Position numbers and translations under genes: made by a program
Source of the DNA: an uncultured bacterium
Lineage (GTDB): Bacteria; Patescibacteriota; Minisyncoccia; Phycocordibacterales; GWA1-40-21
Assembly: GCA_903822075.1 (NCBI GenBank)
Contig: CAIJNK010000011.1
Coordinates: 504 to 64,503, forward strand
Reading direction: 5' to 3'
Length of the DNA: 64,000 nucleotides
Notes under the pieces: generated by a model
Database searches by the model: none
Told to the model about the DNA's origin: nothing
Seen by the model: only the letters and a program-made list of their open reading frames with translations
Shown here: one piece after another, positions 1-64,000 of the stretch
How the letters are laid out: every line of letters begins with the position of its first letter
Numbering within the stretch: the first letter of the stretch is position 1

Positions 1-130
1 CACGGCTACCATCAAAGTAATCAGCGGGTTGACGATATTTGTCAAAATATGCTCTATTAAAGTGTCCGTCGAGATGGGATTACCGGTCAAACCGGCGGCA
101 TAGGCTTTTTCGGCTAAAGAGGAAAACATT
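1..130 (-). CDS. N-terminal fragment of a gene running off the left edge (unknown product)
   Basis: Reverse-strand ATG at about 128-130 opens a frame (MFSSLAEKAYAAGLTGNPIS...) that continues to the window edge. Partial, no homology recognised. Confidence 0.2.
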
Positions 131-140
131 TTAATGGTTG

Positions 141-521
141 TTAGGGAAGAAGTCTGTTTACATTACCAGCACCAGTGGTATTTACTCCAAAGACGCTTTG
201 CAAAATGGCCACTAAGCCCCAAACAGAGACGATGACGGCAATAGCAATAACACCCCAGATCATCTGACTCTTGGCGGCCCCTTTCTTCTCCTCATCTGAG
301 GACATAGTGTAGCGAACGACGTTGAAGATAAACCAAACTACGGCCAGAGCGACCAGGAAAACCACCAACTTATCCAGAAGGCCTTTGGCACCATCAATGA
401 GCGAACTGAGATATGTTGGATTAGCGGTTTGAGCCAGAGCCATAAATGGCAAAGCCCAAAGTGATCCGGCGATAATTTTAACTGTCTTTTTCATATGATT
501 TTTCGAAATCATGTCGCGCAA
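141..521 (-). CDS. small membrane protein, TrbC/VirB2 pilin-like (signal peptide plus two-TM hairpin)
   Basis: 126 aa; N-terminal signal peptide (ALA-QTA), TM1 LVVFLVALAVVWFIF, charged loop, TM2 MIWGVIAIAVIVSVWGLVAIL. Clear paralog of 590..961. This architecture is typical of VirB2/TrbC-family proteins abundant in CPR genomes. Confidence 0.5.
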   Translation of the reverse strand: MRDMISKNHMKKTVKIIAGSLWALPFMALAQTANPTYLSSLIDGAKGLLDKLVVFLVALAVVWFIFNVVRYTMSSDEEKKGAAKSQMIWGVIAIAVIVSVWGLVAILQSVFGVNTTGAGNVNRLLP

Positions 522-545
522 CCGTCCATTAAAGCGCGACGTTCT
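500..545 (-). promoter_or_regulatory. conserved 5' leader element (copy 1) with two hairpins immediately upstream of pilin-like gene
   Basis: About 40-nt near-identical repeat (TCGAAATCATGTCGCGCAACCGTCCATTAAAGCGCGAC) also present at 965..1010. Contains inverted repeat GTCGCGC-N14-GCGCGAC and palindrome ATGATTTCGAAAAATCAT overlapping the start region. Confidence 0.45.
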
Positions 546-589
546 TTCTTTTAAAATTAAACTATTAAACTAATAAATTAATAAACTTT

Positions 590-961
590 TTATATGTGTG
601 GAATCATATTCCCCAAACTACCCTGAAACTGACTGGCTCCCTCATTAAGACCAAAGGCGACTTGCAGAAGTGCCACCAGGCCCCAAACTGAAATCGAAAC
701 CGCAATAGCAATAACCCCCCAAATCATCTGTCCTTTGGCTTTTTCCTTTTCACCCTCGTCTTCGGACATAGTATACTTTATCACGTTCCAGATGAACCAT
801 ACTACAGCTAAAGCCATGAGGAAAATCAAGGCTCTCCTTAAAATAACGGTGGCACCATCAACGATACTCACTATATACCCTGAATTAGCGCTTTGGGCCA
901 AAACGAACATTGGTAATCCAAAAGAAACAAACGAGATAATGCTGACTAATTTTTTTTTCAC
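590..961 (-). CDS. small membrane protein, TrbC/VirB2 pilin-like (paralog)
   Basis: 123 aa; shares AKGQMIWGVIAIAVSISVWGLVALLQ with 141..521 and has the same signal-peptide plus two-TM layout. Alternative (GTG) start inferred. Confidence 0.5.
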   Translation of the reverse strand: MKKKLVSIISFVSFGLPMFVLAQSANSGYIVSIVDGATVILRRALIFLMALAVVWFIWNVIKYTMSEDEGEKEKAKGQMIWGVIAIAVSISVWGLVALLQVAFGLNEGASQFQGSLGNMIPHI

Positions 962-964
962 GTG

Positions 965-1010
965 ATTTTACGAAATCATATCGCGCAACCGTCCATTAAA
1001 GCGCGACTCT
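965..1010 (-). promoter_or_regulatory. conserved 5' leader element (copy 2)
   Basis: ACGAAATCATATCGCGCAACCGTCCATTAAAGCGCGAC, about 36/38 identical to copy 1, in the same position relative to the start codon of 590..961. Confidence 0.45.
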
Positions 1011-1095
1011 TTTTTTAATAAACTACGACCTTTTGTTATTTTCTCCGTTAATTATAACTTTTTGAACATAAATGGGCAACTGCGGTATCCACAGT

Positions 1096-1500
1096 TTAAT
1101 CAACAATAGGAGCGACTCCAGCCGGATTGGTACCGCCCGAGCCTCCGCCTGGCGCCACAATCCTCACAGTTCTAGCGGTATTATCGAGATTAAAAGTATT
1201 TGACACGATTGCCACCAGACCCCAGACAGAGACCATTACAAAAATACCAACTATCCCCCATAACATGTATTGTTTACCCTCCTCCTTTTTCTCACCGCCT
1301 TCTGACAACATAAGTAACAATACACCATATACAAATACTACTACCGCCAAGCCAACCAAAAGTGGTACTAGCGGTCTCAATATGCCGTTAATAAAAACAT
1401 CATTCACCACCGCCTTGAAATTCTCGGGGGCGGCAAAAACTGGCAAGGCAAAAATGGTCAGAAGTATAGTGGAAATGAGATAAATGTTTTTTTTCATCAT
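1096..1500 (-). CDS. small membrane protein, TrbC/VirB2 pilin-like (paralog)
   Basis: 134 aa; signal peptide, two TM segments, second TM motif YMLWGIVGIFVMVSVWGLVAIV related to the first two paralogs; Gly-rich C-terminal tail. Confidence 0.45.
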   Translation of the reverse strand: MMKKNIYLISTILLTIFALPVFAAPENFKAVVNDVFINGILRPLVPLLVGLAVVVFVYGVLLLMLSEGGEKKEEGKQYMLWGIVGIFVMVSVWGLVAIVSNTFNLDNTARTVRIVAPGGGSGGTNPAGVAPIVD

Positions 1501-1527
1501 ATTTTGATTAATTAATAAAATATATTG

Positions 1528-1908
1528 CTAGCTTCTGCCTACAGTGGTATTAACGGTATTAATTACGACATTGGCAATAACATCGGCGCCTAAAAGGATA
1601 GCCCCACCTATAATGGTGGCATAAAAAATTTCTTTAGCCTTTGTCACCTCACTTTCATTACCTCTGGCCGTCACAAACTTGTAACCGGAATAGATAATAA
1701 AGAAAACCACGATTATAGCTCCCACCTTGGCCACTAAATCCATAACCAATCCTAAAATTTTCTCAACACTATCATTACCGGGCCCTAAAGGATTCTGAAT
1801 GGTTGTGTCGCCACCAACCTGGGCGTGGGCCAGAAAAATTGGAAGCAGAATAACCAAACTGAATGAAACAATAAACCCGGCGATTTTTTTATAATTTAAT
1901 TTAAGCAT
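1528..1908 (-). CDS. small membrane protein, pilin-like (divergent member of the array)
   Basis: 126 aa; signal peptide (LAHAQ), two hydrophobic segments, same size class and tandem position. Confidence 0.35.
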   Translation of the reverse strand: MLKLNYKKIAGFIVSFSLVILLPIFLAHAQVGGDTTIQNPLGPGNDSVEKILGLVMDLVAKVGAIIVVFFIIYSGYKFVTARGNESEVTKAKEIFYATIIGGAILLGADVIANVVINTVNTTVGRS

Positions 1909-1922
1909 TATGAATGAATATG

Positions 1923-2330
1923 TTACTTTATAAATTTAAAGATTAAACTATTTTTGTCCGGAACCAGACTAATCAGAATAGTGTAGACTATCAGCCAAGA
2001 TATCAGAATTATTACAAATCCCTTGAGGGTACTCCACAGGACGTCCTTGGCTTTTTCCTTGTTGCCAGGATTCTCACCAGAAATAATCCAAAGGAACCCA
2101 CCATAAATAAAGGAGATGGTGAATATGACGCCGGCAATACTGATTATCCAATTAATGATACGATTTATGGTCCCAATAGCATCCGCAAACTTACATTCGT
2201 GAGTCGTGGCAGTGCCACACTGAATAAGCGGAGTGTAGTCCAAAGCAGAAGCGATTGCCGGGACAATGAAGATAGCCAACAGAGCTAGAGATAAACTGCC
2301 AGCCAATACTTTTTTTGTTTTTAAAGTCAT
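1923..2330 (-). CDS. small membrane protein, pilin-like (divergent member of the array)
   Basis: 135 aa; signal peptide (AIASAL), Cys pair in the mature N-terminus, two TM segments. Its start overlaps the stop of 2327..3673 by 4 nt, implying an operon. Confidence 0.35.
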   Translation of the reverse strand: MTLKTKKVLAGSLSLALLAIFIVPAIASALDYTPLIQCGTATTHECKFADAIGTINRIINWIISIAGVIFTISFIYGGFLWIISGENPGNKEKAKDVLWSTLKGFVIILISWLIVYTILISLVPDKNSLIFKFIK

Positions 2331-3673
2331 ATTGTTTTATTTAAGAGAGCGCCTAAACGATCGGAAGCCGCACTGATGGCTTCCGCCATATTTTCCCGGC
2401 CAGTAGTAAATGATTCTACCATCTCTTGAAATATTGCTCCCGTCTGGGTTTTATCCGGATCCAACCAGCCTTTACTCATAATGGCCGATTTATTAAAAAC
2501 GGTCTTAACAGCGCTTGATTCCGCCTGGTCCAAAACGTCTCGCCGGGCCGAAGGTAGGTTAAATATTGTATTCCAGAAAGGAAAAGCGTCTGCACTGGTC
2601 AAGGCGCTGATAGCAGTGTAAGCGCCAGAAGGACTGCTAGAATTTTTCATTATAGCCATGCCCAACATCCGCCCGTAGGTGCTATAGACCTTGGTACCAG
2701 CTACTTGTGGCAAAAAGGACACGTCAAAGTTTAGGTTTGGATTTTTGCTTTTTATCTTTGTAAACTCTGAAGCAAAACCAAAGTAAATAGCCAAATCTCC
2801 ATTAGTAAAATCGTCCAAAGAATTTGGCAGGGATCGATTCCAAGAATACTCATTCTTCACTGGATTTGAGAAGTTAGTAAAAAAACCAAGCGTCAAAGTG
2901 GTTGGTGAGACGCTCTGGCCAAAATCCTCATTGAGCGTACTGGCGAGTGTCCCGTCAGGATTTAGATTAACAATCGGACTCAAAGACGATCCGGACCGGT
3001 TATTACTGTTAGCATCGTCGACATTTTGAATCAGCTGCGCACTGAATATTTCCTTGGCGTTGGTAACGTTTCTAAACTCACCCAAAGCCGCCGCGCTTCG
3101 TAAAATATTTTGCGCGAGGTCCTTCTTGGTTATTTTAGGTGCCAAATTGGCCAATTCAGTCCAGGTGGCTGGGGACTTGGTCAGACTGACATTATTAAAA
3201 ATGTCTCTGTTCCAATACATCACCAATGGATCAACACTGAAAGGCAGAGCCATTATCCCTTTGTCGTTCAAATAAAGCTCCCCCTCTTGGACGAAAGTTT
3301 GTTTGAAAGTCAGCTGCGGTAAGAGAGCGTACGGAATAGGATATATTTTATTGCTATAACGCACAATCATGTCTTCCGGCATGATTATGGCATCCGGGCC
3401 GGAACCGCTAGCCAGAGCCTCAACTAAGTCAGTATCAAAAACAGCGGGATCTTTTTCGACGTAATTCACCGTATATTTTAAGTTAGCCTGACTGAAATAA
3501 TGCGCCATGAAAGTTGTAAAACTGCTCTCCGGCAGGGTTCCCCACATGGTAATATTTACGTTTACTACATTTTTATCACCGGCTCGATATGTGGAAAATA
3601 GAATTGCGCCGACAATAATGAAAAAAACAAAGGCCCCCATGAATATGTACTGAAAAAGTTTTCCGTTTTTCAT
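2327..3673 (-). CDS. extracellular solute-binding protein, family 1 (MalE-like), membrane-anchored
   Basis: 448 aa; N-terminal TM anchor then a sequence typical of sugar-type ABC substrate-binding proteins (GPDAIIMPEDM, WNRDIF). No cognate permease or ATPase nearby. Confidence 0.5.
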   Translation of the reverse strand: MKNGKLFQYIFMGAFVFFIIVGAILFSTYRAGDKNVVNVNITMWGTLPESSFTTFMAHYFSQANLKYTVNYVEKDPAVFDTDLVEALASGSGPDAIIMPEDMIVRYSNKIYPIPYALLPQLTFKQTFVQEGELYLNDKGIMALPFSVDPLVMYWNRDIFNNVSLTKSPATWTELANLAPKITKKDLAQNILRSAAALGEFRNVTNAKEIFSAQLIQNVDDANSNNRSGSSLSPIVNLNPDGTLASTLNEDFGQSVSPTTLTLGFFTNFSNPVKNEYSWNRSLPNSLDDFTNGDLAIYFGFASEFTKIKSKNPNLNFDVSFLPQVAGTKVYSTYGRMLGMAIMKNSSSPSGAYTAISALTSADAFPFWNTIFNLPSARRDVLDQAESSAVKTVFNKSAIMSKGWLDPDKTQTGAIFQEMVESFTTGRENMAEAISAASDRLGALLNKTI

Positions 3674-3682
3674 TTTAAAATA

Positions 3683-4213
3683 TTATACCTTTTTCCTGAA
3701 AATTAAACCATAATGATGATCCCCGGCTGAGATTTCTCGATCTAAAATAAAACCATGATCTTGAAATATGGCGGTCATCTGCATTTTGGACACAACGTCC
3801 TGTGATAGTGGGCCAATCCCGCCAAAAGAACCGTCCCAATCCACGACCATTACCCGACCGTTAGGCCGCAAAATCCGCTTGATTTCCAAACATAAACCAT
3901 CCTTGTTTTGAACTTGAAAAAATAAGTTACTCGCAATTACGGCGTCGAGGTAATTCTCGCGCAGTTTGGTCCCGCCTAAGCGTTCCAAATCGCCCCAGAT
4001 AATATCAATATTACTGATATGATTTTGCCGAGCGCCGTTTTTTAATTTCTCCAATAAATCTTTCTGAATATCCACTGCAAAAACCCGACCGTTTGGCGCT
4101 ACTGCCTTTGCCGCCGCCATAGAATAAAAACCGGAACCGGAACCAAAATCTGCCACCAACATCCCGGGAGCCAAGGCAAATTGTTTTATATTATTTTCCG
4201 GATCAGAGAACAT
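3683..4213 (-). CDS. class I SAM-dependent methyltransferase
   Basis: 176 aa; motif I VADFGSGSGFYS and post-I acidic residue (VDIQ); UbiE/COQ5-like fold signature. Confidence 0.65.
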   Translation of the reverse strand: MFSDPENNIKQFALAPGMLVADFGSGSGFYSMAAAKAVAPNGRVFAVDIQKDLLEKLKNGARQNHISNIDIIWGDLERLGGTKLRENYLDAVIASNLFFQVQNKDGLCLEIKRILRPNGRVMVVDWDGSFGGIGPLSQDVVSKMQMTAIFQDHGFILDREISAGDHHYGLIFRKKV

Positions 4214-4238
4214 GCAGATATTATAACGCTAAAATATT

Positions 4239-6695
4239 TTATAGACAAGTAATCGATGCCAGGAAATCCCCTTCTCGCAGTTTCATAATGCGGACGCCTT
4301 GGGTCTGACGGCCGAGAGTGGGAATTTCTTTGGTTTCCACGCGGATAACTTGGCTCTTCTTGGAAATAGCGGCGATCTCATCTATTTCTTCCGTCATCAC
4401 TTTGGCCGACATAATATCCCCAGTTTTAGCCGTCACTTTCATGGTCTTAATACCGGAGCCACCACGATTTTGCACTTTATATTCTTTCAAGGCGGTCTTC
4501 TTGCCGTAACCGTTACTGCTGATGACAAAGAAAGTCGGGTTCACCATGGTCTTTTTCACCACGTCGGTACTTACCACAAAATCAGTCTTACCCAGTTTTA
4601 CTGCTCGCACCCCGGCCGCTCCACGCCCCATCTCGCGAATATCACTTTCCTTAAATCTGATGCTTTGACCCTTGGCGGTCGCTAAAATCATCTCATCAGT
4701 TGGCGCCACAAACTGTACCGAGGTTAATTCATCCCCATCATGCAGGGTAATGGCAATCAACCCACTACGGCGCACATCATGAAAGGCAGCGGCGTCCACT
4801 TTCTTCACGGTTCCTTGCTTGGTCACCATCATCAACGCCAGTTTGGAATTTTTTAACTCTTTAGGCATTGCCAAAACGGAAGTCACTTTTTCTTCATTGG
4901 AAATAGACAGGTAATTCACCAGCGCCTTACCCTTGGTAGCTCGTTTCCCTTCCGGCAGTTCATGCATTTTTATCTGATAAGCCTTGCCTTTATCACTAAA
5001 GAAAAGTATATCATTGTGGGTCGTCGCAGTCAGAAAATTTACCACAAAATCCTCGTCTTTGGTATCCAAATCCACCACCCCCACTCCCCCTCTTTTTTGT
5101 TTTTTATAGTCGTCAGGGCTAGTCCTTTTTACATAACCACCGGTGGTAAGAACAAGTACATTTTCCTCATCGGGAATCAAATCCTCATCGGACATGGAAC
5201 CCACGCCCTGCTTCACAATCCTGGTTCGGCGTTCATCGGCATATTTAAGCGCGGTCTCTTGAAGCTCACTCTTCACAATGCCTAAAATCTTCTTGGCGCT
5301 ACTCAAAAGGTCTTTCAAATACTTAATCAGAGCTTGGACTTCTTTCAATTCATCTTCAATTTTTTGTCTTTCCAGACCAGTCAAACGACCGATCTTCATA
5401 TCCACAATCACTTGGGCCTGGATTTCTGAGAACTTGAACACCTTCATCAAATTTCTCTTGGCATCTTCAATATCTTTGGATTTTTTGATCAATTTGATTA
5501 TTTCGTCAATATGATCAAGGGCTTTTTTTAGGCCAAACAAAATATGTTCGCGGGCTTCCGCTTTTCTCAAATCAAATTCCGTTCGTCTTTTTACCACAAT
5601 ATTGCGATGGTCAATAAATTCATCCAGAAATGATTTCAGGGATAAAGTTTGAGGCACACCATCCACCAAGGCCACAAGGTTGTAATGGAAAGACTCCTCC
5701 AACTGGGTATGTTTGTAGATAAAGTTTAAAACTTTTTGTGGCTGGGCGCCGGACTTTAAATCAATCACAATTCTTAAATCCTTAGCGGACTCGTCACGCA
5801 AGCCTTTAATTCCCTCCACTTTTTTCTCCCGTACCAAATCCGCAATAGACATAATCAGGTCAGCCTTGTTCACCCGATAAGGGATTGAAGTGATAATAAT
5901 TTGGAAAGTGCCTTTTTTGTCCTCCACAATCTCGGCGACGCCGCGTACCACCACACCGCCACGACCTGTAGCATAAGCATGATTGATATCATTTTGATTG
6001 TAAGCCACACCACCAGTCGGGAAATCTGGTCCTTTAATAAATTGTAATAAATCTTCGGTAGTATCTTCGGGATTATCGATCAAATGAACAGTGGCCTCTA
6101 CCACCTCCTTCAAATTGTGCGGCGGAATGTTGGTGGCCATACCCACGGCGATACCAAGTGTTCCGTTCAAAAGTAAGTTTGGCAAAGCCGCTGGCAACAC
6201 TTCCGGTTCCTTTCGAGTGTTATCGTAGTTTGGACGCCAACTCACGGTTTCCTTTTCCAAGTCTTTCAAAAGCTCACCGGCGATCTTGGACATCTTGGCC
6301 TCCGTATACCTCATGGCGGCAGCGGAATCACCATCGATGTTACCAAAGTTTCCCTGGCCAATAATTAAGGGATAGCGGTGAGAGAAATCCTGAGCCATCT
6401 TCACCATGGCTTCATACACCGATGCGTCACCGTGCGGATGATAATTACCGAGCACTTCTCCCACCACGGCGGCGGACTTTCTGGTCTTGGCACCGGCGGT
6501 CAGATTCATCTCGTGCATAGCGTAAAGGATCCGACGATGCACCGGCTTCAAACCGTCACGCACATCCGGAAGGGCGCGGTCCGTAATAACGGTCATGGCA
6601 TAGTCAATAAATGACTCCTTCATTTCCGTGCTGATATTTCTCTGAGAAATACCTCTCTCGGGAACTATTTCTTTTTTGCTTTCTTCTTTTGCCAT
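4239..6695 (-). CDS. gyrA: DNA gyrase subunit A
   Basis: 818 aa; [28 protein letters not shown], catalytic Tyr region, YHPHGD, and C-terminal beta-pinwheel repeats. Confidence 0.95.
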
Positions 6696-6696
6696 G

Positions 6697-7074
6697 TTAT
6701 TTATTTTTTTTCATTACTTGTTCTGAACTTGTTGAATGGACAGTGGTGGTCGCTTGGGTCGTACTGGCGGTAGTCGTTGTTGCGTTCTCGATTATCTCAA
6801 CCGGTGAGGTAGTGCTCTCGGTACTGGTGCTTGAATCATTTTCTTTTGTAACATCATTAAAGCCTGAGAACGCAGTGGAAAATTCGTCCTTGATAGCCTG
6901 CCAGGGACTAGTGGCGCTAAGTTTACTCCCTTCGTCCCCGGTCGAACTGTCCGCCGAACGAGTTAGGGAAAACCAAACGGTCACAATGACCAGAGTCAGA
7001 ATAATGGCCGTCACTAGGGAAATAACTTTTTTTTGCTGATCGGACTTTTCTCGGATGTTGGTTAAAATACCCAT
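6697..7074 (-). CDS. membrane-anchored Ser/Thr-rich hypothetical protein
   Basis: 125 aa; N-terminal TM ([16 protein letters not shown]) followed by a low-complexity S/T-rich region. Sits 1 nt after the gyrA stop. Confidence 0.35.
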
Positions 7075-7092
7075 AATATAAATTGTAAAAAA

Positions 7093-7731
7093 CTAATTCG
7101 ATTGACTTAAGATCACAACCTCGCCCTCCTTGCCTTCCAAATCTTTTTTCTTGAGTGTCAGTTTATCAACTGGCTTAACGCCTTCTTCGCCGGCTTCTTT
7201 TAAGAATTTCTTCAAAGCTCCGGCTACACCCACATCATCAAAATGCATCGGAATAATTATTTTTGGTTCCAAAGTTACTGCCAGTTTGTTGGCCTTATTG
7301 GCGTCTAGCACTCCGTCATCACCGATGGGCAAAAATAAAATATCCACGTCTTCGATGGCCTCCATGAATTCCGGCGAAAGTTTTTCGTCAGAGAGAGCAC
7401 CTAGGAAACACAGGGTCATACCTTCAAGCACGACAATATAAACGGTATTAATTCTTTCTTTGCCGCCATAATTGGTCTTGGATTGAAAGCCTTTAATAAA
7501 GACACCTTTTGTCTCATATTCGCCGGGGCCGGAAATAACCAAGGGGTCGTTGCCATTGTAAGACAAGTTTTCCACGCCGTTAAAATCGACATGGTTAGCA
7601 GACACCAAAGCCACATCCGCAAAAAAGCGGGTATTCTTAAACTTGCTCTCCTTGGAAATCGGATTAAAAGCGAGGATAGTATCCCCGAACTGAACTTTAA
7701 AAAATTCCACTCCCTGATAAGTGATGATCAT
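7093..7731 (-). CDS. MBL-fold metallo-hydrolase
   Basis: 212 aa; beta-lactamase-fold pattern (VALVSANHVDF ... IIPMHFDD), UPF0173-like. Confidence 0.5.
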   Translation of the reverse strand: MIITYQGVEFFKVQFGDTILAFNPISKESKFKNTRFFADVALVSANHVDFNGVENLSYNGNDPLVISGPGEYETKGVFIKGFQSKTNYGGKERINTVYIVVLEGMTLCFLGALSDEKLSPEFMEAIEDVDILFLPIGDDGVLDANKANKLAVTLEPKIIIPMHFDDVGVAGALKKFLKEAGEEGVKPVDKLTLKKKDLEGKEGEVVILSQSN

Positions 7732-7800
7732 AACTCTGTTATTATATCAAATCTAAATACATAAAACAACCTCATTTTTCTAATTTTTTGCATTGAAAGA

Positions 7801-7829
7801 GCCCGGGGTATTTTATCCCCGGGCTCGAC
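7801..7829 (-). terminator. intrinsic terminator hairpin downstream of 7843..8235
   Basis: Perfect hairpin GAGCCCCGGGG-loop-CCCCGGGCTC followed on the minus strand by a T-rich stretch. Confidence 0.45.
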
Positions 7830-7842
7830 GCACCTTCCACAC

Positions 7843-8235
7843 TCATCCCATCGCCGAGAGATGACTCCTGTTCGTGGTTAGCACAATCGCATCATGCTGA
7901 GCCTGCTCCTCTTGCAAAATCTCAAGCATGCGTTTGAGAATTACCATCATAGCCATCTCGTTCATTACCGTCCTGGGACAGTAGCTCTGAACGTGCAAAT
8001 CAGAGGGCACACAGGAGGAGTCACCTAGGTCAGCTATTTCTCCACGTGTAGCAGGTGACATCGGAAAGAGTTTATCTCGAACCTCCACACAAAAAGTGGA
8101 AGAAAAATCATGACGACTTAGACGAACCTTTTTACGTATAACCTCCCTACGCACATGCAACTCCTGCATCATGTTCCTGACCCGGTCCGTGAGCTTCTCA
8201 TCCGGGGTCCTCGTGTCCTTCCTCTGCTTGCTCAT
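7843..8235 (-). CDS. hypothetical protein, GC-rich orphan gene
   Basis: 130 aa; about 55% GC within about 45% GC surroundings. Strong SD (GAAAGGAG) 8 nt before the ATG; own promoter and terminator. No homology recognised. Confidence 0.4.
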   Translation of the reverse strand: MSKQRKDTRTPDEKLTDRVRNMMQELHVRREVIRKKVRLSRHDFSSTFCVEVRDKLFPMSPATRGEIADLGDSSCVPSDLHVQSYCPRTVMNEMAMMVILKRMLEILQEEQAQHDAIVLTTNRSHLSAMG

Positions 8236-8361
8236 TTTTTAACTCCTTTCAAGAGTTTTCCCGTTAGCCTTATTGCATCCTAATTCCGAGCCTTCGGAAT
8301 CATGATAGAGGTCTCGAGCAGACCTCTTAGCGGCCACCCATCATCTTTTAGAGATTGATAG

Positions 8362-8404
8362 GCATGGTGGTATTATACCACTCATTTAAGCCAAAAGTCA
8401 AGCT
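8362..8404 (-). promoter_or_regulatory. sigma70-like promoter for 7843..8235
   Basis: Minus strand TTGACT-18 nt-TATAAT about 120 nt upstream of the ATG. The 5' UTR contains hairpins (GGTCTGCTCGAGACC; CCGAAGGCTCGG). Confidence 0.4.
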
Positions 8405-8537
8405 GTTATTTTTACCAATATAATGTATACTATGCCAGTTATTAGTTCACAAGAAGTAACACCCTTGGCGCCTGTGGCCGATGGACCTTTTTGGCGAAGT
8501 TCGCGCCAAATGTGCGCGATTTTTTTATCAAAAATTT

Positions 8538-9674
8538 ATGGCAAAAAAAGCAAAAGTAATAGACGAGACAACAGCAGAAGAAAAGGCTCTCAAGCTCAAG
8601 AAAGACAGCTTGATGACCAAGATTGTAGACAAGAGCGTGACTCCCCCAAACGTCGGTGACGTGGTGGAGGGTGACGTGATTGGCGTGGAGAAATCCTGCG
8701 TTTATATAAACTTGAACCCTTATGGAACAGGTATTATTTTCGGCAAGGAATTCATCAACGCTCGTGATATTATCAAGAAGATAAACATTGGTGACAAAGT
8801 GGCCGCCAAAGTAGTGGACAACGGTGAAGGCAATAAAGATGGTTATATTGAACTCTCTCTCAAGGAAGCTAGACAAGCTCTGATCTGGGATGAAGCTGAA
8901 GCAGCCATCAAGAACAAAACTGTTTTGGAATTGCCGGTAGAAGAAGCCAACAAGGGCGGTTTGATTATCAACTGGCAAGGTATCAAGGGTTTCCTCCCCG
9001 CTTCCCAACTTCGAACCGAGCACTATCCCAGGATCAATGACGGTGACAAGGATAAGATCTTGGACGAATTGAAAAAATTGGTGGGGCAGAAGATTTCCGT
9101 GGCCATCATTACCGCACTGCCTAAGGAAGGCAAGCTGATTTTCTCCGAGAAGAATATTGAGAAGAAAGGTAAGCAAAAAATGACCGATAAATACAAAGTT
9201 GGAGATATCTGCGGCGGTGAAATCACCGGTATCGTGGACTTTGGTATCTTTGTAAAGATTGAGGACGGTTTGGAAGGACTGGTACACATTTCTGAGATTG
9301 ATTGGACTTTGGTGGAAAACCCTCGTGCCTTTTATAAGGTTGGTGAGAAAGTCCAGGTGAAAGTGATTGAAGTGAAGGACGGCAAGATTTCTCTCTCCAT
9401 CAAAGCCCTCAAGGAAAACCCTTGGGTGGAAGCGGAGAAGAAATATAAAAAAGGTGATGAAGTCCAAGGTGTGGTCATCAAATTCAACAAGCATGGCGCC
9501 TTGGCCTCGATTGAGGAAGGTATCTCCGGCTTGGTTCATATCTCCGAATTTGGTTCCGAACTCAAGATGAAGGAAAAGTTGGAGCTTGGTAAGAGTTATA
9601 CTTTCAAAATCCTCCTCTTCGAATCAAAGAATCAGAAGATGGGTTTGTCATTCGTTGATTCTGTAAAGAAATAA
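8538..9674 (+). CDS. rpsA: 30S ribosomal protein S1 (short, four S1 domains)
   Basis: Four repeated S1 domains (GDVVEGDVIGVEK..., GGLIINWQGIKGFLP..., GDICGGEITGIVDFGIFVKI..., GDEVQGVVIKFNKHGALASI...). Start moved to the internal ATG (MAKKAKVIDE); the track ORF begins 19 codons earlier at 8481. Confidence 0.85.
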   Translation: MAKKAKVIDETTAEEKALKLKKDSLMTKIVDKSVTPPNVGDVVEGDVIGVEKSCVYINLNPYGTGIIFGKEFINARDIIKKINIGDKVAAKVVDNGEGNKDGYIELSLKEARQALIWDEAEAAIKNKTVLELPVEEANKGGLIINWQGIKGFLPASQLRTEHYPRINDGDKDKILDELKKLVGQKISVAIITALPKEGKLIFSEKNIEKKGKQKMTDKYKVGDICGGEITGIVDFGIFVKIEDGLEGLVHISEIDWTLVENPRAFYKVGEKVQVKVIEVKDGKISLSIKALKENPWVEAEKKYKKGDEVQGVVIKFNKHGALASIEEGISGLVHISEFGSELKMKEKLELGKSYTFKILLFESKNQKMGLSFVDSVKK

Positions 9675-9692
9675 AGTTAAACACAATTAAAA

Positions 9693-9728
9693 AAGCCGGT
9701 GGGAGAGAATGTGCCCACCGGCTTTTTT
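9693..9728. terminator. bidirectional intrinsic terminator between rpsA and gyrB
   Basis: AAAAAAGCCGGTGGG-loop-CCCACCGGCTTTTTT, a perfect stem with A/T runs on both sides. Confidence 0.7.
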
Positions 9729-9740
9729 GTTACTTAACTA

Positions 9741-11879
<2,139 letters not shown>

Positions 11880-11917
11880 CTATTTATGCTTTGACTTACC
11901 CATATTATACCAAATCC

Positions 11918-13861
11918 TTATCTGACTTGCCAGTCTTTTTGGGCGTTTAATTTGGCGGTAATTTTTTCCATCACACCAGTAATCTCCTCCTCGGACAAGG
12001 TGTGATCAAAGGACTGCAAAACCAACCTGAAAGCGTAGGAAGTCTTGGACGTGCCATCCGGTAACTTCTTGGTAAAAACGTCAAACAAACGGTCCTTGAC
12101 CAAAAGCAAGCCGGCTTCTTCTTCAATAATCCGCCACACCTCCCGTTCTTCCGTTCCTTCCGGCACAAATACCGCCACGTCACGGACAGAAAAGGGATAA
12201 ACGGAGATTTTTTCAAACCGCATATTGCTTGGCGCCATGGGTAATTCAACGTCATACGCCGTCGGTTCGGGCAGCCCCACCAGCATCTTATCAAAATCAA
12301 TTTCTATTACGTTCTGAAGGTTCTGAAATTTTTCGAAGGTTATGGTTATTTTTAGTTCACTCTCCAAGGATTTAATAATATTCACCAAAACATCCACGTC
12401 TTTCAATAAGCCTTTATTAGCAGACGGAGTCTTAACCCCGAGAACGAAATGTGTTTGTTCTCCGCTTTTCTTGAATATCTTGCTGATCTCGAATATTTTA
12501 ATCTGTGGCATATCGACAAGCTCAGAATAACGAGCATTGAAGTCTAAATATTCCGCCATACTGGCACTCAAGTTAGCCCGCAAAAACTTTTTGTCCGGAG
12601 CTACCGAGTTAGCCAATTCTATTTCTCCTTTTTCGGCAAAGGTATACCCGTATATTTCCGAAAAGCCGTTATCTGACAGAATTTTCTTTATTTTATTGGC
12701 ATAATAGAAATTCTTATTTATGACCGCTCCGGCAGTTTTTGTCAGTTTCTTTTCTCCCTCAATCTGTCCATAACCATACACTTTCAAAATTTCCTCAATC
12801 AGATCTTCTTTGATTTGCAGATCCAATCTTTCAAAAGGGATTTTAACCGTAAAATTATCGCCATTTATTTCATACTCGAAGTTCATGCGCCTAAAAATGT
12901 CTATAATTTCTTCCGTCGAAATTTTAATGCCCAAAACCTTTACTACTTGCTCGGTTGAAATATCCAATGAATGTCTGCTGGCTACGTTATCATAAGCATC
13001 AACCATATGACCCACCTTTGTTTCATCTCCGCTCGCAATATCCACGATAAGTTTTGTCAGTACTTCCATGGCTTCCCAACAAAGTTCCGGGGTCAAATCG
13101 TTCTCATACCGCTTTGAAGCGTCAGTCTGAATTTTAATTTTTTGGGCGGTCTTTCTGATCAAGACCGGATCAAAATTAGCGGATTCCAAAATAATGTTTT
13201 TGGTTTTTTCGTCAATCTCCGCCAAAGTGCCACCCTTAATGCCAGCAATGGCCAAAGCCTTGCCACTATTGGAAATGGTCAGAACGGTGTCATCCAAAAT
13301 CACCTGCTTGCCATCAAGAGTTTTAATTTCATCCGCGTTTATCGCTTTCTTTATTTCAATCAAGCAACCGCCTATTTTGCCGGCATCGAAAACATGCATT
13401 GGCTGTCCCAGTTCCAACATCACAAAATTAGTCGCGTCGACAAGGTTATTAATGGACCGCTGGCCCAGATTTTCCAGTCTTTTTTTAAGCCATTCAGGTG
13501 AAGGATTGATTTTGATATTTTCGATCACACGACCAATATAACGCCGACAATCATTTTTATCCTCAATTCTTATTTGCGGTTTTAGATCACTTTTTTTTAC
13601 CTTATCAATATCCGGAATATCTCGGGAATATTTCTTCATTGGCAAATCCAGCAACGCGGAAAGTTCTTGAGCGATTCCCCGATGACATAAACAGCTATGC
13701 GCCATGTTTGGTAGGATCTTAATGTCTAAAATATAATCGCCATCCACCCTTTCTACCCCTTCCACCTCGCTCGAATTCATGGTTAAAACATCCGCCACCT
13801 TTTCCACCGGTGGTAGCTTTTCGTCAAAATATTGATTTAACCAATTATAAGAAACCTTCAT
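11918..13861 (-). CDS. pheT: phenylalanine--tRNA ligase beta subunit (short form)
   Basis: 647 aa; B3/B4, B5 and anticodon-binding-like regions; lacks the N-terminal tRNA-binding domain of the canonical ~800-aa enzyme. Adjacent to pheS. Confidence 0.85.
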   Translation of the reverse strand: MKVSYNWLNQYFDEKLPPVEKVADVLTMNSSEVEGVERVDGDYILDIKILPNMAHSCLCHRGIAQELSALLDLPMKKYSRDIPDIDKVKKSDLKPQIRIEDKNDCRRYIGRVIENIKINPSPEWLKKRLENLGQRSINNLVDATNFVMLELGQPMHVFDAGKIGGCLIEIKKAINADEIKTLDGKQVILDDTVLTISNSGKALAIAGIKGGTLAEIDEKTKNIILESANFDPVLIRKTAQKIKIQTDASKRYENDLTPELCWEAMEVLTKLIVDIASGDETKVGHMVDAYDNVASRHSLDISTEQVVKVLGIKISTEEIIDIFRRMNFEYEINGDNFTVKIPFERLDLQIKEDLIEEILKVYGYGQIEGEKKLTKTAGAVINKNFYYANKIKKILSDNGFSEIYGYTFAEKGEIELANSVAPDKKFLRANLSASMAEYLDFNARYSELVDMPQIKIFEISKIFKKSGEQTHFVLGVKTPSANKGLLKDVDVLVNIIKSLESELKITITFEKFQNLQNVIEIDFDKMLVGLPEPTAYDVELPMAPSNMRFEKISVYPFSVRDVAVFVPEGTEEREVWRIIEEEAGLLLVKDRLFDVFTKKLPDGTSKTSYAFRLVLQSFDHTLSEEEITGVMEKITAKLNAQKDWQVR

Positions 13862-13881
13862 GTTATTTTTCTTTTAATATT

Positions 13882-14649
13882 TTAGAATTGATTTACTAAT
13901 CTTAAATCTCCGGAATACATCAAACGCACATCATCGATGCCGTATTTGAGCATAATAATCCTGTCCACTCCCATACCAAAAGCAAAACCTTGCCATTCTC
14001 TAGAATCAACATTCACACCTTCCAAGACTTTCGGATGCACCATCCCCGCACCGACCACCTCCACCCAGCCTGTGCCCTTACAAACCGGACAAGACTGTCC
14101 CTCTTTCAGGTCTCGGCCACCATTACATTTAAAACAGGATATGTCCGCTTCCAAGCCCGGTTCCACAAACGGGAAAAAGCTAGGACGAAAACGCACTTCC
14201 ACATCTCGTTCAAAAAACTTATCAAAAAATGTATTCAGAGTTGATTTTAAATCACTCATGTTAGCGTCCTTAGTGATCATGAGTCCCTCCAGCTGATGAA
14301 AAACCATCTCATGTGTGGCGTCCGTGGCTTCATTTCTAAAAACCTTGCCGTAGCAGACCATCTTAAACGGCGGCTTGTTTTTTTCCATATAACGTACTTG
14401 CACCGCACTAGTCTGTGTTCGCAATAACTTTCTTTCCGGATCATTTGGAGATTGCTTGAGCCAAAAGGTATCCTGCATATCTCGGGCGGGATGATCTTTA
14501 GGCACATTCAAAGCGTCAAAATTATAATGTTCCGTCTCAATTTCCGGCCCGTCGACCAAGGAAAAACCCATCTCATAGAAGATGGCATTGGCTCGATTAA
14601 TAAACTGTGTCATAGGGTGTATATGACCTTTTTCGGTCTTTTGTTCCAT
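13882..14649 (-). CDS. pheS: phenylalanine--tRNA ligase alpha subunit (short form, with Cys4 insertion)
   Basis: 255 aa; class II aaRS motifs (FDALNVPKDHPARDMQDTFW; GAGMVHPKVLE; FAFGMGVDRIIMLKYG). CFKC...CPVC insertion before motif 3. Confidence 0.9.
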   Translation of the reverse strand: MEQKTEKGHIHPMTQFINRANAIFYEMGFSLVDGPEIETEHYNFDALNVPKDHPARDMQDTFWLKQSPNDPERKLLRTQTSAVQVRYMEKNKPPFKMVCYGKVFRNEATDATHEMVFHQLEGLMITKDANMSDLKSTLNTFFDKFFERDVEVRFRPSFFPFVEPGLEADISCFKCNGGRDLKEGQSCPVCKGTGWVEVVGAGMVHPKVLEGVNVDSREWQGFAFGMGVDRIIMLKYGIDDVRLMYSGDLRLVNQF

Positions 14650-14687
14650 CCGCTTATCCTAACATAAACCCCACAAACAGAAAACCC

Positions 14688-14740
14688 CACCGACGCAGGC
14701 CGTGGGGCTCTGTGTTGATGGGGTCACTAATTTTTCAGAA
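14688..14740 (-). repeat. terminator-containing repeat (copy A) downstream of 14755..15015
   Basis: AACAGAAAACCCCAC-loop-GTGGGGCTCTGTGTTGATGGGGT; homologous to 15836..15890. On the minus strand forms a G/C stem followed by TTTTCTGTTTG. Confidence 0.5.
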
Positions 14741-14754
14741 CAAACCAGTTACCG

Positions 14755-15015
14755 CTACAGAAATTCTTCAGCGATCTCAGCTAAGGATTGATCTCCGATG
14801 TATACCCTGGGAAATACATTGGGTCCGAGGAATGGAAGTGGACCAACTGTCCCTTCGGAGAAAAAGAGACGAATCCCTTTTTCTTTGACTTCACCCGTAG
14901 TATAAATGCCGAGGTACATTGGTCGGTCAGAGACTGCATCCACCGAAATCCCATGTCGCCCAGTTAGACACGCATTCATATGTGCAAGCAATCTTTTGGC
15001 CTGATCAATTCTCAC
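14755..15015 (-). CDS. hypothetical small protein (cassette A ORF)
   Basis: 86 aa; GC higher than neighbours; flanked by the same promoter and terminator elements as 15893..16264 but with an unrelated sequence. Confidence 0.35.
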   Translation of the reverse strand: MRIDQAKRLLAHMNACLTGRHGISVDAVSDRPMYLGIYTTGEVKEKGIRLFFSEGTVGPLPFLGPNVFPRVYIGDQSLAEIAEEFL

Positions 15016-15082
15016 TTGTCACCAGTTTTTCTGCAGATCTCTCTGCTTGTGCTGTTTCAACTCCGAAATCCTAACTGTAGCA

Positions 15083-15112
15083 AGTATAGCATCTTTGAGT
15101 TAAAAAGTCAAT
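15083..15112 (-). promoter_or_regulatory. sigma70-like promoter (TTGACTTTT-N11-ATGCTATACT) for cassette A ORF
   Basis: Minus strand TTGACTTTTTAACTCAAAGATGCTATACT: -35 TTGACT, 17-nt spacer, extended -10 TGCTATACT. Confidence 0.5.
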
Positions 15113-15138
15113 AGGTAAAAATAACCTTGTTTCTAGGG

Positions 15139-15810
15139 CTATTTTTCTGAGTTTTTCTTCAAAATTACCTGCCATTCCGCTTTTAGATCATGGTATTTAT
15201 TTTCAGACTGATCTTCCTTTATTTCCTCCACGGTCAAGCCATGATCCTCAGCCAATCTTCTGATTTCTGATTCAGTAAAATAATGCTGATAAACACCCAC
15301 CTCTTTTCCCCCTTGTACCTGATAAGTTTTTCCGCCCAGATCATTTTCTTGGGTCAAAGTTTCGTTTTGTTTTGGTAATTGTGCAGTAGATCTCAAGGTG
15401 AGTAAAATAAGGGTATTTTCTTTTACGACTCTTACAATTTCGGAAAATACCGTATCCAAACCGTGATCATCATTATAATCAAGAACTCTGTTCGAAATCA
15501 GTGAATCAAAAGAAGCGTCACTAAAAGGTAAATGATGAATATCCGCAACAAGAGCATCCGACCGCGGATAATCAGCTAATATTTGTTGTGTTTTTCTAAC
15601 TCCTTCTTGCGATAAATCCACGGCGGTCACATCAATTCCCTTCTCGGCTAAATATTTACTGTGCCGGCCGGCGCCACAGCCTAGATCCAGACAACTTTGG
15701 CCGGGAATAAGAAAATTATCAATAAAATAGACCACGATGGAGCGAGGGGAGGTTTCTTCCTTTTTACTATACTTTTCATCATACATTCCGGTCCCATAAT
15801 TTTGTTCCAT
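15139..15810 (-). CDS. class I SAM-dependent methyltransferase
   Basis: 223 aa; motif I LDLGCGAGRHSKYLAEKG, motif II/III pattern (VDLS ... DSLISNRVL). Confidence 0.7.
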   Translation of the reverse strand: MEQNYGTGMYDEKYSKKEETSPRSIVVYFIDNFLIPGQSCLDLGCGAGRHSKYLAEKGIDVTAVDLSQEGVRKTQQILADYPRSDALVADIHHLPFSDASFDSLISNRVLDYNDDHGLDTVFSEIVRVVKENTLILLTLRSTAQLPKQNETLTQENDLGGKTYQVQGGKEVGVYQHYFTESEIRRLAEDHGLTVEEIKEDQSENKYHDLKAEWQVILKKNSEK

Positions 15811-15835
15811 CCTCTGATTCTAACATGTACGCAAC

Positions 15836-15890
15836 AAACAGAAAACCCCACTAGCGTGAGCTGGGGGCTCCGTGTTAGTGGGGTTTGATT
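15836..15890 (-). repeat. terminator-containing repeat (copy B) downstream of 15893..16264
   Basis: AACAGAAAACCCCACTAGCGTGAGCTGGGGGCTCCGTGTTAGTGGGGT; about 80% identical to copy A over about 55 nt; hairpin plus T-tract on the minus strand. Confidence 0.5.
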
Positions 15891-15892
15891 AC

Positions 15893-16264
15893 CTAATCTA
15901 GCTCGTAAGACTCCTGGATGGCCGCTGCAAACGGCATGAAGAGACAAAGGACAAGGCTGAAGGCAATAAATGCGCCAATCACCAGGATAGGCATACTCAA
16001 GACTCCAATCTCATCGCCAATCCTCGTAATTTCCTCTGCGGAATTATTCAGCCAATGGAAACCTGCCGTGAGTATGATTGCCGCTACCAGTCCGGCTAGC
16101 CACATTCGAAGCCTCGGCCAAAGAAAAGACCAAAGACCCTCAGTCCTGATCCAGCCAAGCTTCCGCTGATCAATTCTGCCCCGTATCACCGCCACCACCA
16201 AGGTACCGATGAAGTAAATCAGGACAAGAATGAATGGCGACTGAACCGACAATAGCTCTTTCAT
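15893..16264 (-). CDS. small integral membrane protein (cassette B ORF)
   Basis: 123 aa; three predicted TM helices; GC higher than surroundings. Confidence 0.35.
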   Translation of the reverse strand: MKELLSVQSPFILVLIYFIGTLVVAVIRGRIDQRKLGWIRTEGLWSFLWPRLRMWLAGLVAAIILTAGFHWLNNSAEEITRIGDEIGVLSMPILVIGAFIAFSLVLCLFMPFAAAIQESYELD

Positions 16265-16331
16265 TTTCTCTTTTCTCCCTTTATATTTTCACGTTTAGAA
16301 CTGTTTCGATGTGGTATTCTTTACTTATTCA

Positions 16332-16361
16332 AGTATAGCATAAATATGTGTAAAAGTCAAT
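16332..16361 (-). promoter_or_regulatory. sigma70-like promoter (TTGACTTTT-N10-ATGCTATACT) for cassette B ORF
   Basis: Minus strand TTGACTTTTACACATATTTATGCTATACT; same grammar as 15083..15112. Confidence 0.5.
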
Positions 16362-16375
16362 TATACCAGAGAATA

Positions 16376-16406
16376 GCAAAAATAGCCCTATTTCTAGGGC
16401 TATTTT
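16376..16406. terminator. intrinsic terminator hairpin after rpoD
   Basis: AAAATAGCCCT-ATTTCT-AGGGCTATTTT, perfect 11-bp stem. A degenerate copy overlaps the stop of the methyltransferase at 15113..15146. Confidence 0.55.
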
Positions 16407-16416
16407 AAGAGAAACT

Positions 16417-17616
16417 TTAGTAGTTCTGCAATCTATTTATCTTCCCATGCACCCTTATCTTTTCGTGCGCTTTAGCCTCAATCTGGCGGATACGCTCACG
16501 AGTAACGCCAAACTCTTTACCCACTTCTTCCAAAGTATGGGTAATGCCATCAATCAAGCCGTGACGCATTTCTAATATTTTTCTTTCTTTCAGTGAAAGA
16601 TCGGAAAGGATTTCCTTAACCTGATCTCCCAAGATTCGGCGGGAACTTTCCTGATCCGGCGACAATATTTTATCATCCGCCACAAAATCACCCAAGGTAG
16701 ATTTTCCGTCATCACCATCATCCCCCACCGGCGTTTCCAACGACACGGTATCTTGATCGATCTTTTCAATATTATAAACTTTCTCAATCTCAATCCCCAT
16801 CTCGGTCGCAATTTCCTCAGGTAAAGGATCTCGGCCCAAGTCCTGAGACAGTCTCCGCACACACTGTTTGTACTTGGCAATAGTCTCCACCATGTGTACC
16901 GGCACGCGAATAGTTCGGCTCTGATCGGCCAAAGCTCTGGTGATAGCCTGTCTAATCCACCAAGTAGCGTAAGTAGAAAACTTGTAACCCTTGGTCCAGT
17001 CAAATTTATCCACGGCCTTGAACAAACCGAGGTTTCCTTCTTGAATCAAATCAAGTAACGTCAGATCAGCACTTCGGCCCACATATTTCTTGGCAATGGA
17101 TACCACCAAACGCAAGTTGGCCCTAGCCAAGAGATTTTTCGCTTCTTCATCACCCACCTGAATCTTACGGGCTAAATCTTTTTCCATCGTCGCGGAAATC
17201 AGTGGGTACTGACCAATCTCTTTCAAATACATCTGAATAGAGTCGTAGGAAGAGTCACCAGTTCGGCCGCCAAAGGCGTACTTCTTCAAAGTTTCTTCTT
17301 CTTTTTCGATGTCGAGCATTCCACCGCCCTCAAGCACATCCACGCCGGTAGTGGATAAACGATTATACAAATCGTCCAAAAATACCACATCTGTCTCAAT
17401 GTTTGGAAACTCTTTCAAGATTTCATCATAAGTGACAAAACCTCTCTCCCGACCCTTAGCCAAGAGTCTTGAAGTCTTGATCTCCTGCTCCTTTTTCTTG
17501 TCCATCCCAGTTTTCTTGATTGGCTTGGCGGATACCTTTTTAATCTTTTTAACTGGACTCTTTTTTACCGCCTTCTTAGCTGACTTTTTTACTTTTTTGG
17601 TTATTTTTTTCTTCAT
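16417..17616 (-). CDS. rpoD: RNA polymerase sigma factor RpoD (sigma-70)
   Basis: 399 aa; lysine-rich N-terminus; regions 1.2, 2 (DLIQEGNLGLFKAVDKFD...YATWWIRQAITRA), 3 and 4 (helix-turn-helix LEEVGKEFGVTRERIRQIE). Confidence 0.95.
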   Translation of the reverse strand: MKKKITKKVKKSAKKAVKKSPVKKIKKVSAKPIKKTGMDKKKEQEIKTSRLLAKGRERGFVTYDEILKEFPNIETDVVFLDDLYNRLSTTGVDVLEGGGMLDIEKEEETLKKYAFGGRTGDSSYDSIQMYLKEIGQYPLISATMEKDLARKIQVGDEEAKNLLARANLRLVVSIAKKYVGRSADLTLLDLIQEGNLGLFKAVDKFDWTKGYKFSTYATWWIRQAITRALADQSRTIRVPVHMVETIAKYKQCVRRLSQDLGRDPLPEEIATEMGIEIEKVYNIEKIDQDTVSLETPVGDDGDDGKSTLGDFVADDKILSPDQESSRRILGDQVKEILSDLSLKERKILEMRHGLIDGITHTLEEVGKEFGVTRERIRQIEAKAHEKIRVHGKINRLQNY

Positions 17617-17620
17617 TGTT

Positions 17621-19333
17621 TTATTTAAGTTTAGCTAATCTTTTGGTAAGTTCGTTACACAACCCAGCCATTATATCACGTTTTTTTAAATCTTTTTCTT
17701 TCTCGGCTTTGATCATCTCACTCATTGTCCGCGCCAATTCTCGTTTGACATATTCTTTTTCCAGTTCCATTAAGAGCTCGTCGAGTACCGCCTGAATCTT
17801 CTTTTTCTCATAATACTGCTCAGCTTCAAAAATCGCTTCATTTATCACCTGGACTGGCGCCGTCTCCCACTTTTTAAAATTCTCCCCACCAATGATTTCT
17901 CGTACCTTCTGTTTCGATGTCTGAATATCGATCAGTTTTTCCGTGTCTTTCTCTTGCCAGCCAATGACCCCCAATACTCGCCGTTCAATGGAATCCACCC
18001 GGTCTATAGCTGTCTTATTATCAAAATTACCGCTTTTTGTACCAACACCATCCACACCCGGCTCCACTTTTACTTTTTTCAAATCTTCCCAAATAGCCGC
18101 CTCGCTGATGCCAGTCTTCTCTGCAATCTTTTTTACAAAATGTGATTTCTCAATACTACTTTCAATGATTGCCAAAAAGGGCAGTATTTTCTCCTGCACC
18201 TCCTTACCGAGTTTTCTTGGTTCTAATTTTTCAGCTAAGATTTTCGCTAAGTAAAAATCAATAATATGCATGGAATCTTTGAGCGCCTCTTTGAATTTTT
18301 CCTTGCCATCCGTACTCAAAATCACATCTGCCGGATCTTTGCCATCCTTAAATTCAGCAATTTTTACTTCCATACCTAAGGACAATGCCAACTGCCAGGC
18401 TTTGGTAGCTGCCGCAAAACCGGCCTTATCCGCATCAAAAGCCATAATCACTCTGTTTGATATTCTTCTAAGAAGTGTGAGATGTTCTGGAGTTAGGGCT
18501 GTGCCGGAAGTAGCCACCACATTTTGAAAGCCCGCCTGATGACACATAATAATATCCATTTGTCCTTCCACAATCACTGAATAATCAAATTTCTTGATGG
18601 CAAGTTTAGCCAAATCAAAACCATAAAGAATCCGTGATTTGTTGAACACCGCCGTTTCCGGAGAGTTCAAATATTTGGCGCTTTTGCCATCGTCATTTTC
18701 CGGCAAAATTCGCCCGGTAAACGCCACCACTCGGCCGGCGCTATCTCGAATCGGAAACATAATCCGACCTCGAAAGCGGTCATAAAAACTGCGCTCATTT
18801 CTCTTAATCAAACCTGCTTGTTCTATTTCACTGTCAGAAAATTTTCGGGCGGCCAGATAATCATAAAGCGTACGCCAATCATCAGCCACAAAACCAATTC
18901 GCCAATCTTTGATAGTCTTTTCTGTTAAGCCTCTTTTTTCCAAATATTTTACGGCACTATTTGATTTAGGTAAATTAGATTCAAAGAATTGGGTGGCGGC
19001 TTCGAGTGCATTAAATATCGCCTCCTTTTCATCTTTCTTTTCAAAATCGGTTCGCTCCAAAGTCACGCCCGTTCTTTCCGCCAAGAGTTTCAAGGCGCCA
19101 AAAAAGTCCAAACCTTCAAACTCCTGCACAAAAGTAAAAATATCACCTTTTGCGCCACAGCCGAAACAATAATAAGAATCCCGATCCGGCGATACAAAAA
19201 AGCTCGGCGTCTTCTCATTATGAAACGGGCACCTGGCTTTCATATTCTTCCCTGCTTTCTCTAATTTTATATATGTACCCAAAAGATCCACAATATTCAG
19301 CCTCTCTTTTATTTTTTCTACGGGGGTGCTCAT
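17621..19333 (-). CDS. dnaG: DNA primase
   Basis: 570 aa; zinc-binding domain (CPFHNEKTPSFFV...YCFGCGAKGD), TOPRIM (VIVEGQMD...AFDADKAG). Conserved dnaG-rpoD order. Confidence 0.9.
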   Translation of the reverse strand: MSTPVEKIKERLNIVDLLGTYIKLEKAGKNMKARCPFHNEKTPSFFVSPDRDSYYCFGCGAKGDIFTFVQEFEGLDFFGALKLLAERTGVTLERTDFEKKDEKEAIFNALEAATQFFESNLPKSNSAVKYLEKRGLTEKTIKDWRIGFVADDWRTLYDYLAARKFSDSEIEQAGLIKRNERSFYDRFRGRIMFPIRDSAGRVVAFTGRILPENDDGKSAKYLNSPETAVFNKSRILYGFDLAKLAIKKFDYSVIVEGQMDIIMCHQAGFQNVVATSGTALTPEHLTLLRRISNRVIMAFDADKAGFAAATKAWQLALSLGMEVKIAEFKDGKDPADVILSTDGKEKFKEALKDSMHIIDFYLAKILAEKLEPRKLGKEVQEKILPFLAIIESSIEKSHFVKKIAEKTGISEAAIWEDLKKVKVEPGVDGVGTKSGNFDNKTAIDRVDSIERRVLGVIGWQEKDTEKLIDIQTSKQKVREIIGGENFKKWETAPVQVINEAIFEAEQYYEKKKIQAVLDELLMELEKEYVKRELARTMSEMIKAEKEKDLKKRDIMAGLCNELTKRLAKLK

Positions 19334-19336
19334 CTC

Positions 19337-20485
19337 TTAATTTGTACACTTTCTAGCCAAAGCCGGGCAGGCAATATTTGCACCAGCGTTTGGCAACTCG
19401 CAGTTATTGTTATCCACCGCCATCATGCCTTGATAACCGTTATTGCATGCTCCCCAACCGCAAATCCAGTTTGACGTGCAGGAAGTAGTAGTGGCTTGAT
19501 CTAAAACACACTTATGATTTATACATCTATTAGCCGGAAATAGTGGCCCGCCACCAGGACCGGCGCCTATAAGCTGTGGGCAATCAGTATCAACTTTGCA
19601 TTGTAAAGCTGGTGTTGAAATCGGAGCTAAGACCTTAAACGTCTTCACAATATTCACCGCCTCCTCCCCGCCCAAGGCATCGGTAAAACCCCACCAGCGT
19701 GGTGGCGTGGCAAAAATATAATTCTGATTTTCTCCCACTTCACCGGGACCAACCGGCGCGGCGCTCACGGCGACCTTTTCCGCTGAAATAAGTTTCCAAA
19801 CATCTGGCGTGATAATCATAAGCGGAATATCCTGCCAAGGTTGGCTCGGCGTGGACTGCGGATTTTTAAAGATTAATTTTGTCCCAGTGTAAGTAGTAGT
19901 GCCATCAATTAGCCATCCAGTCCAAGTACTTTTAACCACGGTATACCCCCTCCATGAAGCCGGAAATTGCATGGTAAAACCATATTCTGTATTGGTGTAA
20001 GTTTCCACCGAGAAAATTGGTGTTAATAATTGGGCCGATTTTAATGAATCCTCAAGGGCAAATACTTGCGTGTAAGCATAATCTAAAACCTTTGGATCTA
20101 GCGAGCAGGGGTTGGTGGATCGAAGATAAAAGATGTTTTTATCACCGATAGTTATAATGGCTGAAATTTCATCGTTATTAAGTATCGTTGTGGTACTGGT
20201 ATTGCGTAAAAAGATACTCCCTAATGAATCAGTGTCTGCACGACAAACATCTCCTCCCATTTTTATTAGAGATTTTGAAGTAAAGCCCACACTTTTCGAG
20301 TCAGTGTTATAATTATATGTCAGGTCTTCTATTCTGGATGAAAGAGGTATTCCAATCCCAAGTTCTTTTATTTGAAGAAAGTTTAAAGGTGCTTCTACCC
20401 TCTTATTTTGGCAGATAAACATGACTCCGATTATTAGGATAATGATGACTATAATTATGAAGAGAAAAGTTTTTTTATTTTTCAT
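19337..20485 (-). CDS. membrane-anchored exported protein with Cys-rich C-terminal domain (paralog of 25672..26826)
   Basis: Start moved to internal ATG (MKNKKTFLFIIIVIIIL...). N-terminal anchor ending NKRVEAP, shared motif YTNTEYGFTMQFPASW, and a C-terminal region with more than 12 Cys. Confidence 0.45.
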   Translation of the reverse strand: MKNKKTFLFIIIVIIILIIGVMFICQNKRVEAPLNFLQIKELGIGIPLSSRIEDLTYNYNTDSKSVGFTSKSLIKMGGDVCRADTDSLGSIFLRNTSTTTILNNDEISAIITIGDKNIFYLRSTNPCSLDPKVLDYAYTQVFALEDSLKSAQLLTPIFSVETYTNTEYGFTMQFPASWRGYTVVKSTWTGWLIDGTTTYTGTKLIFKNPQSTPSQPWQDIPLMIITPDVWKLISAEKVAVSAAPVGPGEVGENQNYIFATPPRWWGFTDALGGEEAVNIVKTFKVLAPISTPALQCKVDTDCPQLIGAGPGGGPLFPANRCINHKCVLDQATTTSCTSNWICGWGACNNGYQGMMAVDNNNCELPNAGANIACPALARKCTN

Positions 20486-21545
20486 GATTTTTTTTCTTCT
20501 TGACGGCTGATAAAATCTTTTTAACTTCCCGATCAAAATCCGAAATATAATTTTTATCCTGCTCCACCTTGTATTTTTCATACTCTTTGAAAGCCAAGGC
20601 AAGAGCCACCTCATGACTTATTTTACCGGCGTTTGTCAATATTTCATACTCGCTAAATTTCAGGAAGGCATTAAGCTTAATGACCCAATCTTTCATCGTC
20701 ATTGCCTTACCCCTGGCCGCCTGCATCTCGGCGTAATCCAAATACATATTTCCGATCCGATTCAAATGTTCCAATTCTTTTTTATCTAAATAATTCTTGG
20801 CAATTATCGTATCGCTTGGCATTATTTTCCCTTCCGGCGAACGTCTCCAGGAAGTTAGCCCCATTTTTTCTTTCTTGCTACTTACCCTGTCTGTTATAAT
20901 TTCCGCCGCCGTCTTTCCGGTAATGGCAAAATGCAGTTTATTCTGAACTGTGGCAAAAAATTCCTTGCTCTCACTTGCCTTTGCTGAATAATCAATTGAG
21001 GTGGCATAAATATCCGTAATCTTCTGATAAATCATTCGCTCACTGGTGCGAATATCTTTTATTTCTTCGTATAATTCATCAAAATATCTGGTACTGAAAC
21101 GAGAACCGTATTTCATCCTATTTGTATCCAAAGCATAACCCTTGTGAATGTAATTTTTCAAAATCCCCGTCGCCCATTGCCTAAACTGCGTACCTCTTTC
21201 GGAATTTACCCTATAACCCACGGCGATAATGGCTTCTAATGAATACATCTGGGATTTTCTCTCGACTTCTCTTTCTCCTTCCGTTTGAACTTGTAAGAAA
21301 TCCTTACAAGTTGAATTTAGGCTGACTTCCTTTTCTGAATAAAGAGTTTTCAGATGTTGAGTAATATTTTGAGGAGTAGTCTCAAATAATTCAGCCATTC
21401 TCCTCTGGGTTATCCAAATATTTTCATCAGCATATACCACTTCAATATTCACCGAACCGTCCGGTGATTGATAGAATGATATTTGATTATCTGGTATTTT
21501 TTTCATATTCAATCTCTCTTTTATTTTTTCTACAGGTGTGGACAT
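20475..21545 (-). CDS. RhuM-family protein (virulence-associated / RM-associated DNA-binding family), carrying a duplicated dnaG N-terminal peptide
   Basis: 356 aa; RhuM-family signature (ISFYQSPDGSVNIEVVYADENIWITQRRMAELFETTPQNITQHLKTLY). First 13 aa (MSTPVEKIKERLN) are identical to the dnaG N-terminus; the real start may be the internal MKKIPDNQ. Confidence 0.7.
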   Translation of the reverse strand: MSTPVEKIKERLNMKKIPDNQISFYQSPDGSVNIEVVYADENIWITQRRMAELFETTPQNITQHLKTLYSEKEVSLNSTCKDFLQVQTEGEREVERKSQMYSLEAIIAVGYRVNSERGTQFRQWATGILKNYIHKGYALDTNRMKYGSRFSTRYFDELYEEIKDIRTSERMIYQKITDIYATSIDYSAKASESKEFFATVQNKLHFAITGKTAAEIITDRVSSKKEKMGLTSWRRSPEGKIMPSDTIIAKNYLDKKELEHLNRIGNMYLDYAEMQAARGKAMTMKDWVIKLNAFLKFSEYEILTNAGKISHEVALALAFKEYEKYKVEQDKNYISDFDREVKKILSAVKKKKNHEK

Positions 21546-21560
21546 TAAGAATGGTCAGAC

Positions 21561-21821
21561 CTAATTAATTAATCCTTTACTATTCAAACAATCTTTATAC
21601 CAAAAATCAGCCTTCTCCTGTTCTGCTTTATTAATTTTAATCATATCATTACCCAACTCTTCCTTTTCGATATCACTCGTTAAATCCAACCTACTTTCAG
21701 AAACATATTTTTTACATTCTTTTCTAATATTTGATGGCCTTAACTGAAACCAATAAAAAATACACACTAAAATAGCTAGAATTAATATAATTACATATTT
21801 AAATTCTTTTATTTTTTCCAT
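21561..21821 (-). CDS. small membrane-anchored hypothetical protein
   Basis: 86 aa; single N-terminal TM (YVIILILAILVCIFYWF), charged C-terminal part. Confidence 0.3.
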   Translation of the reverse strand: MEKIKEFKYVIILILAILVCIFYWFQLRPSNIRKECKKYVSESRLDLTSDIEKEELGNDMIKINKAEQEKADFWYKDCLNSKGLIN

Positions 21822-21967
21822 ATTTTTTTAATTAGATTAATAAACAATCCAATTATAGCACCTTTGGACTGGAAACCCCTCCTATTCTTAGGAGGGGTCG
21901 CCATTCCGATGGCGGGGGTGGTTCTCTTCCCCTCCTTAGTTAAGGAGGGGTTAGGGGCGGTTGTGTT

Positions 21968-24900
21968 TTACTCCCCTCTTTCCGCATTCAATTCCTTCAT
22001 GAATTCAGCCACCATTTTGAACTTAGGAGAATCTGGATGACCGGTACCGGCTGGAATAAGTCTACCGATGATAACGTTTTCCTTCAATCCGGTCAGATGG
22101 TCAACGGAACCGCGAACAGCGTTATTAATCAAAACTCGGTTAGTGTGCTGGAACGAAGCAGCGGAGAGGAATGATCGACGAGCGAGTGAAGCTTCGGTGA
22201 TACCCATCACTACCGGCTCTGCTTTCATCACCATCTTACCATTAGCCTCGGCTTCCTCATTTTCCAAACGATAATCCAATTCATCAATCACATCGCCTTC
22301 AGACACGGTGGTCTCACCTGGGTTCTTCACTTTCATTCGGGAGAACATCTGCTTCACGATGATTTCAATATGCTTTCGGGACACGGCCTCTCCTTGTAAT
22401 TCGTAAAGTTTGTTCACTTCCGTAATCACATAGTTCATGGTCTTCTCCTTGCCACCATATTTGAACAGTTCATCAATATCAGCCGAACCATCGGTCAAAA
22501 GCTGACCTTTCTTTACCTTATCACCAGTCTTCACCAAAGCCACGCGCTTGAAGCTGAATTCATATTCCACTTCGGCCGCCTTCTTACCCTTGGCTTTATC
22601 TTCAATTTCCGGCAAAACAGTAATGATTTTTTCCTTACCCATATCTTTTACCGAAGTCACCACACCGTCACACTTTGACACCATGGCTGGGCTCTTTGGC
22701 TTTCTCTTTTCAAAGACTTCTTCCACACGAGGCAAACCTTGAGTAATATCTCCACCAACGGAGGCAGTACCTCCAGAGTGGAAAGTACGCATCGTCAGCT
22801 GAGTACCAGGCTCTCCAATAGCTTGAGCGGCCACGGTTCCCACGGCTTCACCAAGACCAATAAGTTCTCCACGGCCCAAGTCTGAGCCATAACATTCTGC
22901 GCACACGCCGTGAACGGTTTTACAGGTCAAAGGTGAGCGCACGTAAACTTCATTGGCGCCCTCGGCTTCCACTTTCTGCGCTTCATCTTTCTTTAGCAAA
23001 TGTCCTTTCTTGAATAGCACTTCACCCGTCTTGCTCAAAACATCGGCGGCCAAAATTCTACCGCGAATATGCTTGGACACGGAAACACCTGATTCAAATT
23101 CACTGCTGTTTTTGATACAGATGCTTTCCTTGGTCTTACAATCCGCTTCGGTAATAACAATATCTTGCGCGACATCAAACAATCTTCGGGTCAAATATCC
23201 GGCCTTGGCGGTGTTAAGCGCGGTATCGGTCAAACCTTTTCGCGAACCGTGAGTGGTAATAAAGTATTCGATCGGAGTCAAACCTTCCTTCATGGAACCG
23301 ATAACCGGGAACTCAATGGTCTCACCGGCGGTATTCTGAATCAAACCTTTCATACCGGCCATCTGAGTAATAGCACCAAGCGAACCTCGAGCACCAGACA
23401 CCCACATATCGGAAACGGAACCGTTGATATCCAAAGTTTTTGGAATCAATTTTTCCAACTCGTTCTTGGCACCGTGCCAGATCTCAATATTTTTTCGTAA
23501 TTTTTCTTCGTCGGTCAAAAGTCCTTCGTTGAAGAAATTCAAAACCTCAGCGGATTTTCTCTTAGCTTCAGCAATAACTTCTGGCTTCTCGACTGGAATA
23601 TTCAAGTCATCAAGACCCCAAGTTACACCGGAAGCGGTGGCATATTTGAAACCAAAAGCTTTTATCTTGTCGAGCACCTTTGGAATATTAGTAATGCCAT
23701 ATTTGTTGATCAAATCATCAAGAATAGCCGACATGGTTTTCTTGGTGATTTCCTTGTTCACATAAGAATAATCGGAAGGCAAAGTGGAATTGAAGAGCAA
23801 TCGTCCGACCGTTGTCTCAAATGTCTTACCGCCAAAAATTTGATATTTTGGCTTATCGGTTCCCAGAACATGAATCTTGGCGCGAATGGAAATGCCACCA
23901 AAATCATAAGTAGTAATGGCGCTGTTTGGAGAAGAAAAATATTTACCCTCGCCCAATTCACCCGGCACATCTTTGGTCATCCAATAACAACCAAGCACGA
24001 TATCCAAAAGCTTGGCGGAGACGGTCAATTCGCCGTTTCCTGGCTTCAGGATGTTTTTGTCCGAAGCCATAATTTCATGAGCTTCGATTTGTGCTTCCTC
24101 ACCCAATGGTACGTGAACAGCCATCTGGTCTCCATCGAAGTCCGCGTTGAAAGCGGTACAAACAAGTGGGTGAACCTGAATAGCGGAACCTTCTATGAGC
24201 ACCGGCTTGAAAGCCTGAATACCCAAACGGTGCAAAGTAGGCGCACGGTTCAAGAGCACATATTTATTCTCAATAATTTCTTCAAGAATGGCCCACACTT
24301 CTGGAATTCCATCGTCAATCAAACGGCCGGCACCACGAATGTTGAAAGCTAATTCTTTCTTTAATAATTCAGAAATAACAAACGGTCGGAAAAGTTCCAA
24401 GGCCATCATTTTTGGCAAACCGCATTGGTTCAACTTTAATTCCGGACCGACAACGATCACCGAACGGCCTGAGTAGTCCACGCGCTTTCCAAGGAGGTTA
24501 GCACGGAACAAACCACGCTTACCCTTTAGGTTATCAGCGAGTGATTTCAAGGCGCGCTTCTGAGAATTTCCCACCGCGGAAAAAGCATCATTACCGCTTC
24601 GAATCGAGTTATCAATCAAAGAGTCCACCGCTTCCTGCAAAATTCTTTTTTCGTTTCGCAAAATAACTTCCGGCGCGTGAATTTCCTTCAATTTCAACAA
24701 ACGATTGTTTCGGTTTATCACTCGGCGGTAAAGATCGTTCACATCGGACGTAGCATAACGGCCTCCGTCTAATGGTACCATTGGTCGAAGCGCTGGTGGA
24801 ATAACTGGCACGCGAGTCAGGAACATCCATTCCGGCTTCACGTTAGCTTCTCTCATTGAACGCACCAAGGAAATTCTCTTGTTTACTTTTTCTCTTTCCA

Positions 24901-25642
24901 AAGAACCGGCTTTTTCCAACTGCACTTCCAATTTCTTTTCCAAGTCCACCAAATCCAAATTTTTCAAAATATCAAATATCGCCTCGGCACCGATGGATGC
25001 CTCAAACAAGGAACCATATTTCATGGAATACTTGTGATACATAACCTCGTCCACCACCACGCCTTCGCGGATGCTTTCCACTTCTTTCTTGGCATTGATC
25101 AAAAGTTCTTTCAAAGCCTCCTTGGTTTTTTCATCCTGGACGGTTTTGACTTTCTGCTTGAACTCATTATCAATGTCATGAAGAATTCTTTCTCGCTCAG
25201 CCTCATGAGTAACTGTGATGATGTAGCCGGCAAAATAAATCACTTTCTCCAAATCGGCAGTAGTCATACCGAGCATGGTTCCAATTTTTGATGGAATACC
25301 GCGCAAGAACCAGATATGAGAAACGGGAGACGCCAATTCGATGTGTCCCATCCTCTCACGTCGTACTATTGAGCGGGTAATCTCCACGCCGCATTTTTCA
25401 CAGATAATTCCCTTATAGCGAATACCTTTGTATTTACCGCAATAACACTCAAAGTCTTTGTCCGGACCAAATATTTTTTCATCAAACAAACCGCTCTTTT
25501 CCGAACGCTGAGTTCGATAGTTAATGGTTTCCGGCCTCGTGACTTCACCAAAAGACCAGCCTTTGATGACTTCCGGTGAAGCGACTTTTAGCGAGATGGC
25601 ATCAAAATCATTGAACTCAACATTTTTATTTTTATTATTCAT
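21968..25642 (-). CDS. rpoC: DNA-directed RNA polymerase subunit beta'
   Basis: 1224 aa; zinc-binding CYCGKYKGIRYKGIICEKCGVE, NADFDGDQMAVHVP catalytic loop, bridge helix and trigger loop regions. Confidence 0.95.
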   Translation of the reverse strand: MNNKNKNVEFNDFDAISLKVASPEVIKGWSFGEVTRPETINYRTQRSEKSGLFDEKIFGPDKDFECYCGKYKGIRYKGIICEKCGVEITRSIVRRERMGHIELASPVSHIWFLRGIPSKIGTMLGMTTADLEKVIYFAGYIITVTHEAERERILHDIDNEFKQKVKTVQDEKTKEALKELLINAKKEVESIREGVVVDEVMYHKYSMKYGSLFEASIGAEAIFDILKNLDLVDLEKKLEVQLEKAGSLEREKVNKRISLVRSMREANVKPEWMFLTRVPVIPPALRPMVPLDGGRYATSDVNDLYRRVINRNNRLLKLKEIHAPEVILRNEKRILQEAVDSLIDNSIRSGNDAFSAVGNSQKRALKSLADNLKGKRGLFRANLLGKRVDYSGRSVIVVGPELKLNQCGLPKMMALELFRPFVISELLKKELAFNIRGAGRLIDDGIPEVWAILEEIIENKYVLLNRAPTLHRLGIQAFKPVLIEGSAIQVHPLVCTAFNADFDGDQMAVHVPLGEEAQIEAHEIMASDKNILKPGNGELTVSAKLLDIVLGCYWMTKDVPGELGEGKYFSSPNSAITTYDFGGISIRAKIHVLGTDKPKYQIFGGKTFETTVGRLLFNSTLPSDYSYVNKEITKKTMSAILDDLINKYGITNIPKVLDKIKAFGFKYATASGVTWGLDDLNIPVEKPEVIAEAKRKSAEVLNFFNEGLLTDEEKLRKNIEIWHGAKNELEKLIPKTLDINGSVSDMWVSGARGSLGAITQMAGMKGLIQNTAGETIEFPVIGSMKEGLTPIEYFITTHGSRKGLTDTALNTAKAGYLTRRLFDVAQDIVITEADCKTKESICIKNSSEFESGVSVSKHIRGRILAADVLSKTGEVLFKKGHLLKKDEAQKVEAEGANEVYVRSPLTCKTVHGVCAECYGSDLGRGELIGLGEAVGTVAAQAIGEPGTQLTMRTFHSGGTASVGGDITQGLPRVEEVFEKRKPKSPAMVSKCDGVVTSVKDMGKEKIITVLPEIEDKAKGKKAAEVEYEFSFKRVALVKTGDKVKKGQLLTDGSADIDELFKYGGKEKTMNYVITEVNKLYELQGEAVSRKHIEIIVKQMFSRMKVKNPGETTVSEGDVIDELDYRLENEEAEANGKMVMKAEPVVMGITEASLARRSFLSAASFQHTNRVLINNAVRGSVDHLTGLKENVIIGRLIPAGTGHPDSPKFKMVAEFMKELNAERGE

Positions 25643-25671
25643 ATTTTTGTTATTTTAATGATTTTGATAAA

Positions 25672-26826
25672 TTAATTTGTAACTGTGAAAGGATAATCGC
25701 TGTCGTCCATCGGGGCTGGATAAGACTGGGCAGCAGACGGAGAAACTCTTATTATATATTGTCCGGCATCAATTCTTCTTCCGCCAGGACCCTTGTCAGT
25801 TGGAATCCACCAATTAGACTGCAAACGATTCACACTAACGAGAGACTCAAGATTATAAACTAAAGTTCCATCGGGCTTCAGTAGATTAATTTCCAAAGTT
25901 GAATTAATATTCTTTGCCTGCCATTTAATATCAACGGTATCACCCTTTTTATATGTTTCTCCTCCATTTGGTGAAAGAACAGTTATAGATGGTTGAGTTG
26001 ATGTAGAGGTAAATTTAAAGCTTGAGCTAACTATTTTAAATATATCTTTATAGCCAGCATCAGATACCCAAATGTTCATTGCAAGATTCCCCTTCGTTAT
26101 CATTTTAACATTAGGGTTATTCTGTCCAGCACTAGTATTAGTAGAACCATTGTAGTCACTACGAAGTTGTAGACCAACAACTTTATTTAATTCCACTCCA
26201 TTCGCAGCGTCAGAACTACTAGAGGGATAGTAGACTGACAAATCAGCTATCATGCTTCCCTGGCAGCAATCATCATATATTTTAGCATTTGCCGGATATT
26301 GAAACGAAAAACCATATTGAGTACTTGTATATGTTTTCCAATTTGAAGTAGCGTTTAATCCAGGAGAAGTAGTATTCATCACCCTAACACTAGTACTTGC
26401 GGTGGTCTGTGCACCAGTACTGTCTTTGGCAGTGAACACAAGAGTATATGTTCCGAATTGCGAATAAGCATGAGTGAATGGTGGATTTTGAGTGTAAATA
26501 GTATTAGAATCACCCCATTTTTCCGAGTACGTTAAAGTACTACCCTCTCCCTTATCATTAGGACTATAAGCATTGACTGTCCATGTGCCTAGTTGGTTCA
26601 GAACTAATTCCTGTGGTCCATTCACTTTTAGTACCAGAGATTTATTATTAGTAACTGACGGATTTTGAGTACTTGTCTGTTGTTGATTTTGGTTTTGCTG
26701 GTTTTGGACAACTGGTGCTTCAACTTTCTTATTTGTGTAAATATAAACACCACCACCAATTATTAAGATGGCGATTATGCCAATGAGGAGTGGGATGATA
26801 AAACCTTTTTTATTATTTGTTTTCAT
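25672..26826 (-). CDS. membrane-anchored exported protein (paralog of 19337..20485), inserted between rpoB and rpoC
   Basis: 384 aa; N-terminal anchor ending NKKVEAP, Q/N-rich linker, shared motif YTSTQYGFSFQYPANA, beta-rich Ig-like C-terminal region. Confidence 0.45.
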   Translation of the reverse strand: MKTNNKKGFIIPLLIGIIAILIIGGGVYIYTNKKVEAPVVQNQQNQNQQQTSTQNPSVTNNKSLVLKVNGPQELVLNQLGTWTVNAYSPNDKGEGSTLTYSEKWGDSNTIYTQNPPFTHAYSQFGTYTLVFTAKDSTGAQTTASTSVRVMNTTSPGLNATSNWKTYTSTQYGFSFQYPANAKIYDDCCQGSMIADLSVYYPSSSSDAANGVELNKVVGLQLRSDYNGSTNTSAGQNNPNVKMITKGNLAMNIWVSDAGYKDIFKIVSSSFKFTSTSTQPSITVLSPNGGETYKKGDTVDIKWQAKNINSTLEINLLKPDGTLVYNLESLVSVNRLQSNWWIPTDKGPGGRRIDAGQYIIRVSPSAAQSYPAPMDDSDYPFTVTN

Positions 26827-26918
26827 GATTTTGTTTTTTCCTCTTTCCTTCCCCTTTCTCCTCCTTTTCTAAGGAGGAGTACCCGAGTCTTCGAGGGGGA
26901 GGTGGTGAGGTGGTTTTT

Positions 26919-29900
26919 TTATCTCTCTCCACCTTCGTAAGTTGAAGGTTTCTTATCCTTTAAGAGTTCAACGTCGAGCCCTAATCCTCTCAAGTTGTTG
27001 AGAAGCACGTTAAACGAAGCCGGAATATTCGGTTGCTTGATGCGCTCACCTTTCACAATAGAATCGAAAGCGGCGGAACGTCCCACAATATCATCTGATT
27101 TGATAGTTAACATTTCTCGAAGCGTATAAGCGGCACCATGTCCAAGCAAGGCCCAGACTTCCATTTCTCCAAATCTCTGTCCTCCTCCTTGTGCACGTCC
27201 ACCAAGAGGTTGCTGCGTAATCATGGAGTATGGTCCGATTGAGCGCATGTGAATCTTGTCTTCCACTTCATGGTGCAGTTTCAAGATATACATATAACCC
27301 ACAGCCACTTCTTGCTGGAAGCTTTCACCGGTTCGTCCATCACAAAGTTTCATCTTACCGCTTTCCTTAAAACCAGCCTTTACCAATTCCGCTTTGATTT
27401 CCTGATCGGTGGCACCTGCAAACGGAGGAACAATGGCTTGATAATTCAAAGTATTTGCTGCAAGACCTAAGTGTAATTCCATAATCTGTCCCAAGTTCAT
27501 ACGAGAAGGCACACCAAGCGGAGTCAAAATCATATCCACTGGTCGGCCGTCTGGCATGTATGGCATATCTTCTTCCGGCAACACTTTGGAAATAACTCCT
27601 TTGTTTCCGTGACGTCCGGACAGCTTGTCTCCCACGGAGATACTTCTGAGTTCCGCCACTTCAATATGAATTCTCTTTATAATTCCACTTTCCAATTTAT
27701 CGCCTTTCTCGCGAGAAAACACTTTTACCGAAACAATACGGCCTTTCTTTCCACCTTCCAATCTCTTGGAAGTATCTTTCACATCACGGGCTTTCTCACC
27801 AAAGATAGAACGAAGTAATCTTTCCTCTGGCGTTAACTGAGTCTCACCTTTGGGCGTAATTTTACCGACGATAATATCACCAGGGCGAACTTCCGCGCCG
27901 ACGCGGACAATTCCGTCCTCATCCAGGTTTTTTAGTTTAGCCTCACCAACGTTTGGAATATCGTGAGTAGTTACTTCCGGTCCAAGCTTGGTATCGCGAA
28001 CATTCACCACAAACTCTTCCATGTGAATGGATGTAAACTTGCTGTCCTTCACCAGTTTTTCGGACAAAATAATAGCGTCCTCATAGTTTGATCCGGACCA
28101 AGACATGAAGGCAATCAAAATGTTTTGACCAATAGAAGTCTGGCCCTTATCGGAAGAAGAGGTATCGGCGAGCAGTTCGCCTTTTTTGACTTTCTGTCCC
28201 AAGGAAACCACTGGTCGCTGATGGAAAACGGTAAAGCTGTTTGTTCGAGAAAACTGGATCAGATTATATTCCGCTTCTTTTTCTTTATCATTGGTAATTT
28301 TAATCTTTTTAGAATCCAAGTAAGTCACTTCACCGGCTTCGTCAGCGTAAATAAGACGTCCGGTATCTCTTGCGGCAATTTCCTCAATACCAGTAGCAAC
28401 AAGCGGAGCTTCCGGCCGCAAACATGGCACGGCTTGTTTCTGCATGTTCGAACCCATGAGTGCGCGGTTGGCATCATCGTGGTTCAAGAAAGGAATCATG
28501 GAGGTAGCAATAGAAAAAGCCTGATTAGTGGCAACGTCCATAAAGTCCACATCCTCGCTCTTAACGACAGTCGGAACACCGTTCACACGCACCTCCACTT
28601 CTTCATCAATTATTTTTCCATTGACGTCGACGTGGGTGGCGGCATGGGCAATCTTAAAGTTTTCCTCTTCCAAGGCGTTCAAATATTTTATTTCGGGGGT
28701 GATCACGCCATGCTTGACCTTGGCGTAAGGAGTTTCGATCATACCAAAATCATTTACCTTAGCGTAAACAGAAAGACGCAAGATCAAACCAATGTTCGGT
28801 CCTTCTGGGGTATGGATAGGACAAACGCGGCCATAGTGAGAAGGATGAACGTCACGAACCTCGAAGCCGGCACGCTCGCGAGTCAGACCACCGGGTCCGA
28901 GTGCGGATAAAGTTCTCAAGTGTTCCACCTCTTGGAGGATGTTTTCCTGAGCCATAAACTGCGACAACTGGTTTGTAGTAAAGAATTCCTTGATTCTAGC
29001 TTGCAGTGGACGAGGGGAAATGAAGTTTACCGGCATAGTGATGTCCGGATCCACAGTGGACATACGATCTTGAATATTTCTCTTCATCTGAGACATACCA
29101 ATCCTCACTTTAGCCTGAAACAATTCACCAACAAAACGGACGCGGCGAGAACCCAAGTGATCAATATCATCTTCCACGGCATCTTCGTCGTGATTTAAAG
29201 TGACTATGTTACCAATGATAGTGAAAACATCATCCAGGTTTATGGTCTTGCGATCAAGCTCCTTAACATCCATACTCTTACTGAATCTTTTGTTGAAACG
29301 GAAACGTCCCACCTTGGAAACGTCATAACGGTCAGCGCTAAAAATACCGTTAATAAATTCCCGGGCGTTCTCAGCGGTAGCTAGATCACCGTCACGCAAT
29401 CTCTTGTAAATCTCCACGTAGGAATCATCCAGGGTCTTGGCATGATCCTTGGCCAAGTTTAGCTCCATGGCTTTCTTTGAAGCCTCATCCGTAGTAAAAT
29501 ACTCCATCATTTGCTTGTCGGTTGCGCCCAAAACGCGCAAAAGCGAAGTGACGGGGAATTTTCTCTTTTTATCAATCTTAACATAAACCAAATCATCAGC
29601 ATCGGACTCGATTTCAATCCAAGCTCCGCGTGATGGGATTATTTTGGCGCCAAAATAACGCTTACCCTTAATTTCATTAGTGGTGAAAAACATACCAAAG
29701 GAGCGGGCCAACTGTGGCACAATGACTCTTTCAATACCATTGATGATGAAAGTGCCGTGGTCCGTCATGAGAGGAATATCGGTCAGAAAGATTTCCTGCT
29801 CTTTCTCGGTATTTAAAATTTTATTCTTCAGTTTGACCCGGGCCTTTAGTTGACCTTCGTAGGACATTTTATTGTCCTTGGCGTAGTGCTCATTATATTT

Positions 29901-30110
29901 AGGCTGATCAATCTCAAAAGCCGTAAAAGAGAGCTCAAACTTTTTCTCGGCATAGTCCTTTATAGGAGAGAACTCCTTAAAAACCTCCGCCAAACCTTTC
30001 TCCAGGAACCATTTGAAAGATTCCGTCTGGTGGCTGACCATGTTTGGCGGGGTGACAAGCGGAGCCTTGAACTTTCCGAAATATTTTTTTTCTCTTTTGA
30101 TTGATTTCAT
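26919..30110 (-). CDS. rpoB: DNA-directed RNA polymerase subunit beta
   Basis: 1063 aa; conserved beta-subunit blocks (GPGGLTRERAGFEVRDVH, NMQKQAVP, ILKLHHEVEDKIHMRSIGPYS). Confidence 0.95.
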   Translation of the reverse strand: MKSIKREKKYFGKFKAPLVTPPNMVSHQTESFKWFLEKGLAEVFKEFSPIKDYAEKKFELSFTAFEIDQPKYNEHYAKDNKMSYEGQLKARVKLKNKILNTEKEQEIFLTDIPLMTDHGTFIINGIERVIVPQLARSFGMFFTTNEIKGKRYFGAKIIPSRGAWIEIESDADDLVYVKIDKKRKFPVTSLLRVLGATDKQMMEYFTTDEASKKAMELNLAKDHAKTLDDSYVEIYKRLRDGDLATAENAREFINGIFSADRYDVSKVGRFRFNKRFSKSMDVKELDRKTINLDDVFTIIGNIVTLNHDEDAVEDDIDHLGSRRVRFVGELFQAKVRIGMSQMKRNIQDRMSTVDPDITMPVNFISPRPLQARIKEFFTTNQLSQFMAQENILQEVEHLRTLSALGPGGLTRERAGFEVRDVHPSHYGRVCPIHTPEGPNIGLILRLSVYAKVNDFGMIETPYAKVKHGVITPEIKYLNALEEENFKIAHAATHVDVNGKIIDEEVEVRVNGVPTVVKSEDVDFMDVATNQAFSIATSMIPFLNHDDANRALMGSNMQKQAVPCLRPEAPLVATGIEEIAARDTGRLIYADEAGEVTYLDSKKIKITNDKEKEAEYNLIQFSRTNSFTVFHQRPVVSLGQKVKKGELLADTSSSDKGQTSIGQNILIAFMSWSGSNYEDAIILSEKLVKDSKFTSIHMEEFVVNVRDTKLGPEVTTHDIPNVGEAKLKNLDEDGIVRVGAEVRPGDIIVGKITPKGETQLTPEERLLRSIFGEKARDVKDTSKRLEGGKKGRIVSVKVFSREKGDKLESGIIKRIHIEVAELRSISVGDKLSGRHGNKGVISKVLPEEDMPYMPDGRPVDMILTPLGVPSRMNLGQIMELHLGLAANTLNYQAIVPPFAGATDQEIKAELVKAGFKESGKMKLCDGRTGESFQQEVAVGYMYILKLHHEVEDKIHMRSIGPYSMITQQPLGGRAQGGGQRFGEMEVWALLGHGAAYTLREMLTIKSDDIVGRSAAFDSIVKGERIKQPNIPASFNVLLNNLRGLGLDVELLKDKKPSTYEGGER

Positions 30111-30404
30111 ATAATGATTGATAAAATTAATAAAACAATTTTTCTAATAAATACGTACAAAGCAAAAAGGACACCCTCCGACAAAGGCGTCTTTCAATTT
30201 GATAAAAATTATCTTTTCTTTATGATAAGCAAGGATTTTAATAAAACTGCTAATCCTTTCCCCCGTAACTCAATCTTGCTAATGTGCTGTGATGGTATAC
30301 CAGGAGGCCTCACTTGTCAAGGACTTTATCCACTTCCTAGCTCACGGCCTTAATTATGGCTTATTTAGGATATCCAAGTATGATATTTAGTTATCCCCAA
30401 TTTT

Positions 30405-30440
30405 GACTTGACAAGAAAAATAGGGTATGCTATACTTGAA
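30405..30440 (+). promoter_or_regulatory. sigma70-like promoter for the cold-shock gene
   Basis: Plus strand TTGACA-17 nt-TATACT with ATGCTATACTTG-type extended -10; about 80-nt 5' UTR typical of csp genes. Confidence 0.5.
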
Positions 30441-30524
30441 AAACAAATAGAGGTGTGTCACAAAAACTTAGTCGATTTTTAGAGCATAACGTTCGTTTGT
30501 ATTTTATCAAGTAAACAATAATCA

Positions 30525-30725
30525 ATGACCGGTACAATTAAGAAATTGGTCTCTGAGAAAGGTTTCGGTTTCATCACCGCTGAAGGTTTAGCTAAGGATT
30601 TATTTTTCCATAGCAATTCCCTTTCAGGTGTTGCATTCGCCGACCTTCGCGAAGGAGACGCTGTATCATTTGACACTGAAGATACCCCAAAGGGTCCAGC
30701 AGCTGTCAATGTTACTCGAGCATAA
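30525..30725 (+). CDS. cold-shock protein (CspA family)
   Basis: 66 aa; RNP1/RNP2 motifs (KGFGFI; DLFFH), full-length CSD. Confidence 0.9.
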   Translation: MTGTIKKLVSEKGFGFITAEGLAKDLFFHSNSLSGVAFADLREGDAVSFDTEDTPKGPAAVNVTRA

Positions 30726-30767
30726 TTAATCACGGGTTCGTCCCGTATTGATATCTCAAACAAAAAA

Positions 30768-30800
30768 ACCATTTCCGCAAGGAGATGGTTTTTTTGTTGT
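30768..30800. terminator. bidirectional intrinsic terminator between csp and the SWIB gene
   Basis: AAAAAAACCATTTCC-GCAA-GGAGATGGTTTTTTTG. Confidence 0.55.
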
Positions 30801-30814
30801 AAAAATCTCTAGAT

Positions 30815-31072
30815 TTAGGAAATGTGCTTGGAGATAAAACCGGCGATTTTCATCATGTTAACTTTCTTCGTACCGCCAAAAACTTTTAACAGTTTTTCGT
30901 CAGCCACGATTTCGCGCTTATCTTTGGCGTCCTGAAGATTATTAGCTTTGATATAAACCCACAACTTGGAAACTATTTCCGAACGGGGCATTGGACCCTT
31001 GCCCACCACCGCCTCTAACTCAGGGCTCAACTTCTTTGGTTGCATAAATGCTGAAACTTTTTTCTCTGCCAT
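30815..31072 (-). CDS. SWIB/MDM2 domain protein
   Basis: 85 aa; SWIB signature (KLSPELEAVVGKGPMPRSEIVSKLWVYIKANNLQD...KLLKVFG). Confidence 0.75.
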   Translation of the reverse strand: MAEKKVSAFMQPKKLSPELEAVVGKGPMPRSEIVSKLWVYIKANNLQDAKDKREIVADEKLLKVFGGTKKVNMMKIAGFISKHIS

Positions 31073-31129
31073 ATAATTATGTGATTAGATTAATAAATTA
31101 ATAAACGACCGTTCCAGTATAGCATAAAA

Positions 31130-32614
31130 TTACTCCGTGTGTACCTTTATATCCGTCCGCTCATGTTTTAGTTTCAAGAATAGAATAGAAAAGGAACCAA
31201 TAAAGATGACGACGGCGGCCACGAGAAAGACATAATCATAAGCATCCACTTGGGCCTTCAGGATAATAAGAGAAATGTATTTTGAAATGTCCGCCGGCAC
31301 GTGACTATGCAGCCGGCTAAAATTATTCAGAGTTAAAATATTGGTATTAGTCCGGTTATTTAAAATTGTGGCAAAGATGGCAATACCAAAAGCACCAGCA
31401 ATATTTCGGACTAAAGCGAGGATAGATGAGGCCACGCCGATCTCACTCTGCGGTACAACCGAGGCAATAATATTTGTGCGGTGCGACATACCCAAACCAA
31501 GGCCAAAAGCCATAATAGTCAGAGGGATGGTGATGTCGAGAGAACCAGACTTAGGATCCAAATAGCTGAACAAAAAGATGCCGATGGAGGCCACGATCGT
31601 GCTCCAAAAGATAACATAGCGGGCTTGAATCTTGCCGGTAAATCGTCCACCAATGGCCGCGGAGGCCACCATCACAAACGCCATCGGCATAAACAAGAAT
31701 CCCGATTCCGTAGCGGTATAACCAAGAAAAGTCTGAGCAAAAACCGGGATCAAAAAAACGCCACCCATCATCCCCATAAACACCACAAAGTTGTTAAGTA
31801 GGGCGTTCACAAAAGCCGGAATCTTAAAAAACTTGAGATCAATAATCGGTTCCGGTACGCTTTTTTCAATCTTGAGAAAAATACCGGACAAGAGAATCAT
31901 AAAGAAGTAACACGTCAGGCTTTCTGCAGAAAGCCAACCCCAATCAAAGCCTTTGTCCAAAACCAAAACTAAGGCCGAGAGGGCGCCGCCCAAGGTGAGC
32001 GCACCCCACCAATCGAAGAATTTGGAAACTATTTTAGAACGCGATTCGTGGACAAAGTGAAAGGCCATATAGATACCCAAAAGTCCGATTGGCAGATTGA
32101 TTAAAAATACCGACCGCCAGCCAAAATTATCAATTAGCGGCCCGCCGATGAGCGGGCCAAAAACGGCGGCCGCCGCAAAGGAGGATGACCAGATACCGAG
32201 TGCTTGCGCCCGCTCCCTCCCTTCCTTAAAAGTAACGGCGAGAATAGCCATGGCGGTCGGATAATCTGCCGAGCCAGCAATGGCCTGGATTATTCTAAAG
32301 ATGATTAGGGAAGAAAGGTTCCAAGCCAGACCGGCTAAAACGGACCCAAAAATAAAAATCGAAAAACCGATAATATATACTTTTTTCCGGCCAATAGTGT
32401 CTCCAAGTTTTCCCCAAATAGGCACAAAGATGGCATTGGCCAAGATATAGGCAGTGGCAATCCAGCCGGCAGAAGAGACAGTGATATTGAAGTCATTAAT
32501 GATCTTGGGTAACGCCAAGTTTACAATCGTCTGATCCAGACGGCCCAAAAAAGTTCCGATGATTACCGTCAGAAGGATCCACCACCGCAAGTTTGAACTC
32601 CGATTTTCATCCAT
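31130..32614 (-). CDS. MFS transporter, DHA2 (EmrB-like) family, 14 TM
   Basis: 494 aa; MFS motif A (GKLGDTIGRKKV), 14 hydrophobic segments. Confidence 0.85.
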   Translation of the reverse strand: MDENRSSNLRWWILLTVIIGTFLGRLDQTIVNLALPKIINDFNITVSSAGWIATAYILANAIFVPIWGKLGDTIGRKKVYIIGFSIFIFGSVLAGLAWNLSSLIIFRIIQAIAGSADYPTAMAILAVTFKEGRERAQALGIWSSSFAAAAVFGPLIGGPLIDNFGWRSVFLINLPIGLLGIYMAFHFVHESRSKIVSKFFDWWGALTLGGALSALVLVLDKGFDWGWLSAESLTCYFFMILLSGIFLKIEKSVPEPIIDLKFFKIPAFVNALLNNFVVFMGMMGGVFLIPVFAQTFLGYTATESGFLFMPMAFVMVASAAIGGRFTGKIQARYVIFWSTIVASIGIFLFSYLDPKSGSLDITIPLTIMAFGLGLGMSHRTNIIASVVPQSEIGVASSILALVRNIAGAFGIAIFATILNNRTNTNILTLNNFSRLHSHVPADISKYISLIILKAQVDAYDYVFLVAAVVIFIGSFSILFLKLKHERTDIKVHTE

Positions 32615-32642
32615 ATCTTTATATTTGATTTAGCAAAATAAC

Positions 32643-33287
32643 TTACTTAGCAGTGTGGACGGTTATCTTGGCCGATAGGCCGTTTATGAGCTCCGGATAC
32701 TTGGCCACATCAAAACTGACCTTGATATTGAAATTACGGACTGGTCGTTTATCCGAGATGGAAAATACCACGCTGTTATCATTGGAGGTCGGGCTTATCT
32801 CAGACACCACGCCTTCGTAATTTTTCCCCGGAAAAGCATCGACAGTAAAAGTCGCGCGCTCTCCGATCTTTATGACATTTAAACCTTTAGTTTCGTCGAC
32901 AGCTCCCACCACTTTCATTTCTTGATTATCGATGACAGAAACCACAGTTTGTCCTGGCGCGAAATAGTTGCCAATTACCTGTGCGGCGTCGGCCACTATC
33001 CCGGCGGTCTTGGTATAAATAATTTGTGAACCCACCAAGGCCACCGGCGAATTAGCTGAAACTTTTTCGCCTTCAGTCACATAGAGGGCATTAAGAATTC
33101 CGGCAGTCGAACCGGACAGATTTATCATCGGCGCTTCCAGATACGAATTTTCCACCAGAACGGTATTCCGGCTGGCTTGCCAAAAAAGAAAGATCGCTAG
33201 TGAACCAAATATCACCACTATGGCAATGAGACTTTGCAGCCAAGGTTTTTTAAAGATACTTGTTTTATTTGTCTGTTCTATCTCCAT
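32643..33287 (-). CDS. HlyD-family efflux adaptor (short)
   Basis: 214 aa; N-terminal TM anchor then beta-barrel/lipoyl-like adaptor segments. Confidence 0.6.
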   Translation of the reverse strand: MEIEQTNKTSIFKKPWLQSLIAIVVIFGSLAIFLFWQASRNTVLVENSYLEAPMINLSGSTAGILNALYVTEGEKVSANSPVALVGSQIIYTKTAGIVADAAQVIGNYFAPGQTVVSVIDNQEMKVVGAVDETKGLNVIKIGERATFTVDAFPGKNYEGVVSEISPTSNDNSVVFSISDKRPVRNFNIKVSFDVAKYPELINGLSAKITVHTAK

Positions 33288-33292
33288 TGTAT

Positions 33293-34372
33293 TTATTGAT
33301 TAACGCTGCCAGTAAATTCCATCGCTGGTGTATTAGGGACGGCAATTTGTCCCTGACTGACGTAGACTGCAGTGACCACACCATCTCCCGGTGCGACGAT
33401 AATGGTGTTTTCATAAGTGGCGCGAGCAATCTGCAGAGCACCGGAAGCACTGTCCACTTGGGCCTGGGCCGCCGCCACATCCTCCGGTCGAGCCGTTGAA
33501 ACCAAAGCGGTCAACGAAGCGTTAGCTTGATCAAAAGAAGCCTGCGCCAAAGCGATGGCTTGATTCTTAGTCTGTAAAGCCAACTGATAAGCACTGTTAT
33601 TGGCATTATAATTTGCAGCATTTTTGTTTGGTATATCAACACTAAATTCCACGCTAGCCAAAAGCTGTTTGGTTTTATCAAAAGACAAAAATAAGCCGCA
33701 GGTCCCAAGCGGCCGCGGAACATCGGTGATAAACAGCGTCCCCGCCTCGAGACCGGAATAATTTACCGAAATACCGCCACTCGAGCTATAAGTCTTTAAA
33801 GTGTATGTACCTTCATTTTTACATCCATAAGTTCCCGAAACCGTAGGGGCATCATTGGCTCCAAAGTCACTGACACTTTGAGCCTGGAGAGAAGAGTTTA
33901 ATAAAGTTCGATAAGCATTGTCCACTAATATTCCCTGCTGTTTGGTGACTTCATCCAAATTAACTTTAGCCACATTTACGGCGGCGCGAGCCACATCAAC
34001 GGCTGTCCCGGTTGCCCCATTCACGATTTTTTGATAATTAGCGTTAGCTGTTTCGTAAGCCGCCTTGGCCTGAACCAGAAGGCCGGAAGCGTTTCCGGCA
34101 TCAAGGGAAGCCAAAACATCGCCCTTTTTGACTTTATCGCCAACTTTAACGGAAACCAGATTTATCCGCCCGGCGGAGAGAAAACCGAGAGAAATATTTT
34201 TAGTGCTGGAAGCGGTCAGGGCTTGAGTCAGCGATTCGGTATCCGTGTAAATTCCAGTTGCGGTCTTATTAATTTGCCAATAACCAGCCACACCAATAAT
34301 AATGGCGGCCGTTAAGGAAACACCGATGACTTTTTTGGGCTGATTCAGAAATGAAATAAAAATATTTTTCAT
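33293..34372 (-). CDS. HlyD-family periplasmic adaptor subunit
   Basis: 359 aa; anchor, biotin-lipoyl-like hairpin (VKVGDKVKKGDVLASLD), coiled-coil, beta-barrel. Confidence 0.7.
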   Translation of the reverse strand: MKNIFISFLNQPKKVIGVSLTAAIIIGVAGYWQINKTATGIYTDTESLTQALTASSTKNISLGFLSAGRINLVSVKVGDKVKKGDVLASLDAGNASGLLVQAKAAYETANANYQKIVNGATGTAVDVARAAVNVAKVNLDEVTKQQGILVDNAYRTLLNSSLQAQSVSDFGANDAPTVSGTYGCKNEGTYTLKTYSSSGGISVNYSGLEAGTLFITDVPRPLGTCGLFLSFDKTKQLLASVEFSVDIPNKNAANYNANNSAYQLALQTKNQAIALAQASFDQANASLTALVSTARPEDVAAAQAQVDSASGALQIARATYENTIIVAPGDGVVTAVYVSQGQIAVPNTPAMEFTGSVNQ

Positions 34373-34378
34373 ATGATG

Positions 34379-34804
34379 TTATGCGGTTATGATGATTTTA
34401 ATAATACGCTCCAGTGTTCTTCTATCCTTTTGATTCAATTTATGTACCATCTGGTTTAGGATTGACTCTTTGTTTTTTGAAATTGAAATAAAATTATTCT
34501 TCGTGGCACTGGTCAGTACGACAGAAACTATTCGTCGGTCTTTATCATTGTTAAGGCGACGAACCAGATTTTTTTTCTCCATTTCTCTGATTATTTCCGT
34601 CACGGAGGGCGGAGTAACCATGAGGTACTCGGCAATGCTTTTCATGGTTTTCTCACCAGAAACCCCGATAAAATTAAGCACTTCGATCTGAGAAAATGTT
34701 AATTCGTGCTTGATACCCTGACGTTTGATACTTTCCAGGATATTCCGTCTGAAATGAAGCAGTAAATCACCCAGATTTGTTTTTTTATCGTTATTATTCA
34801 TCAC
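34379..34804 (-). CDS. MarR-family transcriptional regulator
   Basis: 141 aa; winged HTH (LTFSQIEVLNFIG...SIAEYLMVTPPSVTEIIREMEKKNLVRR). Confidence 0.8.
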   Translation of the reverse strand: MMNNNDKKTNLGDLLLHFRRNILESIKRQGIKHELTFSQIEVLNFIGVSGEKTMKSIAEYLMVTPPSVTEIIREMEKKNLVRRLNNDKDRRIVSVVLTSATKNNFISISKNKESILNQMVHKLNQKDRRTLERIIKIIITA

Positions 34805-34869
34805 TTGTTTGTTTGCCTAATAGTTAGGTAAACTAAGTATATTCCATTACCATATTCTGTCAAGATAGT

Positions 34870-35985
34870 TTACAAAGTCCTCGCGATCAGTGCCGGAGTA
34901 GCGGTGGCGTTTTCCACCTTAAACCTTATCTCCCCCAGCATCTGACCGGAAACAGTCTCTACTCTTACTCGCCACAAGCCTGGTGCGACAACATGTTCAA
35001 AAGAATACGTGCGAAAGCCTCCTTCCCTCCCGCCGGTAATCGGCAGATCGATCTTGGCCTGATTCACCCAAGTTTTCTTTGTCTCATCGTAATACTGCCA
35101 TTGATGAATAATTTTAGTCACAAAGTTTGCCGGTGAAAAGACGGCACTAAAAACGTACACGGTGTCGCCGGCGATATTATGAAAAACGGGATAGCGGTTA
35201 AAATAATCGGTCCATAACTTTTCTTCGCCTACCGCCGTATAGTTACCATCAGCGGTTCTGGTAATTTCATGATAAACACCTGAGGCTTTAATCGCCAGCG
35301 GTATAGGAGGAATGATATTCAAAAAATACAGAGCGTTCATCAGGATAAAAATACTGGCCAGACTTATTTTTATATAATTATGGCTGTTCTTAAATTTCTC
35401 CAAGGAAAATTTTCTAAGCAGGAGAGTAAATATGAAAATAACCACCAGACTCAAGACCCCGCTCAGGACAAAAAGGTCAGCGCCAAGACGATGGAATAAA
35501 ACTGGCAGAGCAAAAATCAAAAAAAGGTATAGCGATAGAAAAAGAACGCTGATTTGAAAGGTCAACCGAGTGTAATTTTTCTTCCACAGCTCATTACCAA
35601 AAAGCAAGACAAGTAAAAGCAGAATAAAAAGCCAGCTATCGGAAAATGATGTGCTACGCAAGTAAAAAACAAAGAAGGTAGAAAATAGGCCGCCAAAGGC
35701 AAACTGGATGATTAGAGTCAGAAAAAAGTAAAATTTTTCACGTTCTACTGCCGGTAGATTTTTTTGTTCGGCTTTATTCTCGTAATAAGTCAGAGCCAAG
35801 ATGCCAAAACCAGCGACCAGTAAGTGAATAATAATCCAAAAGTTTTCCAACCACATATCCACCCGCGTCAGGGTGAGCGAAGTAAAAATAAAACCGTAAA
35901 TCAAGCCGACGGGTGAAATCCATTTCTCAAATCGCTTATAAAAATCGCCAAATTTATCCAAGATCATTTGGCTATATATTATCAT
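34870..35985 (-). CDS. polytopic membrane protein with C-terminal extracytoplasmic domain
   Basis: 371 aa; about 8 TM helices then a soluble C-terminal region. Last low-GC gene before the island. Confidence 0.4.
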   Translation of the reverse strand: MIIYSQMILDKFGDFYKRFEKWISPVGLIYGFIFTSLTLTRVDMWLENFWIIIHLLVAGFGILALTYYENKAEQKNLPAVEREKFYFFLTLIIQFAFGGLFSTFFVFYLRSTSFSDSWLFILLLLVLLFGNELWKKNYTRLTFQISVLFLSLYLFLIFALPVLFHRLGADLFVLSGVLSLVVIFIFTLLLRKFSLEKFKNSHNYIKISLASIFILMNALYFLNIIPPIPLAIKASGVYHEITRTADGNYTAVGEEKLWTDYFNRYPVFHNIAGDTVYVFSAVFSPANFVTKIIHQWQYYDETKKTWVNQAKIDLPITGGREGGFRTYSFEHVVAPGLWRVRVETVSGQMLGEIRFKVENATATPALIARTL

Positions 35986-36076
35986 AAAATTTTTAAATAA
36001 AAAAAGCGTGGAGCTCGAGGATTGTTTTCACAACCCTACAAACTCCACACTCATCAGGACCAAAGTCCCTAAGGCA

Positions 36077-37252
36077 TCAAGCGGCAGTCGTTTCGAGTGC
36101 TCCCGCTGCGTCATTAAAGACACCGATCACCCACTCGGATGATTTCAGAAGTTCACCGATGGTATCCCCGTGCCGACAGAAACGGGCATCGAATTCAACT
36201 TCGAGCGGCAGACCAGTCATGGCTGACCAGCTCACCCCGGCCCGAATCGTAGCCACCTGATCTTCCACCCACTCCGGCAGACCTTGACCCGGCAAAAAGT
36301 CATTGTCCACGTACTGCGGGAAGTCACCGATTGGCGTACCGCCCTCCACGGACAAGAGCTTGGTAAAGTTCACTCCACCAAGACCGCCGGAATTCAGATG
36401 AATCCGCCCGCCAAAAACGTTGGCGGAAATTGCCTGATTCATGGCGTCCACGAACTTCTGACCGCTACCGCGACTGTGGCAGAACTCTCCCTGCCACTGC
36501 GCAATGTGACCGCCGTAACGAGTGTTGATCTCGTTGATCCCCTTGATCTCCAAGGTAGTGTCCGTGAACACGTCAATGTAGCAGGGATCACCGGCCGGCT
36601 TACCTTCAATGAGAAGGTTTGACCCGTCAATGAAGCCAAACTTCAGGGCGTCCGCCAGAGCGCCACTCAGACCATCGATGATCGTGCGCCACTCTTCGAG
36701 CTGCGGGTTAAGATCATGCCCGAGAAGAACGTTGTCCCCACTGATGACACGACCCCAACGGATTCCATCCGGACCGGTCCAGTAGATCACGCTGCCTTCA
36801 TGTCCTTCCATCTTGACCCGTCGCGAAGCCATAAAGCTCAGGACCATCATGTCATGAGCCAACTGACGTCGTTCGGGATCCGGATTAATGAAGGCGCCAT
36901 AGTCACTCCCCGGCAGACCAAACCCAGGCGGAATAATCCGCCCAATCCGAGGGTAACTACCGGCATCAGCTCCTTCCATCCACTCGTCGAGGCTAATCGC
37001 CCGGGGATTATTCCATTTGGCGCTTTTGCCGACCTGAGTATCTTCCGTCGGCACACACAGTTCATGCCACCAATGTGCCGACACGGCAATCGTAATGCCG
37101 TACTTGGCCAGGAGCACCTCGTTCAAAGCAGCAATCGCTGCCAAGGCTTCCTTCATGGTTGTGAAGCCACCGGCCGTCGGATTCCCGAAAGCCATAATCT
37201 GCTTCAACATATGCCAACTGCCCACCAACAATTTCAATACGGGTTTATGCAT
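36077..37252 (-). CDS. sugar isomerase of the xylose-isomerase-like TIM-barrel superfamily, L-rhamnose isomerase-like
   Basis: Start moved to internal ATG with strong SD (GGAAGAGGAGAG-N5-ATG). Motifs SAHWWHE, ASRRV, VIYWTGPDG and GGRIHLNSGG resemble recalled RhaA/L-RhI signatures. About 57% GC. Confidence 0.5.
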   Translation of the reverse strand: MHKPVLKLLVGSWHMLKQIMAFGNPTAGGFTTMKEALAAIAALNEVLLAKYGITIAVSAHWWHELCVPTEDTQVGKSAKWNNPRAISLDEWMEGADAGSYPRIGRIIPPGFGLPGSDYGAFINPDPERRQLAHDMMVLSFMASRRVKMEGHEGSVIYWTGPDGIRWGRVISGDNVLLGHDLNPQLEEWRTIIDGLSGALADALKFGFIDGSNLLIEGKPAGDPCYIDVFTDTTLEIKGINEINTRYGGHIAQWQGEFCHSRGSGQKFVDAMNQAISANVFGGRIHLNSGGLGGVNFTKLLSVEGGTPIGDFPQYVDNDFLPGQGLPEWVEDQVATIRAGVSWSAMTGLPLEVEFDARFCRHGDTIGELLKSSEWVIGVFNDAAGALETTAA

Positions 37253-37351
37253 GTTTCTCTCCTCTTCCTTGTTTTTCTTTTTTCTTCTTTCCCATCCAAA
37301 CAAAACCAAATCACAGCAGAAAAATCAGTGCTTCACCTCCATATTTTATAA

Positions 37352-37408
37352 CTCCCCACCTCATGTGAAAGAGCGCTTATCTGGGGAAAAAGCTAACATT
37401 AATTTAGG
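37352..37408 (-). promoter_or_regulatory. conserved ~55-nt 5' leader element (copy 1) upstream of the rhamnose-isomerase-like gene
   Basis: TCCCCACCTCATGTGAAAGAGCGCTTATCTGGGGAAAAAGCTAACATTAATTT, near-identical to 39459..39515. Confidence 0.5.
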
Positions 37409-37441
37409 CGCTTGGCAAATTTTGATTGTAAAAATAACAAT

Positions 37442-37472
37442 AAAAAAACGGGTAGAGATTACTCTCTACCCG
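37442..37472 (-). terminator. intrinsic terminator downstream of fucI
   Basis: A-run then GGGTAGAGATTACTCTCTACCC on the plus strand, giving hairpin plus T-run on the minus strand. Confidence 0.55.
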
Positions 37473-37501
37473 CGCGTTGAGTATTACCTCATTGCTTCGT
37501 A

Positions 37502-39304
37502 TCAGCCGTACACCGGTCCCAGTTTCTCGCAGGCGCGGAAGTCATTCCCGCCGCAACGATCCCAGAACGTCGGCCGGAAGATATCCGCCTTCGGTATGTT
37601 GTGCAGATCCACCGGGATGCGCAACATAGCATTCACCGTGATGAGATCCCCCCCGATCAGACCGACGGAGTTCGCATCATGATTAGGCCCGATCTGTGTC
37701 ATATAGTCATATGACGACATGTCCCGCGGTTTCCAAAACGACTCTGGCCAAGTGCCGTCAGTAACCCGACTGATATGGTCCGCCACCTTTATGGGCAGCT
37801 CCACCGTCTCACCTTCCACCACGGAACAAGTCAGCATGTCGCCGGCCATGTTGTAGCGGTAGGCGGTCATCGGAATGTCACCCGGTGTTCGGTAATGACT
37901 GGACAAACCATCACCCGGAAAATACTCCAGGTTTGCCGCCATGTACTCTGTATGTGTTGTCGCTCGCTTCACGAGCTCATGCTGTAGATCCGTATTACTA
38001 CGAAGTACAGCCATGGACTGTTGAATTGTCAGATCCTTGAGGCCGGTAAACTCCCGCACCAGACTCAGAACGTCAATACTGTAATCGAGCGCCCCAGCTC
38101 CGGAATTACGTTTGTCAATGAGCCCTTTCGGACACACCGCACTCACGTCAACCCCAGTGGCTTTTTGGATACTCGCAACCGTCCAGTTCGTCCTGATGTC
38201 GGCAAAGAGCTGTGGCATGCCACCACTCAGCAAAGTTGCCATCATCATTCCGAGCCCGTTTTTGCAGTCATTTTCCGTGGCCACAGTGTGCGGCGCGCGG
38301 AAACCATTCCAATCAAACGAACTGCAGAGTATGGACTCGGTCAGATCGAAGTTCGGATACAAGTCCGTCCAATCGCGCTGCCCTTGAGTCCCGGCCGCAA
38401 TGGCGTTGAAGCCCTGGGCGTGTTCCACATCAGCCTTGAAACCTTGCTTCCTGCCCACTGTCGGATTAGCCAAGAGAGGATTCCCGATCATCATATCTCT
38501 GACAATCAGGGTCATCTTCAAGCAATCCCGAAGCAAAGCTTCCGTCACTTGCGGTCGAGCCTGCTGTGCCGGAATTGGCGCCCAGTTGAAACGGAATTGG
38601 TCCTTCATGAACATGCAGGCCCTCTCGAGCTCCTCGTGATCATAAAAACCGCGATCCATTCGTCCCCGGATAGCCACCATGTCCACGGATTTGGTCCCCA
38701 ACCCAAAATATTTGAGCATCGTATTTCGGTCAACGTCCGAACCAATGATACCCATGGACACCCCGCCAACGGACAAGTAATTCTTGCCCCGGATCTCGGC
38801 CACCGCCGCCGCACACCGAGCAAAACGGAGCAGCCGTCCACGCACATACGGCGTAAAGTCGTCTGCCTCGTCTTCCAGGTTTTCATTATAGATGCAGAAG
38901 ATCGGACGCTTTTTCTCGTCCATCGCCGCACAGAAGGCCTTGAGTTCCACCGCGCCCGGTCGGTCGGTCTGATTCAAGCCGTAAGCCGCAAACTGCCATT
39001 CCGAGCTGCCCAAGCCCATAATCGCGCTCATAAGTTCGTCACTATAGGCCCAAGACCGGCTCACAAAAATGACAGACGACACGCCGGCCTTTTGGAATTT
39101 GACTTGGGTTAAAGCGCCGGACCGCACACCGTACACAATCTCCGGCGCCACGACAGTCTGCACCCTTGTCCCATCGGGCAAGAACACATTGTTCGCAATG
39201 AGATTGGCCACCTTATCAGCCAACGCCCACGTTGCCACCGAGTTTGCCTCAAAGGCACCCGTCCGCCACTGGCACGATGCCAATAGTGGGAATTGTGCCA
39301 ACAA
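37502..39304 (-). CDS. fucI: L-fucose isomerase (apparent 5' frameshift)
   Basis: 600-aa ORF with strong similarity to FucI (DRPGAVELKAF, LLRFAR, SVGGVSMGIIGS, WTDLYPNFD, SSFDWNGFRAPHTVATEND, MLRIPVDLHN, FRACEKLGPVYG). The conserved N-terminal peptide (IPTIGIVPVADG, compare E. coli LPKIGIRPVIDG) is encoded in the -1 frame over the first codons. Confidence 0.8.
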   Translation of the reverse strand: MLAQFPLLASCQWRTGAFEANSVATWALADKVANLIANNVFLPDGTRVQTVVAPEIVYGVRSGALTQVKFQKAGVSSVIFVSRSWAYSDELMSAIMGLGSSEWQFAAYGLNQTDRPGAVELKAFCAAMDEKKRPIFCIYNENLEDEADDFTPYVRGRLLRFARCAAAVAEIRGKNYLSVGGVSMGIIGSDVDRNTMLKYFGLGTKSVDMVAIRGRMDRGFYDHEELERACMFMKDQFRFNWAPIPAQQARPQVTEALLRDCLKMTLIVRDMMIGNPLLANPTVGRKQGFKADVEHAQGFNAIAAGTQGQRDWTDLYPNFDLTESILCSSFDWNGFRAPHTVATENDCKNGLGMMMATLLSGGMPQLFADIRTNWTVASIQKATGVDVSAVCPKGLIDKRNSGAGALDYSIDVLSLVREFTGLKDLTIQQSMAVLRSNTDLQHELVKRATTHTEYMAANLEYFPGDGLSSHYRTPGDIPMTAYRYNMAGDMLTCSVVEGETVELPIKVADHISRVTDGTWPESFWKPRDMSSYDYMTQIGPNHDANSVGLIGGDLITVNAMLRIPVDLHNIPKADIFRPTFWDRCGGNDFRACEKLGPVYG

Positions 39305-39458
39305 GCATTCGGTTTGTCACCGTAAACGTTCTCGGAATTATTATTTCACCTGTCTCGCTCATTCTTCTGTCCTCTTTTCTTTTTTCTACCGGTTTGAGAT
39401 TACAATCAAAAGCAAAAAACGCCAACAAAATATCTTAAGTTTTCCTCCTTTGTTTTGA

Positions 39459-39515
39459 CTCCCCACCTCATGTGAAAGAGCGCTTATCTGGGGAAAAAGC
39501 TAACATTAATTTGAC
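39459..39515 (-). promoter_or_regulatory. conserved ~55-nt 5' leader element (copy 2) upstream of fucI
   Basis: CCCCACCTCATGTGAAAGAGCGCTTATCTGGGGAAAAAGCTAACATTAATTT in the same position and orientation relative to fucI as copy 1 is to its gene. Confidence 0.5.
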
Positions 39516-39568
39516 ATTATGGCAAATCTAAAAAATATTATTATATATTTTTTGTCGAAATTTTGACA

Positions 39569-39598
39569 TAAAAAAACCGGCGTCAGAGTGACTGCCGG
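39569..39598 (-). terminator. intrinsic terminator downstream of 39643..39900
   Basis: CCGGCGTCAGAGTGACTGCCGG hairpin preceded by A8 on the plus strand (T-run on the minus strand). Confidence 0.55.
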
Positions 39599-39642
39599 TC
39601 CGTTCCCTCTAAAAGAAAGAACTATATTTTCGCCTGCTGCGC

Positions 39643-39900
39643 TTATTTCTGCGGAGCGGCGCCGGTGGTTGCCGCCCGGTGCTTCCGATAGGAGCTCAGA
39701 ATGCTCCGACCGGCCGCCCTGACCGCCGATGATCCCTTACCGGTCTTGACCCAGTCCGTGAAGGCCAAGCCTTCGGACTTCACTTCTTCGAGGGTCGTGC
39801 TGATGGCCTTGCCCACTTGGCGTTTGGCCCCTGCCCACTCCCGCCCGATCTGTCCTCCACATCCTGCGCCCGCCGTTCCGGTCCCTGTTTTCGTTGCCAT
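39643..39900 (-). CDS. small basic Gly/Ala-rich hypothetical protein
   Basis: 85 aa; own promoter (TTGCAT-17-TATAGT) and terminator; no homology recognised. Confidence 0.3.
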   Translation of the reverse strand: MATKTGTGTAGAGCGGQIGREWAGAKRQVGKAISTTLEEVKSEGLAFTDWVKTGKGSSAVRAAGRSILSSYRKHRAATTGAAPQK

Positions 39901-39942
39901 GGTACCCTTTCCTTTCTCTATTGTTACTTACCGACTGAACCT

Positions 39943-39975
39943 AGACTATACCATACTTTACAATTTTATGCAAAT
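39943..39975 (-). promoter_or_regulatory. sigma70-like promoter for 39643..39900
   Basis: Minus strand TTGCAT-17 nt-TATAGT. Confidence 0.4.
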
Positions 39976-39979
39976 AAAA

Positions 39980-40010
39980 GCGCCCACTGATTCATCATCA
40001 AAATGGGCGC
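39980..40010 (-). terminator. intrinsic terminator after the ABC ATPase gene
   Basis: GCGCCCA-loop-TGGGCGC followed on the minus strand by TTTTATTT. Confidence 0.5.
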
Positions 40011-40046
40011 AGTCTCTTCGATAAAGAACTCCTCCTCAGCTCTGCA

Positions 40047-41042
40047 TTATGTCACTATGTCCCGCTCGTGGAAGGTACCATTCAGATGATCCTCTTCCAA
40101 TGACAAGGACTGGAACGACTTGGGATGCTCCAAGTTGAACTCGGCCACATGGCGCCGGTGATTGGGGTTGAACCCCGTATCCAGCACCTGTTTCATCAGA
40201 GCCCCAAACTCGGCGGTCTTCTTGACCTCCGTGGACATCGCATGCTTATCAAGCGGTATGTCCATAACGATCCGTGACCCCGAGAGTTTACTTCCGTCAT
40301 CCTGGTCTGATGTCCAGTACTGCGACAAGACGAGTAGACGTGAAGACAGGAAGACCGCTTCCTCCAAATCATGAGTGACAAAGATGACCGTCATCTTATG
40401 TTCCTCCCACAACTGTGAAATCAGCACCTGCATATCTTCACGCGTTCCCGGATCCAGTGCCCCAAACGGCTCGTCCATACATAACACCTTCGGCATGCCG
40501 AACATGTCAATCGTGACGAGGGTTTGAGCGATGGCCACCCGCTGCCGCATTCCGCCGGAAAGTTCCTGCGGATATTTATTTGCGGCGTCGGCCAGGCGCA
40601 TACGTTCCAGATATTTCATCGTGATCAGGTTGGCTTCCCGACGCCACTTTGGACGCCAGAGGTCATGGAGGTCCGCTTGGAACTCCAATCCCAGCCGAAC
40701 GTTTTTGGCCACCGTCAGATTCGGCAGCAGGGTGTATTGTTGAAACACCACCCCGCGTTGCTTATCCGGGAAACCGACCGGCCGACTAAAGACGTCGAAG
40801 TGCTTGGCCTGCTGGACCCTCTCTTGTCCAGTGATGAGCCTCAAGAGTGTGGACTTGCCACAACCCGAAGGTCCCACCAGACAAATGAATTCACCAGACT
40901 CCGACAGCAAATCGATATTCGTCAGCACCCGTTTGGTTCGGCCCGTTTCCGTATCCGGATAACCGTGATACGCGCTCTCGATGTGCAGAGCTTCCTCCCC
41001 GGTGATAACCGGTTTTGCTTTTACGCCATTTGTTCCGTTCAC
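40047..41042 (-). CDS. ABC transporter ATP-binding protein (NitT/TauT family) with C-terminal extension
   Basis: Walker A LVGPSGCGKST, signature LSGGMRQRVAIAQTL, Walker B LCMDEPFGALD, H-loop. Start set to GTG preceded by AAGGAG, 10 nt after the permease stop; the track ORF extends further to 41150. About 100-aa C-terminal extra domain. Confidence 0.8.
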   Translation of the reverse strand: MNGTNGVKAKPVITGEEALHIESAYHGYPDTETGRTKRVLTNIDLLSESGEFICLVGPSGCGKSTLLRLITGQERVQQAKHFDVFSRPVGFPDKQRGVVFQQYTLLPNLTVAKNVRLGLEFQADLHDLWRPKWRREANLITMKYLERMRLADAANKYPQELSGGMRQRVAIAQTLVTIDMFGMPKVLCMDEPFGALDPGTREDMQVLISQLWEEHKMTVIFVTHDLEEAVFLSSRLLVLSQYWTSDQDDGSKLSGSRIVMDIPLDKHAMSTEVKKTAEFGALMKQVLDTGFNPNHRRHVAEFNLEHPKSFQSLSLEEDHLNGTFHERDIVT

Positions 41043-41052
41043 GTTTGTCTCC

Positions 41053-41892
41053 TTACTTGTCCTCGGGTTTGTACCAAGGGAAACATTTTCGGCGAATGAT
41101 CTGTAACACCAGGTCCATGCTATACGCAATGGCTGAGATGTACAGTACATACGGGATGATCAGAGACATGTTCATGTATCGCTGTTGCAAGTAGATGCGA
41201 TAACCCAACCCTTCGGTCGAGGCCACCGCTTCCGCCGCAATAACGAATATCCAAACCTGTCCCAAATTTACCCGCACCAACTCAATCAACTGGGGCAGTA
41301 TCTGTGGAGACACTACCCGAACGACAATCTGCGATTGCGACGCCCCGAGAGTTTGTGCCTTGACGATCAACTCGTTTGGCACTTTCTCCACGGCTTGTTG
41401 GATGCTCCGCACTAACGGTATGCCGACACCGAATACAATGAGGAAGATTTTCGATCCCTCACCGATCCCCATAAAAACCAAGATGATTACCAAAATGGCT
41501 AATGGATTGATGTTCGAACACAACGTTAAGATGGGTGTAAAAATGGATTTGGCACTGGGGAACACCCCAATAACCATACCCAGAATATAACCCAGCACGG
41601 CCGACACCCCAACACCAATGCCTAAACGGCAAAGGCTCGATTTAGTATCCGTCCAAAACAAGACTTGCTCAGTTCGTTTATCTGGAACCGTAGCTATCTC
41701 CTTCATGGACTCATACATCTGCGACGCTCCAGGCATGAGCTTGTCCTGCGGATTATCCACGTGCCGAATGTACGACGCCGTAAAATATCCGCCAATCAAG
41801 AGGACCAGAGGCAAAAGCCCCAGCACCCTCGAGAACACCGGCCCTGGTCGGGCATTGATGCCCCAAAACATTGGAATTCTAACCTTTTTCAC
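41053..41892 (-). CDS. ABC transporter permease (NitT/TauT family)
   Basis: 279 aa; 6 TM helices, EAA-like loop. Confidence 0.75.
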   Translation of the reverse strand: MKKVRIPMFWGINARPGPVFSRVLGLLPLVLLIGGYFTASYIRHVDNPQDKLMPGASQMYESMKEIATVPDKRTEQVLFWTDTKSSLCRLGIGVGVSAVLGYILGMVIGVFPSAKSIFTPILTLCSNINPLAILVIILVFMGIGEGSKIFLIVFGVGIPLVRSIQQAVEKVPNELIVKAQTLGASQSQIVVRVVSPQILPQLIELVRVNLGQVWIFVIAAEAVASTEGLGYRIYLQQRYMNMSLIIPYVLYISAIAYSMDLVLQIIRRKCFPWYKPEDK

Positions 41893-41955
41893 GCTATTTT
41901 CTCCCTTCCTTTCATACTTCTGACAAAGTGCCCCTACCCTAAATATCTCAATACA

Positions 41956-41983
41956 TTATACACAAAAATTACTTCTTGTCAAG
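41956..41983 (-). promoter_or_regulatory. sigma70-like promoter for the permease-ATPase unit
   Basis: Minus strand TTGACA-16 nt-TATAAT. Confidence 0.45.
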
Positions 41984-41994
41984 GACTCAGGCAT

Positions 41995-42025
41995 AAAAAA
42001 GCTCCCCCGTTTTCTTGGGGGGAGC
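41995..42025 (-). terminator. intrinsic terminator after the substrate-binding protein gene
   Basis: GCTCCCCCC-GTTTTCTT-GGGGGGAGC with A-run before it on the plus strand (T-run after it on the minus strand). Confidence 0.55.
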
Positions 42026-42053
42026 TTACGCTCGAACTTGAGCAGAAGGGCTC

Positions 42054-43130
42054 TTAGAGCTTACCTTCGGCTGCCGCTTTCATGTAGGTTGTGGTGTACG
42101 TGATTTTCACGTTCTTGGGATCACCCAGAACGGTTGCGTCCGGGAACTTGATACCGATCAGATCGGCGCTCTTCGCTCCCTGGCCCAGAAGACCCTGCGC
42201 AAAGCAGAAGTCCATCACTTGCCGACACGCTGTCTTATTCTCCGGGCTGGCCGCAAACGTTGCGCCGTCCTTGGGAGAGTAATACATAAATGTCGTCTTG
42301 AGTTGGGCCTTGAACTCAGCCACTGTGCCACCGGCAAACTTCGCCATGGCTTCAATCGCTTTGTCCGTCTGACTGCCCTGACCATTCATGACTGCCATCG
42401 TCTCGTACCAGGCGCCGACCAAGGCTTTCTTGACCGCTTCCGGCGCATCCTTCCGAATCACCATCAAATCCTGAATTTCTCCAGGGATCTCTGATGAGTC
42501 AAAGACCAAGGTGACATTCGGCAGATTACGGATGTTCATGAGTATTGGGTTCCAGGTGACACACGCCCCTTTGGAACCGGAACTCGCGAAGGTCGCGCCG
42601 ATATTTGCATCAGAAGTGTTAACTTCCTTTACATCGGAATTCTTCATTCCATGTTTCTGCAAACCACGCGACAAAGCGTAACTCGAAACGGAACCCTGAA
42701 CGATAAGTACGTCGCGGCCTTTGATGTCGGTGAATTTCTTTCCGTTCATCAGACCGACGCCGTCATTACCATTACTGTAATCGCCGACCACTTCCACCTC
42801 CGAATCCACTCCACCGACGGCGGGCATGTCCAGCGCATCCATGATAGTCATGGCGCACCCGACGGCTTCACCGGAGGTGTACTGATTGATCGAAGTGACG
42901 TAGTCATTGATGAGCACAACGTCGATCTTGACGCCGAGCTTGTCCGCCCATTTCTTCATGATGCCGGAGTCCACCATATACTGATAGGGCTCCCAGCCCG
43001 TGTAGTGGGACCAGACGTACCGATAGGTCTTGTCCGTCGACGCTTGCTTGTCTGCCGCAACGGCAGGACTCGTAAACACCGACGCCAGAACCGCCAAACC
43101 AACCACGCACAATGTAATGACTTTCTTCAT
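42054..43130 (-). CDS. ABC transporter substrate-binding protein (NMT1/SsuA/TauA-like)
   Basis: 358 aa; signal peptide (ASVFTSPAVAADK); NMT1/THI5-like periplasmic binding fold features. Confidence 0.65.
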   Translation of the reverse strand: MKKVITLCVVGLAVLASVFTSPAVAADKQASTDKTYRYVWSHYTGWEPYQYMVDSGIMKKWADKLGVKIDVVLINDYVTSINQYTSGEAVGCAMTIMDALDMPAVGGVDSEVEVVGDYSNGNDGVGLMNGKKFTDIKGRDVLIVQGSVSSYALSRGLQKHGMKNSDVKEVNTSDANIGATFASSGSKGACVTWNPILMNIRNLPNVTLVFDSSEIPGEIQDLMVIRKDAPEAVKKALVGAWYETMAVMNGQGSQTDKAIEAMAKFAGGTVAEFKAQLKTTFMYYSPKDGATFAASPENKTACRQVMDFCFAQGLLGQGAKSADLIGIKFPDATVLGDPKNVKITYTTTYMKAAAEGKL

Positions 43131-43259
43131 GACGAACTACTCCTTTTCTTTTGCTTCTTTTTCTGCGTTACGTTTTACCTCGGGGAGCAACCCTGTGCTC
43201 CCCGAGGCCTTTCTCTGTTCCTTTTTCTTTCTTTTCTCTGTCTCCCCACGTACCACGGT

Positions 43260-44477
43260 TTAGGCCGCGGCCGTCGTCGGCTCGAGGTCGAGGGTGATCG
43301 CCGGACGTTTCGCGTTACCGCGTTCCATCCGTTCAATCTTCTTTTCGGCCTCATCCGCCATCCGCTTCATCTCCACCATCCGCTGCGCCATCTGAGGCAG
43401 AGCGTCCTGTTTGAACTTGGCCATCTGTTCGAAGGCCGAGTCCAGATCGGCATAAACCGACTTCAATGCTTCCATACTGATGGACTGGGTGGCGGACATC
43501 TTGAAAATTTCCGCTCCCTGAGTCTTGAGCTGCCGCGCGTTTTGCACCATGAGCTCCGCAGTGGTCTGATCCACCGCCTGAACCGAGCGCAAAACCATCC
43601 GCTGTTTCGCCAAGGCCATAGCCAAGACGACAGCGATTTCCAGCGCTCTGACCGTAATGGTCTCGCACCGCTTAGCGCCACGGATAAGCTCACGATTCGT
43701 CCGAATCGCAAACTCATACGACATGACACCCTGCTGGTTGACGGTCAGATTCTGCTGCAGGTCACCGATCCGCTGACGCAAGGTGAAGAGAATTTCTTCC
43801 TCCATAAACTTGCGCTGCTCACTGCCCGCTTCCATCTTCTCGATGGCGGCGGAGAGTTTCTCGTTGACCAACATGAGCGTCTGGATGACTTTCTGCAACC
43901 GCAGAATTTCCGAACGCATCACGATCTGGTCAGCCCGCAAGGTCTCATTGTCTCGCAACAATTCCTTGGCGCCTTCCCGGATCTGCATGACGATCGAATC
44001 AATCACCCCACCCGCGCTTTGCCACCTGGTGAAGTACGAGTTCATGGTCGTGCCCACGCCTGGAATCCAAGCAAAGGCCCTTCCAACGCCGCCCGGCTCC
44101 AAGAGCTTGTAGCGGTTCGGATTGATTTTGTCCACGTTGACCTTCAGGTCAATCAGGGACTTGGCCACCGAGCTGCCTTCCGGCTGGGAAGCCAGAACGC
44201 GGATCTGATCCTTGAGCAAACCGCTCTTGCGCGCCAAGGTTTCTTCAACATTGGCACCGGCATTCTCGACGGCGGTCCGGACTTCCTGCTGATGTGCAGG
44301 ATCCGTAACATCACCGGTGAGAAGCGACGCAGTCCATTCATCGGCCATCTTGACGACGGCTGGATCAACCTGCTGTGACGCAAGCTGATTGGCGCCCACA
44401 AAACCAAGATCACTCTGGATCTGGCTGGCCTGCGGAACCGCTAACGGCTTCGTGTCTTCCTGAACTTGAACTGGCAT
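43260..44477 (-). CDS. telA: toxic anion resistance protein, TelA family
   Basis: 405 aa; entirely alpha-helical/coiled-coil. Sequence pattern and length match the TelA/KlaA/YaaN family, supported by the adjacent XpaC-like gene. Confidence 0.7.
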   Translation of the reverse strand: MPVQVQEDTKPLAVPQASQIQSDLGFVGANQLASQQVDPAVVKMADEWTASLLTGDVTDPAHQQEVRTAVENAGANVEETLARKSGLLKDQIRVLASQPEGSSVAKSLIDLKVNVDKINPNRYKLLEPGGVGRAFAWIPGVGTTMNSYFTRWQSAGGVIDSIVMQIREGAKELLRDNETLRADQIVMRSEILRLQKVIQTLMLVNEKLSAAIEKMEAGSEQRKFMEEEILFTLRQRIGDLQQNLTVNQQGVMSYEFAIRTNRELIRGAKRCETITVRALEIAVVLAMALAKQRMVLRSVQAVDQTTAELMVQNARQLKTQGAEIFKMSATQSISMEALKSVYADLDSAFEQMAKFKQDALPQMAQRMVEMKRMADEAEKKIERMERGNAKRPAITLDLEPTTAAA

Positions 44478-44512
44478 GATACTGTCTCCTTTTTTTCTTA
44501 CGTTTGTTTTCG

Positions 44513-45367
44513 TTACACGGACAAGGTCAGGGACTTCCCCTGGCCGGTGCGTGCCCTCTCAATCAGAGTCACCAACTCACCCATCGCCGAATCCAGATTA
44601 CCCGAAGCCGCTGAGGACTTTGTCCCGCGGATACTGGTAGCCGCTCTTCCCGCCGCATCGATCGCCGTCAGAGCCTGCTCGTTTTGAGCGAGTAAGGCAT
44701 CAACTTCAACCACACTTTCATCAAAGAGCCGCGCTCTTTCCTGAAGTGCCTTTAAAGTTATTGTATCTGACTGCCGAGGAGCTTGAAGAGCTTGGAGGGC
44801 TTTTATCCGCCCCTCCAAATCCTGACGATCAATATCGTCCATATTCGTCAGGATGGTAACGATGCGGTTCAAGTTTTCCAGTCCGGAGTTATAGACTTGC
44901 TCGGCCGTTACTTTATAACGACTGAAGGTCATCTCCGTCACCGAAAGAACCCGTTCGAGCACCGCCAACAGATTTTGAAACTTCTCTTCAAACTGGGGTA
45001 CTTGATCGTAACCCTGTTTGCATTTCAGTTTCTTCAAATCCGTACCGAGCGTGGCGAGCTTTTTCTCCTTCATGATTTCAAACTGTTCGTGGAGTTTCGC
45101 GTAATGCTGTTGCATATACTCGTCCTTCCCGCCGAAAAATTTGAGTGCCCAATTGGTGGCGCCGAATCCGACACCGCCAACGGCAATGATTCCAATAAGC
45201 AAGGCCGAGGCTGGGGAAAAAACTCCCACCGCCACAGCGCCTACTGTCCCTATGGCTAGTGGCCACAAGGTCAAAGGATGCTGAAGCGTTTCGGCTAAAG
45301 CATCTTTTCGGACCGCCCCGTCGCTGAAATCCAGCTCACTTGGGCCGCCCTCTGGAGTTTTCTTCAT
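44513..45367 (-). CDS. XpaC-like membrane protein (5-bromo-4-chloroindolyl phosphate hydrolysis protein family)
   Basis: 284 aa; two N-terminal TM helices then coiled-coil. Classic partner of TelA-like (YaaN) genes. Confidence 0.5.
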   Translation of the reverse strand: MKKTPEGGPSELDFSDGAVRKDALAETLQHPLTLWPLAIGTVGAVAVGVFSPASALLIGIIAVGGVGFGATNWALKFFGGKDEYMQQHYAKLHEQFEIMKEKKLATLGTDLKKLKCKQGYDQVPQFEEKFQNLLAVLERVLSVTEMTFSRYKVTAEQVYNSGLENLNRIVTILTNMDDIDRQDLEGRIKALQALQAPRQSDTITLKALQERARLFDESVVEVDALLAQNEQALTAIDAAGRAATSIRGTKSSAASGNLDSAMGELVTLIERARTGQGKSLTLSV

Positions 45368-45439
45368 GAATTATCCTTTCATTTACACTGTATTTCCTAC
45401 ATGAACGTCAAAGACCATTCATACTTTTTCTACCAGACA

Positions 45440-45467
45440 GTATACACGAAATATTAAAATTGTCAAG
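45440..45467 (-). promoter_or_regulatory. sigma70-like promoter (TTGACA-16-TATACT) for the XpaC-like gene
   Basis: Minus strand TTGACAATTTTAATATTTCGTGTATACT; near-identical to the element at 51687..51715. Confidence 0.5.
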
Positions 45468-45481
45468 TCTTTCCAAGCATT

Positions 45482-45518
45482 AAAAAATACCGTACTCCCC
45501 TCGTGGAAAGTACGGTAT
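45482..45518 (-). terminator. intrinsic terminator after the AAA+ ATPase gene
   Basis: ATACCGTAC-loop-GTACGGTAT with A5 before it on the plus strand. Confidence 0.55.
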
Positions 45519-45541
45519 TAGACCTCGTAATCAGGCTCTCT

Positions 45542-47164
45542 TTACCCCCTGACTTGGGTTTGTTTTTCGGCCGATAGGATCTGGTCCGCAAAGTTCGTGG
45601 TGAAGTCCCGAAGAGCTTCCGCATGATCATAGACCAAATTCTGTTTGTAGATTTTTGTCACCGCACTTACGACATCCGCCACGGTAACATTGTCAACCGG
45701 CACCTTATTCACCAGATCCCTCGTGAGAGCCAGCTCCTTGGCTTCCTCCGCTATCGCCGGGATCATGGCCCCGCTCACAATATCCGCCAAAGTGAAGAGC
45801 GTATCCTGGTCCGAGTCTCGGCGGTGAATTTTGTAAATCACCTTGTCAGGCGAAAACAAATTATCCACCACCGCTTTTGACAACTCATCCAAAGTTCCGC
45901 TAATCGGCACTCCGCGCATATTGTGCTCGAAGATTTGCTTGACCGCCAGTTGATCCGGTCGGCCAATCACAATCCCTTTGTCAAACCGCCCTGGCCGCGT
46001 AATCGCAAAATCCAGAATCTCCGGTTTGTTCGTGGCGGCAATGACCAGTGCTCCGCACTCAATCACGCCATCCATCTCTGTCAGGATTGCCGGCACTATC
46101 GTCTTCAAGACATCACTGCTGATGCCCCCTTCACGCTTGGCCATAACAGCCTCGCACTCATCGAAGAAGATAACCGCCGGAACGCCGTACTTTTCTTTGT
46201 ACTTGCGGGCTCGCGCAAAAACGTGACGAATGTAGGCTTCCCCCACCCCCACGAATTTGTCCAGAAATTCTGGACCGCGAACCAGGATGAAACCCTGCGC
46301 CGGATTTATCCCCTTGGCCTGACAGCGCTTCACAATGGAAGCATAGACCGCCTTGCCGAACATAGTCTTGCTGCAACCCGGAGGTCCGGACAACAAAATT
46401 CCTTTCGGCGGCTTTTTGCTGTAACGGGCATAGTGACTCGGGTGATCCATGATCCCCTCAACTGCTTCCTGCAGTTCCCGCTTGGGTCCGGCTTGGCCAA
46501 AGATATCATCCCAGGTGACCAGGTTTTCTGTCTGGCCAACCGCGAACGATCCATCTTCCAATCCGAAGTTTTGAATGATCACCGACAGACTGGCATCCAG
46601 GACTACCCGGCCGTTGACTTCCAACTGCCCGGCAAACTTCCCGGTTGAAACAGTCCGCAAACCGCTCTGCGCTTGCACGACGGCAAACTCTTTGGCGATA
46701 AGCTGAGTGACAAACACCACCTCGCCGGACGGATTAGCAGATTCCGTGGCAATAACCTTGAAAGTCCTCGGTTCCAACTTCAGAATGTCCCCCGGGGAAA
46801 CCTTGAAATTATTCACCGGCACTTCCATTGTCTGTCCGCTGACATTCACGACGGCCGAGGAAAACGCTTCCACACCGTCAAGCTCCAGATCGCAGGCACC
46901 ATCATCAATATCGGGATTACCGATACGGTAGCGCTGCCTGACTTCTGCCGCCCGGCCGTTAATCGGACCAAACGACACTATGACCCAGCCCGGCAATTTG
47001 GGATCCGGACCAAGAACGGTTCCCGAATCTTTCGGCGCCAGGGCATAGTACTTACTGCCGGACTGGACTCGAACCACTGCTCCTTCCGCCGACAAAACTT
47101 CCGGTGTGGCTTCCTTCTTCTGTTGGAGCAACCGCAAAATAGTTGCGTGTATCAAAGCGCTCAT
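45542..47164 (-). CDS. AAA+ ATPase (classic AAA family) with ~250-aa N-terminal domain
   Basis: 540 aa; Walker A GPPGCSKT, Walker B IIFFDECEA, SRH (ATNKPEILDFAITRPGRFDKGIVIGRPD). Confidence 0.8.
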   Translation of the reverse strand: MSALIHATILRLLQQKKEATPEVLSAEGAVVRVQSGSKYYALAPKDSGTVLGPDPKLPGWVIVSFGPINGRAAEVRQRYRIGNPDIDDGACDLELDGVEAFSSAVVNVSGQTMEVPVNNFKVSPGDILKLEPRTFKVIATESANPSGEVVFVTQLIAKEFAVVQAQSGLRTVSTGKFAGQLEVNGRVVLDASLSVIIQNFGLEDGSFAVGQTENLVTWDDIFGQAGPKRELQEAVEGIMDHPSHYARYSKKPPKGILLSGPPGCSKTMFGKAVYASIVKRCQAKGINPAQGFILVRGPEFLDKFVGVGEAYIRHVFARARKYKEKYGVPAVIFFDECEAVMAKREGGISSDVLKTIVPAILTEMDGVIECGALVIAATNKPEILDFAITRPGRFDKGIVIGRPDQLAVKQIFEHNMRGVPISGTLDELSKAVVDNLFSPDKVIYKIHRRDSDQDTLFTLADIVSGAMIPAIAEEAKELALTRDLVNKVPVDNVTVADVVSAVTKIYKQNLVYDHAEALRDFTTNFADQILSAEKQTQVRG

Positions 47165-47224
47165 AGTCTTTACCCTTTCTTATAACTGACTGACACGAGT
47201 TCATCTCAAAAAACTTCTGCCATA

Positions 47225-47256
47225 TGTATAGCATTTATTATTGAAAAAGTCAAGAC
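47225..47256 (-). promoter_or_regulatory. sigma70-like promoter (TTGACTTTT-N-ATGCTATACA) for the AAA+ ATPase gene
   Basis: Minus strand TTGACTTTTTCAATAATAAATGCTATACA. Confidence 0.5.
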
Positions 47257-47354
47257 TAAATTTTTTATTAAAAAATGCCCAAATATGTAATAAAAGAACC
47301 CGTCCTGCCATCACAGCAAAACGGGTTCGCACTAACAACTTCAGACACGAAACC

Positions 47355-48926
47355 TCAGAAGGTTTCTTCCAGCAGAGATATCTGCACTCGAGGCAAACGA
47401 TAACCGTAAGCGCGATCCGATTCGTCTCTCTCCCGTGGCAGAGGTTTCTCTCCCCCATAACCCACGGATTTGATCCGATTCTCATCTAGGCTGTAAGTCA
47501 CCGTCAGATACCGTGCTACTGCTTCCGCTCGCTGTTGCGAGAGATTCTTGTTGGCATCAGGGTCACCGGAAAGTGACGTATGTCCACCAACCAAAATCCG
47601 AAACGATGGATAGTGTTTCAGCCTTTCCATGGCCGTATCCAACTTTTCCTTCTGCTCCACATCCAGATTGGCCAAACCGGTCTGAAAGACGATCGGCTCC
47701 ACCCGGATGCTACCCACAGCATGCAGTTTGTCCCACTGAGCATCGCTCAACGGTTTAAAACTATGTGCCAAGGCGGCTGTAGCATTTGTTCCTCCAGGAC
47801 TGACCAAGGCCGCAAATCCGTTCTGGATTCCGTTCTTGTAGATTTCCTGAATAAACTGACTATTCATGATCCGGTAAGGATCCTTATCTGGCAGTGGGTT
47901 ACTCTTAAAGTCCCCACTCTCAACCAGAATCGAAACCGTTGAATCAATCGTGTCTACCAGTCCTTGCTCGGCCACCTGACCCGGCCCCGACAAACCAAAC
48001 CACGAGTGACAGTTTTCGCTCAGATTCACCCAAGCGACGCCATCAAGCATTTTCTGGATCGAATCATCCGTGAGCTTAAGCTCGGTATGGATATCCTTCT
48101 TCAGCTCTTCCTGCTCGTCAGTGTAAAACTTCAAAGTTCGGAAGTAGGTCCGCAGTAGGAAATCCACACGCTCGGGATACTTGCTCGCGAACTCGCGGTT
48201 CACGACCAGAATATCCACGATCACCTTGCTCATGCTCTCCGTGCCAATGATCCGACCGACACCAGGGATCTGCAACGCTTTTGACACGTTTGGTTCCCAC
48301 AGGACGGCCACCCGCACTTTCTTGTCCCGGAGCAAGCCCAACGCTTCCTGCGAATCTTTGGTTTTCACTCGCTGTCTTTCGGGTAAATTTTTCAACCCTG
48401 GGACGTTAAAGTGAACCGGCAACGCTTTGAGCAAATGCTCACTCGGCGAACCGGAAGTGTAACCAATGGATCCGTTAAACCCATCCTGAAATGAATCCAG
48501 GTTTTTGACGAGGTTGGTGTAAGCCACCATCGCGTCATCACCTTTTGATTCATCCAGAACGGCAATGATCGTTCCGGGAAAATCCACCGGCACAGCGTTC
48601 AGAATGTACGAGTCCACGGTCACAACCGCAAAATCGTACTTCCCTTCTTTGAGAGCTTGCATCCGAGCCGGATAATCGGCACCGTCATTAACGCCGTCCA
48701 GGATGTAGCCTTCACTCCGCGCAAACTTTTTCATGCGCGAAGAAATTAGCGGATAGTACCCGATCCAATCGTCGTAGGCAATTGTGATCTTGCCTTTGAC
48801 ATCCTTGGCATCACTCGTCGCCACCTGCACTTTCTTATGCAGGACTGGTAACAAGTATTTCACTGCCGGAATAACCAGCACCGCCAGGATGATGAACCCA
48901 ACCACCAACATGGTATTCTTCTTCAC
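47355..48926 (-). CDS. OmpA-domain protein with N-terminal periplasmic-binding-protein-like domains
   Basis: Start set to GTG after GGAGAG (MKKNTMLVVGFIILAVL...); the track ORF starts earlier at 49004, upstream of the predicted promoter. TM anchor, PBP-like region, C-terminal OmpA-like domain (ILVGGHTSLSGDPDANKNLSQQRAEAVARYL). Confidence 0.6.
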   Translation of the reverse strand: MKKNTMLVVGFIILAVLVIPAVKYLLPVLHKKVQVATSDAKDVKGKITIAYDDWIGYYPLISSRMKKFARSEGYILDGVNDGADYPARMQALKEGKYDFAVVTVDSYILNAVPVDFPGTIIAVLDESKGDDAMVAYTNLVKNLDSFQDGFNGSIGYTSGSPSEHLLKALPVHFNVPGLKNLPERQRVKTKDSQEALGLLRDKKVRVAVLWEPNVSKALQIPGVGRIIGTESMSKVIVDILVVNREFASKYPERVDFLLRTYFRTLKFYTDEQEELKKDIHTELKLTDDSIQKMLDGVAWVNLSENCHSWFGLSGPGQVAEQGLVDTIDSTVSILVESGDFKSNPLPDKDPYRIMNSQFIQEIYKNGIQNGFAALVSPGGTNATAALAHSFKPLSDAQWDKLHAVGSIRVEPIVFQTGLANLDVEQKEKLDTAMERLKHYPSFRILVGGHTSLSGDPDANKNLSQQRAEAVARYLTVTYSLDENRIKSVGYGGEKPLPRERDESDRAYGYRLPRVQISLLEETF

Positions 48927-48996
48927 GATTCTCTCCTTTTCTTCTGCTTTTTCTTCAGTCAAAGACCACTTCAACCACCAAAAAAATCTGGTGCAA

Positions 48997-49026
48997 GTAT
49001 ACACCCTTATTAAAGTTTTGTCAAGA
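48997..49026 (-). promoter_or_regulatory. sigma70-like promoter for 47355..48926
   Basis: Minus strand TTGACA-17 nt-TATACT. Confidence 0.45.
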
Positions 49027-49030
49027 CAAT

Positions 49031-49060
49031 AAAAAACCCCGCCAGCACATGCTAGCGGGG
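49031..49060 (-). terminator. intrinsic terminator after the vWA gene
   Basis: AAAAAACCCCGCCAGC-ACAT-GCTAGCGGGGCTC; same AAAACCCC...GGGGCTC skeleton as the cassette terminators at 14.7 and 15.85 kb. Confidence 0.55.
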
Positions 49061-49084
49061 CTCGACTTCACCTCATCATAGAAC

Positions 49085-49804
49085 TCAGTACGTGTCGGCT
49101 TCGGCCATCACACTCTGCAACCCTTCCTCCAGATCCTTCGGACTCTGTGCGTCCTTGTAGATCGTTCGGCCGGGTTGGTTTAATGAATGCTCTGGCCCTA
49201 TCTCGAAACCGATGGTATGAATCACCACCGGCGATTCTCGGAGAATCAGGTTCACCATGTCGGTGGGGTCGTAGCCCATATTGGCCTCCCCGTCCGTCAC
49301 GATCACCAGATGATATTCTCCGTAGCCGAGCTGCCGCCGAGCTTGTGCTTTCAACGACTCGTAACCGATCTTTACAGCCTCCGACAGAGGTGTCCCTCCG
49401 TCAGCCGAAGCCGCATTGACCACCGCAAAGAATTCCTTGCGGTTGTTAACTCCGAGCGGCAACCGCTCAGACAGGCCGTGACCATCAAAGATAGCCAAGC
49501 CCAGACCGGTGTCCTCCGGTATTGATTTGCCGAACTGATTGATGGCCTCTTTGGCCGCCGCAATCTTCCGACCCACCATACTGCCCGAGCAGTCAAAGAT
49601 CAGGTAGATATTCTTGCGCAGAAGATTATCCTCGAGCTTAACGCCTTTGGTATCATCCGCCTTGATCCACGTATCCTTGATCCGCCCCACAGTCTGTTTG
49701 ACCGGAGCAATCGGCGCCGATGGACTTTCCACCGGCCCGCAACCGGCACTGGCGACAATCAGCGCCAAGCCGATCAAAACGAGTTGGCAGACTTTCTTCA
49801 TCAT
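49085..49804 (-). CDS. von Willebrand factor A domain lipoprotein
   Basis: 239 aa; signal peptide with lipobox (LIVASAGC), MIDAS motif DCSGSM, conserved Thr/Asp (VIVTDGEAN). Confidence 0.75.
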   Translation of the reverse strand: MMKKVCQLVLIGLALIVASAGCGPVESPSAPIAPVKQTVGRIKDTWIKADDTKGVKLEDNLLRKNIYLIFDCSGSMVGRKIAAAKEAINQFGKSIPEDTGLGLAIFDGHGLSERLPLGVNNRKEFFAVVNAASADGGTPLSEAVKIGYESLKAQARRQLGYGEYHLVIVTDGEANMGYDPTDMVNLILRESPVVIHTIGFEIGPEHSLNQPGRTIYKDAQSPKDLEEGLQSVMAEADTY

Positions 49805-51528
49805 TTGCCACCTCCCGCCGGCGTGAACACTGATGCCTCCGTATCACCAACGGGAATGAGTTTGAACACGACACGCATGTTCGAGGCCCACTCTTGCTGA
49901 TTCTTTGGACGCACTGGCTCACCATTGACGAGACCCGTCTTCGGTTGCTCAAAGCCGTGACCAACCACCGCAAACTGCGACGGATCCATGACCACGGACT
50001 TGACCTTGCCATAACCAAGCAGACTTTCCCGAACTGCGATTGCTCGCGTCAGGGATAAGTTCTTGGCCGACTGGCGCAGACGGGTCAGGACGAGTTCCTG
50101 GGCACCGGCCGCTTTTTTATCCACATAGGACGTCGGGTCCGAATGTCCTTCGACAGTCAGAATCGCGCCGCCATACGTGGCTGCCAGCTCGATGGCCTTG
50201 TCAAACTCCACTTTGTAGAGGTCGGCATTGAAGGTGTTTTGGTTGGCGCCAAACAGTATTTCGAAACTGAAAATAGCACCATCGTCACCACCTTTCGTCT
50301 TCGCATCGATCACTTTGGCCACTTCAGCCGCCTGGAAACGCGGAGTTTCCACCGCCACCGTCTTGACGAGACCGTTTTTCAACGCCTCGTAATCAAAACC
50401 GGCTTTGGCAATATCCGCTTTCGCCGACATCAATCCAAGGCCAATGAAGGCTTCCTGGATCTCCGTCGACACGGTTTCCAAACGACGCACTTCCGTCGGC
50501 GTCGCGAAGAACTTGACGTTCCCCACAAAACCGGCGTACGTACAGTCGCCATACAGACCCAGAACATCATTCTTGGCTTGATCGCTATCGAGGATGATCT
50601 TACCGGACGCCGCGAGCGTTTTGTCATATTCCGCTTTCGCCGCTACCGGATCAGCCATCACCCGCGAGACGTTTTCTTCCGCCGCCAACAAGGCGTGGAC
50701 GAATTTCTGCACACTATCTTGGTGTGACCCGAGATAGTCCGCCCGAACAACGTAGACATCAAAGATGACGTTCTGCGCTACCTTGGTGGAAAACAGAATC
50801 CGCGCCCCTTTGGCCGAACCTTCCGATCCGTCACCCACTTTGCCACCGCTCGTCAGAGCATTGGCATCGGTGGAGATGACGAAACAGGCGTCCACTTTCT
50901 GATCATCAAGAAGTGCTTGGCCCGGAGTTTCCTTCGAACCAGTCAGATCCTTAACCCAGAGAACCTTCACGTCGGACATCTTCAACCCGGCGCTGTTAAG
51001 CACCGTGCCGAGAAATTCGACATGTGGACCATAAGCCTGCAAGGCAATGGTCTTCCCTTTCAGATCAGCGATCGTCGTAATCCCCGGTTTGACCACCAGG
51101 CAATCCCCACCAGTTGACCGGGTGAGATTGTAAACGACCACCGGCTTGGTCCGTGAATCTTTCGAAATCACTTCCAAGGCCATATTGATCTGACCGAGTG
51201 TTCCGCGCAGGTACGGCGTCTTGCCGCTGAGGAAACCCTCAACCTGTTTCGGGAAGTTGTCCTCGCGGACGATCTTCCATTTCAGCCCTTCTTTGTCGAA
51301 GAGACTGCCCGGCGCCGTATTCACCTGGTTGCCGTTCGCGTAGATTGTCGCGATATCGCCACCCCAAGTGATGATCCGGAGTTCTTGCACTCCACTTTCG
51401 GGCACTGGACCCACGGCTGTCCTTACGACTTCCGCGAGCGAAGGCGACTGCACATACTGCACCGCCTTGACCGACAAAGCTATGAGGCTTGCCGACAACA
51501 CCAAACATGCGATCTTCAGACTTTTCAT
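49801..51528 (-). CDS. OmpA-domain protein with N-terminal periplasmic-binding-protein-like domains (paralogous architecture to 47355..48926)
   Basis: Start set to ATG after AAAGGAG (MKSLKIACLVLSASLIALS); track ORF starts at 51585. Signal peptide, two PBP-like halves, C-terminal OmpA-like segment (LTVEGHSD...AGAQELVLTRLRQSAKNLSLTRA). Stop overlaps the vWA start (ATGA). Confidence 0.55.
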   Translation of the reverse strand: MKSLKIACLVLSASLIALSVKAVQYVQSPSLAEVVRTAVGPVPESGVQELRIITWGGDIATIYANGNQVNTAPGSLFDKEGLKWKIVREDNFPKQVEGFLSGKTPYLRGTLGQINMALEVISKDSRTKPVVVYNLTRSTGGDCLVVKPGITTIADLKGKTIALQAYGPHVEFLGTVLNSAGLKMSDVKVLWVKDLTGSKETPGQALLDDQKVDACFVISTDANALTSGGKVGDGSEGSAKGARILFSTKVAQNVIFDVYVVRADYLGSHQDSVQKFVHALLAAEENVSRVMADPVAAKAEYDKTLAASGKIILDSDQAKNDVLGLYGDCTYAGFVGNVKFFATPTEVRRLETVSTEIQEAFIGLGLMSAKADIAKAGFDYEALKNGLVKTVAVETPRFQAAEVAKVIDAKTKGGDDGAIFSFEILFGANQNTFNADLYKVEFDKAIELAATYGGAILTVEGHSDPTSYVDKKAAGAQELVLTRLRQSAKNLSLTRAIAVRESLLGYGKVKSVVMDPSQFAVVGHGFEQPKTGLVNGEPVRPKNQQEWASNMRVVFKLIPVGDTEASVFTPAGGGK

Positions 51529-51686
51529 TCCGACTCCTTTTTCTCTGTTTCTATTTCGAACGTTTTTCCGACTTGCGTTACTCAAATTTATCTCCTAATC
51601 CCGACCGCTATTTGAGAAACACCTCCTTCTTACTATATTCTATGATTTGGCTATCAAAGAACGTTGATTTATTAATCTGTTAGATA

Positions 51687-51715
51687 GTATACACGAAATA
51701 TAAATATTGTCAAGT
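51687..51715 (-). promoter_or_regulatory. sigma70-like promoter for the PBP-OmpA/vWA operon
   Basis: Minus strand TTGACAATATTTATATTTCGTGTATACT; about 26/28 identical to 45440..45467. Confidence 0.5.
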
Positions 51716-51761
51716 CATTATCATAATGTATAAAAAACACTTTGGTAAACTTTAAAACAAG

Positions 51762-51796
51762 TCAAAAGGGCTGCGACATTGTTTCAGTCGCAGCCC
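51762..51796 (-). terminator. intrinsic terminator after 51837..52643
   Basis: GGGCTGCGAC-ATTGTTTCA-GTCGCAGCCC with A-run before it on the plus strand. Confidence 0.55.
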
Positions 51797-51836
51797 TTCC
51801 CTCTTTCTTCTTTGTGCTTTTCTCCCGGTCTTCCGG

Positions 51837-52643
51837 TTAGAGGTCGAGATTAACCCCTGTCGTGAAGGCAATAGCCTTGCCTCTTGAATCATCATCAGCC
51901 GTGGCGGTGAGCGGTGCTATCCCCAGAACATCAATGACGTTCCAGGTCAGCTTTTTCGTGACTTTGACCTTGGCGCCAAAGTCCAACTGCCCTGACAGCA
52001 ACGCACCATATGGAGCCATTGCGTCGTCCCACTGAAGCCCAATCTTCTCGTAGGCTGTCAACCGCGGACTAAGCGTACACTCAGCATTCACGCTCGGCAT
52101 GATTGTGATCATACCACCTTCAATGTTTCGAATGTCGTGCCAATACTCCATTCGAACTTCGGCCGTGACCGCAACTGGCGCCCCTGCAAAAACCTGACCG
52201 AACAGACGCTTGGTATCAATTGTCCGGCCAAAAAATACATCGTAGGCCAGGGCATCGTTACCATTCATCACGCCAACCGGTAGGCAGTTCCAGTACGCCA
52301 CACGCAGCTTCAGGTAGTAATCTGACGGTAACACAAACGTTTTCCACAAATAAGCATCGAACTCGTCGACACCCTTGTTGTCCGCATCTGCGTCCGCCAA
52401 ATCCACGTACTCATCCACTTCGGCCATGAACCCCGCCGGCAAATTCAAACCACCGTCGAGATAAATGTACGGTTTATTGTAATACATCTGACTCGTGATC
52501 GGAGAGATTGCCTCCGACGAAACCGAAGCGGCCACATAGCCACTGGGCGTCCAACCTTGATCAACAACCGTAACTCCCGCCTGCGACCAAAGTCCGCCCA
52601 GAACCGCCAACGTTACCATTACCGCTATCAATGTACTCTTCAC
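51837..52643 (-). CDS. secreted beta-rich protein, putative outer-membrane beta-barrel (paralog of 58718..59503)
   Basis: 268 aa; signal peptide; alternating amphipathic pattern. Shared blocks with the paralog (GNGNDALAYDVFFGR; EVRMEYWHD; MAPYGALLSGQLDFG). Confidence 0.45.
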   Translation of the reverse strand: MKSTLIAVMVTLAVLGGLWSQAGVTVVDQGWTPSGYVAASVSSEAISPITSQMYYNKPYIYLDGGLNLPAGFMAEVDEYVDLADADADNKGVDEFDAYLWKTFVLPSDYYLKLRVAYWNCLPVGVMNGNDALAYDVFFGRTIDTKRLFGQVFAGAPVAVTAEVRMEYWHDIRNIEGGMITIMPSVNAECTLSPRLTAYEKIGLQWDDAMAPYGALLSGQLDFGAKVKVTKKLTWNVIDVLGIAPLTATADDDSRGKAIAFTTGVNLDL

Positions 52644-52711
52644 GTTTCCTTCTCCTTCTGTGGGATCACCACACTAGTTACTTCCTGGACAACCTTTGTC
52701 CATCTGCCACA

Positions 52712-52742
52712 AGTGTAGCATACTTGATGGTAAAAGTCAAGC
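52712..52742 (-). promoter_or_regulatory. sigma70-like promoter (TTGACTTTT-N-ATGCTACACT) for 51837..52643
   Basis: Minus strand TTGACTTTTACCATCAAGTATGCTACACT. Confidence 0.5.
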
Positions 52743-52765
52743 AAAATAATATATAAAATACCCAT

Positions 52766-52798
52766 AAAAAAACAGGTAGAGATTGCTCTCTACCTGTG
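52766..52798 (-). terminator. intrinsic terminator after 52821..53765
   Basis: AAAAAAACAGGTAGAGATTGCTCTCTACCTG; the stem is nearly the same as the fucI terminator (GGTAGAGATTACTCTCTACC). Confidence 0.55.
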
Positions 52799-52820
52799 CA
52801 CTTAACTGCAACATCGCCGC

Positions 52821-53765
52821 TTACATCTGCTCGAGTAGTTCACCCAGATCCCGAATGGCCAACCCCAAAATGGCGAGCTTCTGGTTCAACGGATTGTCTT
52901 CCGCCGGAGGGACACGGACTACTGCCCAGTCATTCCGGATGGAAAAGTTCCCCTCCTTGGCGGTTTGCGGAATTTCTTCCGCCACCCCGGACCAGAGCAG
53001 ACAATTCATTTGTTCGTAGAGTCTCTCCAGGTACTTCATGTTGTTCGCCACCTCTTGAACATCTTCCAAACTGCCCTGTCCCCCGGGAAGCATGATACCT
53101 TGGTTCACCTCATAGTAATCGAGAAGAGCAGCCTTCAACTTCCGGCAGATCAAGTACAAGGCCTTGAGAGTCGGGCTGGTGATTTTCCCGACAATGCTTT
53201 CTTCGGCTTTTTCATCGATCGGCGGCATTTCCAAACCGTCAAAGGACAGCTCCTTCTCGTCCCTGATCGCAAAAGCCTGCCTGACATCGGAAAAAAGAGT
53301 ATTCGCCGGATGTTCGATCTCCGGGAAAGGCCGATCAACCAGCCCTTTGGCTTTGTAACAGATGATCTGCCACCCAGCCCTCATTGCGGCGCCGGCCGGA
53401 ACAAAATACTCCGCTCCGGTTTGAAAGAGGGTGGTGAAGATACCCGCCGCGTCTGACAACGCCTCAATTCTCGTCTCATGCACCAGGCAATCCTGCTTGG
53501 TTTTGCACTCGTGCATAAGGTGCGCCGCCAGATGAGTTCTTGCGGCCAAATCCTGCTGGACCAAAAGGTCATATGCTCGGGAAAAGAAAGCCCGAACGAC
53601 GGGATCATTCAAAGTCCCCAGAACTCTCTCCTTCTTCGGGTTGAACGGTATCTGCGGTTCCTGGGTTGCCGTTATACTTCCGGCAAAAACCTGTCCCACC
53701 TGGGTAAAGATTCCCGCCTCAACAACCTTACTCGCGGCACCGTCTTTCACTACTGGCTCGGTCAT
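52821..53765 (-). CDS. hypothetical protein
   Basis: 314 aa; high GC; no recognisable motifs; cytoplasmic by composition. Confidence 0.35.
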   Translation of the reverse strand: MTEPVVKDGAASKVVEAGIFTQVGQVFAGSITATQEPQIPFNPKKERVLGTLNDPVVRAFFSRAYDLLVQQDLAARTHLAAHLMHECKTKQDCLVHETRIEALSDAAGIFTTLFQTGAEYFVPAGAAMRAGWQIICYKAKGLVDRPFPEIEHPANTLFSDVRQAFAIRDEKELSFDGLEMPPIDEKAEESIVGKITSPTLKALYLICRKLKAALLDYYEVNQGIMLPGGQGSLEDVQEVANNMKYLERLYEQMNCLLWSGVAEEIPQTAKEGNFSIRNDWAVVRVPPAEDNPLNQKLAILGLAIRDLGELLEQM

Positions 53766-53875
53766 ACGCTGACTCCTTATTCTGTTATGTTCCTTTAGTT
53801 ACACCCAAACAGCTCTATCTGCTTGGATCCTGGACTGGACAATATACAAAAATATGACTTTTGTCAATAGAAAAA

Positions 53876-55564
53876 TTACAGTCCTTTCTTTTTCAAAAAA
53901 AGGCGAACCAAGCGTAATTCTTCAAAGGTAAACTGGCCACCAACTTTTTCTAAAAACTTCATTACCGGTGATAGACGTAATTCCCTATTATCACCGTAAG
54001 TGTCAGTGAAAGCTTTATATATTTTCTTGAATTTATTGAGCGATATTTCATTTTCCAAACCGCGGATATCCAGTGCCGAATCCTCGGTCAAAAGTTTCTC
54101 CAAGTGATCGAGCACCGTACCAATTTTTGTGCCCTTGGCAGCAGCAATTTCATTTAAGTTTAATCCCGCCTCCAAATATTTCCTCGTTTCTTCAAAAGTG
54201 GAGATTTTCGCTTTCTTTACTCGACCACTGGCGGTTCTCTCCGGTGAAATTTTTTCCAAAAACTTTTTTTGCTTTTCTTTTTTCTCGGCATCAGACAAAG
54301 AGAGCATCTCGGCCAAATGTTTGTTGGAAATAATTTTTATTTCTTCGTCAAAATCCAAAACTTCACCCCGGACTTGAGTGGCCATCTCATTCAGACCGAG
54401 CAAAGTAAGACCATCCAAAGACCGGACGCGAGACAGCGCCACATAGCCCATGCCCTTTTCAAAAGATTTTGATAAGTCCACTTCTATCGCATCGAGGCTC
54501 ATGCCCTGGCTTTTATGCACAGTAATCGCCCAAGCCAAACGCAGAGGATACTGGCCAATACTGGCTTTTGGCTTACCCTCTTCCTCAATGATCCAACTGG
54601 CGGGTTTGACATGAATAAGTTTGCCGTAGGAAGTCCGGACAATCGGACCATCCTGATCAAAACCCTCGACCTTACCCAAAGTGCCATTAACAAAGCCCTC
54701 TTCAAAATTATTTTTGACAAACATCACTTTAGCTCCCGCCTTTAACCGCAAAATTTCCGGGGCCAAACAACTTTTTACCAAAGAATCCACAAGCGGTTTT
54801 CGACCCTTACTCTCCATCGAAAATTCCCTTTGCTGACCATGGAGTTTTTGAAGTTCTCTTTGGTTTACAATATCCACGTCAATATTGTGAGTATACAAAC
54901 GAGTAGGCTCCAATCCTTGAAAAGTTTTTTTATCCTGCCGGTCAGTCAGATGTTTCAGCCCTTCACTCGATAATTTGTTCCGGCGAATCTCATTCAAAAC
55001 TTTTAGAAAAGCCGAGTCCGTCTGACGATGCTGCTCCTCCAGATAACAAATTTTAAAATCAGCCTCCTTCCAAATTTCCGCTTCATAAGCAAACTGGGCC
55101 AGCGGTTCGCCACTTCGGGCAATAGGCGGCAGCTGAAAAAAATCCCCGCAAAGGATCACTTGTATCCCACCAAAAGGCAACAAACTGTTTCTCATATACT
55201 GACAAATTTTATTTATCAAATCCAGACGGAAATGATGGAGCATGGAGACTTCGTCAATCACCAAGACTTGCGTGCGGTCAAAACGATCCCGCAAATATTT
55301 CCGCGTTTTTAATTCTTCCAGATCAAATTTGGTCAAAGAATCTTTGATCCCCATCCCAGTCCAGGAATGGATGGTGGTGCCGCCCATGTGCGTGGCCGCA
55401 ATCCCAGTGCTCGCCGTAATACCCACGTCCACGTAATTATCTTTCAAAAAATTAATATACCGGTTCAACAAGTGCGTCTTGCCACTGCCGGCCGGACCGG
55501 TCAAAAAAACATTGTGTCCAAGCTTTAGAATATTCAAGGCTTCATCTTGTGTCATGTCCCTCAT
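53876..55564 (-). CDS. Pif1/RecD-family ATP-dependent DNA helicase with C-terminal HTH-like tail
   Basis: 562 aa; Walker A LTGPAGSGKTHLL, Walker B LVIDEVSML, motif AITVHKSQGMSLD, C-terminal helical region. Lower GC than the island. Confidence 0.8.
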   Translation of the reverse strand: MRDMTQDEALNILKLGHNVFLTGPAGSGKTHLLNRYINFLKDNYVDVGITASTGIAATHMGGTTIHSWTGMGIKDSLTKFDLEELKTRKYLRDRFDRTQVLVIDEVSMLHHFRLDLINKICQYMRNSLLPFGGIQVILCGDFFQLPPIARSGEPLAQFAYEAEIWKEADFKICYLEEQHRQTDSAFLKVLNEIRRNKLSSEGLKHLTDRQDKKTFQGLEPTRLYTHNIDVDIVNQRELQKLHGQQREFSMESKGRKPLVDSLVKSCLAPEILRLKAGAKVMFVKNNFEEGFVNGTLGKVEGFDQDGPIVRTSYGKLIHVKPASWIIEEEGKPKASIGQYPLRLAWAITVHKSQGMSLDAIEVDLSKSFEKGMGYVALSRVRSLDGLTLLGLNEMATQVRGEVLDFDEEIKIISNKHLAEMLSLSDAEKKEKQKKFLEKISPERTASGRVKKAKISTFEETRKYLEAGLNLNEIAAAKGTKIGTVLDHLEKLLTEDSALDIRGLENEISLNKFKKIYKAFTDTYGDNRELRLSPVMKFLEKVGGQFTFEELRLVRLFLKKKGL

Positions 55565-55667
55565 TCTAGCATAGAAAAATTATAATATTCTCTCACTTGA
55601 CAAAAAAGAAGTATTCGTGTAGAATTTAGTGAGTTAGAGAAGTACAAAAAACCATGAGGAGCAATAA

Positions 55668-56066
55668 ATGAAGATCAGGATTGACGTGATTTTGGACCCG
55701 CACCAGACAAATCTGTTTTCTTCCGGCGAGCGCGTGGATGCATTTCTTCAGAATGAAGTGGCGCCTATCGTGAGAAGAGAGTTTGAAACCACGAAGACTG
55801 CCGGCCGGGTAGACATCGGTTTGAATATCGTTGGCACGGTCAAGACGATCGGGATGTCAGACATTCAGATTGTCGTCTACTACTCAACGATGGGCTTACC
55901 GGATCTTTGGGTTAGCCTGCGCGAGTCGATAAAGAGGCAGATCGGGGTAGTATTCAATCAGACTCGTTGCTTCGAGCGTTCGTCCCCTCTTTTAACCCTC
56001 TCGGTAGACTGTCTGGCGGAACAAGGTGAAGGTCCCATGACCTTCACCCACGCCCCCATTCGGTGA
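55668..56066 (+). CDS. hypothetical protein
   Basis: 132 aa; preceded by a consensus promoter (TTGACA-17-TAGAAT) and SD GAGGAG. Confidence 0.3.
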   Translation: MKIRIDVILDPHQTNLFSSGERVDAFLQNEVAPIVRREFETTKTAGRVDIGLNIVGTVKTIGMSDIQIVVYYSTMGLPDLWVSLRESIKRQIGVVFNQTRCFERSSPLLTLSVDCLAEQGEGPMTFTHAPIR

Positions 56067-56153
56067 AATATCGACAAGGTTAGCCCGACAGATCGCACTC
56101 GCGACTGTCGGGCTATATTATTATTTACTGAAATTTTGTGCTAACATTTACAC

Positions 56154-56399
56154 ATGATTAATTATCAAGATCAAATGGGAACAATAGAAAATCAAATAAA
56201 TAGTCCGGAAGATATTCAACGAGTGACCCTGGCACGTGGTGAAGCAGAGACCAATTTAGGTGTCATGGGAAATAATGACAGTGAGAGAGACCGCATAGAA
56301 ATGATTTGGCAGAATTTTGAAAGTAGAAAGATTAATGCCGATAAAGCAATTGAGGATTTGAATCTGGTTTGGCGTTCCAAGCAAATGGGGGCAATGTAA
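56154..56399 (+). CDS. hypothetical small protein
   Basis: 81 aa, acidic; followed by a bidirectional terminator. Confidence 0.25.
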   Translation: MINYQDQMGTIENQINSPEDIQRVTLARGEAETNLGVMGNNDSERDRIEMIWQNFESRKINADKAIEDLNLVWRSKQMGAM

Positions 56400-56422
56400 T
56401 TTCTAAAACCCAAACAAACAAA

Positions 56423-56444
56423 AACCGTTCATAGCAGAACGGTT
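56423..56444. terminator. bidirectional intrinsic terminator
   Basis: AACCGTTC-ATAGCA-GAACGGTT flanked by A-rich (5') and T-rich (3') runs; serves the convergent genes 56154..56399 and 56460..57029. Confidence 0.5.
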
Positions 56445-56459
56445 TCTGCGTTTGAACGG

Positions 56460-57029
56460 TTAGATTAGAGACATACCCATGTAATCGTGTTGGCCGACTT
56501 TCTTGCACTGCGCATCTTCAATGTACTCATGCCCATAGAAGTCAGAAAAGTCCGCGGTTTCTCCAAGGTTGAAATAAACGAATAACTTCTCTGACTTAAC
56601 CCGGAAAGGACCGCGTCCGCCACGGAACAGTTTACTCTGGTAAGCCTTGCAAAGGACTTCCTTCAGGAACGGAATCACTTCCTTCGGATATGACCCCTGG
56701 TAGGACATCCGCCAGACCGGCAGCCAGCCAGACCAAGATTCAAGTTTGAAGAAAATGGTTGTGGTCCCGGCCGAAGCGTCCGACTGACCGTTGGTCACCA
56801 GCCATTCGTCCACCATCTTGAAGTGGCCAATCCACATGGACACCGTTTTGCGCCACCGGGTCTTGGTCACTTTGACCCTCGTGCCGGTCGGTGACTTCCG
56901 GCGCTTTCCGCCGGCATAACCCAAGAGCATGCCCATAAAAAACACTTCTTGGGCACCGATTAAGATGGCTTTCCTCTCTGTGCCATCTAGGATCTTCATT
57001 CCCGCCTTAGCCTTTTTTGTCTTCTTCAT
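56460..57029 (-). CDS. hypothetical protein
   Basis: 189 aa; basic N-terminus, no recognisable domain. Confidence 0.3.
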   Translation of the reverse strand: MKKTKKAKAGMKILDGTERKAILIGAQEVFFMGMLLGYAGGKRRKSPTGTRVKVTKTRWRKTVSMWIGHFKMVDEWLVTNGQSDASAGTTTIFFKLESWSGWLPVWRMSYQGSYPKEVIPFLKEVLCKAYQSKLFRGGRGPFRVKSEKLFVYFNLGETADFSDFYGHEYIEDAQCKKVGQHDYMGMSLI

Positions 57030-57149
57030 GTCTTCCCCTCTTTTGTGTTTGCCTCAAATACCAAATCTGCTTATCTATTCAAATACTACTCATTTTTAGC
57101 ATATATGTCAAGCCGAGTAAGGCATCTGAATTTTGTGTATAATGTTCAC

Positions 57150-57866
57150 ATGAAATACGAAAATAAAGATTTGTTGGATTTATATAAGTTAAAAGCCGAG
57201 GAGCATTGGCATACGATGTTTAACCCAATGTTGAAATATTTGGGTAACCTTGAAGGTAAAAGGATTTTAGATATCGGTTGTGGATCAGGCGAGCTTACAA
57301 ACAAAATGGCCGAAACCGCAGGGCAAGTTACTGGTCTGGATTTATCACCTAAATGGATTGAGTATTGTAAAATTAGTTACCAAAGGAAAAATCTCTCTTT
57401 TGTCCAAGGTAGTGCCACTGACCTAAAAATGTTTCCGGATGACTATTTTGACATTATAATAATGAACCTGGTTTTGCCAAATATTTATAAAGTAGCCGAC
57501 ATGGAAAAGATATTTTTAGAAATTAAAAGAGTGACAAGAATATCTGGCGAGTTTATTTTTAGTGATGTTCACCCAATTTTGAAAATGACCAAAAAAGAAG
57601 GGGCACGCAGGCAAGAATATTCCAAAGGTTTCTCTTATTTCAAGGAGGGTTCAAAGCTTTCTGTTATTGTTGCCTTGCCAAATAAAAAGGAAATAGAGTT
57701 CGAAGACGCACACTGGTCTCTTTCTTTTTACTCAGACTTAATTGAGAAATATGGCTTTGGCCTTGTTAAAATAATCGAATCCAATTACCCTAAAAACGCT
57801 CCCAAAAAGTTTTTCCGTTATTCCTTCCCCGAATATATCACCTTTTGTTGCAAGAAATTAAAATGA
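57150..57866 (+). CDS. class I SAM-dependent methyltransferase
   Basis: Motif I ILDIGCGSGELT, acidic post-I (LDLS), motif II DIIIMNLVL. Start set to MKYENK immediately downstream of an extended -10 (TGTGTATAAT), possibly leaderless; the track ORF starts at 57045. About 35% GC. Confidence 0.6.
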   Translation: MKYENKDLLDLYKLKAEEHWHTMFNPMLKYLGNLEGKRILDIGCGSGELTNKMAETAGQVTGLDLSPKWIEYCKISYQRKNLSFVQGSATDLKMFPDDYFDIIIMNLVLPNIYKVADMEKIFLEIKRVTRISGEFIFSDVHPILKMTKKEGARRQEYSKGFSYFKEGSKLSVIVALPNKKEIEFEDAHWSLSFYSDLIEKYGFGLVKIIESNYPKNAPKKFFRYSFPEYITFCCKKLK

Positions 57867-57893
57867 TCGTTGAGTTTTTTCCAAAGGAATAAT

Positions 57894-58598
57894 CTATTTC
57901 AAACGTATTTCATAAATAGAAACAGGACCTTTTTGTATGCCTGCAGTCACTTTTAGATTGAATCTCTCTGAAACAATATAGCCATGTTTTGGAGCCTGAA
58001 CGGCAGGATTATTAACCGGCCCGGCCAAATGAAAATAATTCATTATTATGACTCCATCCTTATTAAGGAATTTTTTGACATCTTCAAAAAATCTATGAAT
58101 CAGACTTCCACGTTTAATTATTGAAAAATCTACAGAAAGCTGTTCGCTCATTGGTCCGTCAGAAAAGAATTGATGATTAAAAACGATGACGTCAAACTTT
58201 TGCGACTTAATATTCACAAATAAATCGCTTTCAACCACTTTGATCTTTTTTGAGAGTTCGTAATTATTAATATTTAAATTTGTATTTTTTACAGCCACAC
58301 CATCGACATCAGAGCAAATTACCTTCTTGGCTCCGCACAGGGCCATAACAACGCCCAGAATTCCTGTTCCACAGCCGACATCAATCACCGATTTATTTTT
58401 GTATAGTCCATTATTCAAGCAAAGCCACTGCGCCAATTGCAAGGAAGACATTATTTCCGGCCTCAGAATATTAGCAGACACCAAGAAATTTTTTAAAACA
58501 AGACCGCCGGCAATTTCAATATCAGTTTTGTATTCCGAATGGCCGTGAGCCTTAAGTTGTAAAGCGACCTGCGTCTTCTGTTGAGGATTTAATTTCAT
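57894..58598 (-). CDS. class I SAM-dependent methyltransferase (small-domain MTase family)
   Basis: 234 aa; motif I VIDVGCGTGILGVV, DVD acidic loop. Low GC. Confidence 0.6.
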   Translation of the reverse strand: MKLNPQQKTQVALQLKAHGHSEYKTDIEIAGGLVLKNFLVSANILRPEIMSSLQLAQWLCLNNGLYKNKSVIDVGCGTGILGVVMALCGAKKVICSDVDGVAVKNTNLNINNYELSKKIKVVESDLFVNIKSQKFDVIVFNHQFFSDGPMSEQLSVDFSIIKRGSLIHRFFEDVKKFLNKDGVIIMNYFHLAGPVNNPAVQAPKHGYIVSERFNLKVTAGIQKGPVSIYEIRLK

Positions 58599-58717
58599 AT
58601 ATTCATAAGCATAACAAAAAAAATAAGCAGTTAAAAGAGCCGCAACGTTTCCGTTGCGGCCCAGTCCTTTCGATATACTTACTTCTTTGTGCTTTTTACT
58701 TCTTCAGGATCACCTGA

Positions 58718-59503
58718 TTAGAAGTTGCCCGTTACGGCCATGGCAATGCTGATTACTCCACCTTGCCGAGGATCTTTTGGACCAGCGTCCCCGAGCGGAA
58801 TAACTCCCGTGACATCCACGGCGTTCCACTGTAAGGATTTGCTCAAGGGGATCTTGATCCCACACTGTGCTTGTCCGGACAGCAGCTCGCTAAATGGAGC
58901 CATCTCGTTATTCCATTGTAGGCTAAGCCGATCATAAGCCAAGAAGCCAACAGCCTCCCCTAGCCGATATTCGTGCGTCACGCTTGGTATGATCGACACC
59001 ATACCATTGTTCGCATCACGCACATAGTTCCAGTATTCGACCCGGATCTCAGCACCGACAGCGTTGCGCTCGTCGCATTTCCACTTCCGGCCCAAGAACA
59101 CGTCATACGCCAGAACGTCATTCCCGTTCCCCGTACCTACCGGATATCCGTCGCACCATTTCAGACGGAATTTCAGATAACCGCTGTTTGGCAGGATGAT
59201 TTTCTTCCACAAGCAAGCGTCGAACTCATCCCCCTTGTCCCCGTCCAGATCAGCATTGTTCAGCCCGGCGTATTCGATCAGCTCAGCCGCAAACCCCTGC
59301 GGCAAATTCAGCCAACCGTCAACCATCGCCTGGGGCTTGTCGTACTTATCGAACGAAATGGTCGGGTGGATGTTTTTCGTTTGAACCATCATCGTCATAC
59401 TGCCACTCGGCACCCAGTCGGTCGTCGGCACCGCTTTGGCACCGAACGCAACGAGCCCAACCAACACTACCATCGCCATCATTTTCAACGTACTCTTCTT
59501 CAC
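58718..59503 (-). CDS. secreted beta-rich protein, putative outer-membrane beta-barrel (paralog of 51837..52643)
   Basis: 261 aa; signal peptide, C-terminal ...VTGNF (aromatic terminal residue), shared blocks with the paralog. High GC; immediately next to the low-GC dnaE. Confidence 0.45.
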   Translation of the reverse strand: MKKSTLKMMAMVVLVGLVAFGAKAVPTTDWVPSGSMTMMVQTKNIHPTISFDKYDKPQAMVDGWLNLPQGFAAELIEYAGLNNADLDGDKGDEFDACLWKKIILPNSGYLKFRLKWCDGYPVGTGNGNDVLAYDVFLGRKWKCDERNAVGAEIRVEYWNYVRDANNGMVSIIPSVTHEYRLGEAVGFLAYDRLSLQWNNEMAPFSELLSGQAQCGIKIPLSKSLQWNAVDVTGVIPLGDAGPKDPRQGGVISIAMAVTGNF

Positions 59504-59562
59504 TCTCTCATCTCCTTCTGCGGATTGTCCGCCAACATCACTTGACTAAGTGAACTCTTAGT

Positions 59563-59594
59563 AGTATAGCATACTCTGGTTTAAAAGTCAAGCG
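59563..59594 (-). promoter_or_regulatory. sigma70-like promoter (TTGACTTTT-N-ATGCTATACT) for 58718..59503
   Basis: Minus strand TTGACTTTTAAACCAGAGTATGCTATACT. Confidence 0.5.
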
Positions 59595-59663
59595 ATGGAA
59601 TAGGCTTAAAAAATAAGTAAAGTAAAGGTTTATCATTTTAACTTTATAGACTATAATGCCCAC

Positions 59664-62600
59664 ATGTCCTCCAAATTTATTCATCTGCATGTACATTCCC
59701 ACTATTCTCTGCTTAATGCCTTACCAAAAATTCCGGAGTTGGTAAAAGAAGCCAAGAAGTACGGCATGAACGCTCTGGCTTTGACGGATAATGCCAACCT
59801 CTACGGCGCCATAGAATTTTACAAAGCCTGTAAGAAAGCGGAGATAAAACCAATACTGGGTTCAGATTTTTATATGGCCGCCCGAACCAGATTTGACAAA
59901 CAAGGTGGGGTGGACAACCGACGCTCCCGCTTGATACTTTTAGTAAAAGATTTATCTGGTTATCATAACCTGATAAAACTAGTCACTCAGGCCAACCTGG
60001 AAGGTTTTTATTACAAGCCGCGAATCGATAAGGAATTAATAGAAAAATATAGTGAGGGACTGATTTGTATCTCCCCGTCTTTCTCGGGTGCCACCACGCA
60101 AGCTTTGAAAAATGGCAATATCGAAGAAGCGCACCGATTAATTTCCTGGTACAAACAGATTTACGGCAAGGAGAATTTCTACTTGGAATTAACTCATCAT
60201 CCGGAAATCGAAGGGCACGAGGAAATTATGAAAAAGATTATCCGATTGGCGCATGAAACCAACACTCCCTTGGTCGCCGCTCATGACACCTACTACTTGC
60301 ACCAGGAAGACAAGAAAGCCAGAGACACCTTAATGCTAGTAAACACAGCCGGTGACTTTTCCGACAAGAACTCTGACAGTAATGAAGAAGATTTCTCTTT
60401 CATTGATCAGGAGCGCGCGGAGATACTTTTTGCCGATACGCCGGAGGCTTTGGCTAATACGGTAAAAATTGCAGAGCGATGTAACTTAGAATTAAAACTT
60501 GGCACCTGGGTCTTTCCAGATTTTAAAGTGGAGAGCGGATTAAAACCAGATGATGAATTGAAAAGATTGGCTTACGAAGGTTTTAAGGTGCGCGGTTTGG
60601 AACAAACAAAAGAGTATGTGGATCGTCTGGAATACGAACTTAAGGTGATTAAAGACAAAGGTTACTCCCCTTATTTTTTAGTGGTGGCCGACTTGCTGCA
60701 CTTTGCTCATGCTCATAATATTTTGACAAACATCAGAGGATCGGTGGCCGGCTCTCTAACTACTTATCTGACAAAAATTACGAACGTGGACCCAATTGAT
60801 TTCAAACTGCCGTTCGAAAGATTTCTAAACCCTGAACGCCCCTCCGCTCCCGATATTGATATGGACTACGCAGATAATCGGCGGGATGAAGTGATTGCTT
60901 ACGCCAAAACCAAATATGGGGCGGATAAGGTGGCGCAAATCGGTACTTTTGGAACCATGATGGCGCGCGGTTCGGTGAAAGATGTGGCCAGAGCAATGGG
61001 TTTTCCTTATACTCTCGGTGACCGTATTTCCAAGCTTATTCCAATGGGCGCGCAGGGTTTTCCAATGACTATCGATAAGGCTTTGACCGACGTGGCAGAA
61101 TTAAAAAAAATGTATGACGAAGAAGAGGATGTAAAAACGATTATTGATATGGCGAAAAAAGTGGAGGGTTGTGCTCGACACATTTCTGTTCATGCTGCTG
61201 GTGTAGTGATGGCTCCCAGTCCCCTCACGGATTTTACCGCTCTGCAGTTTGATACAAAAGGTGAAGAAAAGATTATCACTCAATATGACATGCACGCCGT
61301 GGAAGATGCCGGGCTTTTGAAGTTTGATTTTTTGGGCATTAAGAACTTGGCCATACTTTCGAATGCCGTAACTTTGGCTAAGAAAATCGACGGGGTGGAA
61401 GTAGATATTGAAAACATTCCGATGAATGACGCTAAAACTTTTGAACTATTGGCTAAAGGTGAGACTACTGGTCTTTTCCAGCTGAACGGCACAGGGATGA
61501 CCAAATACCTGAAAGAGTTGAAACCTTCTACCATTCATGATATCAACGCCATGGTAGCTCTCTATCGTCCTGGACCGCTCGACTCCATTCCGGAATATAT
61601 TAAAAGAAAACATAATTCTCGGACGATTCGTTTCTTGGATCCGCGCATGAAAGAAATTCTGGCACAGTCTTTCGGAGTGATCACTTACCAAGATGACGTC
61701 ATGCTAATTGCTATAAAACTGGGTGGCTATTCCTGGCTCGAAGCCGATAAGCTCCGTAAGGCTATGGGTAAGAAAATCCCAGCCGAAATGGAGGCTCAAA
61801 AAAGCAAACTTAAAGAAGGTCTTTTGAAAAACGGCATGACTCAGGAAAAAGCGGATGAATTGTGGGCACTAATTGAACCCTTTGCCGCCTATGGATTTAA
61901 CAAAGCACATGCAGCGAGCTATGGCCGGGTGGCCTATCAAACCGCCTACATGAAAGCCAACTTCCCAGCCACCTATATGGCCAGTGTTTTGACGGCAGAT
62001 TCCGGCGATGTGGAAAAAATTGCCGAATTTATCAACGATTGCAAAAGAATGGACATACCAGTGCTCCCGCCAAATATCAATGAAAGCTTTCAGGCTTTCA
62101 CCGTCATCAAAGCCAAACTGCCGGGGGAAAAAGATACCATCCGTTTCGGACTGACCACCATCAAAAACTTTGGTGAAGGTATTGCTAACAGCATCATTGA
62201 AGAAAGAAAAAAAAATGGCAAGTTTATTTCTTTGGCCAATTTTCTGGACCGGATCAAGGACCGAAATTTGAACAAAAAATCACTAGAGGCTTTGATCAAG
62301 GCCGGTGCCATGGATGAATTTGGCGAGCGCGGAATTATGCTTGCTAATGTAGAAAATATGCTCACTTATTCGAAGGAGGCCGGAAAAATGTCTGAGAATC
62401 AGGACTCACTTTTTGGCGCCTATATAACAGAAATGGGTGACGTAAATAATTTCAAGCTGCAAGAGGCACCAGCCGCGTTGCCACTCGAAAAATTAGGCTG
62501 GGAAAGAGAACTCCTAGGTTTGTATCTCTCCGGCCATCCGCTAGATAAATTCAAAAAAATTATTGACGAGAAAAATTACAGTATAAAAAATATAAAAACT

Positions 62601-62861
62601 GAGCCTAAAGAAGGCAAAGAAGTTACAGTGGCCGGCATAATAGAAGAAGTTCGAGAAATCACTACGAAAAAAGGTGACCCCATGGCTTTTGTCAAATTAT
62701 CCGATTATTTTGAAACCCTGGAAACTGTAGTCTTTCCAAAGACCATGGCACAACTAAAATCTCTCCTGATAAAAGATAAGTGTGTGGCAATTAAAGGTAA
62801 AGTCTCCTTACGTAATGGCGAGGTAACCCTCATAGTGGATAAGATGAAAGAATTGGTCTAA
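59664..62861 (+). CDS. dnaE: DNA polymerase III subunit alpha (short form)
   Basis: 1065 aa; PHP domain (HLHVHSHYSLLNA), polymerase core (catalytic Asp region PDIDMDY), HhH and OB regions. Confidence 0.95.
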   Translation: MSSKFIHLHVHSHYSLLNALPKIPELVKEAKKYGMNALALTDNANLYGAIEFYKACKKAEIKPILGSDFYMAARTRFDKQGGVDNRRSRLILLVKDLSGYHNLIKLVTQANLEGFYYKPRIDKELIEKYSEGLICISPSFSGATTQALKNGNIEEAHRLISWYKQIYGKENFYLELTHHPEIEGHEEIMKKIIRLAHETNTPLVAAHDTYYLHQEDKKARDTLMLVNTAGDFSDKNSDSNEEDFSFIDQERAEILFADTPEALANTVKIAERCNLELKLGTWVFPDFKVESGLKPDDELKRLAYEGFKVRGLEQTKEYVDRLEYELKVIKDKGYSPYFLVVADLLHFAHAHNILTNIRGSVAGSLTTYLTKITNVDPIDFKLPFERFLNPERPSAPDIDMDYADNRRDEVIAYAKTKYGADKVAQIGTFGTMMARGSVKDVARAMGFPYTLGDRISKLIPMGAQGFPMTIDKALTDVAELKKMYDEEEDVKTIIDMAKKVEGCARHISVHAAGVVMAPSPLTDFTALQFDTKGEEKIITQYDMHAVEDAGLLKFDFLGIKNLAILSNAVTLAKKIDGVEVDIENIPMNDAKTFELLAKGETTGLFQLNGTGMTKYLKELKPSTIHDINAMVALYRPGPLDSIPEYIKRKHNSRTIRFLDPRMKEILAQSFGVITYQDDVMLIAIKLGGYSWLEADKLRKAMGKKIPAEMEAQKSKLKEGLLKNGMTQEKADELWALIEPFAAYGFNKAHAASYGRVAYQTAYMKANFPATYMASVLTADSGDVEKIAEFINDCKRMDIPVLPPNINESFQAFTVIKAKLPGEKDTIRFGLTTIKNFGEGIANSIIEERKKNGKFISLANFLDRIKDRNLNKKSLEALIKAGAMDEFGERGIMLANVENMLTYSKEAGKMSENQDSLFGAYITEMGDVNNFKLQEAPAALPLEKLGWERELLGLYLSGHPLDKFKKIIDEKNYSIKNIKTEPKEGKEVTVAGIIEEVREITTKKGDPMAFVKLSDYFETLETVVFPKTMAQLKSLLIKDKCVAIKGKVSLRNGEVTLIVDKMKELV

Positions 62862-62875
62862 ACAAAACACTAAGA

Positions 62876-63109
62876 CTAGAATTTGGCTTTTTCCTCCTCT
62901 TTTTTCAAGAATTGATCGAATATCTTATTCCAGAGGCTTAAATTTCTGGTAACCGGATTGGCGTAAATACCTAAGGAAGCCAAAAATACCAAAAGAAAAG
63001 CAGCCATACCCACGTCCATCGAGTTTTCAATGGCGTAAAGGGCCACGTAGAAAAAGAAGTACCAAATGACAATTTCAAAAATCCACCAAAATATTTTCTT
63101 TATTAGCAT
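62876..63109 (-). CDS. small membrane protein (two TM)
   Basis: 77 aa; two hydrophobic helices; convergent with dnaE. Confidence 0.3.
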   Translation of the reverse strand: MLIKKIFWWIFEIVIWYFFFYVALYAIENSMDVGMAAFLLVFLASLGIYANPVTRNLSLWNKIFDQFLKKEEEKAKF

Positions 63110-63288
63110 ACCTTAATAATATGCTTCCCCCATGAAAATGCAATGAAGGATTTTTAAATAATTCCAAAATCAAAGAATCAAAGTGCGCCATGGCGTACTT
63201 GAGATTCACTATGGTTAATCTCATAAAGTTAAGACTTAAAACCCCGCCAAACTCCGGTGAGCAAGGCGGGGGGGAGCAGTATTGTTCC

Positions 63289-63657
63289 TCAAGACTTGTA
63301 GGGACTAGCTGGAATGATGGCTTCGATTTCTTCCTTAGCGGGAGAAAGCTGAGCGGAATCGCGAGGTTTTGTCAAAGGCCCCTTCCTTAGACACGCCACC
63401 CCGTAGTCTAAATCCATATCTGCCCCGACCAACCCAAGAAGCTCATCGAAATGCGTCGTTCCACCCTCGCTGCACATATCATGAAAACCAGCGACGACTT
63501 TATTTGTTTCGGTCAAAACCAGCCGCACGTCACGAGTCAAACCTTGGCTCTGCCGAATGAGCCAAATTAAGCACTTTCTGGTAAACTCATCGGCATCTTT
63601 CGACCTCCAAACCAGAAACTCGAGGTAATCAAGTTGGCGCTGACTAATCTTGGACAT
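63289..63657 (-). CDS. hypothetical protein
   Basis: 122 aa; about 50% GC; preceded by minus-strand TTGACA-16-TATATT at about 63715..63745. Confidence 0.3.
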   Translation of the reverse strand: MSKISQRQLDYLEFLVWRSKDADEFTRKCLIWLIRQSQGLTRDVRLVLTETNKVVAGFHDMCSEGGTTHFDELLGLVGADMDLDYGVACLRKGPLTKPRDSAQLSPAKEEIEAIIPASPYKS

Positions 63658-63884
63658 GAATCCTCCTTCCCCTAGAGTCTGCTAGGTCAGATACTTGGTT
63701 TCGAACAACATTCTGTTATTAAATATACACTCGTGATGTAAAATGTCAATCTGGACGATACAATTAAAAAGACTTATGATTAAATAAGTAGAGATTGTTA
63801 CGGCTACCAACCGTGATTCAGAAATGAACCGAAAGGCTAATCTACACAAAGAGAAAAAAGTCAGGTGGAACCGCGAAATTGACT

Positions 63885-63924
63885 CGCCCCGACAAAAAGT
63901 GAAACTTCATTTTTTGTCGGGGCG
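63885..63924 (+). terminator. strong hairpin with downstream T-rich tract (plus-strand terminator; no annotated plus-strand gene upstream)
   Basis: CGCCCCGACAAAAA-GTGAAACTTCA-TTTTTGTCGGGGCG followed by ATTTTGATTTTT. Confidence 0.4.
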
Positions 63925-64000
63925 ATTTTGATTTTTGCACTTCAAAAATCATGTCGAAAGATTTTCTTTAACAAAGTTAAATAAAATTTTTGACTTGTTT

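Follow-up and report, generated by a model that had tools for sequence, protein, structure and literature searches.

Small orphan genes between re-used regulatory modules in an rpoD-pheS slot of a patescibacterial chromosome

In the 64-kb stretch of patescibacterial DNA analyzed here (the window), two orphan small genes and a methyltransferase (MTase) gene lie between rpoD and pheS, and the slot is a local hot spot of gene gain that shows no trace of a self-mobile element. The reading that we favor, and to which we give about an even chance, is that each small gene is an independent transcription unit of the moron kind, placed in a hypervariable slot resembling a minimal mobile element. The genomes of Patescibacteria (CPR) are tiny and highly syntenic, and the ways in which new genes enter them and come to be expressed are poorly known. 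The locus provides a concrete example of gene gain between two essential operon genes, in which orphan small proteins and an MTase would have been made expressible through the re-use of a few regulatory modules.

RESULTS

An insertion between rpoD and pheS

The genes around the locus (dnaG, rpoD, pheS, pheT, and gyrB) are those of a bacterial chromosome. Its conserved left neighbor is the sigma-70 gene rpoD (positions 16417 to 17616, minus strand), with Pfam Sigma70 regions r1.1 to r4, and its conserved right neighbor is pheS (13882 to 14649, minus strand; Pfam tRNA-synt_2d, 3e-100), the N-terminus of which, ME.K.EKGH, is native to the clade. The interval between the two measures 1,767 bp in the window versus 21 to 79 nt in five relatives with pheS 78 to 87% identical to that of the window (21 nt in P0088 and L125, 33 nt in L008, 41 nt in L098, and 79 nt in L101). 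The whole block is missing from these five genomes, where rpoD is followed directly by pheS, which indicates that the 1,767 bp are a lineage-specific insertion.

Three genes make up the insertion, orf123, a class I SAM-dependent MTase gene, and orf86, all on the minus strand, and along this strand two units composed of hairpin, promoter, small ORF, and hairpin flank the MTase gene. A preliminary description of this DNA had proposed two such parallel promoter-small ORF-terminator cassettes on either side of the MTase gene, and all of the parts were recovered on the minus strand at or near the positions where it had placed them. A sixth relative, L123 (pheS 85% identical), carries an MTase orthologue directly upstream of pheS and lacks cassette 2; its contig ends upstream of the MTase gene, and the slot content known for it covers the MTase-pheS part only. 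The slot is therefore empty in five genomes, holds the MTase gene in L123 and a further small ORF (orf88) in L107, and contains orf123, the MTase gene, and orf86 in the window.

All 12 loci retrieved from this species have the arrangement of the window, with identity to it of at least 99.8%. No polymorphism of the slot was seen among 11 contigs from several samples, with the sole exception of an odd 26-nt junction in L006, the sister contig of L106; the first hairpin (A1) marks, with its 5' edge, the exact point where the homology of L006 to the window stops. Contig L089 differs by two SNPs, both within orf86.

Cargo genes

The product of orf123 (15893 to 16264, minus strand) is an orphan small membrane protein with three predicted transmembrane (TM) helices; gene finders called it on 11 contigs, and a search of 5.8 billion proteins returned only the protein itself. 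The second small gene, orf86 (14755 to 15015, minus strand), is an orphan soluble ORF that starts with GTG behind a weak ribosome-binding site. Gene finders skipped it on most contigs, a search of 1.84 billion representatives returned only itself (as a 74-aa called version), and its AlphaFold2 single-sequence model was uninformative (pLDDT 43). Neither ORF had a match in Pfam, NCBIfam, PHROG, or PADLOC. As had been described, the two are unrelated to each other: no protein similarity was detected between them and their interiors are without significant DNA similarity. An in-frame 12-mer encoding RIDQ is common to both (P of about 0.02).

The lengths of orf123, orf86, and orf88 exceed those obtained in shuffled sequence (P = 0.0006, 0.007, and 0.015, respectively), and GC1 is higher than GC2 in all three, by which measures these ORFs look coding. 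Noncoding RNA genes (RNase P, tmRNA, 6S, T-box) were rejected as an identity for the inserts, given that Rfam (E ≤ 1 locally, gathering threshold for the whole window) and ARAGORN returned nothing and that ORF length and GC1 > GC2 favor coding.

The MTase gene (15139 to 15810, minus strand; Pfam Methyltransf_25/11, 4e-19) has about 30 orthologues in Patescibacteria at 51 to 60% identity, whose N-termini follow the pattern M-x-x-x-[FY]-G-T-x-MYD. Its start codon lies within the downstream repeat of cassette 1 (B1) and its stop codon, TAG, within the 5' arm of the second hairpin (A2). The MTase may or may not owe its N-terminus to pheS: the N-terminal MEQN of the MTase fits its own family (MEKN, MKEQ), and the MEQK of PheS fits the pheS clade (ME.K).

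The small ORFs had also been described as GC-richer than their surroundings. This is true only to a modest degree (0.50 for orf123 and 0.46 for orf86 versus a window mean of 0.454), and the MTase gene is AT-richer (0.39). At third codon positions, the GC contents of orf123, the MTase gene, and orf86 are 0.58, 0.33, and 0.40, and those of rpoD, pheS, and pheT range from 0.45 to 0.49. The composition of the inserted genes thus differs modestly from that of their neighbors, in a mosaic-like manner.

Hairpin A, promoter, and leader

Upstream of each small ORF lies a hairpin (A) that was correctly described as one copy plus a degenerate one. A1 (16378 to 16406, minus strand), a predicted intrinsic terminator after rpoD, consists of AAAATAGCCCTA-GAAA-TAGGGCTATTTT and a T-run, and its perfect 12-bp stem has a folding energy of −16.2 kcal/mol (z = −4.1). 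A2 (15117 to 15146, minus strand; −7.5 kcal/mol) is the degenerate copy and the predicted terminator of the MTase gene. The two are identical at 26 of 29 positions. In segment-wise shuffles for the A hairpin, the observed score was reached in 0 of 1,000.

The predicted sigma-70 promoters P1 (16332 to 16360, minus strand; TTGACT-17-TATACT with a TG extension) and P2 (15083 to 15111, minus strand) share the consensus TTGACTTTT-N10-ATGCTATACT. The promoter pair that had been proposed is therefore present in both cassettes, but the spacers are both N10 rather than N10/11, with only 2 of 10 positions identical, and the motif is generic. It has seven matches in the 64-kb window versus 0.21 expected, and the core hexamers are free of mismatches in five of these, the matches at 47225 and 52712 having one each. 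The match at 5005 falls within a long ORF. The remaining four (30408, 47225, 52712, and 59563) are further consensus promoter sites, three of them followed by GC-rich ORFs and one (30408) without an evident ORF. On this distribution, the motif is taken to be the general strong-promoter consensus of the genome and hence not cassette-specific.

The A hairpin and the 67-nt leader, unlike the promoter, are cassette-specific. The leader of cassette 1 (16265 to 16331, minus strand) holds TCGAAACAG and the Shine-Dalgarno (SD) sequence AAGGGAG, and that of cassette 2 (15016 to 15082, minus strand), also 67 nt long, holds GAAACAGCACAAGCAGAGAGATCTGCA. In L107 the leader measures 66 nt and is 74% identical to that of cassette 2; no shuffle in 1,000 reached the observed score. 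In module A, the terminator hairpin would stop transcription of the upstream gene, and the consensus promoter, followed by the leader, would drive the small ORF.

Repeat B

The repeat that follows each small ORF (B) combines a hairpin, a T-tract, an extended −10 box, and the start of the next gene. B1 (15800 to 15890, minus strand) comprises a hairpin at 15843 to 15886 (−23.8 kcal/mol, z = −3.8), a T-tract at 15834 to 15842, the extended −10 box TGTTAGAAT at 15817 to 15825, and, after 6 nt, ATGGAACAAAA at 15800 to 15810. B2 (14639 to 14740, minus strand) has its terminator hairpin at 14683 to 14725 (−25.7 kcal/mol), its T-tract at 14673 to 14682, and the extended −10 box TGTTAGGAT at 14656 to 14664, followed by 6 nt and then ATGGAACAAAA. 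Of the 18 consensus pairs in the B hairpin, 3 are compensatory. A repeat of about 55 nt and 80% identity had been reported; the repeat is real and 81% identical, but its length is about 95 nt and it crosses the start codons, with ATGGAACAAAA common to both copies. The exact 18-mer GTGGGGTTTTCTGTTTGT of the B copies occurs twice in the window versus 0.08 expected, and a 27-mer in B occurs twice versus 0.00 expected. In segment-wise shuffles, the observed score was reached in 0 of 1,000 for the B hairpin half and likewise for the B promoter half.

The 3' half of B is 76 to 86% identical among the five sequences compared: B1 is 76 to 83% identical to B2 and to the spacers of L098 and L101, and B2 is 81 to 86% identical to the latter two. 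The hairpin half of B2 is 82 to 87% identical to that of L107, depending on the segment compared. L098 and L101, both without a cassette, contain GGGGTTTTCTGTTT-N13-TAGGAT-N6-ATG, and L098 has only the 3' arm and T-tract (GGGGTTTTCTGTTT) without a 5' arm, resembling a deletion scar. These comparisons identify B as the native rpoD-pheS spacer of the clade, made of a predicted intrinsic terminator and extended −10 box, with B2 in its native place and B1 a paralogous copy. The repeat extends 11 nt into pheS, and B1 now heads the MTase gene.

The pattern TGnTAnnAT-N6-ATG, without an SD sequence, is conserved at eight pheS or MTase starts (B1, B2, L098, L101, L107, L125, L008, and L123) and also marks the start of an orthologous MTase gene elsewhere, as well as further gene starts within the window. 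Because the −10 box lies exactly 6 nt before the ATG, the mRNA of pheS or the MTase gene would be leaderless. Such a promoter needs its own start codon, which would explain why the duplication of B took in the beginning of pheS (11 nt). In module B, the GC-rich hairpin and T-tract would end the small-ORF transcript, and the extended −10 box (TGnTAGRAT) immediately after the T-tract, 6 nt from the ATG, would initiate the leaderless downstream mRNA. The B1 copy would in this way provide the MTase gene with a terminator, a promoter, and a start codon, and each moron-like unit sits in front of one copy of B.

A third unit and the search for further copies

A search for the flanks in related metagenomes, proposed in the preliminary description, yielded a third unit at the same site in another organism, L107, an outgroup by rpoD (75% DNA and 90% amino acid identity). 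Its order is rpoD, an A-like hairpin (296 to 325), TTGACA-18-TATACT, the leader, an 88-aa membrane ORF (orf88), B, and pheS. The ORFs of the three cassettes are mutually unrelated; the flanks of the L107 unit are 74 to 87% identical to those of cassette 2, and its B shares 20 consecutive identical bases with B2 across the inner stem-loop. Such likeness needs either strong selection on noncoding DNA or horizontal transfer. Cassette 2 is nearer to L107 than to cassette 1, which excludes a recent in-genome duplication. Since at this site in L107 the A...B frame surrounds yet another ORF, related to neither of the others, it may well be a re-usable expression slot with turnover of cargo.

The three known cassettes are all at the rpoD-pheS locus. 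The metagenome scan gave L107 as the one true additional instance, along with the expected orthologous spacers. Within the 64-kb window there are only two copies of each flank; none was found in 80 pheS-centered loci from representative genomes, in phage and plasmid collections, or in viral contigs, where 13 matches were attributable to chance. A scan of ORFs within about 10 kb (a subset of those in the window) revealed no recombinase, no integrase or transposase was detected among the scanned ORFs near the locus and in the GC-rich island, and the 64 kb yielded no att-like core site or target-site duplication. Searches for an Rfam family and for a phage link were negative.

DISCUSSION

In the reading that we favor, orf123, the MTase gene, and orf86 would have been acquired independently and each wired as a separate transcription unit from re-used modules. 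Recombination between the shared flanks, homologous or illegitimate, would replace the cargo without the help of a dedicated recombinase, and the order of these events is likewise conjectural. The notion of a cassette-like unit with fixed flanks survives in part: the units are self-contained, carry unrelated cargo, and are absent from five relatives. The flanks are not, however, the ends of a discrete mobile element, given that the promoter is the genome-wide consensus and that the 3' half of B is orthologous to spacers without a cassette; a mobile element is also disfavored by the failure to find a recombinase, att-like cores, a target-site duplication, or further copies in the DNA scanned. 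The proposed swapping of cargo is extrapolated from three instances. Points that weigh against the favored reading are the small number of cassettes, all at one locus, the near uniformity of the slot within the species, the poor ribosome-binding site of orf86 and its omission from most gene calls, and the precise in-frame fit of the MTase gene, which starts in B1 and stops in A2.

The strongest competitor is vertical descent, which we consider possible although rather unlikely. A single ancestral unit of A, ORF, and B would have been duplicated in tandem here and lost repeatedly in relatives without any exchange of cargo, the flanks being held by selection as regulatory DNA and the small ORFs having diverged in place until unrecognizable or arisen de novo in a spacer under strong transcription. 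Occupation of the same site in both the window and the outgroup L107, the conserved leader length (67, 67, and 66 nt), the scar-like remnant in L098, the RIDQ 12-mer common to orf123 and orf86, and the two L089 SNPs inside orf86, which hint at fast evolution, are consistent with such a history. It requires, however, at least four independent losses among the closest relatives, and flanks of 74 to 87% identity around unalignable interiors that differ in length and protein type are hard to obtain from divergence alone. The GC3 values of the small ORFs (0.58 and 0.40) and the MTase gene (0.33) point to different sources, and the proximity of cassette 2 to L107 excludes recent duplication within the genome. 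Tandem duplication of a whole A-x-B-y block was rejected, since both x and x' and y and y' (the MTase gene and pheS) are unrelated and cassette 2 is nearer to L107.

It is improbable that the A...B units represent a new kind of gene cassette in Patescibacteria, either independent of a recombinase or targeted to hairpins. A promoter-leader-ORF module would be captured repeatedly just upstream of dispersed terminator hairpins, and the terminator would also serve as the leaderless promoter of the gene that follows. If true, this would be a plug-and-play slot exchanging orphan small proteins between distantly related ultra-small bacteria. An integron-like, hairpin-targeted form of the idea, in which a recombinase acting on folded single-stranded DNA inserts the module upstream of the B hairpin, is equally improbable. 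All three units do lie immediately 5' of an imperfect, bulged B-type hairpin, the homology of L006 ends exactly at the 5' edge of A1, and related terminator-hairpin blocks are dispersed in both orientations. These observations are opposed by the negative searches for an integrase or transposase in the scanned ORFs and for a target-site duplication, by the lack in B of the attC core sites RYYYAAC and GTTRRRY, by the promoter present in each unit, unlike in integron cassettes, and by the scarcity of copies (two in 64 kb; none in the 80 related loci or the phage and plasmid collections). On present evidence, the locus is not a new mobile-element class.

The position of cassette 2 and the L107 unit directly before pheS recalls the pheST attenuator of Escherichia coli, in which a promoter, a short ORF, and a terminator precede pheS. 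That the small ORF is a leader peptide and B an attenuator for read-through into pheS is nonetheless very unlikely: the ORFs have 86 to 123 codons, are not Phe-rich, and are mutually unrelated, neither a T-box nor any other Rfam family was matched (E ≤ 1), and one of the units precedes an MTase gene instead of a tRNA synthetase gene. Moreover, the terminator is followed by a conserved extended −10 box, and in relatives that carry no such leader pheS would be driven by the same spacer.

Type I toxin loci often form tandem repeats between genes, and of the three cargo ORFs two encode small multi-TM proteins and lie behind strong promoters. Tandemly duplicated type I toxin-antitoxin-like loci, or loci of other small membrane toxins, have a slighter chance still, considering that the ORFs encode 86 to 123 aa, that one product is soluble, that antisense promoter-like sites are not above chance (6 versus 6.9 expected), and that no PADLOC, Pfam, or PHROG match was obtained. 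A coincidence of generic promoter and terminator composition, true of the promoter part, is already refuted for A and B by the k-mer counts (an 18-mer and a 27-mer twice each versus 0.08 and 0.00 expected) and by the shuffles (0 of 1,000 for the A hairpin and both halves of B), and its probability is negligible.

If confirmed, a terminator and leaderless promoter copied together with a start codon would be a simple, recombinase-free route of gene capture. The locus also gives sequence-predicted evidence for common leaderless expression in Patescibacteria, and its conserved flanks can be used to search for more such orphan genes.

Comparison with known systems

Several known systems resemble parts of the locus. 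Type I toxin-antitoxin systems combine a toxin of under about 60 aa with an antisense RNA; here the ORFs encode 86 to 123 aa and one is without a TM helix. From T-box (RF00230) and pheM-type leaders the units differ in having no Rfam match and ORFs of 86 to 123 codons with 6 to 8% Phe and no Phe run. In these genomes, near-identical GC-rich terminator-hairpin blocks are dispersed at the 3' ends of different operons in both orientations, as are REP/BIME elements, but the blocks look like functional intrinsic terminators, and no RAYT/TnpA transposase was seen.

Like integron cassettes, the units have one orientation, an imperfect hairpin after each ORF, and unrelated cargo between similar boundaries. 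They differ in that no IntI integrase was found in the scanned ORFs and that each unit has its own promoter, which integron cassettes generally lack; in addition, the hairpins are about 40 nt long and followed by T-tracts, and are therefore terminators. The candidate attC cores in B read CACTAAC and CATCAAC, in which the first base is not a purine, and GTTAGAA and GTTAGGA, in which the seventh is not a pyrimidine. With no integrase, no attC cores, and promoters present, an integron was rejected.

Leaderless mRNA promoters occur in Actinobacteria, Deinococcus, and archaea. The predicted start in B is similar, its −10 box lying about 6 to 7 nt before the ATG, without an SD sequence and conserved among orthologues. 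In our literature search, no paper describing leaderless promoters in Patescibacteria was found, only incidental mentions.

In the minimal mobile elements (MMEs) of Neisseria (Saunders and Snyder 2002; Snyder 2007), two conserved genes bracket variable cassettes, under the definition given in PMC3082526. MMEs enter a genome when imported DNA recombines homologously through its flanks. Similarly, rpoD and pheS bracket different whole-gene cassettes or none, with no dedicated mobility gene. The variation at this locus is between species or genera, in contrast to that between strains of one species, and the cassettes share internal regulatory modules, which the MME definition does not include.

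The closest parallel for the individual units is with phage morons (Hendrix/Juhala), extra genes with their own sigma-70 promoter and factor-independent terminator, and a composition unlike that of the genes beside them, between genes that are adjacent in relatives (PMC3594210). Their products are often small membrane proteins, of which HK97 gp15 is an example (PMC3594210). The units of the window likewise have their own predicted promoter and terminator, lie between rpoD and pheS, which are adjacent in relatives, and contain genes whose composition (GC3) is modestly off that of their neighbors. They differ from morons in their location on a bacterial chromosome rather than in a phage, with PHROG giving no match for the small ORFs and BLAST none among phages. 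They differ also in their flanks, which are common to the units and to another organism, the 3' flank being the host's own intergenic spacer.

RESULTS

The genomic setting of the cassettes was explored by comparison with relatives. On the minus strand, the genes run dnaG (19333-17621), rpoD (17616-16417), a 1,767-nt block, pheS (14649-13882), pheT, and gyrB. The nearest genomes in public databases come from uncultured Patescibacteria (Paceibacteria-type MAGs); PheS is 78% identical to that of the nearest species representative, and its identity to metagenome proteins reaches 83-87%. In five relatives pheS directly follows rpoD, with a spacer of 21 nt in P0088 and L125 (PheS identity of 87% and 83%), 41 nt in L098 (84%), 79 nt in L101 (84%), and 33 nt in L008 (78%). 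Relative to these, the 1,767-nt block is an insertion, and the rpoD–pheS slot proved to be hypervariable.

The hairpins, promoters, repeat, and unrelated ORFs listed in the preliminary description are all present. They form two cassettes on either side of a methyltransferase (MTase) gene. Hairpin A1 of cassette 1 (16378-16406, minus strand) consists of a perfect stem of 12 bp that leads into a run of T's (−16.2 kcal/mol, z = −4.1), and A2 of cassette 2 (15117-15146, minus strand) is a decayed copy of it (26/29 identical). In L006 (ENA ERZ18626337 scaffold_198935), a contig of the same species, homology to the window starts exactly at the 5′ edge of A1, joining at 16406, with A>G at 16401. Neither the window nor any fetched locus contains a match to its nucleotides 1-26 (GCCATATCTAAACAAATAATCACTTC), and the join represents either another left junction for cassette 1 or a chimera produced by assembly at the hairpin.

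Both cassette promoters read TTGACTTTT-N10-ATGCTATACT, i.e., TTGACT-17-TATACT with a TG extension. The extended consensus also occurs at 30408, 47225, 52712, and 59563 (7 matches in the window versus 0.21 expected), and GC-rich ORFs lie downstream of three of these four further sites, 30408 being without an evident one. Since the consensus is found elsewhere and the two 10-nt spacers agree at only 2 positions, the cassette promoter is generic, reflecting the strong-promoter consensus of the genome and not common descent of the cassettes. The site at 30408-30436 (plus strand) is a perfect TTGACA-17-TATACT with a TG extension, for which no obvious same-strand downstream ORF and no Rfam match were found; an unannotated small RNA or micro-ORF may be expressed from it.

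The downstream repeat, B, had been described as approximately 55 nt long. It is indeed repeated, but is longer (15800-15890 for B1 versus 14639-14740 for B2), with 81% identity over ∼95 nt, an exact 18-mer occurring twice versus 0.08 expected, and a 27-mer versus 0.00 expected. It extends across the start codons of the MTase gene and pheS, which have ATGGAACAAAA in common. The L098 and L101 spacers read GGGGTTTTCTGTTT-N13-TAGGAT-N6-ATG, which is the 3′ half of B, and across 42 nt the identity of B2 is 81-86% to them and 83% to B1. This shows that B is the native rpoD–pheS spacer, duplicated, with B2 the native and B1 the paralogous copy.

The 5′ half of B pairs with a GGGG run in a long imperfect hairpin (−24 to −27 kcal/mol, z about −3 to −3.8) with 18 consensus pairs, 3 of them with compensatory changes. 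Together with the UUUUCUGUUUGU that follows, it is a predicted intrinsic terminator. The 3′ half contains an extended −10 box, TGnTAnnAT, which lies exactly 6 nt 5′ of ATG in 8/8 sequences (B1, B2, L098, L101, L107, L125, L008, and L123); these eight have no conserved Shine-Dalgarno (SD) sequence before the ATG. TAGGAT was ruled out as an SD sequence and assigned as the −10 box because its G's vary (TAGAAT, TATTAT, and TAATAT also occur). A −10 box at this distance would place the start of transcription at or beside the A of ATG, from which we infer leaderless pheS and MTase mRNAs. This geometry recurs at the start of an MTase orthologue from a different genome (TGATAAACT-TAAAAC-ATG) and at three further gene starts of the window. 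At 56154 (plus strand), 55555 (minus strand), and 35967 (minus strand), genes start 6 to 8 nt 3′ of an extended −10 box, a pattern suggesting that the genome commonly makes leaderless transcripts. The duplication reaches 11 nt into coding sequence, presumably because a leaderless promoter needs its start codon attached.

The MTase (15139-15810, minus strand) belongs to the class I SAM enzymes (Pfam 4e-19); ∼30 orthologues (51-60% identity) occur among Patescibacteria, where their contexts vary. The gene starts inside B1 and ends within hairpin A2, whose 5′ arm includes the TAG stop codon. The 8-residue N-terminal extension MEQNYGTG-MYD matches the family pattern (MEKNFGTA, MKEQFGTG), and therefore gene-caller starts at M9 are probably wrong. 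The gene also matches PADLOC model mad2 (mads_2; 5e-17) over the MTase domain, probably as a generic SAM-MTase match and not as evidence for a defence system. In L123, a relative with PheS identity of 85%, the orthologue stands directly 5′ of pheS, from which it is separated by a 128-nt spacer that contains no cassette 2, which indicates that the MTase and cassette 2 were acquired separately.

A metagenome scan with the spacer motif yielded a third cassette in L107, a 1,036-nt JGI contig. It contains the rpoD 3′ end, a GC hairpin, an A-like hairpin (AAAAAGGCCTAGAAATAAGCCTATTTC), a TTGACA-18-TATACT promoter, a 66-nt leader, the SD AAGGAG, an 88-aa ORF with 2-3 TM segments, a B hairpin, and TGCTAGGAT-N6-ATG opening a pheS whose N-terminus is of a different, long type. 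Identity to cassette 2 is 70% in the A hairpin, 74% in the leader, 82-87% in the B hairpin, where 20 consecutive bases across the inner stem-loop are identical to B2, and 82% in the B promoter half; for every segment the observed score was reached in 0/1000 shuffles. Of the three cassettes, cassette 1 has diverged furthest. The near-equal leader lengths (67 nt in both window cassettes) support GTG 15015 as the orf86 start.

As first described, orf123 (3 TM, good SD) and orf86 (soluble, weak SD) are unrelated, with no protein similarity and no significant DNA similarity between the interiors. Mutual comparison with the L107 orf88 (TM, good SD) likewise revealed no protein similarity, and no homologues or family matches were found for any of them. 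The ORFs fill their slots better than shuffles (P = 0.0006, 0.007, and 0.015 for orf123, orf86, and orf88), and each has GC1 > GC2, the pattern of real genes. GC3 is a mosaic (orf123, 0.58; MTase, 0.33; orf86, 0.40; neighbours, 0.45-0.49), and orf123 resembles GC-rich accessory genes of the window that use the same promoter consensus. An identical in-frame 12-mer, AGAATTGATCAG (RIDQ), occurs in orf123 (16166-16177, codons 29-32) and orf86 (15001-15012, codons 2-5), both on the minus strand; it is marginal (10/500 shuffles). L089, a 2,727-nt contig, differs from the window only at 14888 and 14902, both in orf86 and 14 nt apart. Each cassette is thus a self-contained predicted transcription unit in which an orphan ORF, unrelated to the others, lies between shared flanks.

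Terminator-hairpin blocks of a second family (ACCACCCC..CATC.GAATG and CCCTCCTAAGAA.AGGAGGGG), nearly identical to one another, were observed at 21876-21965 (minus strand) in the window, at 390-440 and 12726-12748 in L098, at 3922-3966 in L101, and at 316-363 in L123. Such blocks follow rpoC in the window and L098 (98% identical) and rpoD in L101 (87-91%), and in L123 one lies in reverse complement between the MTase gene and pheS (0/1000 shuffles). In the window, the first hairpin downstream of rpoC also matches the one that comes first after rpoD in L107. This family looks like a dispersed repeat able to flip orientation.

Variability extends to the rpoC–dnaG interval (19337-21965, minus strand), which contains an 86-aa AT-rich (GC 0.25) membrane ORF and a 425-aa orphan in the window, ORFs of 311 and 513 aa in L098, a 138-aa ORF in L101, and nothing in L125. 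The conserved gene string that includes rpoD and pheS may have a second hot spot of gene gain here.

At 36000-53800 the window has a GC-rich block (52-55%, in a region of ∼42% GC), and GC-rich genes are scattered at 55668-56066, 56460-57029, and 58718-59503. Among the proteins encoded are L-fucose isomerase, an ABC ATPase, an AAA ATPase, a protein with an OmpA domain, and several orphans; the 10 ORFs scanned showed no phage or recombinase domains. The TTGACTTTT-N10-ATGCTATACT promoter is used by three of these genes. Two paralogous secreted orphans, at 51837-52643 (VKSTLIAVMV…) and 58718-59503 (VKKSTLKMMAMV…), both on the minus strand, have a GTG start, a similar leader ending in CAGAAGGAGA, and the consensus promoter.

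DISCUSSION

The rpoD–pheS feature is real, non-random, and now largely explained. The ancestral order would have been rpoD, a terminator plus leaderless promoter, and pheS. The MTase gene may have been captured behind a spacer copy, possibly via the ATGGAA.AAA microhomology of the MTase and pheS N-termini. A promoter–leader–ORF module would then have come to stand 5′ of each B copy, whether through recombination with same-frame DNA, e.g., Campbell-type integration of an A–x–B–MTase circle, or through separate insertions, and the cargo difference would reflect replacement, not divergence. Taken whole, this reading seems to us evenly balanced between right and wrong.

Despite its similar flanks, L107 is an outgroup on rpoD (75% DNA and 90% amino acid identity), while the cassette-free relatives have 94-96% amino acid identity. 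Vertical descent with losses, the ORFs having diverged in place, is an unlikely alternative, to be set beside cassette flanks that are alike and ORFs that are not. A true site-specific cassette system is more doubtful still. The preliminary description had proposed a mobile or recombining unit, and we found no evidence of a dedicated mobility mechanism. Its view of cargo between fixed flanks is partly right, although the host's own spacer makes up one flank and a generic promoter another. The by-products of greatest use are the duplicated module, which combines a terminator with a leaderless promoter, and the flank motifs, which offer a search handle for orphan genes in Patescibacteria.

Among known systems, T-box or pheM attenuators and type I toxin–antitoxin loci were rejected, the locus lacking their defining features. 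Integron cassettes were rejected as well since, unlike them, the rpoD–pheS units have no attC cores and carry their own promoters, and no integrase was found in the ORFs scanned around them. In gene arrangement the locus resembles a minimal mobile element site of Neisseria, which has conserved flanking genes around different whole-gene cassettes (PMC3082526); the rpoD–pheS variation is between lineages, not strains. The units differ from phage morons in not being located in a phage, but resemble them in having their own promoter and terminator, in their placement between genes that are adjacent in relatives, in their deviant composition, and in encoding small membrane proteins (PMC3594210).

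Follow-up and report, generated by a model that had tools for sequence, protein, structure and literature searches.

A duplicated dnaG start precedes rhuM in the rpoC-dnaG interval of a Patescibacteria chromosome

Introduction

How does a rhuM gene come to begin with the first codons of dnaG, the primase gene that lies intact downstream of it? The question is raised by a stretch of 64 kb, here called the window, from a Patescibacteria (Paceibacteria-like) chromosome in which rpoB, rpoC, dnaG and rpoD follow one another in conserved order. The original prediction was that an accessory element of two genes, rhuM and a gene for an exported protein, had integrated into the start of dnaG, supplying or retaining a replacement 5' end for dnaG and leaving the displaced copy fused to rhuM.

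Results

The dnaG start and its copy

The features of the locus were as follows.

rpoC, 21968..25642, minus strand: conserved gene bordering the hotspot upstream; 89-95% identity to its counterparts in the close relatives L002-L012
Leader after rpoC, 21822..21967, minus strand: three GC-rich hairpins, then TGCTATAAT, then an AT-rich stretch
small86, 21561..21821, minus strand: small ORF for an 86-aa membrane-anchored protein, accessory
Displaced dnaG codons 1-13, 21507..21545, minus strand: in-frame fusion to rhuM
rhuM proper, 20475..21506, minus strand: 343 aa from MKKIPDNQ (whole ORF 20475..21545)
Exported-protein gene, 19337..20485, minus strand: 382 aa
Functional dnaG start, codons 1-13, 19295..19333, minus strand: second copy of the repeat
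dnaG (primase), 17621..19333, minus strand: intact, with zinc ribbon, catalytic core and Toprim domain by Pfam
rpoD, 16417..17616, minus strand: conserved downstream gene of the cluster

DnaG (570 aa, opening MSTPVEKIKERLNIVDLLG) and the rhuM ORF (356 aa) share the N-terminus MSTPVEKIKERLN, which is followed in the rhuM ORF by MKKIPDNQ. The identity of the first 13 residues and the in-frame fusion of the displaced copy to rhuM were as the original prediction described them, and dnaG is intact. DnaG has the CHC2 zinc ribbon, catalytic core and Toprim domain of a primase together with an N-terminus conserved in relatives, and the Pfam Zn_ribbon_DnaG alignment begins at its residue 4. It is 74-91% identical to the DnaG proteins of closer relatives.

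The two 39-nt copies, at 19295-19333 and 21507-21545, start 2212 nt apart. Their alignment showed six nucleotide differences, all of them synonymous, in codons 2 (AGC/TCC, two differences), 3 (ACC/ACA), 4 (CCC/CCT), 11 (AGG/AGA) and 12 (CTG/TTG). The similarity extends two bases farther, to 41 nt with 85% identity (19293-19333 and 21505-21545). The differences flank, on both sides, an identical 20-nt core, GTAGAAAAAATAAAAGAGAG, at 19302-19321 and 21514-21533. Chance origin of the repeat is excluded because the match has a BLAST E value of about 1e-7 within the locus and because six randomly placed substitutions left the peptide unchanged in only 9 of 200,000 trials. Both copies are unstructured; shuffled sequence folds equally well (z = +0.3 to +0.5).

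The leader after rpoC folds at -31.5 kcal/mol (z = -5.9), and the TGCTATAAT within it is an extended -10-like motif. L009 has a homologous leader behind its rpoC, and the TATAAT part is seen again in L011, L012 and L106; insertion-free relatives lack the leader. A scan for consensus promoters and terminators gave counts no higher than the shuffled expectation, and an Rfam search of the window and ten repeat-bearing loci gave no match at the repeats.

Downstream of the leader, small86 belongs to a family of about 70-90 aa (406 matches), and had no match in Pfam, PADLOC or NCBIfam. In an exact-protein look-up aimed at an empty site, the small86 protein itself had no entry. A 15-mer, GAAAAAATAAAAGAR, is present three times in the window, where 0.04 occurrences would be expected, and the leader upstream of small86 aligns with L009; the start of small86 was therefore considered as a third dnaG remnant. 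This reading was rejected, as the family has its own N-terminus, MEK[IL]K[EQ]YKY. The shared 15-mer is explained by the same EKIKE peptide written in preferred A-rich codons.

The RhuM protein

Homologues of RhuM that are 80-87% identical occur across very many hosts and start at the ATG of MKKIPDNQ. All 119 close homologues begin at this point, and the 13-residue prefix was found in none of these 119 other top homologues, so that RhuM homology proper begins where the original prediction had placed it and the prefix is no common RhuM motif. By curated threshold the protein is a full-length member of the RhuM/PDC-S05 family. It matched Pfam PF13310 with 346.7 bits against a cut-off of 33.7 (E = 8.5e-104; model positions 1-249 of 252; residues 78-331) and PADLOC PDC-S05 over residues 6-336 (E = 4.8e-140). 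NCBIfam gave no match for RhuM or the exported protein. A sequence search for relatives with a solved structure gave none. The AlphaFold model had a mean pLDDT of 44.7, with moderate confidence reached in the N-terminal winged-helix-like part alone; the structure prediction is too poor to exclude a novel enzyme. A scan of viral contigs for close RhuM relatives returned two distant partial matches only.

A PDC-S05/Virulence_RhuM gene expressed in E. coli B lowered the plating of phages T7 and T5 about 1000-fold (10.1101/2024.09.26.614923), and RhuM had earlier been proposed as a toxin domain tied to restriction-modification loci (PMC3710099). By analogy with that other PDC-S05 member, whose activity was seen in E. 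coli, the rhuM of the window most probably acts in defence, as an anti-phage or toxin-type gene, and is a candidate single-gene system. Elsewhere the family is found in defence contexts and at restriction-modification loci (L050 and L091). The window rhuM is likewise full-length and high-scoring but differs in carrying the 13-residue N-terminal tag copied from DnaG and in its surroundings, which are the rpoBC-dnaG-rpoD cluster and not a restriction-modification operon. The tag on RhuM is probably incidental.

A variable interval between rpoC and dnaG

In most relatives rpoC lies directly beside dnaG, so the window holds an insertion, and the rpoC-dnaG gap is a hotspot of variable content. An insertion-free dnaG, with a gap of 35-60 nt, was found at eight related loci (L002, L003, L005, L007, L101 and L103-L105). 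Among close relatives the gap ranges from this size to about 3.7 kb with differing co-oriented accessory genes: small Cys-rich secreted proteins in L004, L006, L008, L011 and L012, and five genes, KilA-N/PDC-S22 among them, in L106.

The N-terminus MST[PS]VEKIKERL is conserved in the DnaG proteins of relatives with synonymous variation, so the prefix is the native start of DnaG. The allele of the displaced copy (TCC ACA CCT ... AGA TTG) lies inside the variation seen among true dnaG starts in these relatives. Together with the start of all 119 RhuM homologues at MKKIPDNQ, this indicates that the rhuM prefix is derived from dnaG.

The extra DNA in the window amounts to 2634 nt, which includes the hairpin leader and the 86-aa ORF. 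The exported protein has a signal anchor, a middle domain with a YTNTEYGF motif and a Cys-rich C-terminus. Its gene starts at an ATG at 20485, overlaps the rhuM stop by 11 nt, and stops 3 nt ahead of the dnaG ATG. In the nearest relative, which has no rhuM, a partial homologue (P0243) immediately precedes dnaG, again with a gap of 3 nt, and the same Cys-rich C-terminus is found 6 nt upstream of dnaG in L102. The homologue in the nearest relative makes it more likely that the exported gene is the normal dnaG neighbour of a donor, carried with the replacement dnaG start, than that it is cargo of rhuM; it may also be a vertically inherited neighbour of dnaG and no incoming DNA at all. The idea of a two-gene insertion was borne out for rhuM and has to be revised for the rest, as the extra DNA holds more than two genes and the exported gene is better seen as a dnaG neighbour. 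Likewise, the insertion stands but is not a discrete integrase-type element; the rpoC-dnaG gap is a recombination hotspot whose cargo varies among relatives.

A sliding-window analysis of dnaG for mosaic structure and breakpoints resolved neither, with all 15 relatives only about 80% identical and no empty-site or near-identical genome in the comparison set. An apparent dnaG duplication in L010 (tblastn) was rejected: it was an intein in DnaG, with no repeat.

Recurrence at other rhuM loci

Remnants of dnaG were found at rhuM-bearing loci only. L009 and L052 have the order rpoC, leader, dnaG codons 1-23, rhuM, a gene for an exported protein of 187 aa, and dnaG, and the TGA stop of the dnaG-remnant mini-ORF overlaps the rhuM ATG. 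The copies in L009 differ by 10 substitutions with one amino-acid change, G19S, each state of which is found in real DnaGs; random placement gave this pattern in 0 of 200,000 trials. The synonymous divergence (pS) between the copies is about 0.5 in the window and in L009 alike. In L106 and L107, a decayed dnaG remnant, ATCTACATCAGTTGAAAAAAGAGAAAAT, stands directly ahead of rhuM; in L106 its ATG is gone. One junction, AATAT/G (AATAT followed by GAAAAAAATACC), is common to the window and L106, and L009 keeps 32 nt more at this point.

The pattern was also seen away from dnaG. In L091, a locus of a GC-rich host that is unrelated to dnaG and adjoins a DNA methylase gene, a second copy of codons 1-9 (MALHPSFPT) from the downstream gene stands ahead of rhuM. 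The three differences between the copies are all synonymous, and the mini-ORF stop overlaps the rhuM ATG. In L050, a chimeric junction of an hsdR 5' end and an hsdS 3' end lies between two tandem rhuM genes, a footprint characteristic of a circular or tandem integration intermediate. In a survey of the 200 nt upstream of rhuM, flanking direct repeats of at least 28 bits were found for 13 of 65 rhuM genes versus 8 of 142 control ORFs (6%), an enrichment of about 3.5-fold. The repeats at the other rhuM loci are unrelated sequences of 14 to 172 nt.

Search for mobility genes and for artefacts

No integrase lies inside the 2.2 kb, as had been predicted, and the outward search found no integrase, transposase or recombinase in any ORF of at least 90 aa across the 64 kb. 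No recombinase was found in gene calls or ORFs around rhuM in L009 or L106 either. At the insertion in the window there were no terminal or bounding inverted repeats and no attC-like hairpins.

The locus was compared with four classes of element. An integrase-driven island would agree with the direct repeats and their identical core, but the integrase gene is lacking. An integron would need an IntI integrase, and the repeat copies do not form attC-type hairpins. A transposon or insertion sequence is contradicted by the lack of a transposase and of bounding inverted repeats, by the differences between the copies, and by repeat lengths of 14 to more than 170 nt. With differing cassettes between the same two genes and no mobility genes, the locus has the properties of a minimal-mobile-element hotspot.

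Across the junctions the sequence was 100% identical in two other public assemblies, L099 and L100; therefore, the arrangement is no assembly artefact.

Discussion

A proposed origin

The copies in the window, L009 and L091 diverge as alleles of different species do. With synonymous divergence high and amino-acid change almost absent, they cannot be a target-site duplication in decay and suggest that DNA of a related genome recombined here. Cultivated Patescibacteria of the Saccharibacteria are naturally competent, a property used for their genetic manipulation (PMC10633639). From the allele-like copies and this competence we infer exchange by DNA uptake and homologous recombination. The best explanation of the locus, one we hold to be somewhat probable, is acquisition of a promoterless defence cassette driven by homology and without a recombinase.

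According to this proposal, DNA of a related but distinct species, carrying rhuM, the secreted-protein gene and its own dnaG start, would have recombined into the resident dnaG within its first ~40 nt. The crossover would most likely have fallen in the identical 20-nt stretch; differences on both sides of the core are expected after a crossover within it. In the simplest topologies, a circularised donor segment would enter by a single (Campbell-type) crossover or a transforming strand would bridge two sister chromosomes; either would duplicate the homologous piece. A circle formed via the repeat would be expected to join the 3' end of the exported gene, by way of GAG-ATG...AAT, to ATGAAAAAAATACC of rhuM. 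Insertion into an essential gene would be survived only where a complete copy is restored, and here the duplication would restore dnaG. In pneumococcus, transformation of a lethal cassette into an essential gene gave duplications that kept one intact copy (PMC3784515). The downstream copy would then head the intact primase gene, and the upstream copy would be left directly before rhuM, where it would supply a putative start codon. As the block is promoterless and tightly packed, with its 11-nt overlap and 3-nt gap, it is probably transcribed and translated together with dnaG and rpoD from the TGCTATAAT-type leader.

Two observations speak against the homology route. An identical core of 20 nt, or a homology of 39 nt, is short for RecA-type recombination, and the identical junction in the window and L106 could stem from one ancestral event that later spread or from a site-specific process.

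Other explanations

A cis-mobilisable island is the alternative that takes up the latter thought. Here a site-specific (tyrosine or serine) recombinase, encoded elsewhere or on a helper, would recognise an attB site in the first dnaG codons, and the two copies would be attL and attR. The direct repeats with their perfect core and diverged arms, the restoration of the target gene by the insertion, the presence of rhuM at this one gene start in three lineages, and the junction that two of them share, would fit. We consider it unlikely even so, with no recombinase in the 64 kb or around rhuM in L009 and L106. The remnant varies with the lineage (13 versus 23 codons), the cargo differs as well, no conserved element ends were found, other rhuM loci have unrelated repeats of 14-172 nt, and viral contigs are essentially free of close RhuM relatives. 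The shared junction would also suit an old local duplication (tandem or unequal) or a single ancient insertion, inherited vertically, with the remnant preserved for a benefit to RhuM expression from the 13-residue tag or from its translation. Within the sample, the three RhuMs linked to dnaG rank among one another's nearest relatives, the fusion in the window is in frame, and a 32-nt deletion between AT dinucleotides turns the L009 form into that of the window. However, a freed remnant should gain amino-acid changes and indels, as that of L106 did, whereas those in the window and L009 combine a pS of about 0.5 with zero to one amino-acid change. Moreover, of the three lineages just one has an in-frame remnant, the others having a mini-ORF (L009) or a remnant without ATG (L106); therefore, no selective role shared by these peptides can be seen. 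Genomes with and without the insertion are also interspersed in the ranking by DnaG similarity, and we judge this history quite improbable.

The 80-87% identity of RhuM across very many hosts implies frequent transfer, and the flanking repeats are enriched about 3.5-fold, also at unrelated targets. These results could suggest that rhuM is itself mobile in a transposon- or homing-like manner, with staggered cuts giving target-site duplications of variable length. Such duplications would be identical at birth and decay neutrally, but three loci have almost purely synonymous differences. Repeat length varies between 14 and more than 170 nt, and distance from the rhuM ATG between 0 and ~100 nt; additional genes lie inside the repeats, Pfam detects no nuclease or transposase domain, and the role in the literature is that of a toxin or defence gene (PMC3710099; 10.1101/2024.09.26.614923). 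A self-mobile rhuM is thus very unlikely. An assembly chimera between strain variants, which might be suspected in a metagenome-derived sequence, is hardly credible: its junctions recur with 100% identity in L099 and L100, the analogous arrangements were each seen in at least two samples (L009 and L052; L106 and L107), and the copies differ, unlike the product of collapse or duplication by an assembler.

A bolder form of the homology-driven proposal is that rhuM and similar accessory genes of Patescibacteria are "homology-addressed" cassettes. A short copy of a host-gene start would be their sole attachment site; recombination of its two copies would loop the cassette out, it would re-enter any genome with that gene, and its upstream copy would be refreshed with the allele of the new host at each transfer. 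We regard this general scheme as doubtful.

Comparison with known systems

The locus is a new variant of hotspot and insertion-duplication biology that is already known. Defence hotspots flanked by core genes form a related class. In Neisseria, "minimal mobile elements" are core-gene hotspots whose content is exchanged by transformation and homologous recombination (PMC3082526, PMC1538595). The rpoC-dnaG hotspot resembles them in having differing whole-gene cassettes at one core-gene site without mobility genes, and its cargo includes defence genes (RhuM/PDC-S05 here, KilA-N/PDC-S22 in L106). The window differs from them in that the right junction lies inside the coding sequence of an essential gene, leaving a duplicated gene start, and in that the left-over start is reused as the putative translation start of the incoming gene.

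Campbell-type insertion-duplication and transformation merodiploidy (Johnston et al. 2013, PMC3784515) likewise place a homologous segment on both sides and keep an intact essential copy. Those cases are laboratory events with kilobases to hundreds of kilobases duplicated, in contrast to the natural, fixed duplications of 39-69 nt between diverged species alleles in the window and L009.

Islands specific to dusA integrate into the 5' end of this housekeeping gene and supply a replacement 5' end. Insertion at a 5' end, restoration of the reading frame and direct repeats with an identical core are shared with the window, which differs in the lack of an integrase, in variable remnant length and cargo, and in the unrelated repeats at other rhuM loci. 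Integron cassette arrays are similar in that promoterless, co-oriented and closely packed cassettes follow one promoter-like leader, but the window has no IntI and no attC-type hairpin.

Significance

The genomes of Patescibacteria are tiny and contain few mobile elements that can be recognised; even so, the defence genes in them clearly move. The locus offers a footprint, at the level of sequence, of the entry of a defence gene without an integrase into the cluster of RNA polymerase, primase and sigma factor genes, the best-conserved part of such a genome. We infer that this footprint comprises recombination within an essential gene's start, rescue of that gene by duplication, and a spare start reused for translation of the newcomer. 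Pairs of copies that differ only synonymously around an identical core are a marker by which recent recombination between species, and its junctions, could be sought across whole genomes. If homology-addressed cassettes are real, they would represent a general way for defence genes to move without a recombinase, or with an unknown one, in which the incoming gene receives a translation start and the target gene is protected automatically.

Duplicated dnaG start in front of rhuM

Both rhuM and dnaG started with MSTPVEKIKERLN. At the DNA level the copies occupy 21507-21545 and 19295-19333, spaced 2212 nt apart, and have an identical core of 20 nt (GTAGAAAAAATAAAAGAGAG) in common. Six positions differed, each synonymously, and these included a serine codon switch (AGC versus TCC). 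This confirmed the original prediction that rhuM and dnaG share a duplicated 39-nt start. The similarity ended just upstream of the ATG on one side and two bases past codon 13, at rhuM's own ATG, on the other. Both junctions were 100% identical in two other public assemblies. The genes of this region are as follows.

Gene layout around the duplicated dnaG start (window positions)
26919-30110, -, rpoB
26827-26918 and 25643-25671, -, spacers of the 384-aa secreted-protein gene
25672-26826, -, 384-aa secreted protein (PKD and PsbP_2-like), between rpoB and rpoC
21968-25642, -, rpoC
21822-21967, -, leader after rpoC, with three strong hairpins and TGCTATAAT
21561-21821, -, 86-aa ORF
20475-21545, -, rhuM
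19337-20485, -, exported 382-aa protein
17621-19333, -, dnaG
16417-17616, -, rpoD

The N-terminus MST[PS]VEKIKERL was found in every close relative with an available dnaG start, with the third-position variation typical of a translated region, and the Pfam zinc-ribbon model of DnaG aligned from residue 4. In the other 119 best RhuM homologues (79-87% identity over 92-98% of the query), the protein started at MKKIPDNQ, where rhuM proper begins, or a few residues earlier, and none had the prefix. Thus neither of the two outcomes that would have refuted the original prediction was seen: DnaG proteins of relatives have this N-terminus, and the prefix is not a common RhuM motif. Among 80 further metagenome rhuM loci, dnaG-like sequence was upstream of rhuM in only one, from the same organism as comparison locus L009.

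The public gene call for DnaG (P0121, 556 aa) lacks the first 14 residues of the ATG-initiated ORF and implies a GTG start at codon 15 (window 19292-19333, -). Both the Pfam alignment and the fact that relatives conserve residues 1-14 point to the ATG at 19333 as the true start, against this shorter call. The in-frame fusion of the prefix to rhuM is probably incidental: only one of the three lineages has its remnant in frame, and a purine-rich GAGAG lies 7 nt upstream of rhuM's own ATG.

Insertions between rpoC and dnaG

The gene order rpoB-rpoC-dnaG-rpoD was kept in relatives. The rpoC stop was ~35-60 nt from the dnaG start in eight comparison loci (L002, L003, L005, L007, L101 and L103-L105). 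In five others (L004, L006, L008, L011 and L012), the gap held one or two genes for secreted, Cys-rich proteins, with no trace of a dnaG duplicate. The window gap of 2634 nt contains the leader, the 86-aa ORF, rhuM and the exported-protein gene, and GC over the small ORF and rhuM (~0.29-0.41) is below that of rpoC (~0.40-0.50) and dnaG (0.37-0.45). The window arrangement is an insertion into an rpoC-dnaG hotspot. In outline the original prediction held, in that DNA was inserted and a gene start duplicated and replaced; the discrete element it implied was wrong, the site being a recombination hotspot.

The three strong GC hairpins of the leader have the form CCCCTCCT-loop-AGGAGGGG (z = -5.9). 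The motif that follows them was common to L009, L011, L012 and L106. The leader was conserved in insertion-bearing relatives (L009 194-330; L106 about 4284-4420) and absent from insertion-free ones.

The start of the 86-aa ORF (ATG GAA AAA ATA AAA GAA) was considered as a third, older dnaG remnant and rejected, a family search having shown MEK[IL]K[EQ]YKY to be its family's own N-terminus.

Relatives have only ~30-70 nt between rpoB and rpoC, so the 384-aa secreted-protein gene is another lineage-specific insertion, the second in this conserved cluster. It is preceded by a GC-hairpin leader, and its flanks shared only a 9-nt repeat, CAAAATCAT, which was not significant. Another selfish insertion, in dnaG itself, is an intein carried by some relatives (L010 6726-9581; database proteins P0187 and P0199) after the zinc-ribbon motif YYCFGC; intein-bearing DnaG has 951-969 aa and a precomputed Pfam PF14528 (intein-associated) domain.

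At its start the exported-protein gene has an 11-nt overlap with the rhuM stop, and 3 nt separate its own stop from the dnaG ATG. The partial homologue closest to the exported protein is P0243 (306 aa), which has the N-terminal domain and the Cys-rich C-terminus in common with it. In the contig that encodes the nearest DnaG relative (91% identity), the P0243 gene immediately precedes dnaG, again at a distance of 3 nt, and an RDD-domain gene lies further upstream in place of rhuM. The same Cys-rich C-terminal domain occurs 6 nt before dnaG in L102. We read the exported gene as the donor lineage's normal dnaG neighbour, which would have arrived with rhuM on one side and the homologous anchor on the other. 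Alternatively, it may have been resident and rhuM alone may have moved.

The same design at other rhuM loci

In L009, and likewise in L052 from another sample, the order is rpoC, leader, dnaG codons 1-23, rhuM, an exported 187-aa protein and dnaG; the mini-ORF has 24 codons and its TGA overlaps the rhuM ATG. In L106 and L107, it is rpoC, leader, a Cys-rich 170-aa protein, a decayed dnaG remnant, rhuM, PsbP-like, KilA-N, a Cys-rich 128-aa protein and dnaG. In the L106 remnant the ATG is gone and there are two small deletions, but a stretch of 19 nt still matches the L004 dnaG start exactly. The remnant-rhuM junction, AATAT|GAAAAAAATACC, is identical in the window and L106, with 32 additional nt in L009. 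The three dnaG-linked RhuM proteins were among each other's nearest relatives in the sample, but in a star-like tree.

The architecture recurs at a gene unrelated to dnaG in L091, from a GC-rich host, beside a DNA methylase. There rhuM is preceded by a second copy of codons 1-9 of the downstream gene, with three differences, all synonymous, and the mini-ORF TGA overlaps the rhuM ATG, as in L009. A looser parallel came from a wider comparison. When the upstream 200 nt of rhuM were compared with the downstream 2.5 kb, direct repeats of at least 28 bits were found for 13 of 65 testable rhuM genes versus 8 of 142 other long ORFs on the same contigs. The downstream copy abutted the next gene's start in most repeat-flanked rhuM cases. 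In L050 (357-6162), a type I restriction-modification locus with two tandem, divergent rhuM genes, a chimeric fragment between these joins hsdR codons ~14-25 (5′ end) to the last ~14 hsdS codons (3′ end), just the trace expected if integration had passed through a circular or tandem intermediate.

Two further observations concern these loci. In L082 (5816-7335), a 30-nt direct repeat flanks rhuM, which lies a short way upstream of a tandem glycine riboswitch. In the rpoC-dnaG gap of L106 (4460-8001), which holds two defence candidates (PDC-S05 and PDC-S22), three secreted-protein genes have one signal-peptide N-terminus, MKNSQKGFIIPLII; two of them are ~98% identical over ~210 nt at the 5′ end and have diverged in the remainder, which suggests gene conversion or recombination between these cassette starts.

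RhuM function and mobility genes

RhuM matched the PADLOC candidate defence system PDC-S05 (E = 4.8e-140); the match for the L106 KilA-N protein was PDC-S22. In E. coli B, a PDC-S05 gene encoding a Virulence_RhuM domain reduced the plating of phages T7 and T5 by ~1000-fold and that of T4 by ~10-fold (10.1101/2024.09.26.614923). Comparative work had earlier proposed RhuM as a toxin domain tied to restriction-modification loci (PMC3710099). The AlphaFold model of RhuM was of too poor quality for a functional clue.

Pfam scans of all ORFs of at least 90 aa across the 64 kb detected no integrase, transposase or resolvase; the absence of an integrase noted earlier within 2.2 kb thus extends outward. 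The content was housekeeping and transport (gyrA, gyrB, pheS/T, dnaE, S1, MFS and ABC transporters), with matches also to PIF1 helicase, TelA and T4SS pilin (PF18895). The five pilin paralogues are in tandem at the window edge (141-2330, -), one also matching TrbC/VirB2. No inverted repeats bounding the insert, no secondary structure in the repeat copies and no Rfam families in the window were found, and close RhuM relatives were nearly absent from a viral contig collection. Elsewhere, long ORFs on opposite strands overlap (8442-9539, -; 8481-9674, +); the minus-strand ORF is probably spurious, as the domain support, three S1 RNA-binding domains, is solely for the plus-strand one.

Origin of the two copies

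The copies of a target-site duplication are identical at the start, and the non-functional one is then expected to gain amino-acid changes and indels. The window pair had a pS of ~0.5 and no amino-acid changes, a result matched by random placement of the six substitutions in 9 of 200,000 trials. The L009 pair had ten substitutions and one amino-acid change (G19S, both states of which occur in genuine DnaGs), matched in none of 200,000 trials. Each copy was within the range of real dnaG starts from other species. Divergence that is almost confined to synonymous positions, with each copy in this range, argues that the copies evolved in separate genomes, each as a functional start of primase. They would then have been brought together recently, one having come with foreign DNA. 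The L106 remnant shows the appearance of an older remnant. The differences on both sides of the identical core fit a crossover inside it.

These patterns fit acquisition of the rhuM block from a related species by homology-driven recombination, a mechanism that we infer from sequence comparison. It might have proceeded through a circular intermediate and one crossover, or through a transforming strand bridging sister chromosomes; either would duplicate the homologous piece, keep the primase intact and leave the resident start before rhuM. Natural competence has been shown in Saccharibacteria and exploited for their genetic manipulation (PMC10633639), and in pneumococcus a hit on an essential gene is documented to be survived through transformation-induced duplications (PMC3784515). 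Integration of the insert by a trans-acting site-specific recombinase is the main rival, favoured by the identical core in both copies and the junction shared by the window and L106. Against it, no such gene was found among ORFs of at least 90 aa in the 64 kb, the remnant length varies, and the repeats at other rhuM loci are unrelated.

The locus fits best among core-gene-flanked recombination hotspots and cases of insertion-duplication, as a variant with a candidate defence gene as cargo. Its significance would be greater if gene-start duplication proved to be a general route by which accessory genes move in Patescibacteria with no recombinase.

What the first reader, a model, noticed from the sequence alone, without database searches (positions are those of the whole stretch)
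36000..59560. A ~23 kb GC-rich island with outer-membrane-type proteins inside a CPR-like low-GC core genome
From about 36,050 to 53,800 and again 58,700-59,550 the GC content jumps from about 43-46% to about 55-58%. Every gene there lies on the minus strand and is bracketed by its own AT-rich promoter and hairpin terminator. The encoded functions include OmpA-like peptidoglycan-binding domains, a lipobox lipoprotein, two paralogous beta-rich secreted putative outer-membrane proteins, a rhamnose-isomerase-like enzyme, FucI, an ABC importer and TelA/XpaC. Proteins of the diderm type are not expected in a Patescibacteria-type cell, which is what the flanking core genes suggest. Either this is large horizontal acquisition or the contig is chimeric. 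Against chimerism, the same unusual promoter grammar (TTGACTTTT-N10/11-ATGCTAYAC) and the same terminator skeleton (AAAACCCCnC...GnGGGGCTC) occur in both the low-GC flanks and the island.
Basis: partly seen in the sequence, partly recalled or inferred. Interest (0 to 1): 0.8.

Follow-up and report, generated by a model that had tools for sequence, protein, structure and literature searches.

The report
Acquired GC-rich island in a CPR genome
A real, horizontally acquired 18-kb gene island in a tiny Paceibacteria (CPR) genome carries a nine-gene cell-envelope/transport cassette that circulates among CPR bacteria and a sugar isomerase taken from Verrucomicrobia-like bacteria, and beside it lie genes for small porin-like beta-barrel proteins that are unexpected in a cell thought to have no outer membrane.

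Summary
The GC-rich region is real. It is 52.1% GC (coding 53.9%, GC3 0.57-0.71) against 42.8% in the flanks, which is less than the 55-58% claimed. It is not a chimera. At least four independent assemblies from two projects reproduce the junctions, and one 24-kb contig spans both ends.

Sister Paceibacteria (DnaE 85-86% identical) have the site empty: DUF2914 gene, Pif1, dnaE.

Island A (35,986-53,875) is composite.
- A conserved nine-gene cassette: two solute-binding/OmpA-like fusions, a vWA lipoprotein, an AAA ATPase, a 2-TM protein, TelA and an ABC importer. Its promoter and terminator layout matches copies in other Paceibacterota, so the proximate donor was CPR, not a diderm.
- A FucI 68-72% identical to PVC-group proteins, with no named Paceibacterota hit.
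- Orphan genes.

The OmpA-like domains bind peptidoglycan and do not indicate an outer membrane. The two "beta-rich" paralogues, however, do model confidently (pLDDT 88.8) as 12-stranded KdgM/NanC-type outer-membrane barrels with a conserved C-terminal Phe. One of them is conserved beside dnaE in related species.

This is a known kind of event (a Patescibacteria genomic island) with unusual cargo.

The parts
34870..35985 (-). Left anchor: native DUF2914 membrane protein (6 TM). It lies next to Pif1 in the sister genomes.
   Evidence: Pfam DUF2914 56 bits. 65-67% identical homologues lie directly beside Pif1 in L002 and L004. GC3 0.46.
35986..53875 (-). Island A: a 17.9-kb insertion between the Pif1 stop codon and the DUF2914 gene start. 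No integrase, tRNA or flanking direct repeats.
   Evidence: The same gap is 12 bp in L004 and 1.1 kb (three small low-GC ORFs) in L002. GC is 52.1% against 42.8% in the flanks. No tRNA and no boundary repeats. The junctions are reproduced in independent assemblies.
36077..37252 (-). p391: cytoplasmic protein of unknown family.
   Evidence: No Pfam, NCBIfam, PADLOC or PDB sequence match. The exact protein is found on 9 contigs. GC3 0.62.
37346..37405 (-). Copy 1 of a 60-nt duplicated promoter/leader (TTGCCA-N17-TAGCTT plus 5'UTR), upstream of p391.
   Evidence: 97% identical to 39453-39512. No Rfam match and no significant RNA fold.
37502..39304 (-). L-fucose isomerase family enzyme (FucI). The residues matching the conserved catalytic and metal-site motifs are intact. 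The first 25-45 residues are missing or degenerate, and the start codon is uncertain (a GTG at 39238 is used in public gene calls).
   Evidence: Pfam Fucose_iso_N1/N2/C. NCBIfam FucI 490 bits, below the 775 cut-off. The top 120 homologues are 68-72% identical, and every named one is PVC-group or Latescibacterota. Alignment to Verrucomicrobiae P0206. Motifs ATEND, FADIRT and NHD are present.
39453..39512 (-). Copy 2 of the duplicated promoter/leader, upstream of FucI.
   Evidence: sequence read.
39643..39900 (-). p85: small GC-rich ORF with its own promoter and terminator. Unknown function.
   Evidence: ORF found. Called as an 85-aa gene in independent contigs. No Pfam match; it is not DUF4342.
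40047..41042 (-). Cassette gene 9: ABC transporter ATPase (Walker A GPSGCGKS, LSGG, Walker B).
   Evidence: Pfam ABC_tran. Motifs checked. 72% identical to L083 and 61% to the Verrucomicrobiae copy.
41053..41892 (-). Cassette gene 8: ABC permease (BPD_transp_1, 6 TM).
   Evidence: 71% identical to L083.
42054..43130 (-). Cassette gene 7: secreted substrate-binding protein of the NitT/TauT type, with its own promoter (12 of 12 consensus).
   Evidence: TIGR03427 ABC_peri_uca equivalog, 428 bits against a 334 cut-off. Promoter at 41982-41955. 80% identical to L083 and 69-71% to Verrucomicrobiae.
43260..44477 (-). Cassette gene 6: TelA family protein (cytoplasmic, helical).
   Evidence: Pfam TelA 172.6 bits against a cut-off of 30. 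80% identical to L083 and 71% to L093, but only 36-37% to Verrucomicrobiae.
44513..45367 (-). Cassette gene 5: p284, an N-terminal 2-TM hairpin followed by a cytoplasmic coiled-coil region. It is 35 nt upstream of telA. It resembles XpaC in position and topology only.
   Evidence: TM prediction. No XpaC/PF10112 hit even at E<5. Weak LeoBC hit, 1e-5. Conserved in every cassette copy.
45542..47164 (-). Cassette gene 4: single-module classic-clade AAA+ ATPase (CDC48/VAT/Mpa-ARC-like) with an N-domain of about 210 aa. The Walker A is GPPGCSKT.
   Evidence: Pfam AAA. pup_AAA 247 bits, below cut-off. PDB p97/VAT/Mpa matches at about 1e-45 to 1e-70. Motifs checked.
47355..48926 (-). Cassette gene 3: membrane-anchored fusion of an SsuA/NMT1-type solute-binding domain with a C-terminal OmpA-like peptidoglycan-binding domain (NKNLSQQRAEAV).
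   Evidence: Homologues and tree.
49085..49804 (-). Cassette gene 2: vWA-domain lipoprotein (lipobox ASAG|C, MIDAS DCSGS). It overlaps the upstream gene by 4 nt.
   Evidence: Pfam VWA. Motifs checked. The -4 overlap is conserved in all cassette copies.
49801..51528 (-). Cassette gene 1: second fusion of an NMT1/SsuA solute-binding domain with a degenerate OmpA-like domain. It has an N-terminal anchor.
   Evidence: Pfam NMT1 42 bits, OmpA 19.8 bits. SsuA_fam. GHSD and LSxxRAxxV motifs seen in the sequence.
51837..52643 (-). p268: signal peptide plus a 12-stranded outer-membrane-type beta-barrel of the KdgM/NanC class. Paralogue of p261 (43% identical).
52821..53765 (-). p314: cytoplasmic orphan protein with its own promoter.
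   Evidence: No Pfam, NCBIfam or PADLOC hit. No viral relative.
53876..55564 (-). Native Pif1-family helicase (low GC). It separates the two variable sites.
   Evidence: Pfam PIF1. 79-81% identical in L002 and L004, and 70-71% in L005 and L105, in the same position relative to dnaE. GC3 0.46.
55565..59663 (.). Variable site B between Pif1 and dnaE. It holds GC-rich p132 (55668-56066 +), GC-rich DUF5680 (56460-57029 -) and two low-GC SAM methyltransferases (57045-57866 +, 57894-58598 -), plus p261.
   Evidence: The same gap is 57 nt in L004, holds one 130-aa ORF in L002, and holds barrel plus methyltransferase in L105. DUF5680 homologues lie near dnaE in L064 and beside a barrel gene in L106.
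58718..59503 (-). p261: second KdgM-like beta-barrel paralogue, divergent from dnaE, ending in ...GNF.
   Evidence: Alignment A1. An orthologous arrangement is seen in L105 (60% identical) and L104 (family member). In each genome the barrel gene is GC3-rich (0.54-0.66) against its neighbours.
59664..62861 (+). Right anchor: native dnaE, which places the host in the Paceibacteria.
   Evidence: Pfam DNA_pol3_alpha and related domains. 84-88% identical to Paceibacteria/Parcubacteria MAGs.

Best explanation
The region is a genuine genomic island in a Paceibacteria (CPR/Patescibacteria) chromosome. It occupies two recombination-prone gaps on either side of a native Pif1 helicase gene, just upstream of dnaE.

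Island A (35,986-53,875; 17.9 kb) arrived by horizontal transfer after this lineage split from its sequenced sister species. No integrase, tRNA or boundary repeats were found, so I infer that entry was by DNA uptake and recombination. That step is not shown.

The cargo of island A is composite:
1. A nine-gene envelope cassette that circulates among Paceibacterota and arrived already carrying CPR-style signals, with one sigma-70 extended -10 promoter and one hairpin terminator per transcription unit.
2. A FucI sugar isomerase whose closest relatives are in PVC-group diderms (Verrucomicrobiota, Lentisphaerota and relatives), placed under a locally duplicated promoter/leader that it shares with an orphan gene.
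3. Orphan genes, including a KdgM/NanC-type 12-stranded beta-barrel.

Proposed working of the cassette (inferred, not shown):
- Two membrane-anchored proteins each tether a solute-binding domain to peptidoglycan through an OmpA-like domain. Together with a vWA lipoprotein they capture or sense a small solute in the wall zone.
- A cognate NitT/TauT-type ABC importer (TIGR03427-type binding protein) takes that solute up.
- On the cytoplasmic face, TelA is docked to the membrane by the 2-TM protein p284 (XpaC-like by topology). TelA and a CDC48/Mpa-like AAA+ unfoldase handle the accompanying membrane and envelope stress.

The higher GC reflects a GC-richer donor pool and incomplete amelioration. 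The intergenic regions are AT-rich because they carry CPR promoters.
For: Shown:
- Compositional discontinuity in GC, GC3, RSCU and tetranucleotides.
- Host identity from dnaE and rpoB synteny with Paceibacteria MAGs.
- The site is empty in L004 (12-bp gap) and nearly empty in L002, and there is no cassette beside Pif1 in L105.
- Both junctions are reproduced in independent assemblies: ERZ18625109, ERZ1426629 (24 kb, spanning both junctions), ERZ1426734, ERZ18625277 and ERZ27313079.
- The nine-gene order is conserved in Paceibacterota L083, L093, L095 and L108, in Verrucomicrobiae L092, in L086 and in L097.
- The window's copy is closest to L108 and L083 (57-80% identity).
- The intergenic gap lengths match those of the Paceibacterota copies, and the terminator-then-TTGACA...TGTATAxT layout is positionally conserved with them. 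Both features are absent from the tight Verrucomicrobiae operons.
- FucI's top 120 hits are all PVC-group or Latescibacterota where an organism is named.
- Cassette genes and the other GC-rich genes share codon usage (r = 0.88). That usage is nearer to Verrucomicrobiae backgrounds (r = 0.60-0.77) than to the host (r = 0.35-0.39).
- Functional motifs are intact in the OmpA-like, vWA, AAA, ABC and FucI proteins.

From the literature:
- Genomic islands and mostly CPR-to-CPR transfer are documented in Patescibacteria (PMC12455944).
- xpaC-telA affects daptomycin binding and membrane phospholipid organisation in E. faecium (PMC6811118).
- TelA is proposed to form sub-membrane structures (PMC7824862).
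Against: - No mobility gene, tRNA or att-like repeat marks the island, so the entry mechanism is inferred.
- In every low-GC Paceibacterota carrier the cassette is GC3-richer than its flanks (L083 +14 points, L093 +19, window +17). The barrel gene beside dnaE is GC3-rich in three species. This regularity could instead reflect gene-specific compositional constraint rather than recency of transfer.
- Identity across cassette genes is mosaic. TelA is 36% identical to the Verrucomicrobiae copy while the SBP is 70% identical, so the cassette may not have a single history.
- The functional model is not based on any experiment on this cassette.
- The TIGR03427 ligand is only 'putative urea'.
- p284 has no sequence link to XpaC.
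- The tree is NJ without support values.
- I could not inspect the rest of the genome.
Confidence: 0.72

Rival explanations
1. The contig is a chimera or misassembly that joins a CPR genome to a fragment from a GC-richer organism.
For: There is a sharp compositional break at both ends. FucI and the codon usage resemble PVC bacteria.
Against: The GC-rich block is inserted exactly between two genes that are adjacent in sister genomes, and the sequence then returns to the same syntenic backbone. The junctions p391 -> DUF2914 -> MarR ... rpoB and Pif1 -> p314 -> p268 recur in separate assemblies from different samples, projects and assemblers, and a 24-kb contig spans both junctions. The intergenic regions inside the island carry CPR-type promoters and terminators.
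Confidence: 0.02
2. The whole island was taken in one step directly from a diderm, specifically a PVC/Verrucomicrobia-like bacterium that may be the physical host of this episymbiont. The outer-membrane barrel and the OmpA-like proteins are then diderm baggage.
For: FucI is 68-72% identical to PVC proteins only. The SBP, PBP-OmpA, permease and ATPase are 57-71% identical to the Verrucomicrobiae copies. All GC-rich genes share one codon usage (r = 0.88), and it is closest to Verrucomicrobiae backgrounds. Island GC3 of 0.57-0.71 is close to that of L086 (0.55-0.73) and somewhat below L092 (0.65-0.78).
Against: The cassette's transcription-unit layout and the promoter and terminator positions are shared with the Paceibacterota copies and not with the tight Verrucomicrobiae operons. 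The window also lacks their 2OG-Fe oxygenase gene. TelA, NMT1-OmpA and vWA are much closer to the Paceibacterota copies. The window's copy groups with L108 and L083 in the tree. The barrel family was found only in Paceibacteria contexts. There is no p391 next to FucI in the Verrucomicrobiae locus.
Confidence: 0.13
3. The GC-rich genes are old residents of this Paceibacteria clade that were lost from the sampled sisters. Their high GC3 is kept up by gene-specific selection or biased conversion and is not a trace of recent transfer.
For: A barrel gene beside dnaE is present and GC3-rich in L104 (DnaE 88%), L105 (80%) and the window. The cassette exceeds its flanks by a similar 14-19 GC3 points in three low-GC carriers. 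The promoters are fully host-like.
Against: Island A is absent at a clean 12-bp junction in L004, and also absent in L002 and L105. The cassette sits in unrelated neighbourhoods in other Paceibacterota. FucI has no Paceibacterota relatives among the named top hits. In L108 and L095 the cassette's GC3 is close to that of its neighbours.
Confidence: 0.1
4. The cassette is an anti-phage or anti-invader defence system (Ter/TelA-like with an IetA-like AAA ATPase and a TerY-like vWA protein) sitting in a defence-island hotspot, not a transport and envelope-stress module.
For: Weak PADLOC and NCBIfam matches: AAA to IetA/IteA (63-64 bits), vWA to TerY (E = 0.005), p284 to LeoBC (1e-5). The literature proposes that TelA and vWA form sub-membrane barriers against phage (PMC7824862). 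The location is a variable hotspot with methyltransferases nearby.
Against: The matches cover only generic AAA or vWA cores and are far below family cut-offs. No nuclease, TerB, TerC or TerD partner is present. Three of the nine genes are a complete ABC importer, and two more carry the same class of solute-binding domain. The nearby methyltransferases are general SAM-dependent types.
Confidence: 0.12

Closest known systems
Genomic islands and horizontally transferred genes in Patescibacteria (Paceibacteria included), as surveyed in groundwater MAGs (PMC12455944)
   Same: A compositionally deviant multi-gene block in a streamlined CPR genome. Transfer is mostly CPR-to-CPR with occasional donors from other phyla. 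Transporters and envelope functions are among the cargo.
   Different: Here the empty site and the independent junction evidence are explicit. The island has no mobility genes. The cargo includes a conserved, undescribed nine-gene cassette and OMP-type barrels. The PVC group is not among the donor phyla listed in that survey's Table 1.
xpaC-telA (yaaN) envelope-stress gene pair of Firmicutes, and TelA of Ter/kilA systems
   Same: A bona fide TelA (PF05816) lies immediately downstream of a small protein with an N-terminal 2-TM hairpin and a helical cytoplasmic part. This matches the xpaC-telA order and topology.
   Different: p284 has no detectable sequence similarity to XpaC. The pair is embedded in a larger conserved cassette with an AAA+ ATPase, a vWA lipoprotein, two PBP-OmpA fusions and an ABC importer. 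No TerB, TerC, TerD or TerZ genes are present.
OmpA/Pal/MotB-type C-terminal peptidoglycan-binding domain proteins (PF00691)
   Same: The canonical NxxLSxxRAxxV and GH[ST]D motifs are present, and the predicted location is extracytoplasmic.
   Different: There is no N-terminal 8-stranded barrel (so it is not OmpA proper), no Pal lipobox and no MotA partner. The domain is instead fused to an SsuA/NMT1 periplasmic-binding-protein fold behind a single TM anchor. NCBI names this architecture 'phosphate ABC transporter substrate-binding/OmpA family protein', and I found no functional study of it.
KdgM/NanC family of small 12-stranded specific porins of Gram-negative outer membranes
   Different: Sequence identity is only 8-10% and there is no Pfam hit. 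The family is tiny (56 clusters) and has so far been seen only in Paceibacteria contexts, a lineage regarded as monoderm and having lost its porins. The target membrane is unknown.
L-fucose isomerase FucI (TIGR01089/PRK10991)
   Same: All three Pfam domains are present, as are the residues matching the conserved catalytic and metal-site motifs. It is about 70% identical to PVC-group FucI.
   Different: It scores below the NCBIfam equivalog cut-offs. Its N-terminus is truncated or degenerate. It has no fucK, fucA or fucP partners nearby. It is driven by a duplicated local promoter/leader shared with an orphan gene.

Membership tests
Horizontally acquired genomic island | Composition differs from the host backbone (GC, codon usage, oligonucleotides) | tested here: met
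   GC is 52.1% against 42.8% (p = 2.5e-9). GC3 is 0.57-0.71 against about 0.46. RSCU correlates with the flanks at r = 0.35-0.39. Tetranucleotide profiles correlate at r = 0.34-0.55, against 0.93-0.98 among flank segments.
Horizontally acquired genomic island | Absent from the orthologous site in close relatives (empty site) | tested here: met
   L004 has DUF2914 and Pif1 12 bp apart. L002 has 1.1 kb of unrelated small ORFs there. L105 has no cassette beside Pif1.
Horizontally acquired genomic island | Physically contiguous with the host chromosome (not an assembly artefact) | tested here: met
   Both junctions are present in independent public assemblies, including one 24-kb contig that spans both. 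Read-level mapping could not be done.
Horizontally acquired genomic island | Mobility signatures (integrase or transposase, tRNA target, flanking direct repeats) | tested here: not met
   No tRNA, no boundary repeats, and no integrase, transposase or phage domains in Pfam. No viral, phage or plasmid relatives. This feature is common but not obligatory for islands.
OmpA proper / outer-membrane porin OmpA | N-terminal 8-stranded transmembrane beta-barrel followed by the C-terminal PF00691 domain | tested here: not met
   The N-terminal parts are a TM anchor followed by an SsuA/NMT1 solute-binding fold. Only the C-terminal peptidoglycan-binding domain matches.
OmpA-like peptidoglycan-binding domain (PF00691) | Pfam match above the gathering score, with the conserved D/R peptidoglycan-contact motif | tested here: met
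   For 47355-48926: 59.6 bits against a cut-off of 27.2, with motif NKNLSQQRAEAV. For 49801-51528: only 19.8 bits, below cut-off; GHSD and LSLTRAIAV are retained, so that domain is degenerate.
TelA (PF05816) | Full-length Pfam match above the gathering score | tested here: met
   172.6 bits against 30, covering profile positions 15-332 of 332.
[quoted passage not shown] | Sequence match to the family profile | tested here: not met
   No hit even at E<5. Only gene order and the 2-TM-plus-helical topology are analogous.
Ter stress-response / tellurite-resistance system | Presence of TerB, TerC, TerD or TerZ, or a TerY-kinase-phosphatase triad, alongside TelA | tested here: not met
   None is detected in the island by Pfam, NCBIfam or PADLOC. 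The vWA-to-TerY match has E = 0.005 only.
Bacterial outer-membrane beta-barrel (OMP), KdgM/NanC-like | Signal peptide plus a closed antiparallel barrel of even strand number that matches solved OMPs | tested here: met
Bacterial outer-membrane beta-barrel (OMP), KdgM/NanC-like | C-terminal beta-signal ending in an aromatic residue | tested here: met
   The terminal Phe is present in at least 90% of 45 family members and in p261. p268 itself ends in ...NLDL.
Bacterial outer-membrane beta-barrel (OMP), KdgM/NanC-like | The host has an outer membrane and BAM/Omp85 machinery to insert the barrel | not testable with these tools
   Only 64 kb of the genome is available, and none of the annotated proteins in it matches an OM-biogenesis family. 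The literature treats CPR as monoderm with porins lost (bioRxiv 10.1101/2021.05.31.446380; PMC8871954).
Bacterial outer-membrane beta-barrel (OMP), KdgM/NanC-like | Sequence membership in the KdgM Pfam family | tested here: not met
   There is no Pfam hit apart from a spurious DUF6113 match over the signal peptide. Identity to KdgM is 8%.
L-fucose isomerase (FucI equivalog) | Score above the NCBIfam equivalog cut-off, with a complete N-terminal domain | tested here: not met
   490 bits against 775, and 445 against 850. The N-terminus is truncated relative to PVC homologues. Family-level membership (three Pfam domains, catalytic-site motifs) is met.
Proteasomal/ARC-Mpa AAA ATPase | Score above the equivalog cut-off, with proteasome or Pup partners | tested here: not met
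   247 bits against 505. No proteasome or Pup genes are nearby. It belongs to the classic AAA clade only.

The most novel reading that the evidence does not exclude
A clade of Paceibacteria, a lineage regarded as monoderm and lacking BAM, maintains its own small family of KdgM/NanC-type 12-stranded beta-barrels with a conserved C-terminal Phe beta-signal. One copy is kept beside dnaE across species and a second copy lies on the island. These proteins would be exported and inserted into the outer membrane of the diderm host cell, possibly a PVC bacterium given the FucI donor signal. There they would open a sugar or acidic-oligosaccharide channel at the episymbiont-host contact, feeding the island's importer and isomerases. 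Alternatively, this clade has an unrecognised outer-membrane-like layer.
Probability: 0.15. Interest if true: 0.85.

Novelty: new member of a known kind. Interest (0 to 1): 0.5.

Why it matters
The result settles a question that could have been a trivial artefact. The island is real and was acquired. Its history can be read: a CPR-adapted cassette plus a gene from PVC bacteria, inserted at a hotspot beside Pif1 and dnaE.

Three things are worth carrying forward.
1. There is a conserved, undescribed nine-gene cassette: TelA, a 2-TM partner, a CDC48-like AAA ATPase, a vWA lipoprotein, two peptidoglycan-tethered solute-binding proteins and an ABC importer. It is shared by Paceibacterota, Verrucomicrobiae and other phyla. 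This gives TelA, whose function has long been obscure, a defined and testable genetic context.
2. When this cassette lives in CPR genomes, its operons are broken into single units that each have their own promoter and terminator. This is a clear example of how CPR genomes domesticate foreign operons.
3. A rare family of porin-like barrels occurs in a lineage assumed to have no outer membrane. This bears directly on how episymbiotic CPR cells contact and tap their hosts. PVC-derived genes may also point to the host's identity.

Tried and rejected
- Exact-protein look-up of the DUF2914 gene with the longest ORF start found nothing. The junction was recovered instead through p391 with its ATG start.
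- The Rfam gathering scan of the whole window, the permissive scan of 36,000-40,100 and RNA folding of the duplicated leader gave nothing. A riboswitch reading was dropped in favour of a duplicated promoter/operator.
- PADLOC gave only generic weak hits, so the cassette was not filed as a known defence system.
- p391 as a rhamnose isomerase was rejected for lack of evidence: no Pfam, NCBIfam or PDB sequence support.
- p85 as the DUF4342 protein that accompanies the cassette in L083 and L093 was rejected: no hit.
- p284 as XpaC by sequence was rejected: no hit.
- A phage or plasmid origin found no support: no megablast match in the phage or plasmid collections and no relatives of the barrel, PBP-OmpA or p314 in viral contigs.
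- The first structure model of p268 from 6 sequences was too uncertain (pLDDT 60.6). It was replaced by a 45-sequence model.
- AFDB Foldseek was unavailable.
- The Anantharaman 2012 Ter-systems paper is not held, so its statements are cited only through PMC7824862.
I infer that L086 is Verrucomicrobiae-like only from its identical architecture, including the 2OG-Fe oxygenase gene, and from the tree.
- The shared 'promoter grammar' was demoted as an argument against chimerism after the checks.

Full report
OBSERVATION. The compositional jump is real, but it is smaller and more fragmented than described.
- Positions 36,050-53,800 are 52.1% GC. Coding sequence there is 53.9% and intergenic sequence is 39.6%. 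Positions 58,700-59,550 are 53.2%.
- The flanks are 42.8% (1-36,000) and 42.2% (59,600-64,000). For 1-kb windows the difference has p = 2.5e-9.
- The signal is strongest at third codon positions. Island genes have GC3 0.57-0.71. Flank genes have 0.28-0.53, apart from three exceptions at 0.52-0.58.
- Tetranucleotide profiles of flank segments correlate with each other at 0.93-0.98 but with the island at only 0.34-0.55. Codon usage (RSCU) of the island correlates with the flanks at only 0.35-0.39.
The span is therefore two GC-rich blocks, not one.
- Minus-strand orientation is shared with the preceding 36 kb, so it does not mark the island.
- The promoter and terminator layout is confirmed. There are 25 sigma-70-like sites against 13.3 +/- 3.8 expected, and the best promoters and hairpin terminators lie in the AT-rich gaps. 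The 14 genes form about 10 transcription units rather than 14.

HOST AND EMPTY SITE. DnaE is 84-88% identical to Paceibacteria/Parcubacteria MAGs, and rpoB, Pif1 and dnaE are syntenic with them.
- In sister genome L004 the DUF2914 membrane gene (homologue of 34,870-35,985), Pif1 and dnaE are contiguous. The Pif1-DUF2914 gap is 12 bp and the Pif1-dnaE gap is 57 nt.
- In L002 the same gaps hold 1.1 kb of small low-GC ORFs and a single 130-aa ORF.
- Island A (35,986-53,875; 17.9 kb) and the variable block B (55,565-59,663) therefore occupy two hotspots on either side of a native Pif1 gene.
- No tRNA, integrase or boundary repeats mark either block.

NOT A CHIMERA. Exact-protein look-ups recovered independent contigs from several samples and two projects.
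- L088 (26.7 kb) runs AAA ... FucI - p391 - DUF2914 - MarR - ... - rpoB.
- L099 and L100 run Pif1 - p314 - p268 - cassette.
- One 24,145-nt contig (ERZ1426629) spans both junctions.
- A foreign fragment dropped precisely between two syntenic genes, and reproduced by different assemblies, is not a plausible artefact.

THE CORE OF ISLAND A IS A CONSERVED NINE-GENE CASSETTE.

Domain analysis revises the 'OmpA' calls. Both large proteins are an N-terminal membrane anchor, then an SsuA/NMT1-type solute-binding domain, then a C-terminal OmpA-like peptidoglycan-binding domain. The PBP-OmpA protein has the canonical motif NKNLSQQRAEAV, and the second fusion has a degenerate version.

The cassette genes, in order, are:
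- NMT1-OmpA;
- a vWA lipoprotein, which overlaps NMT1-OmpA by 4 nt and has an intact MIDAS motif;
- PBP-OmpA;
- a classic-clade AAA+ ATPase (CDC48/VAT/Mpa-like, Walker A GPPGCSKT);
- p284, which has a 2-TM hairpin followed by a coiled-coil region;
- TelA (172.6 bits);
- a TIGR03427-type substrate-binding protein (428 bits against a cut-off of 334);
- a permease;
- an ABC ATPase.

The same order recurs in several places:
- Paceibacterota contigs L083, L093 (flanked by L20, L35, IF3, SmpB and FtsH), L095 and L108;
- a Verrucomicrobiae MAG (L092);
- a 790-kb contig with the Verrucomicrobiae-type architecture (L086);
- a 1.7-Mb contig with sigma-54 regulators (L097).

More distant PBP-OmpA homologues (46-50% identical) carry Planctomycetota, Gammaproteobacteria and Elusimicrobiota labels.

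PROXIMATE DONOR OF THE CASSETTE: ANOTHER PACEIBACTEROTA.
- The window's copy is closest to L108 (68-79%) and L083 (57-80%), and it groups with them in an NJ tree (no support values).
- The intergenic gap lengths are about -4, 160, 150-300, 150-210, 25-36, 90-130, 160-260 and 8-11 nt. The window shares this pattern with L083 and L093. The Verrucomicrobiae copies are instead two tight operons and carry an extra 2OG-Fe oxygenase gene.
- Within each equivalent gap the three Paceibacterota copies show the same order: a terminator hairpin, then a TTGACA-N-(T/C)GTGTATAxT extended -10 promoter. The TelA|SBP gap has a hairpin but no promoter in all three. The TTGACTTTTTC... promoter upstream of the AAA gene is itself conserved in L083.
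- The cassette therefore arrived already carrying CPR-style signals.
The strict motif occurs 0 times in 1.39 Mb of other Paceibacteria loci. Four of its five window copies precede GC-rich genes. Two copies are paralogous (p268 and p261), and one came in with the cassette.

A TRUE DIDERM SIGNAL EXISTS FOR FucI.
- Its 120 best homologues are 68-72% identical. Every one that carries an organism name is Verrucomicrobiae, Lentisphaerota, Victivallales, Kiritimatiellia, Planctomycetota or Latescibacterota. None is Paceibacterota.
- The residues matching the conserved catalytic-site motifs are present. The first 25-45 residues are missing or degenerate relative to a Verrucomicrobiae homologue.
- The gene sits behind a 60-nt promoter/leader that is duplicated (97% identity) upstream of the orphan gene p391. 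That duplication points to remodelling after acquisition.
- All GC-rich genes share one codon usage (r = 0.88). It is nearer to Verrucomicrobiae backgrounds (0.60-0.77) than to the host, although this comparison is largely driven by GC3.

THE BETA-BARRELS. p268 (island A) and p261 (beside dnaE) are 43% identical and belong to a very small family.
- The family has 5 clusters among 5.8e9 proteins and 56 representatives among 1.84e9.
- With a 45-sequence alignment, AlphaFold2 gives pLDDT 88.8 and pTM 0.81: a signal peptide followed by 12 long antiparallel strands.
- The C-terminal residue is Phe in at least 90% of members, which is the classical OMP beta-signal.
However, a metagenome scan showed that a family member lies divergently beside dnaE in L104 (DnaE 88%) and L105 (DnaE 80%, order dnaE - barrel - methyltransferase - Pif1). 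In each genome the barrel gene is GC3-rich (0.64 and 0.54) against neighbours at 0.24-0.39.
- p261 is therefore a clade-level feature of this hotspot and not a private recent import. L002 and L004 lack it.
- Every genomic context I could recover for the family is Paceibacteria.
- CPR are treated in the literature as monoderm and as having lost their porins (bioRxiv 10.1101/2021.05.31.446380; PMC8871954). An OMP-type family in this clade is therefore unexpected. I could not examine the rest of the genome for BAM or LPS genes.

HOW IT MOST LIKELY WORKS.

Shown: insertion at a variable site, independent contiguity, a composite origin, intact functional motifs, and individual promoters.

Inferred:
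- Entry was by DNA uptake and recombination.
- The cassette acts as an envelope module, and it works as follows.
  - Two peptidoglycan-tethered binding proteins and the vWA lipoprotein capture or sense a small solute in the wall zone.
  - The NitT/TauT-type ABC system imports that solute.
  - TelA, docked to the membrane by p284, works with the AAA+ unfoldase on the membrane side.
- The inference about TelA draws on two sources. The first is the envelope-stress phenotype of xpaC-telA in Enterococcus (PMC6811118). The second is the proposal that TelA forms sub-membrane structures (PMC7824862).
- I put about 0.3 on this specific functional model and about 0.72 on the overall island explanation.

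A defence-system reading has only weak, generic profile support.

An unresolved oddity remains. In low-GC carriers the cassette (+14 to +19 GC3 points) and the barrel gene are consistently GC-richer than their surroundings. This may mean repeated transfer from a GC-richer pool, or it may mean gene-specific constraint.

COMPARISON AND NOVELTY. Genomic islands and predominantly CPR-to-CPR transfer in Patescibacteria are already documented (PMC12455944), so the event is a new member of a known kind. The cargo is the interesting part. I found no description of the TelA/AAA/vWA/PBP-OmpA/ABC cassette in the searches I could run or of OMP-type barrels in CPR. Those searches cover only open-access literature.

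Noticed in passing
window 17621-21545 (-): A RhuM-family gene (20475-21545, Pfam 347 bits) begins with the same 13 codons (MSTPVEKIKERLN) as the dnaG primase gene at 17621-19333. An unannotated 425-aa ORF lies between them. This looks like an insertion that duplicated the 5' end of dnaG.
   Followed up: partly
window 37346-37405 and 39453-39512 (-): A 60-nt repeat (97% identical) carries a TTGCCA-N17-TAGCTT promoter and 5' leader upstream of both p391 and FucI. It has no Rfam family and no significant RNA fold, so it is probably a duplicated promoter/operator that co-regulates the two genes.
   Followed up: yes
window 37448-37473 and 52772-52797 (-): Two nearly identical terminator hairpins (GGTAGAGAG-YAAT-CTCTACC followed by a T-run) lie downstream of FucI and of p314, at opposite ends of island A.
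   Followed up: no
window 14650-15138 (-): A 489-nt leader lies between a strong promoter (15084-15111, the strict motif) and pheS. It is long enough for a T-box-type element, but nothing reached an Rfam gathering score.
   Followed up: partly
window 15811-16416 (-): A small GC-rich membrane-protein gene (15893-16264, GC3 0.58, no Pfam hit) is driven by the strict promoter motif and bracketed by two near-duplicate GAGCCCC...GGGGTTTTCTGTTTG terminators. It may be a second mini-island.
   Followed up: no
window 45542-47164; L093, L086, L092: The cassette's AAA+ ATPase has an unusual Walker A, GPPGCSKT, with Ser replacing the canonical Gly before Lys. This is conserved in the Paceibacterota L093 copy and in both Verrucomicrobiae-type copies. 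L083 has the canonical GCGKT.
   Followed up: partly
L083 6906-7163; L093 6791-7078; L084 and L085 331-588: A small DUF4342 protein accompanies the cassette immediately upstream in several Paceibacterota copies and shares its elevated GC3. The window has no DUF4342 gene; its p85 is unrelated.
   Followed up: partly
L095 9487-9819 and 11712-12023: In the GC-rich Paceibacterota copy the AAA gene is reduced to a 103-aa remnant, and a pilin-like (N_methyl) gene is inserted between the vWA and PBP-OmpA genes. This shows that the cassette tolerates loss of the ATPase.
   Followed up: no
L104 7917-8723; L105 4487-5284; window 58718-59503: The barrel gene beside dnaE keeps a GC3 25-30 points above its neighbours in L104 and L105, and 20 points above dnaE in the window, across species whose DnaE is only 80-88% identical. 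At the same locus L104 carries a p268-like copy while L105 and the window carry p261-like copies, which suggests replacement at a hotspot.
   Followed up: partly
window 31130-34804 (-): MarR, two HlyD-type adaptor fragments and an MFS transporter (an efflux module) lie between rpoB and the DUF2914 gene. They have no homologues at the equivalent place in sister loci L002 and L004, so this stretch is variable too despite its host-like GC.
   Followed up: partly
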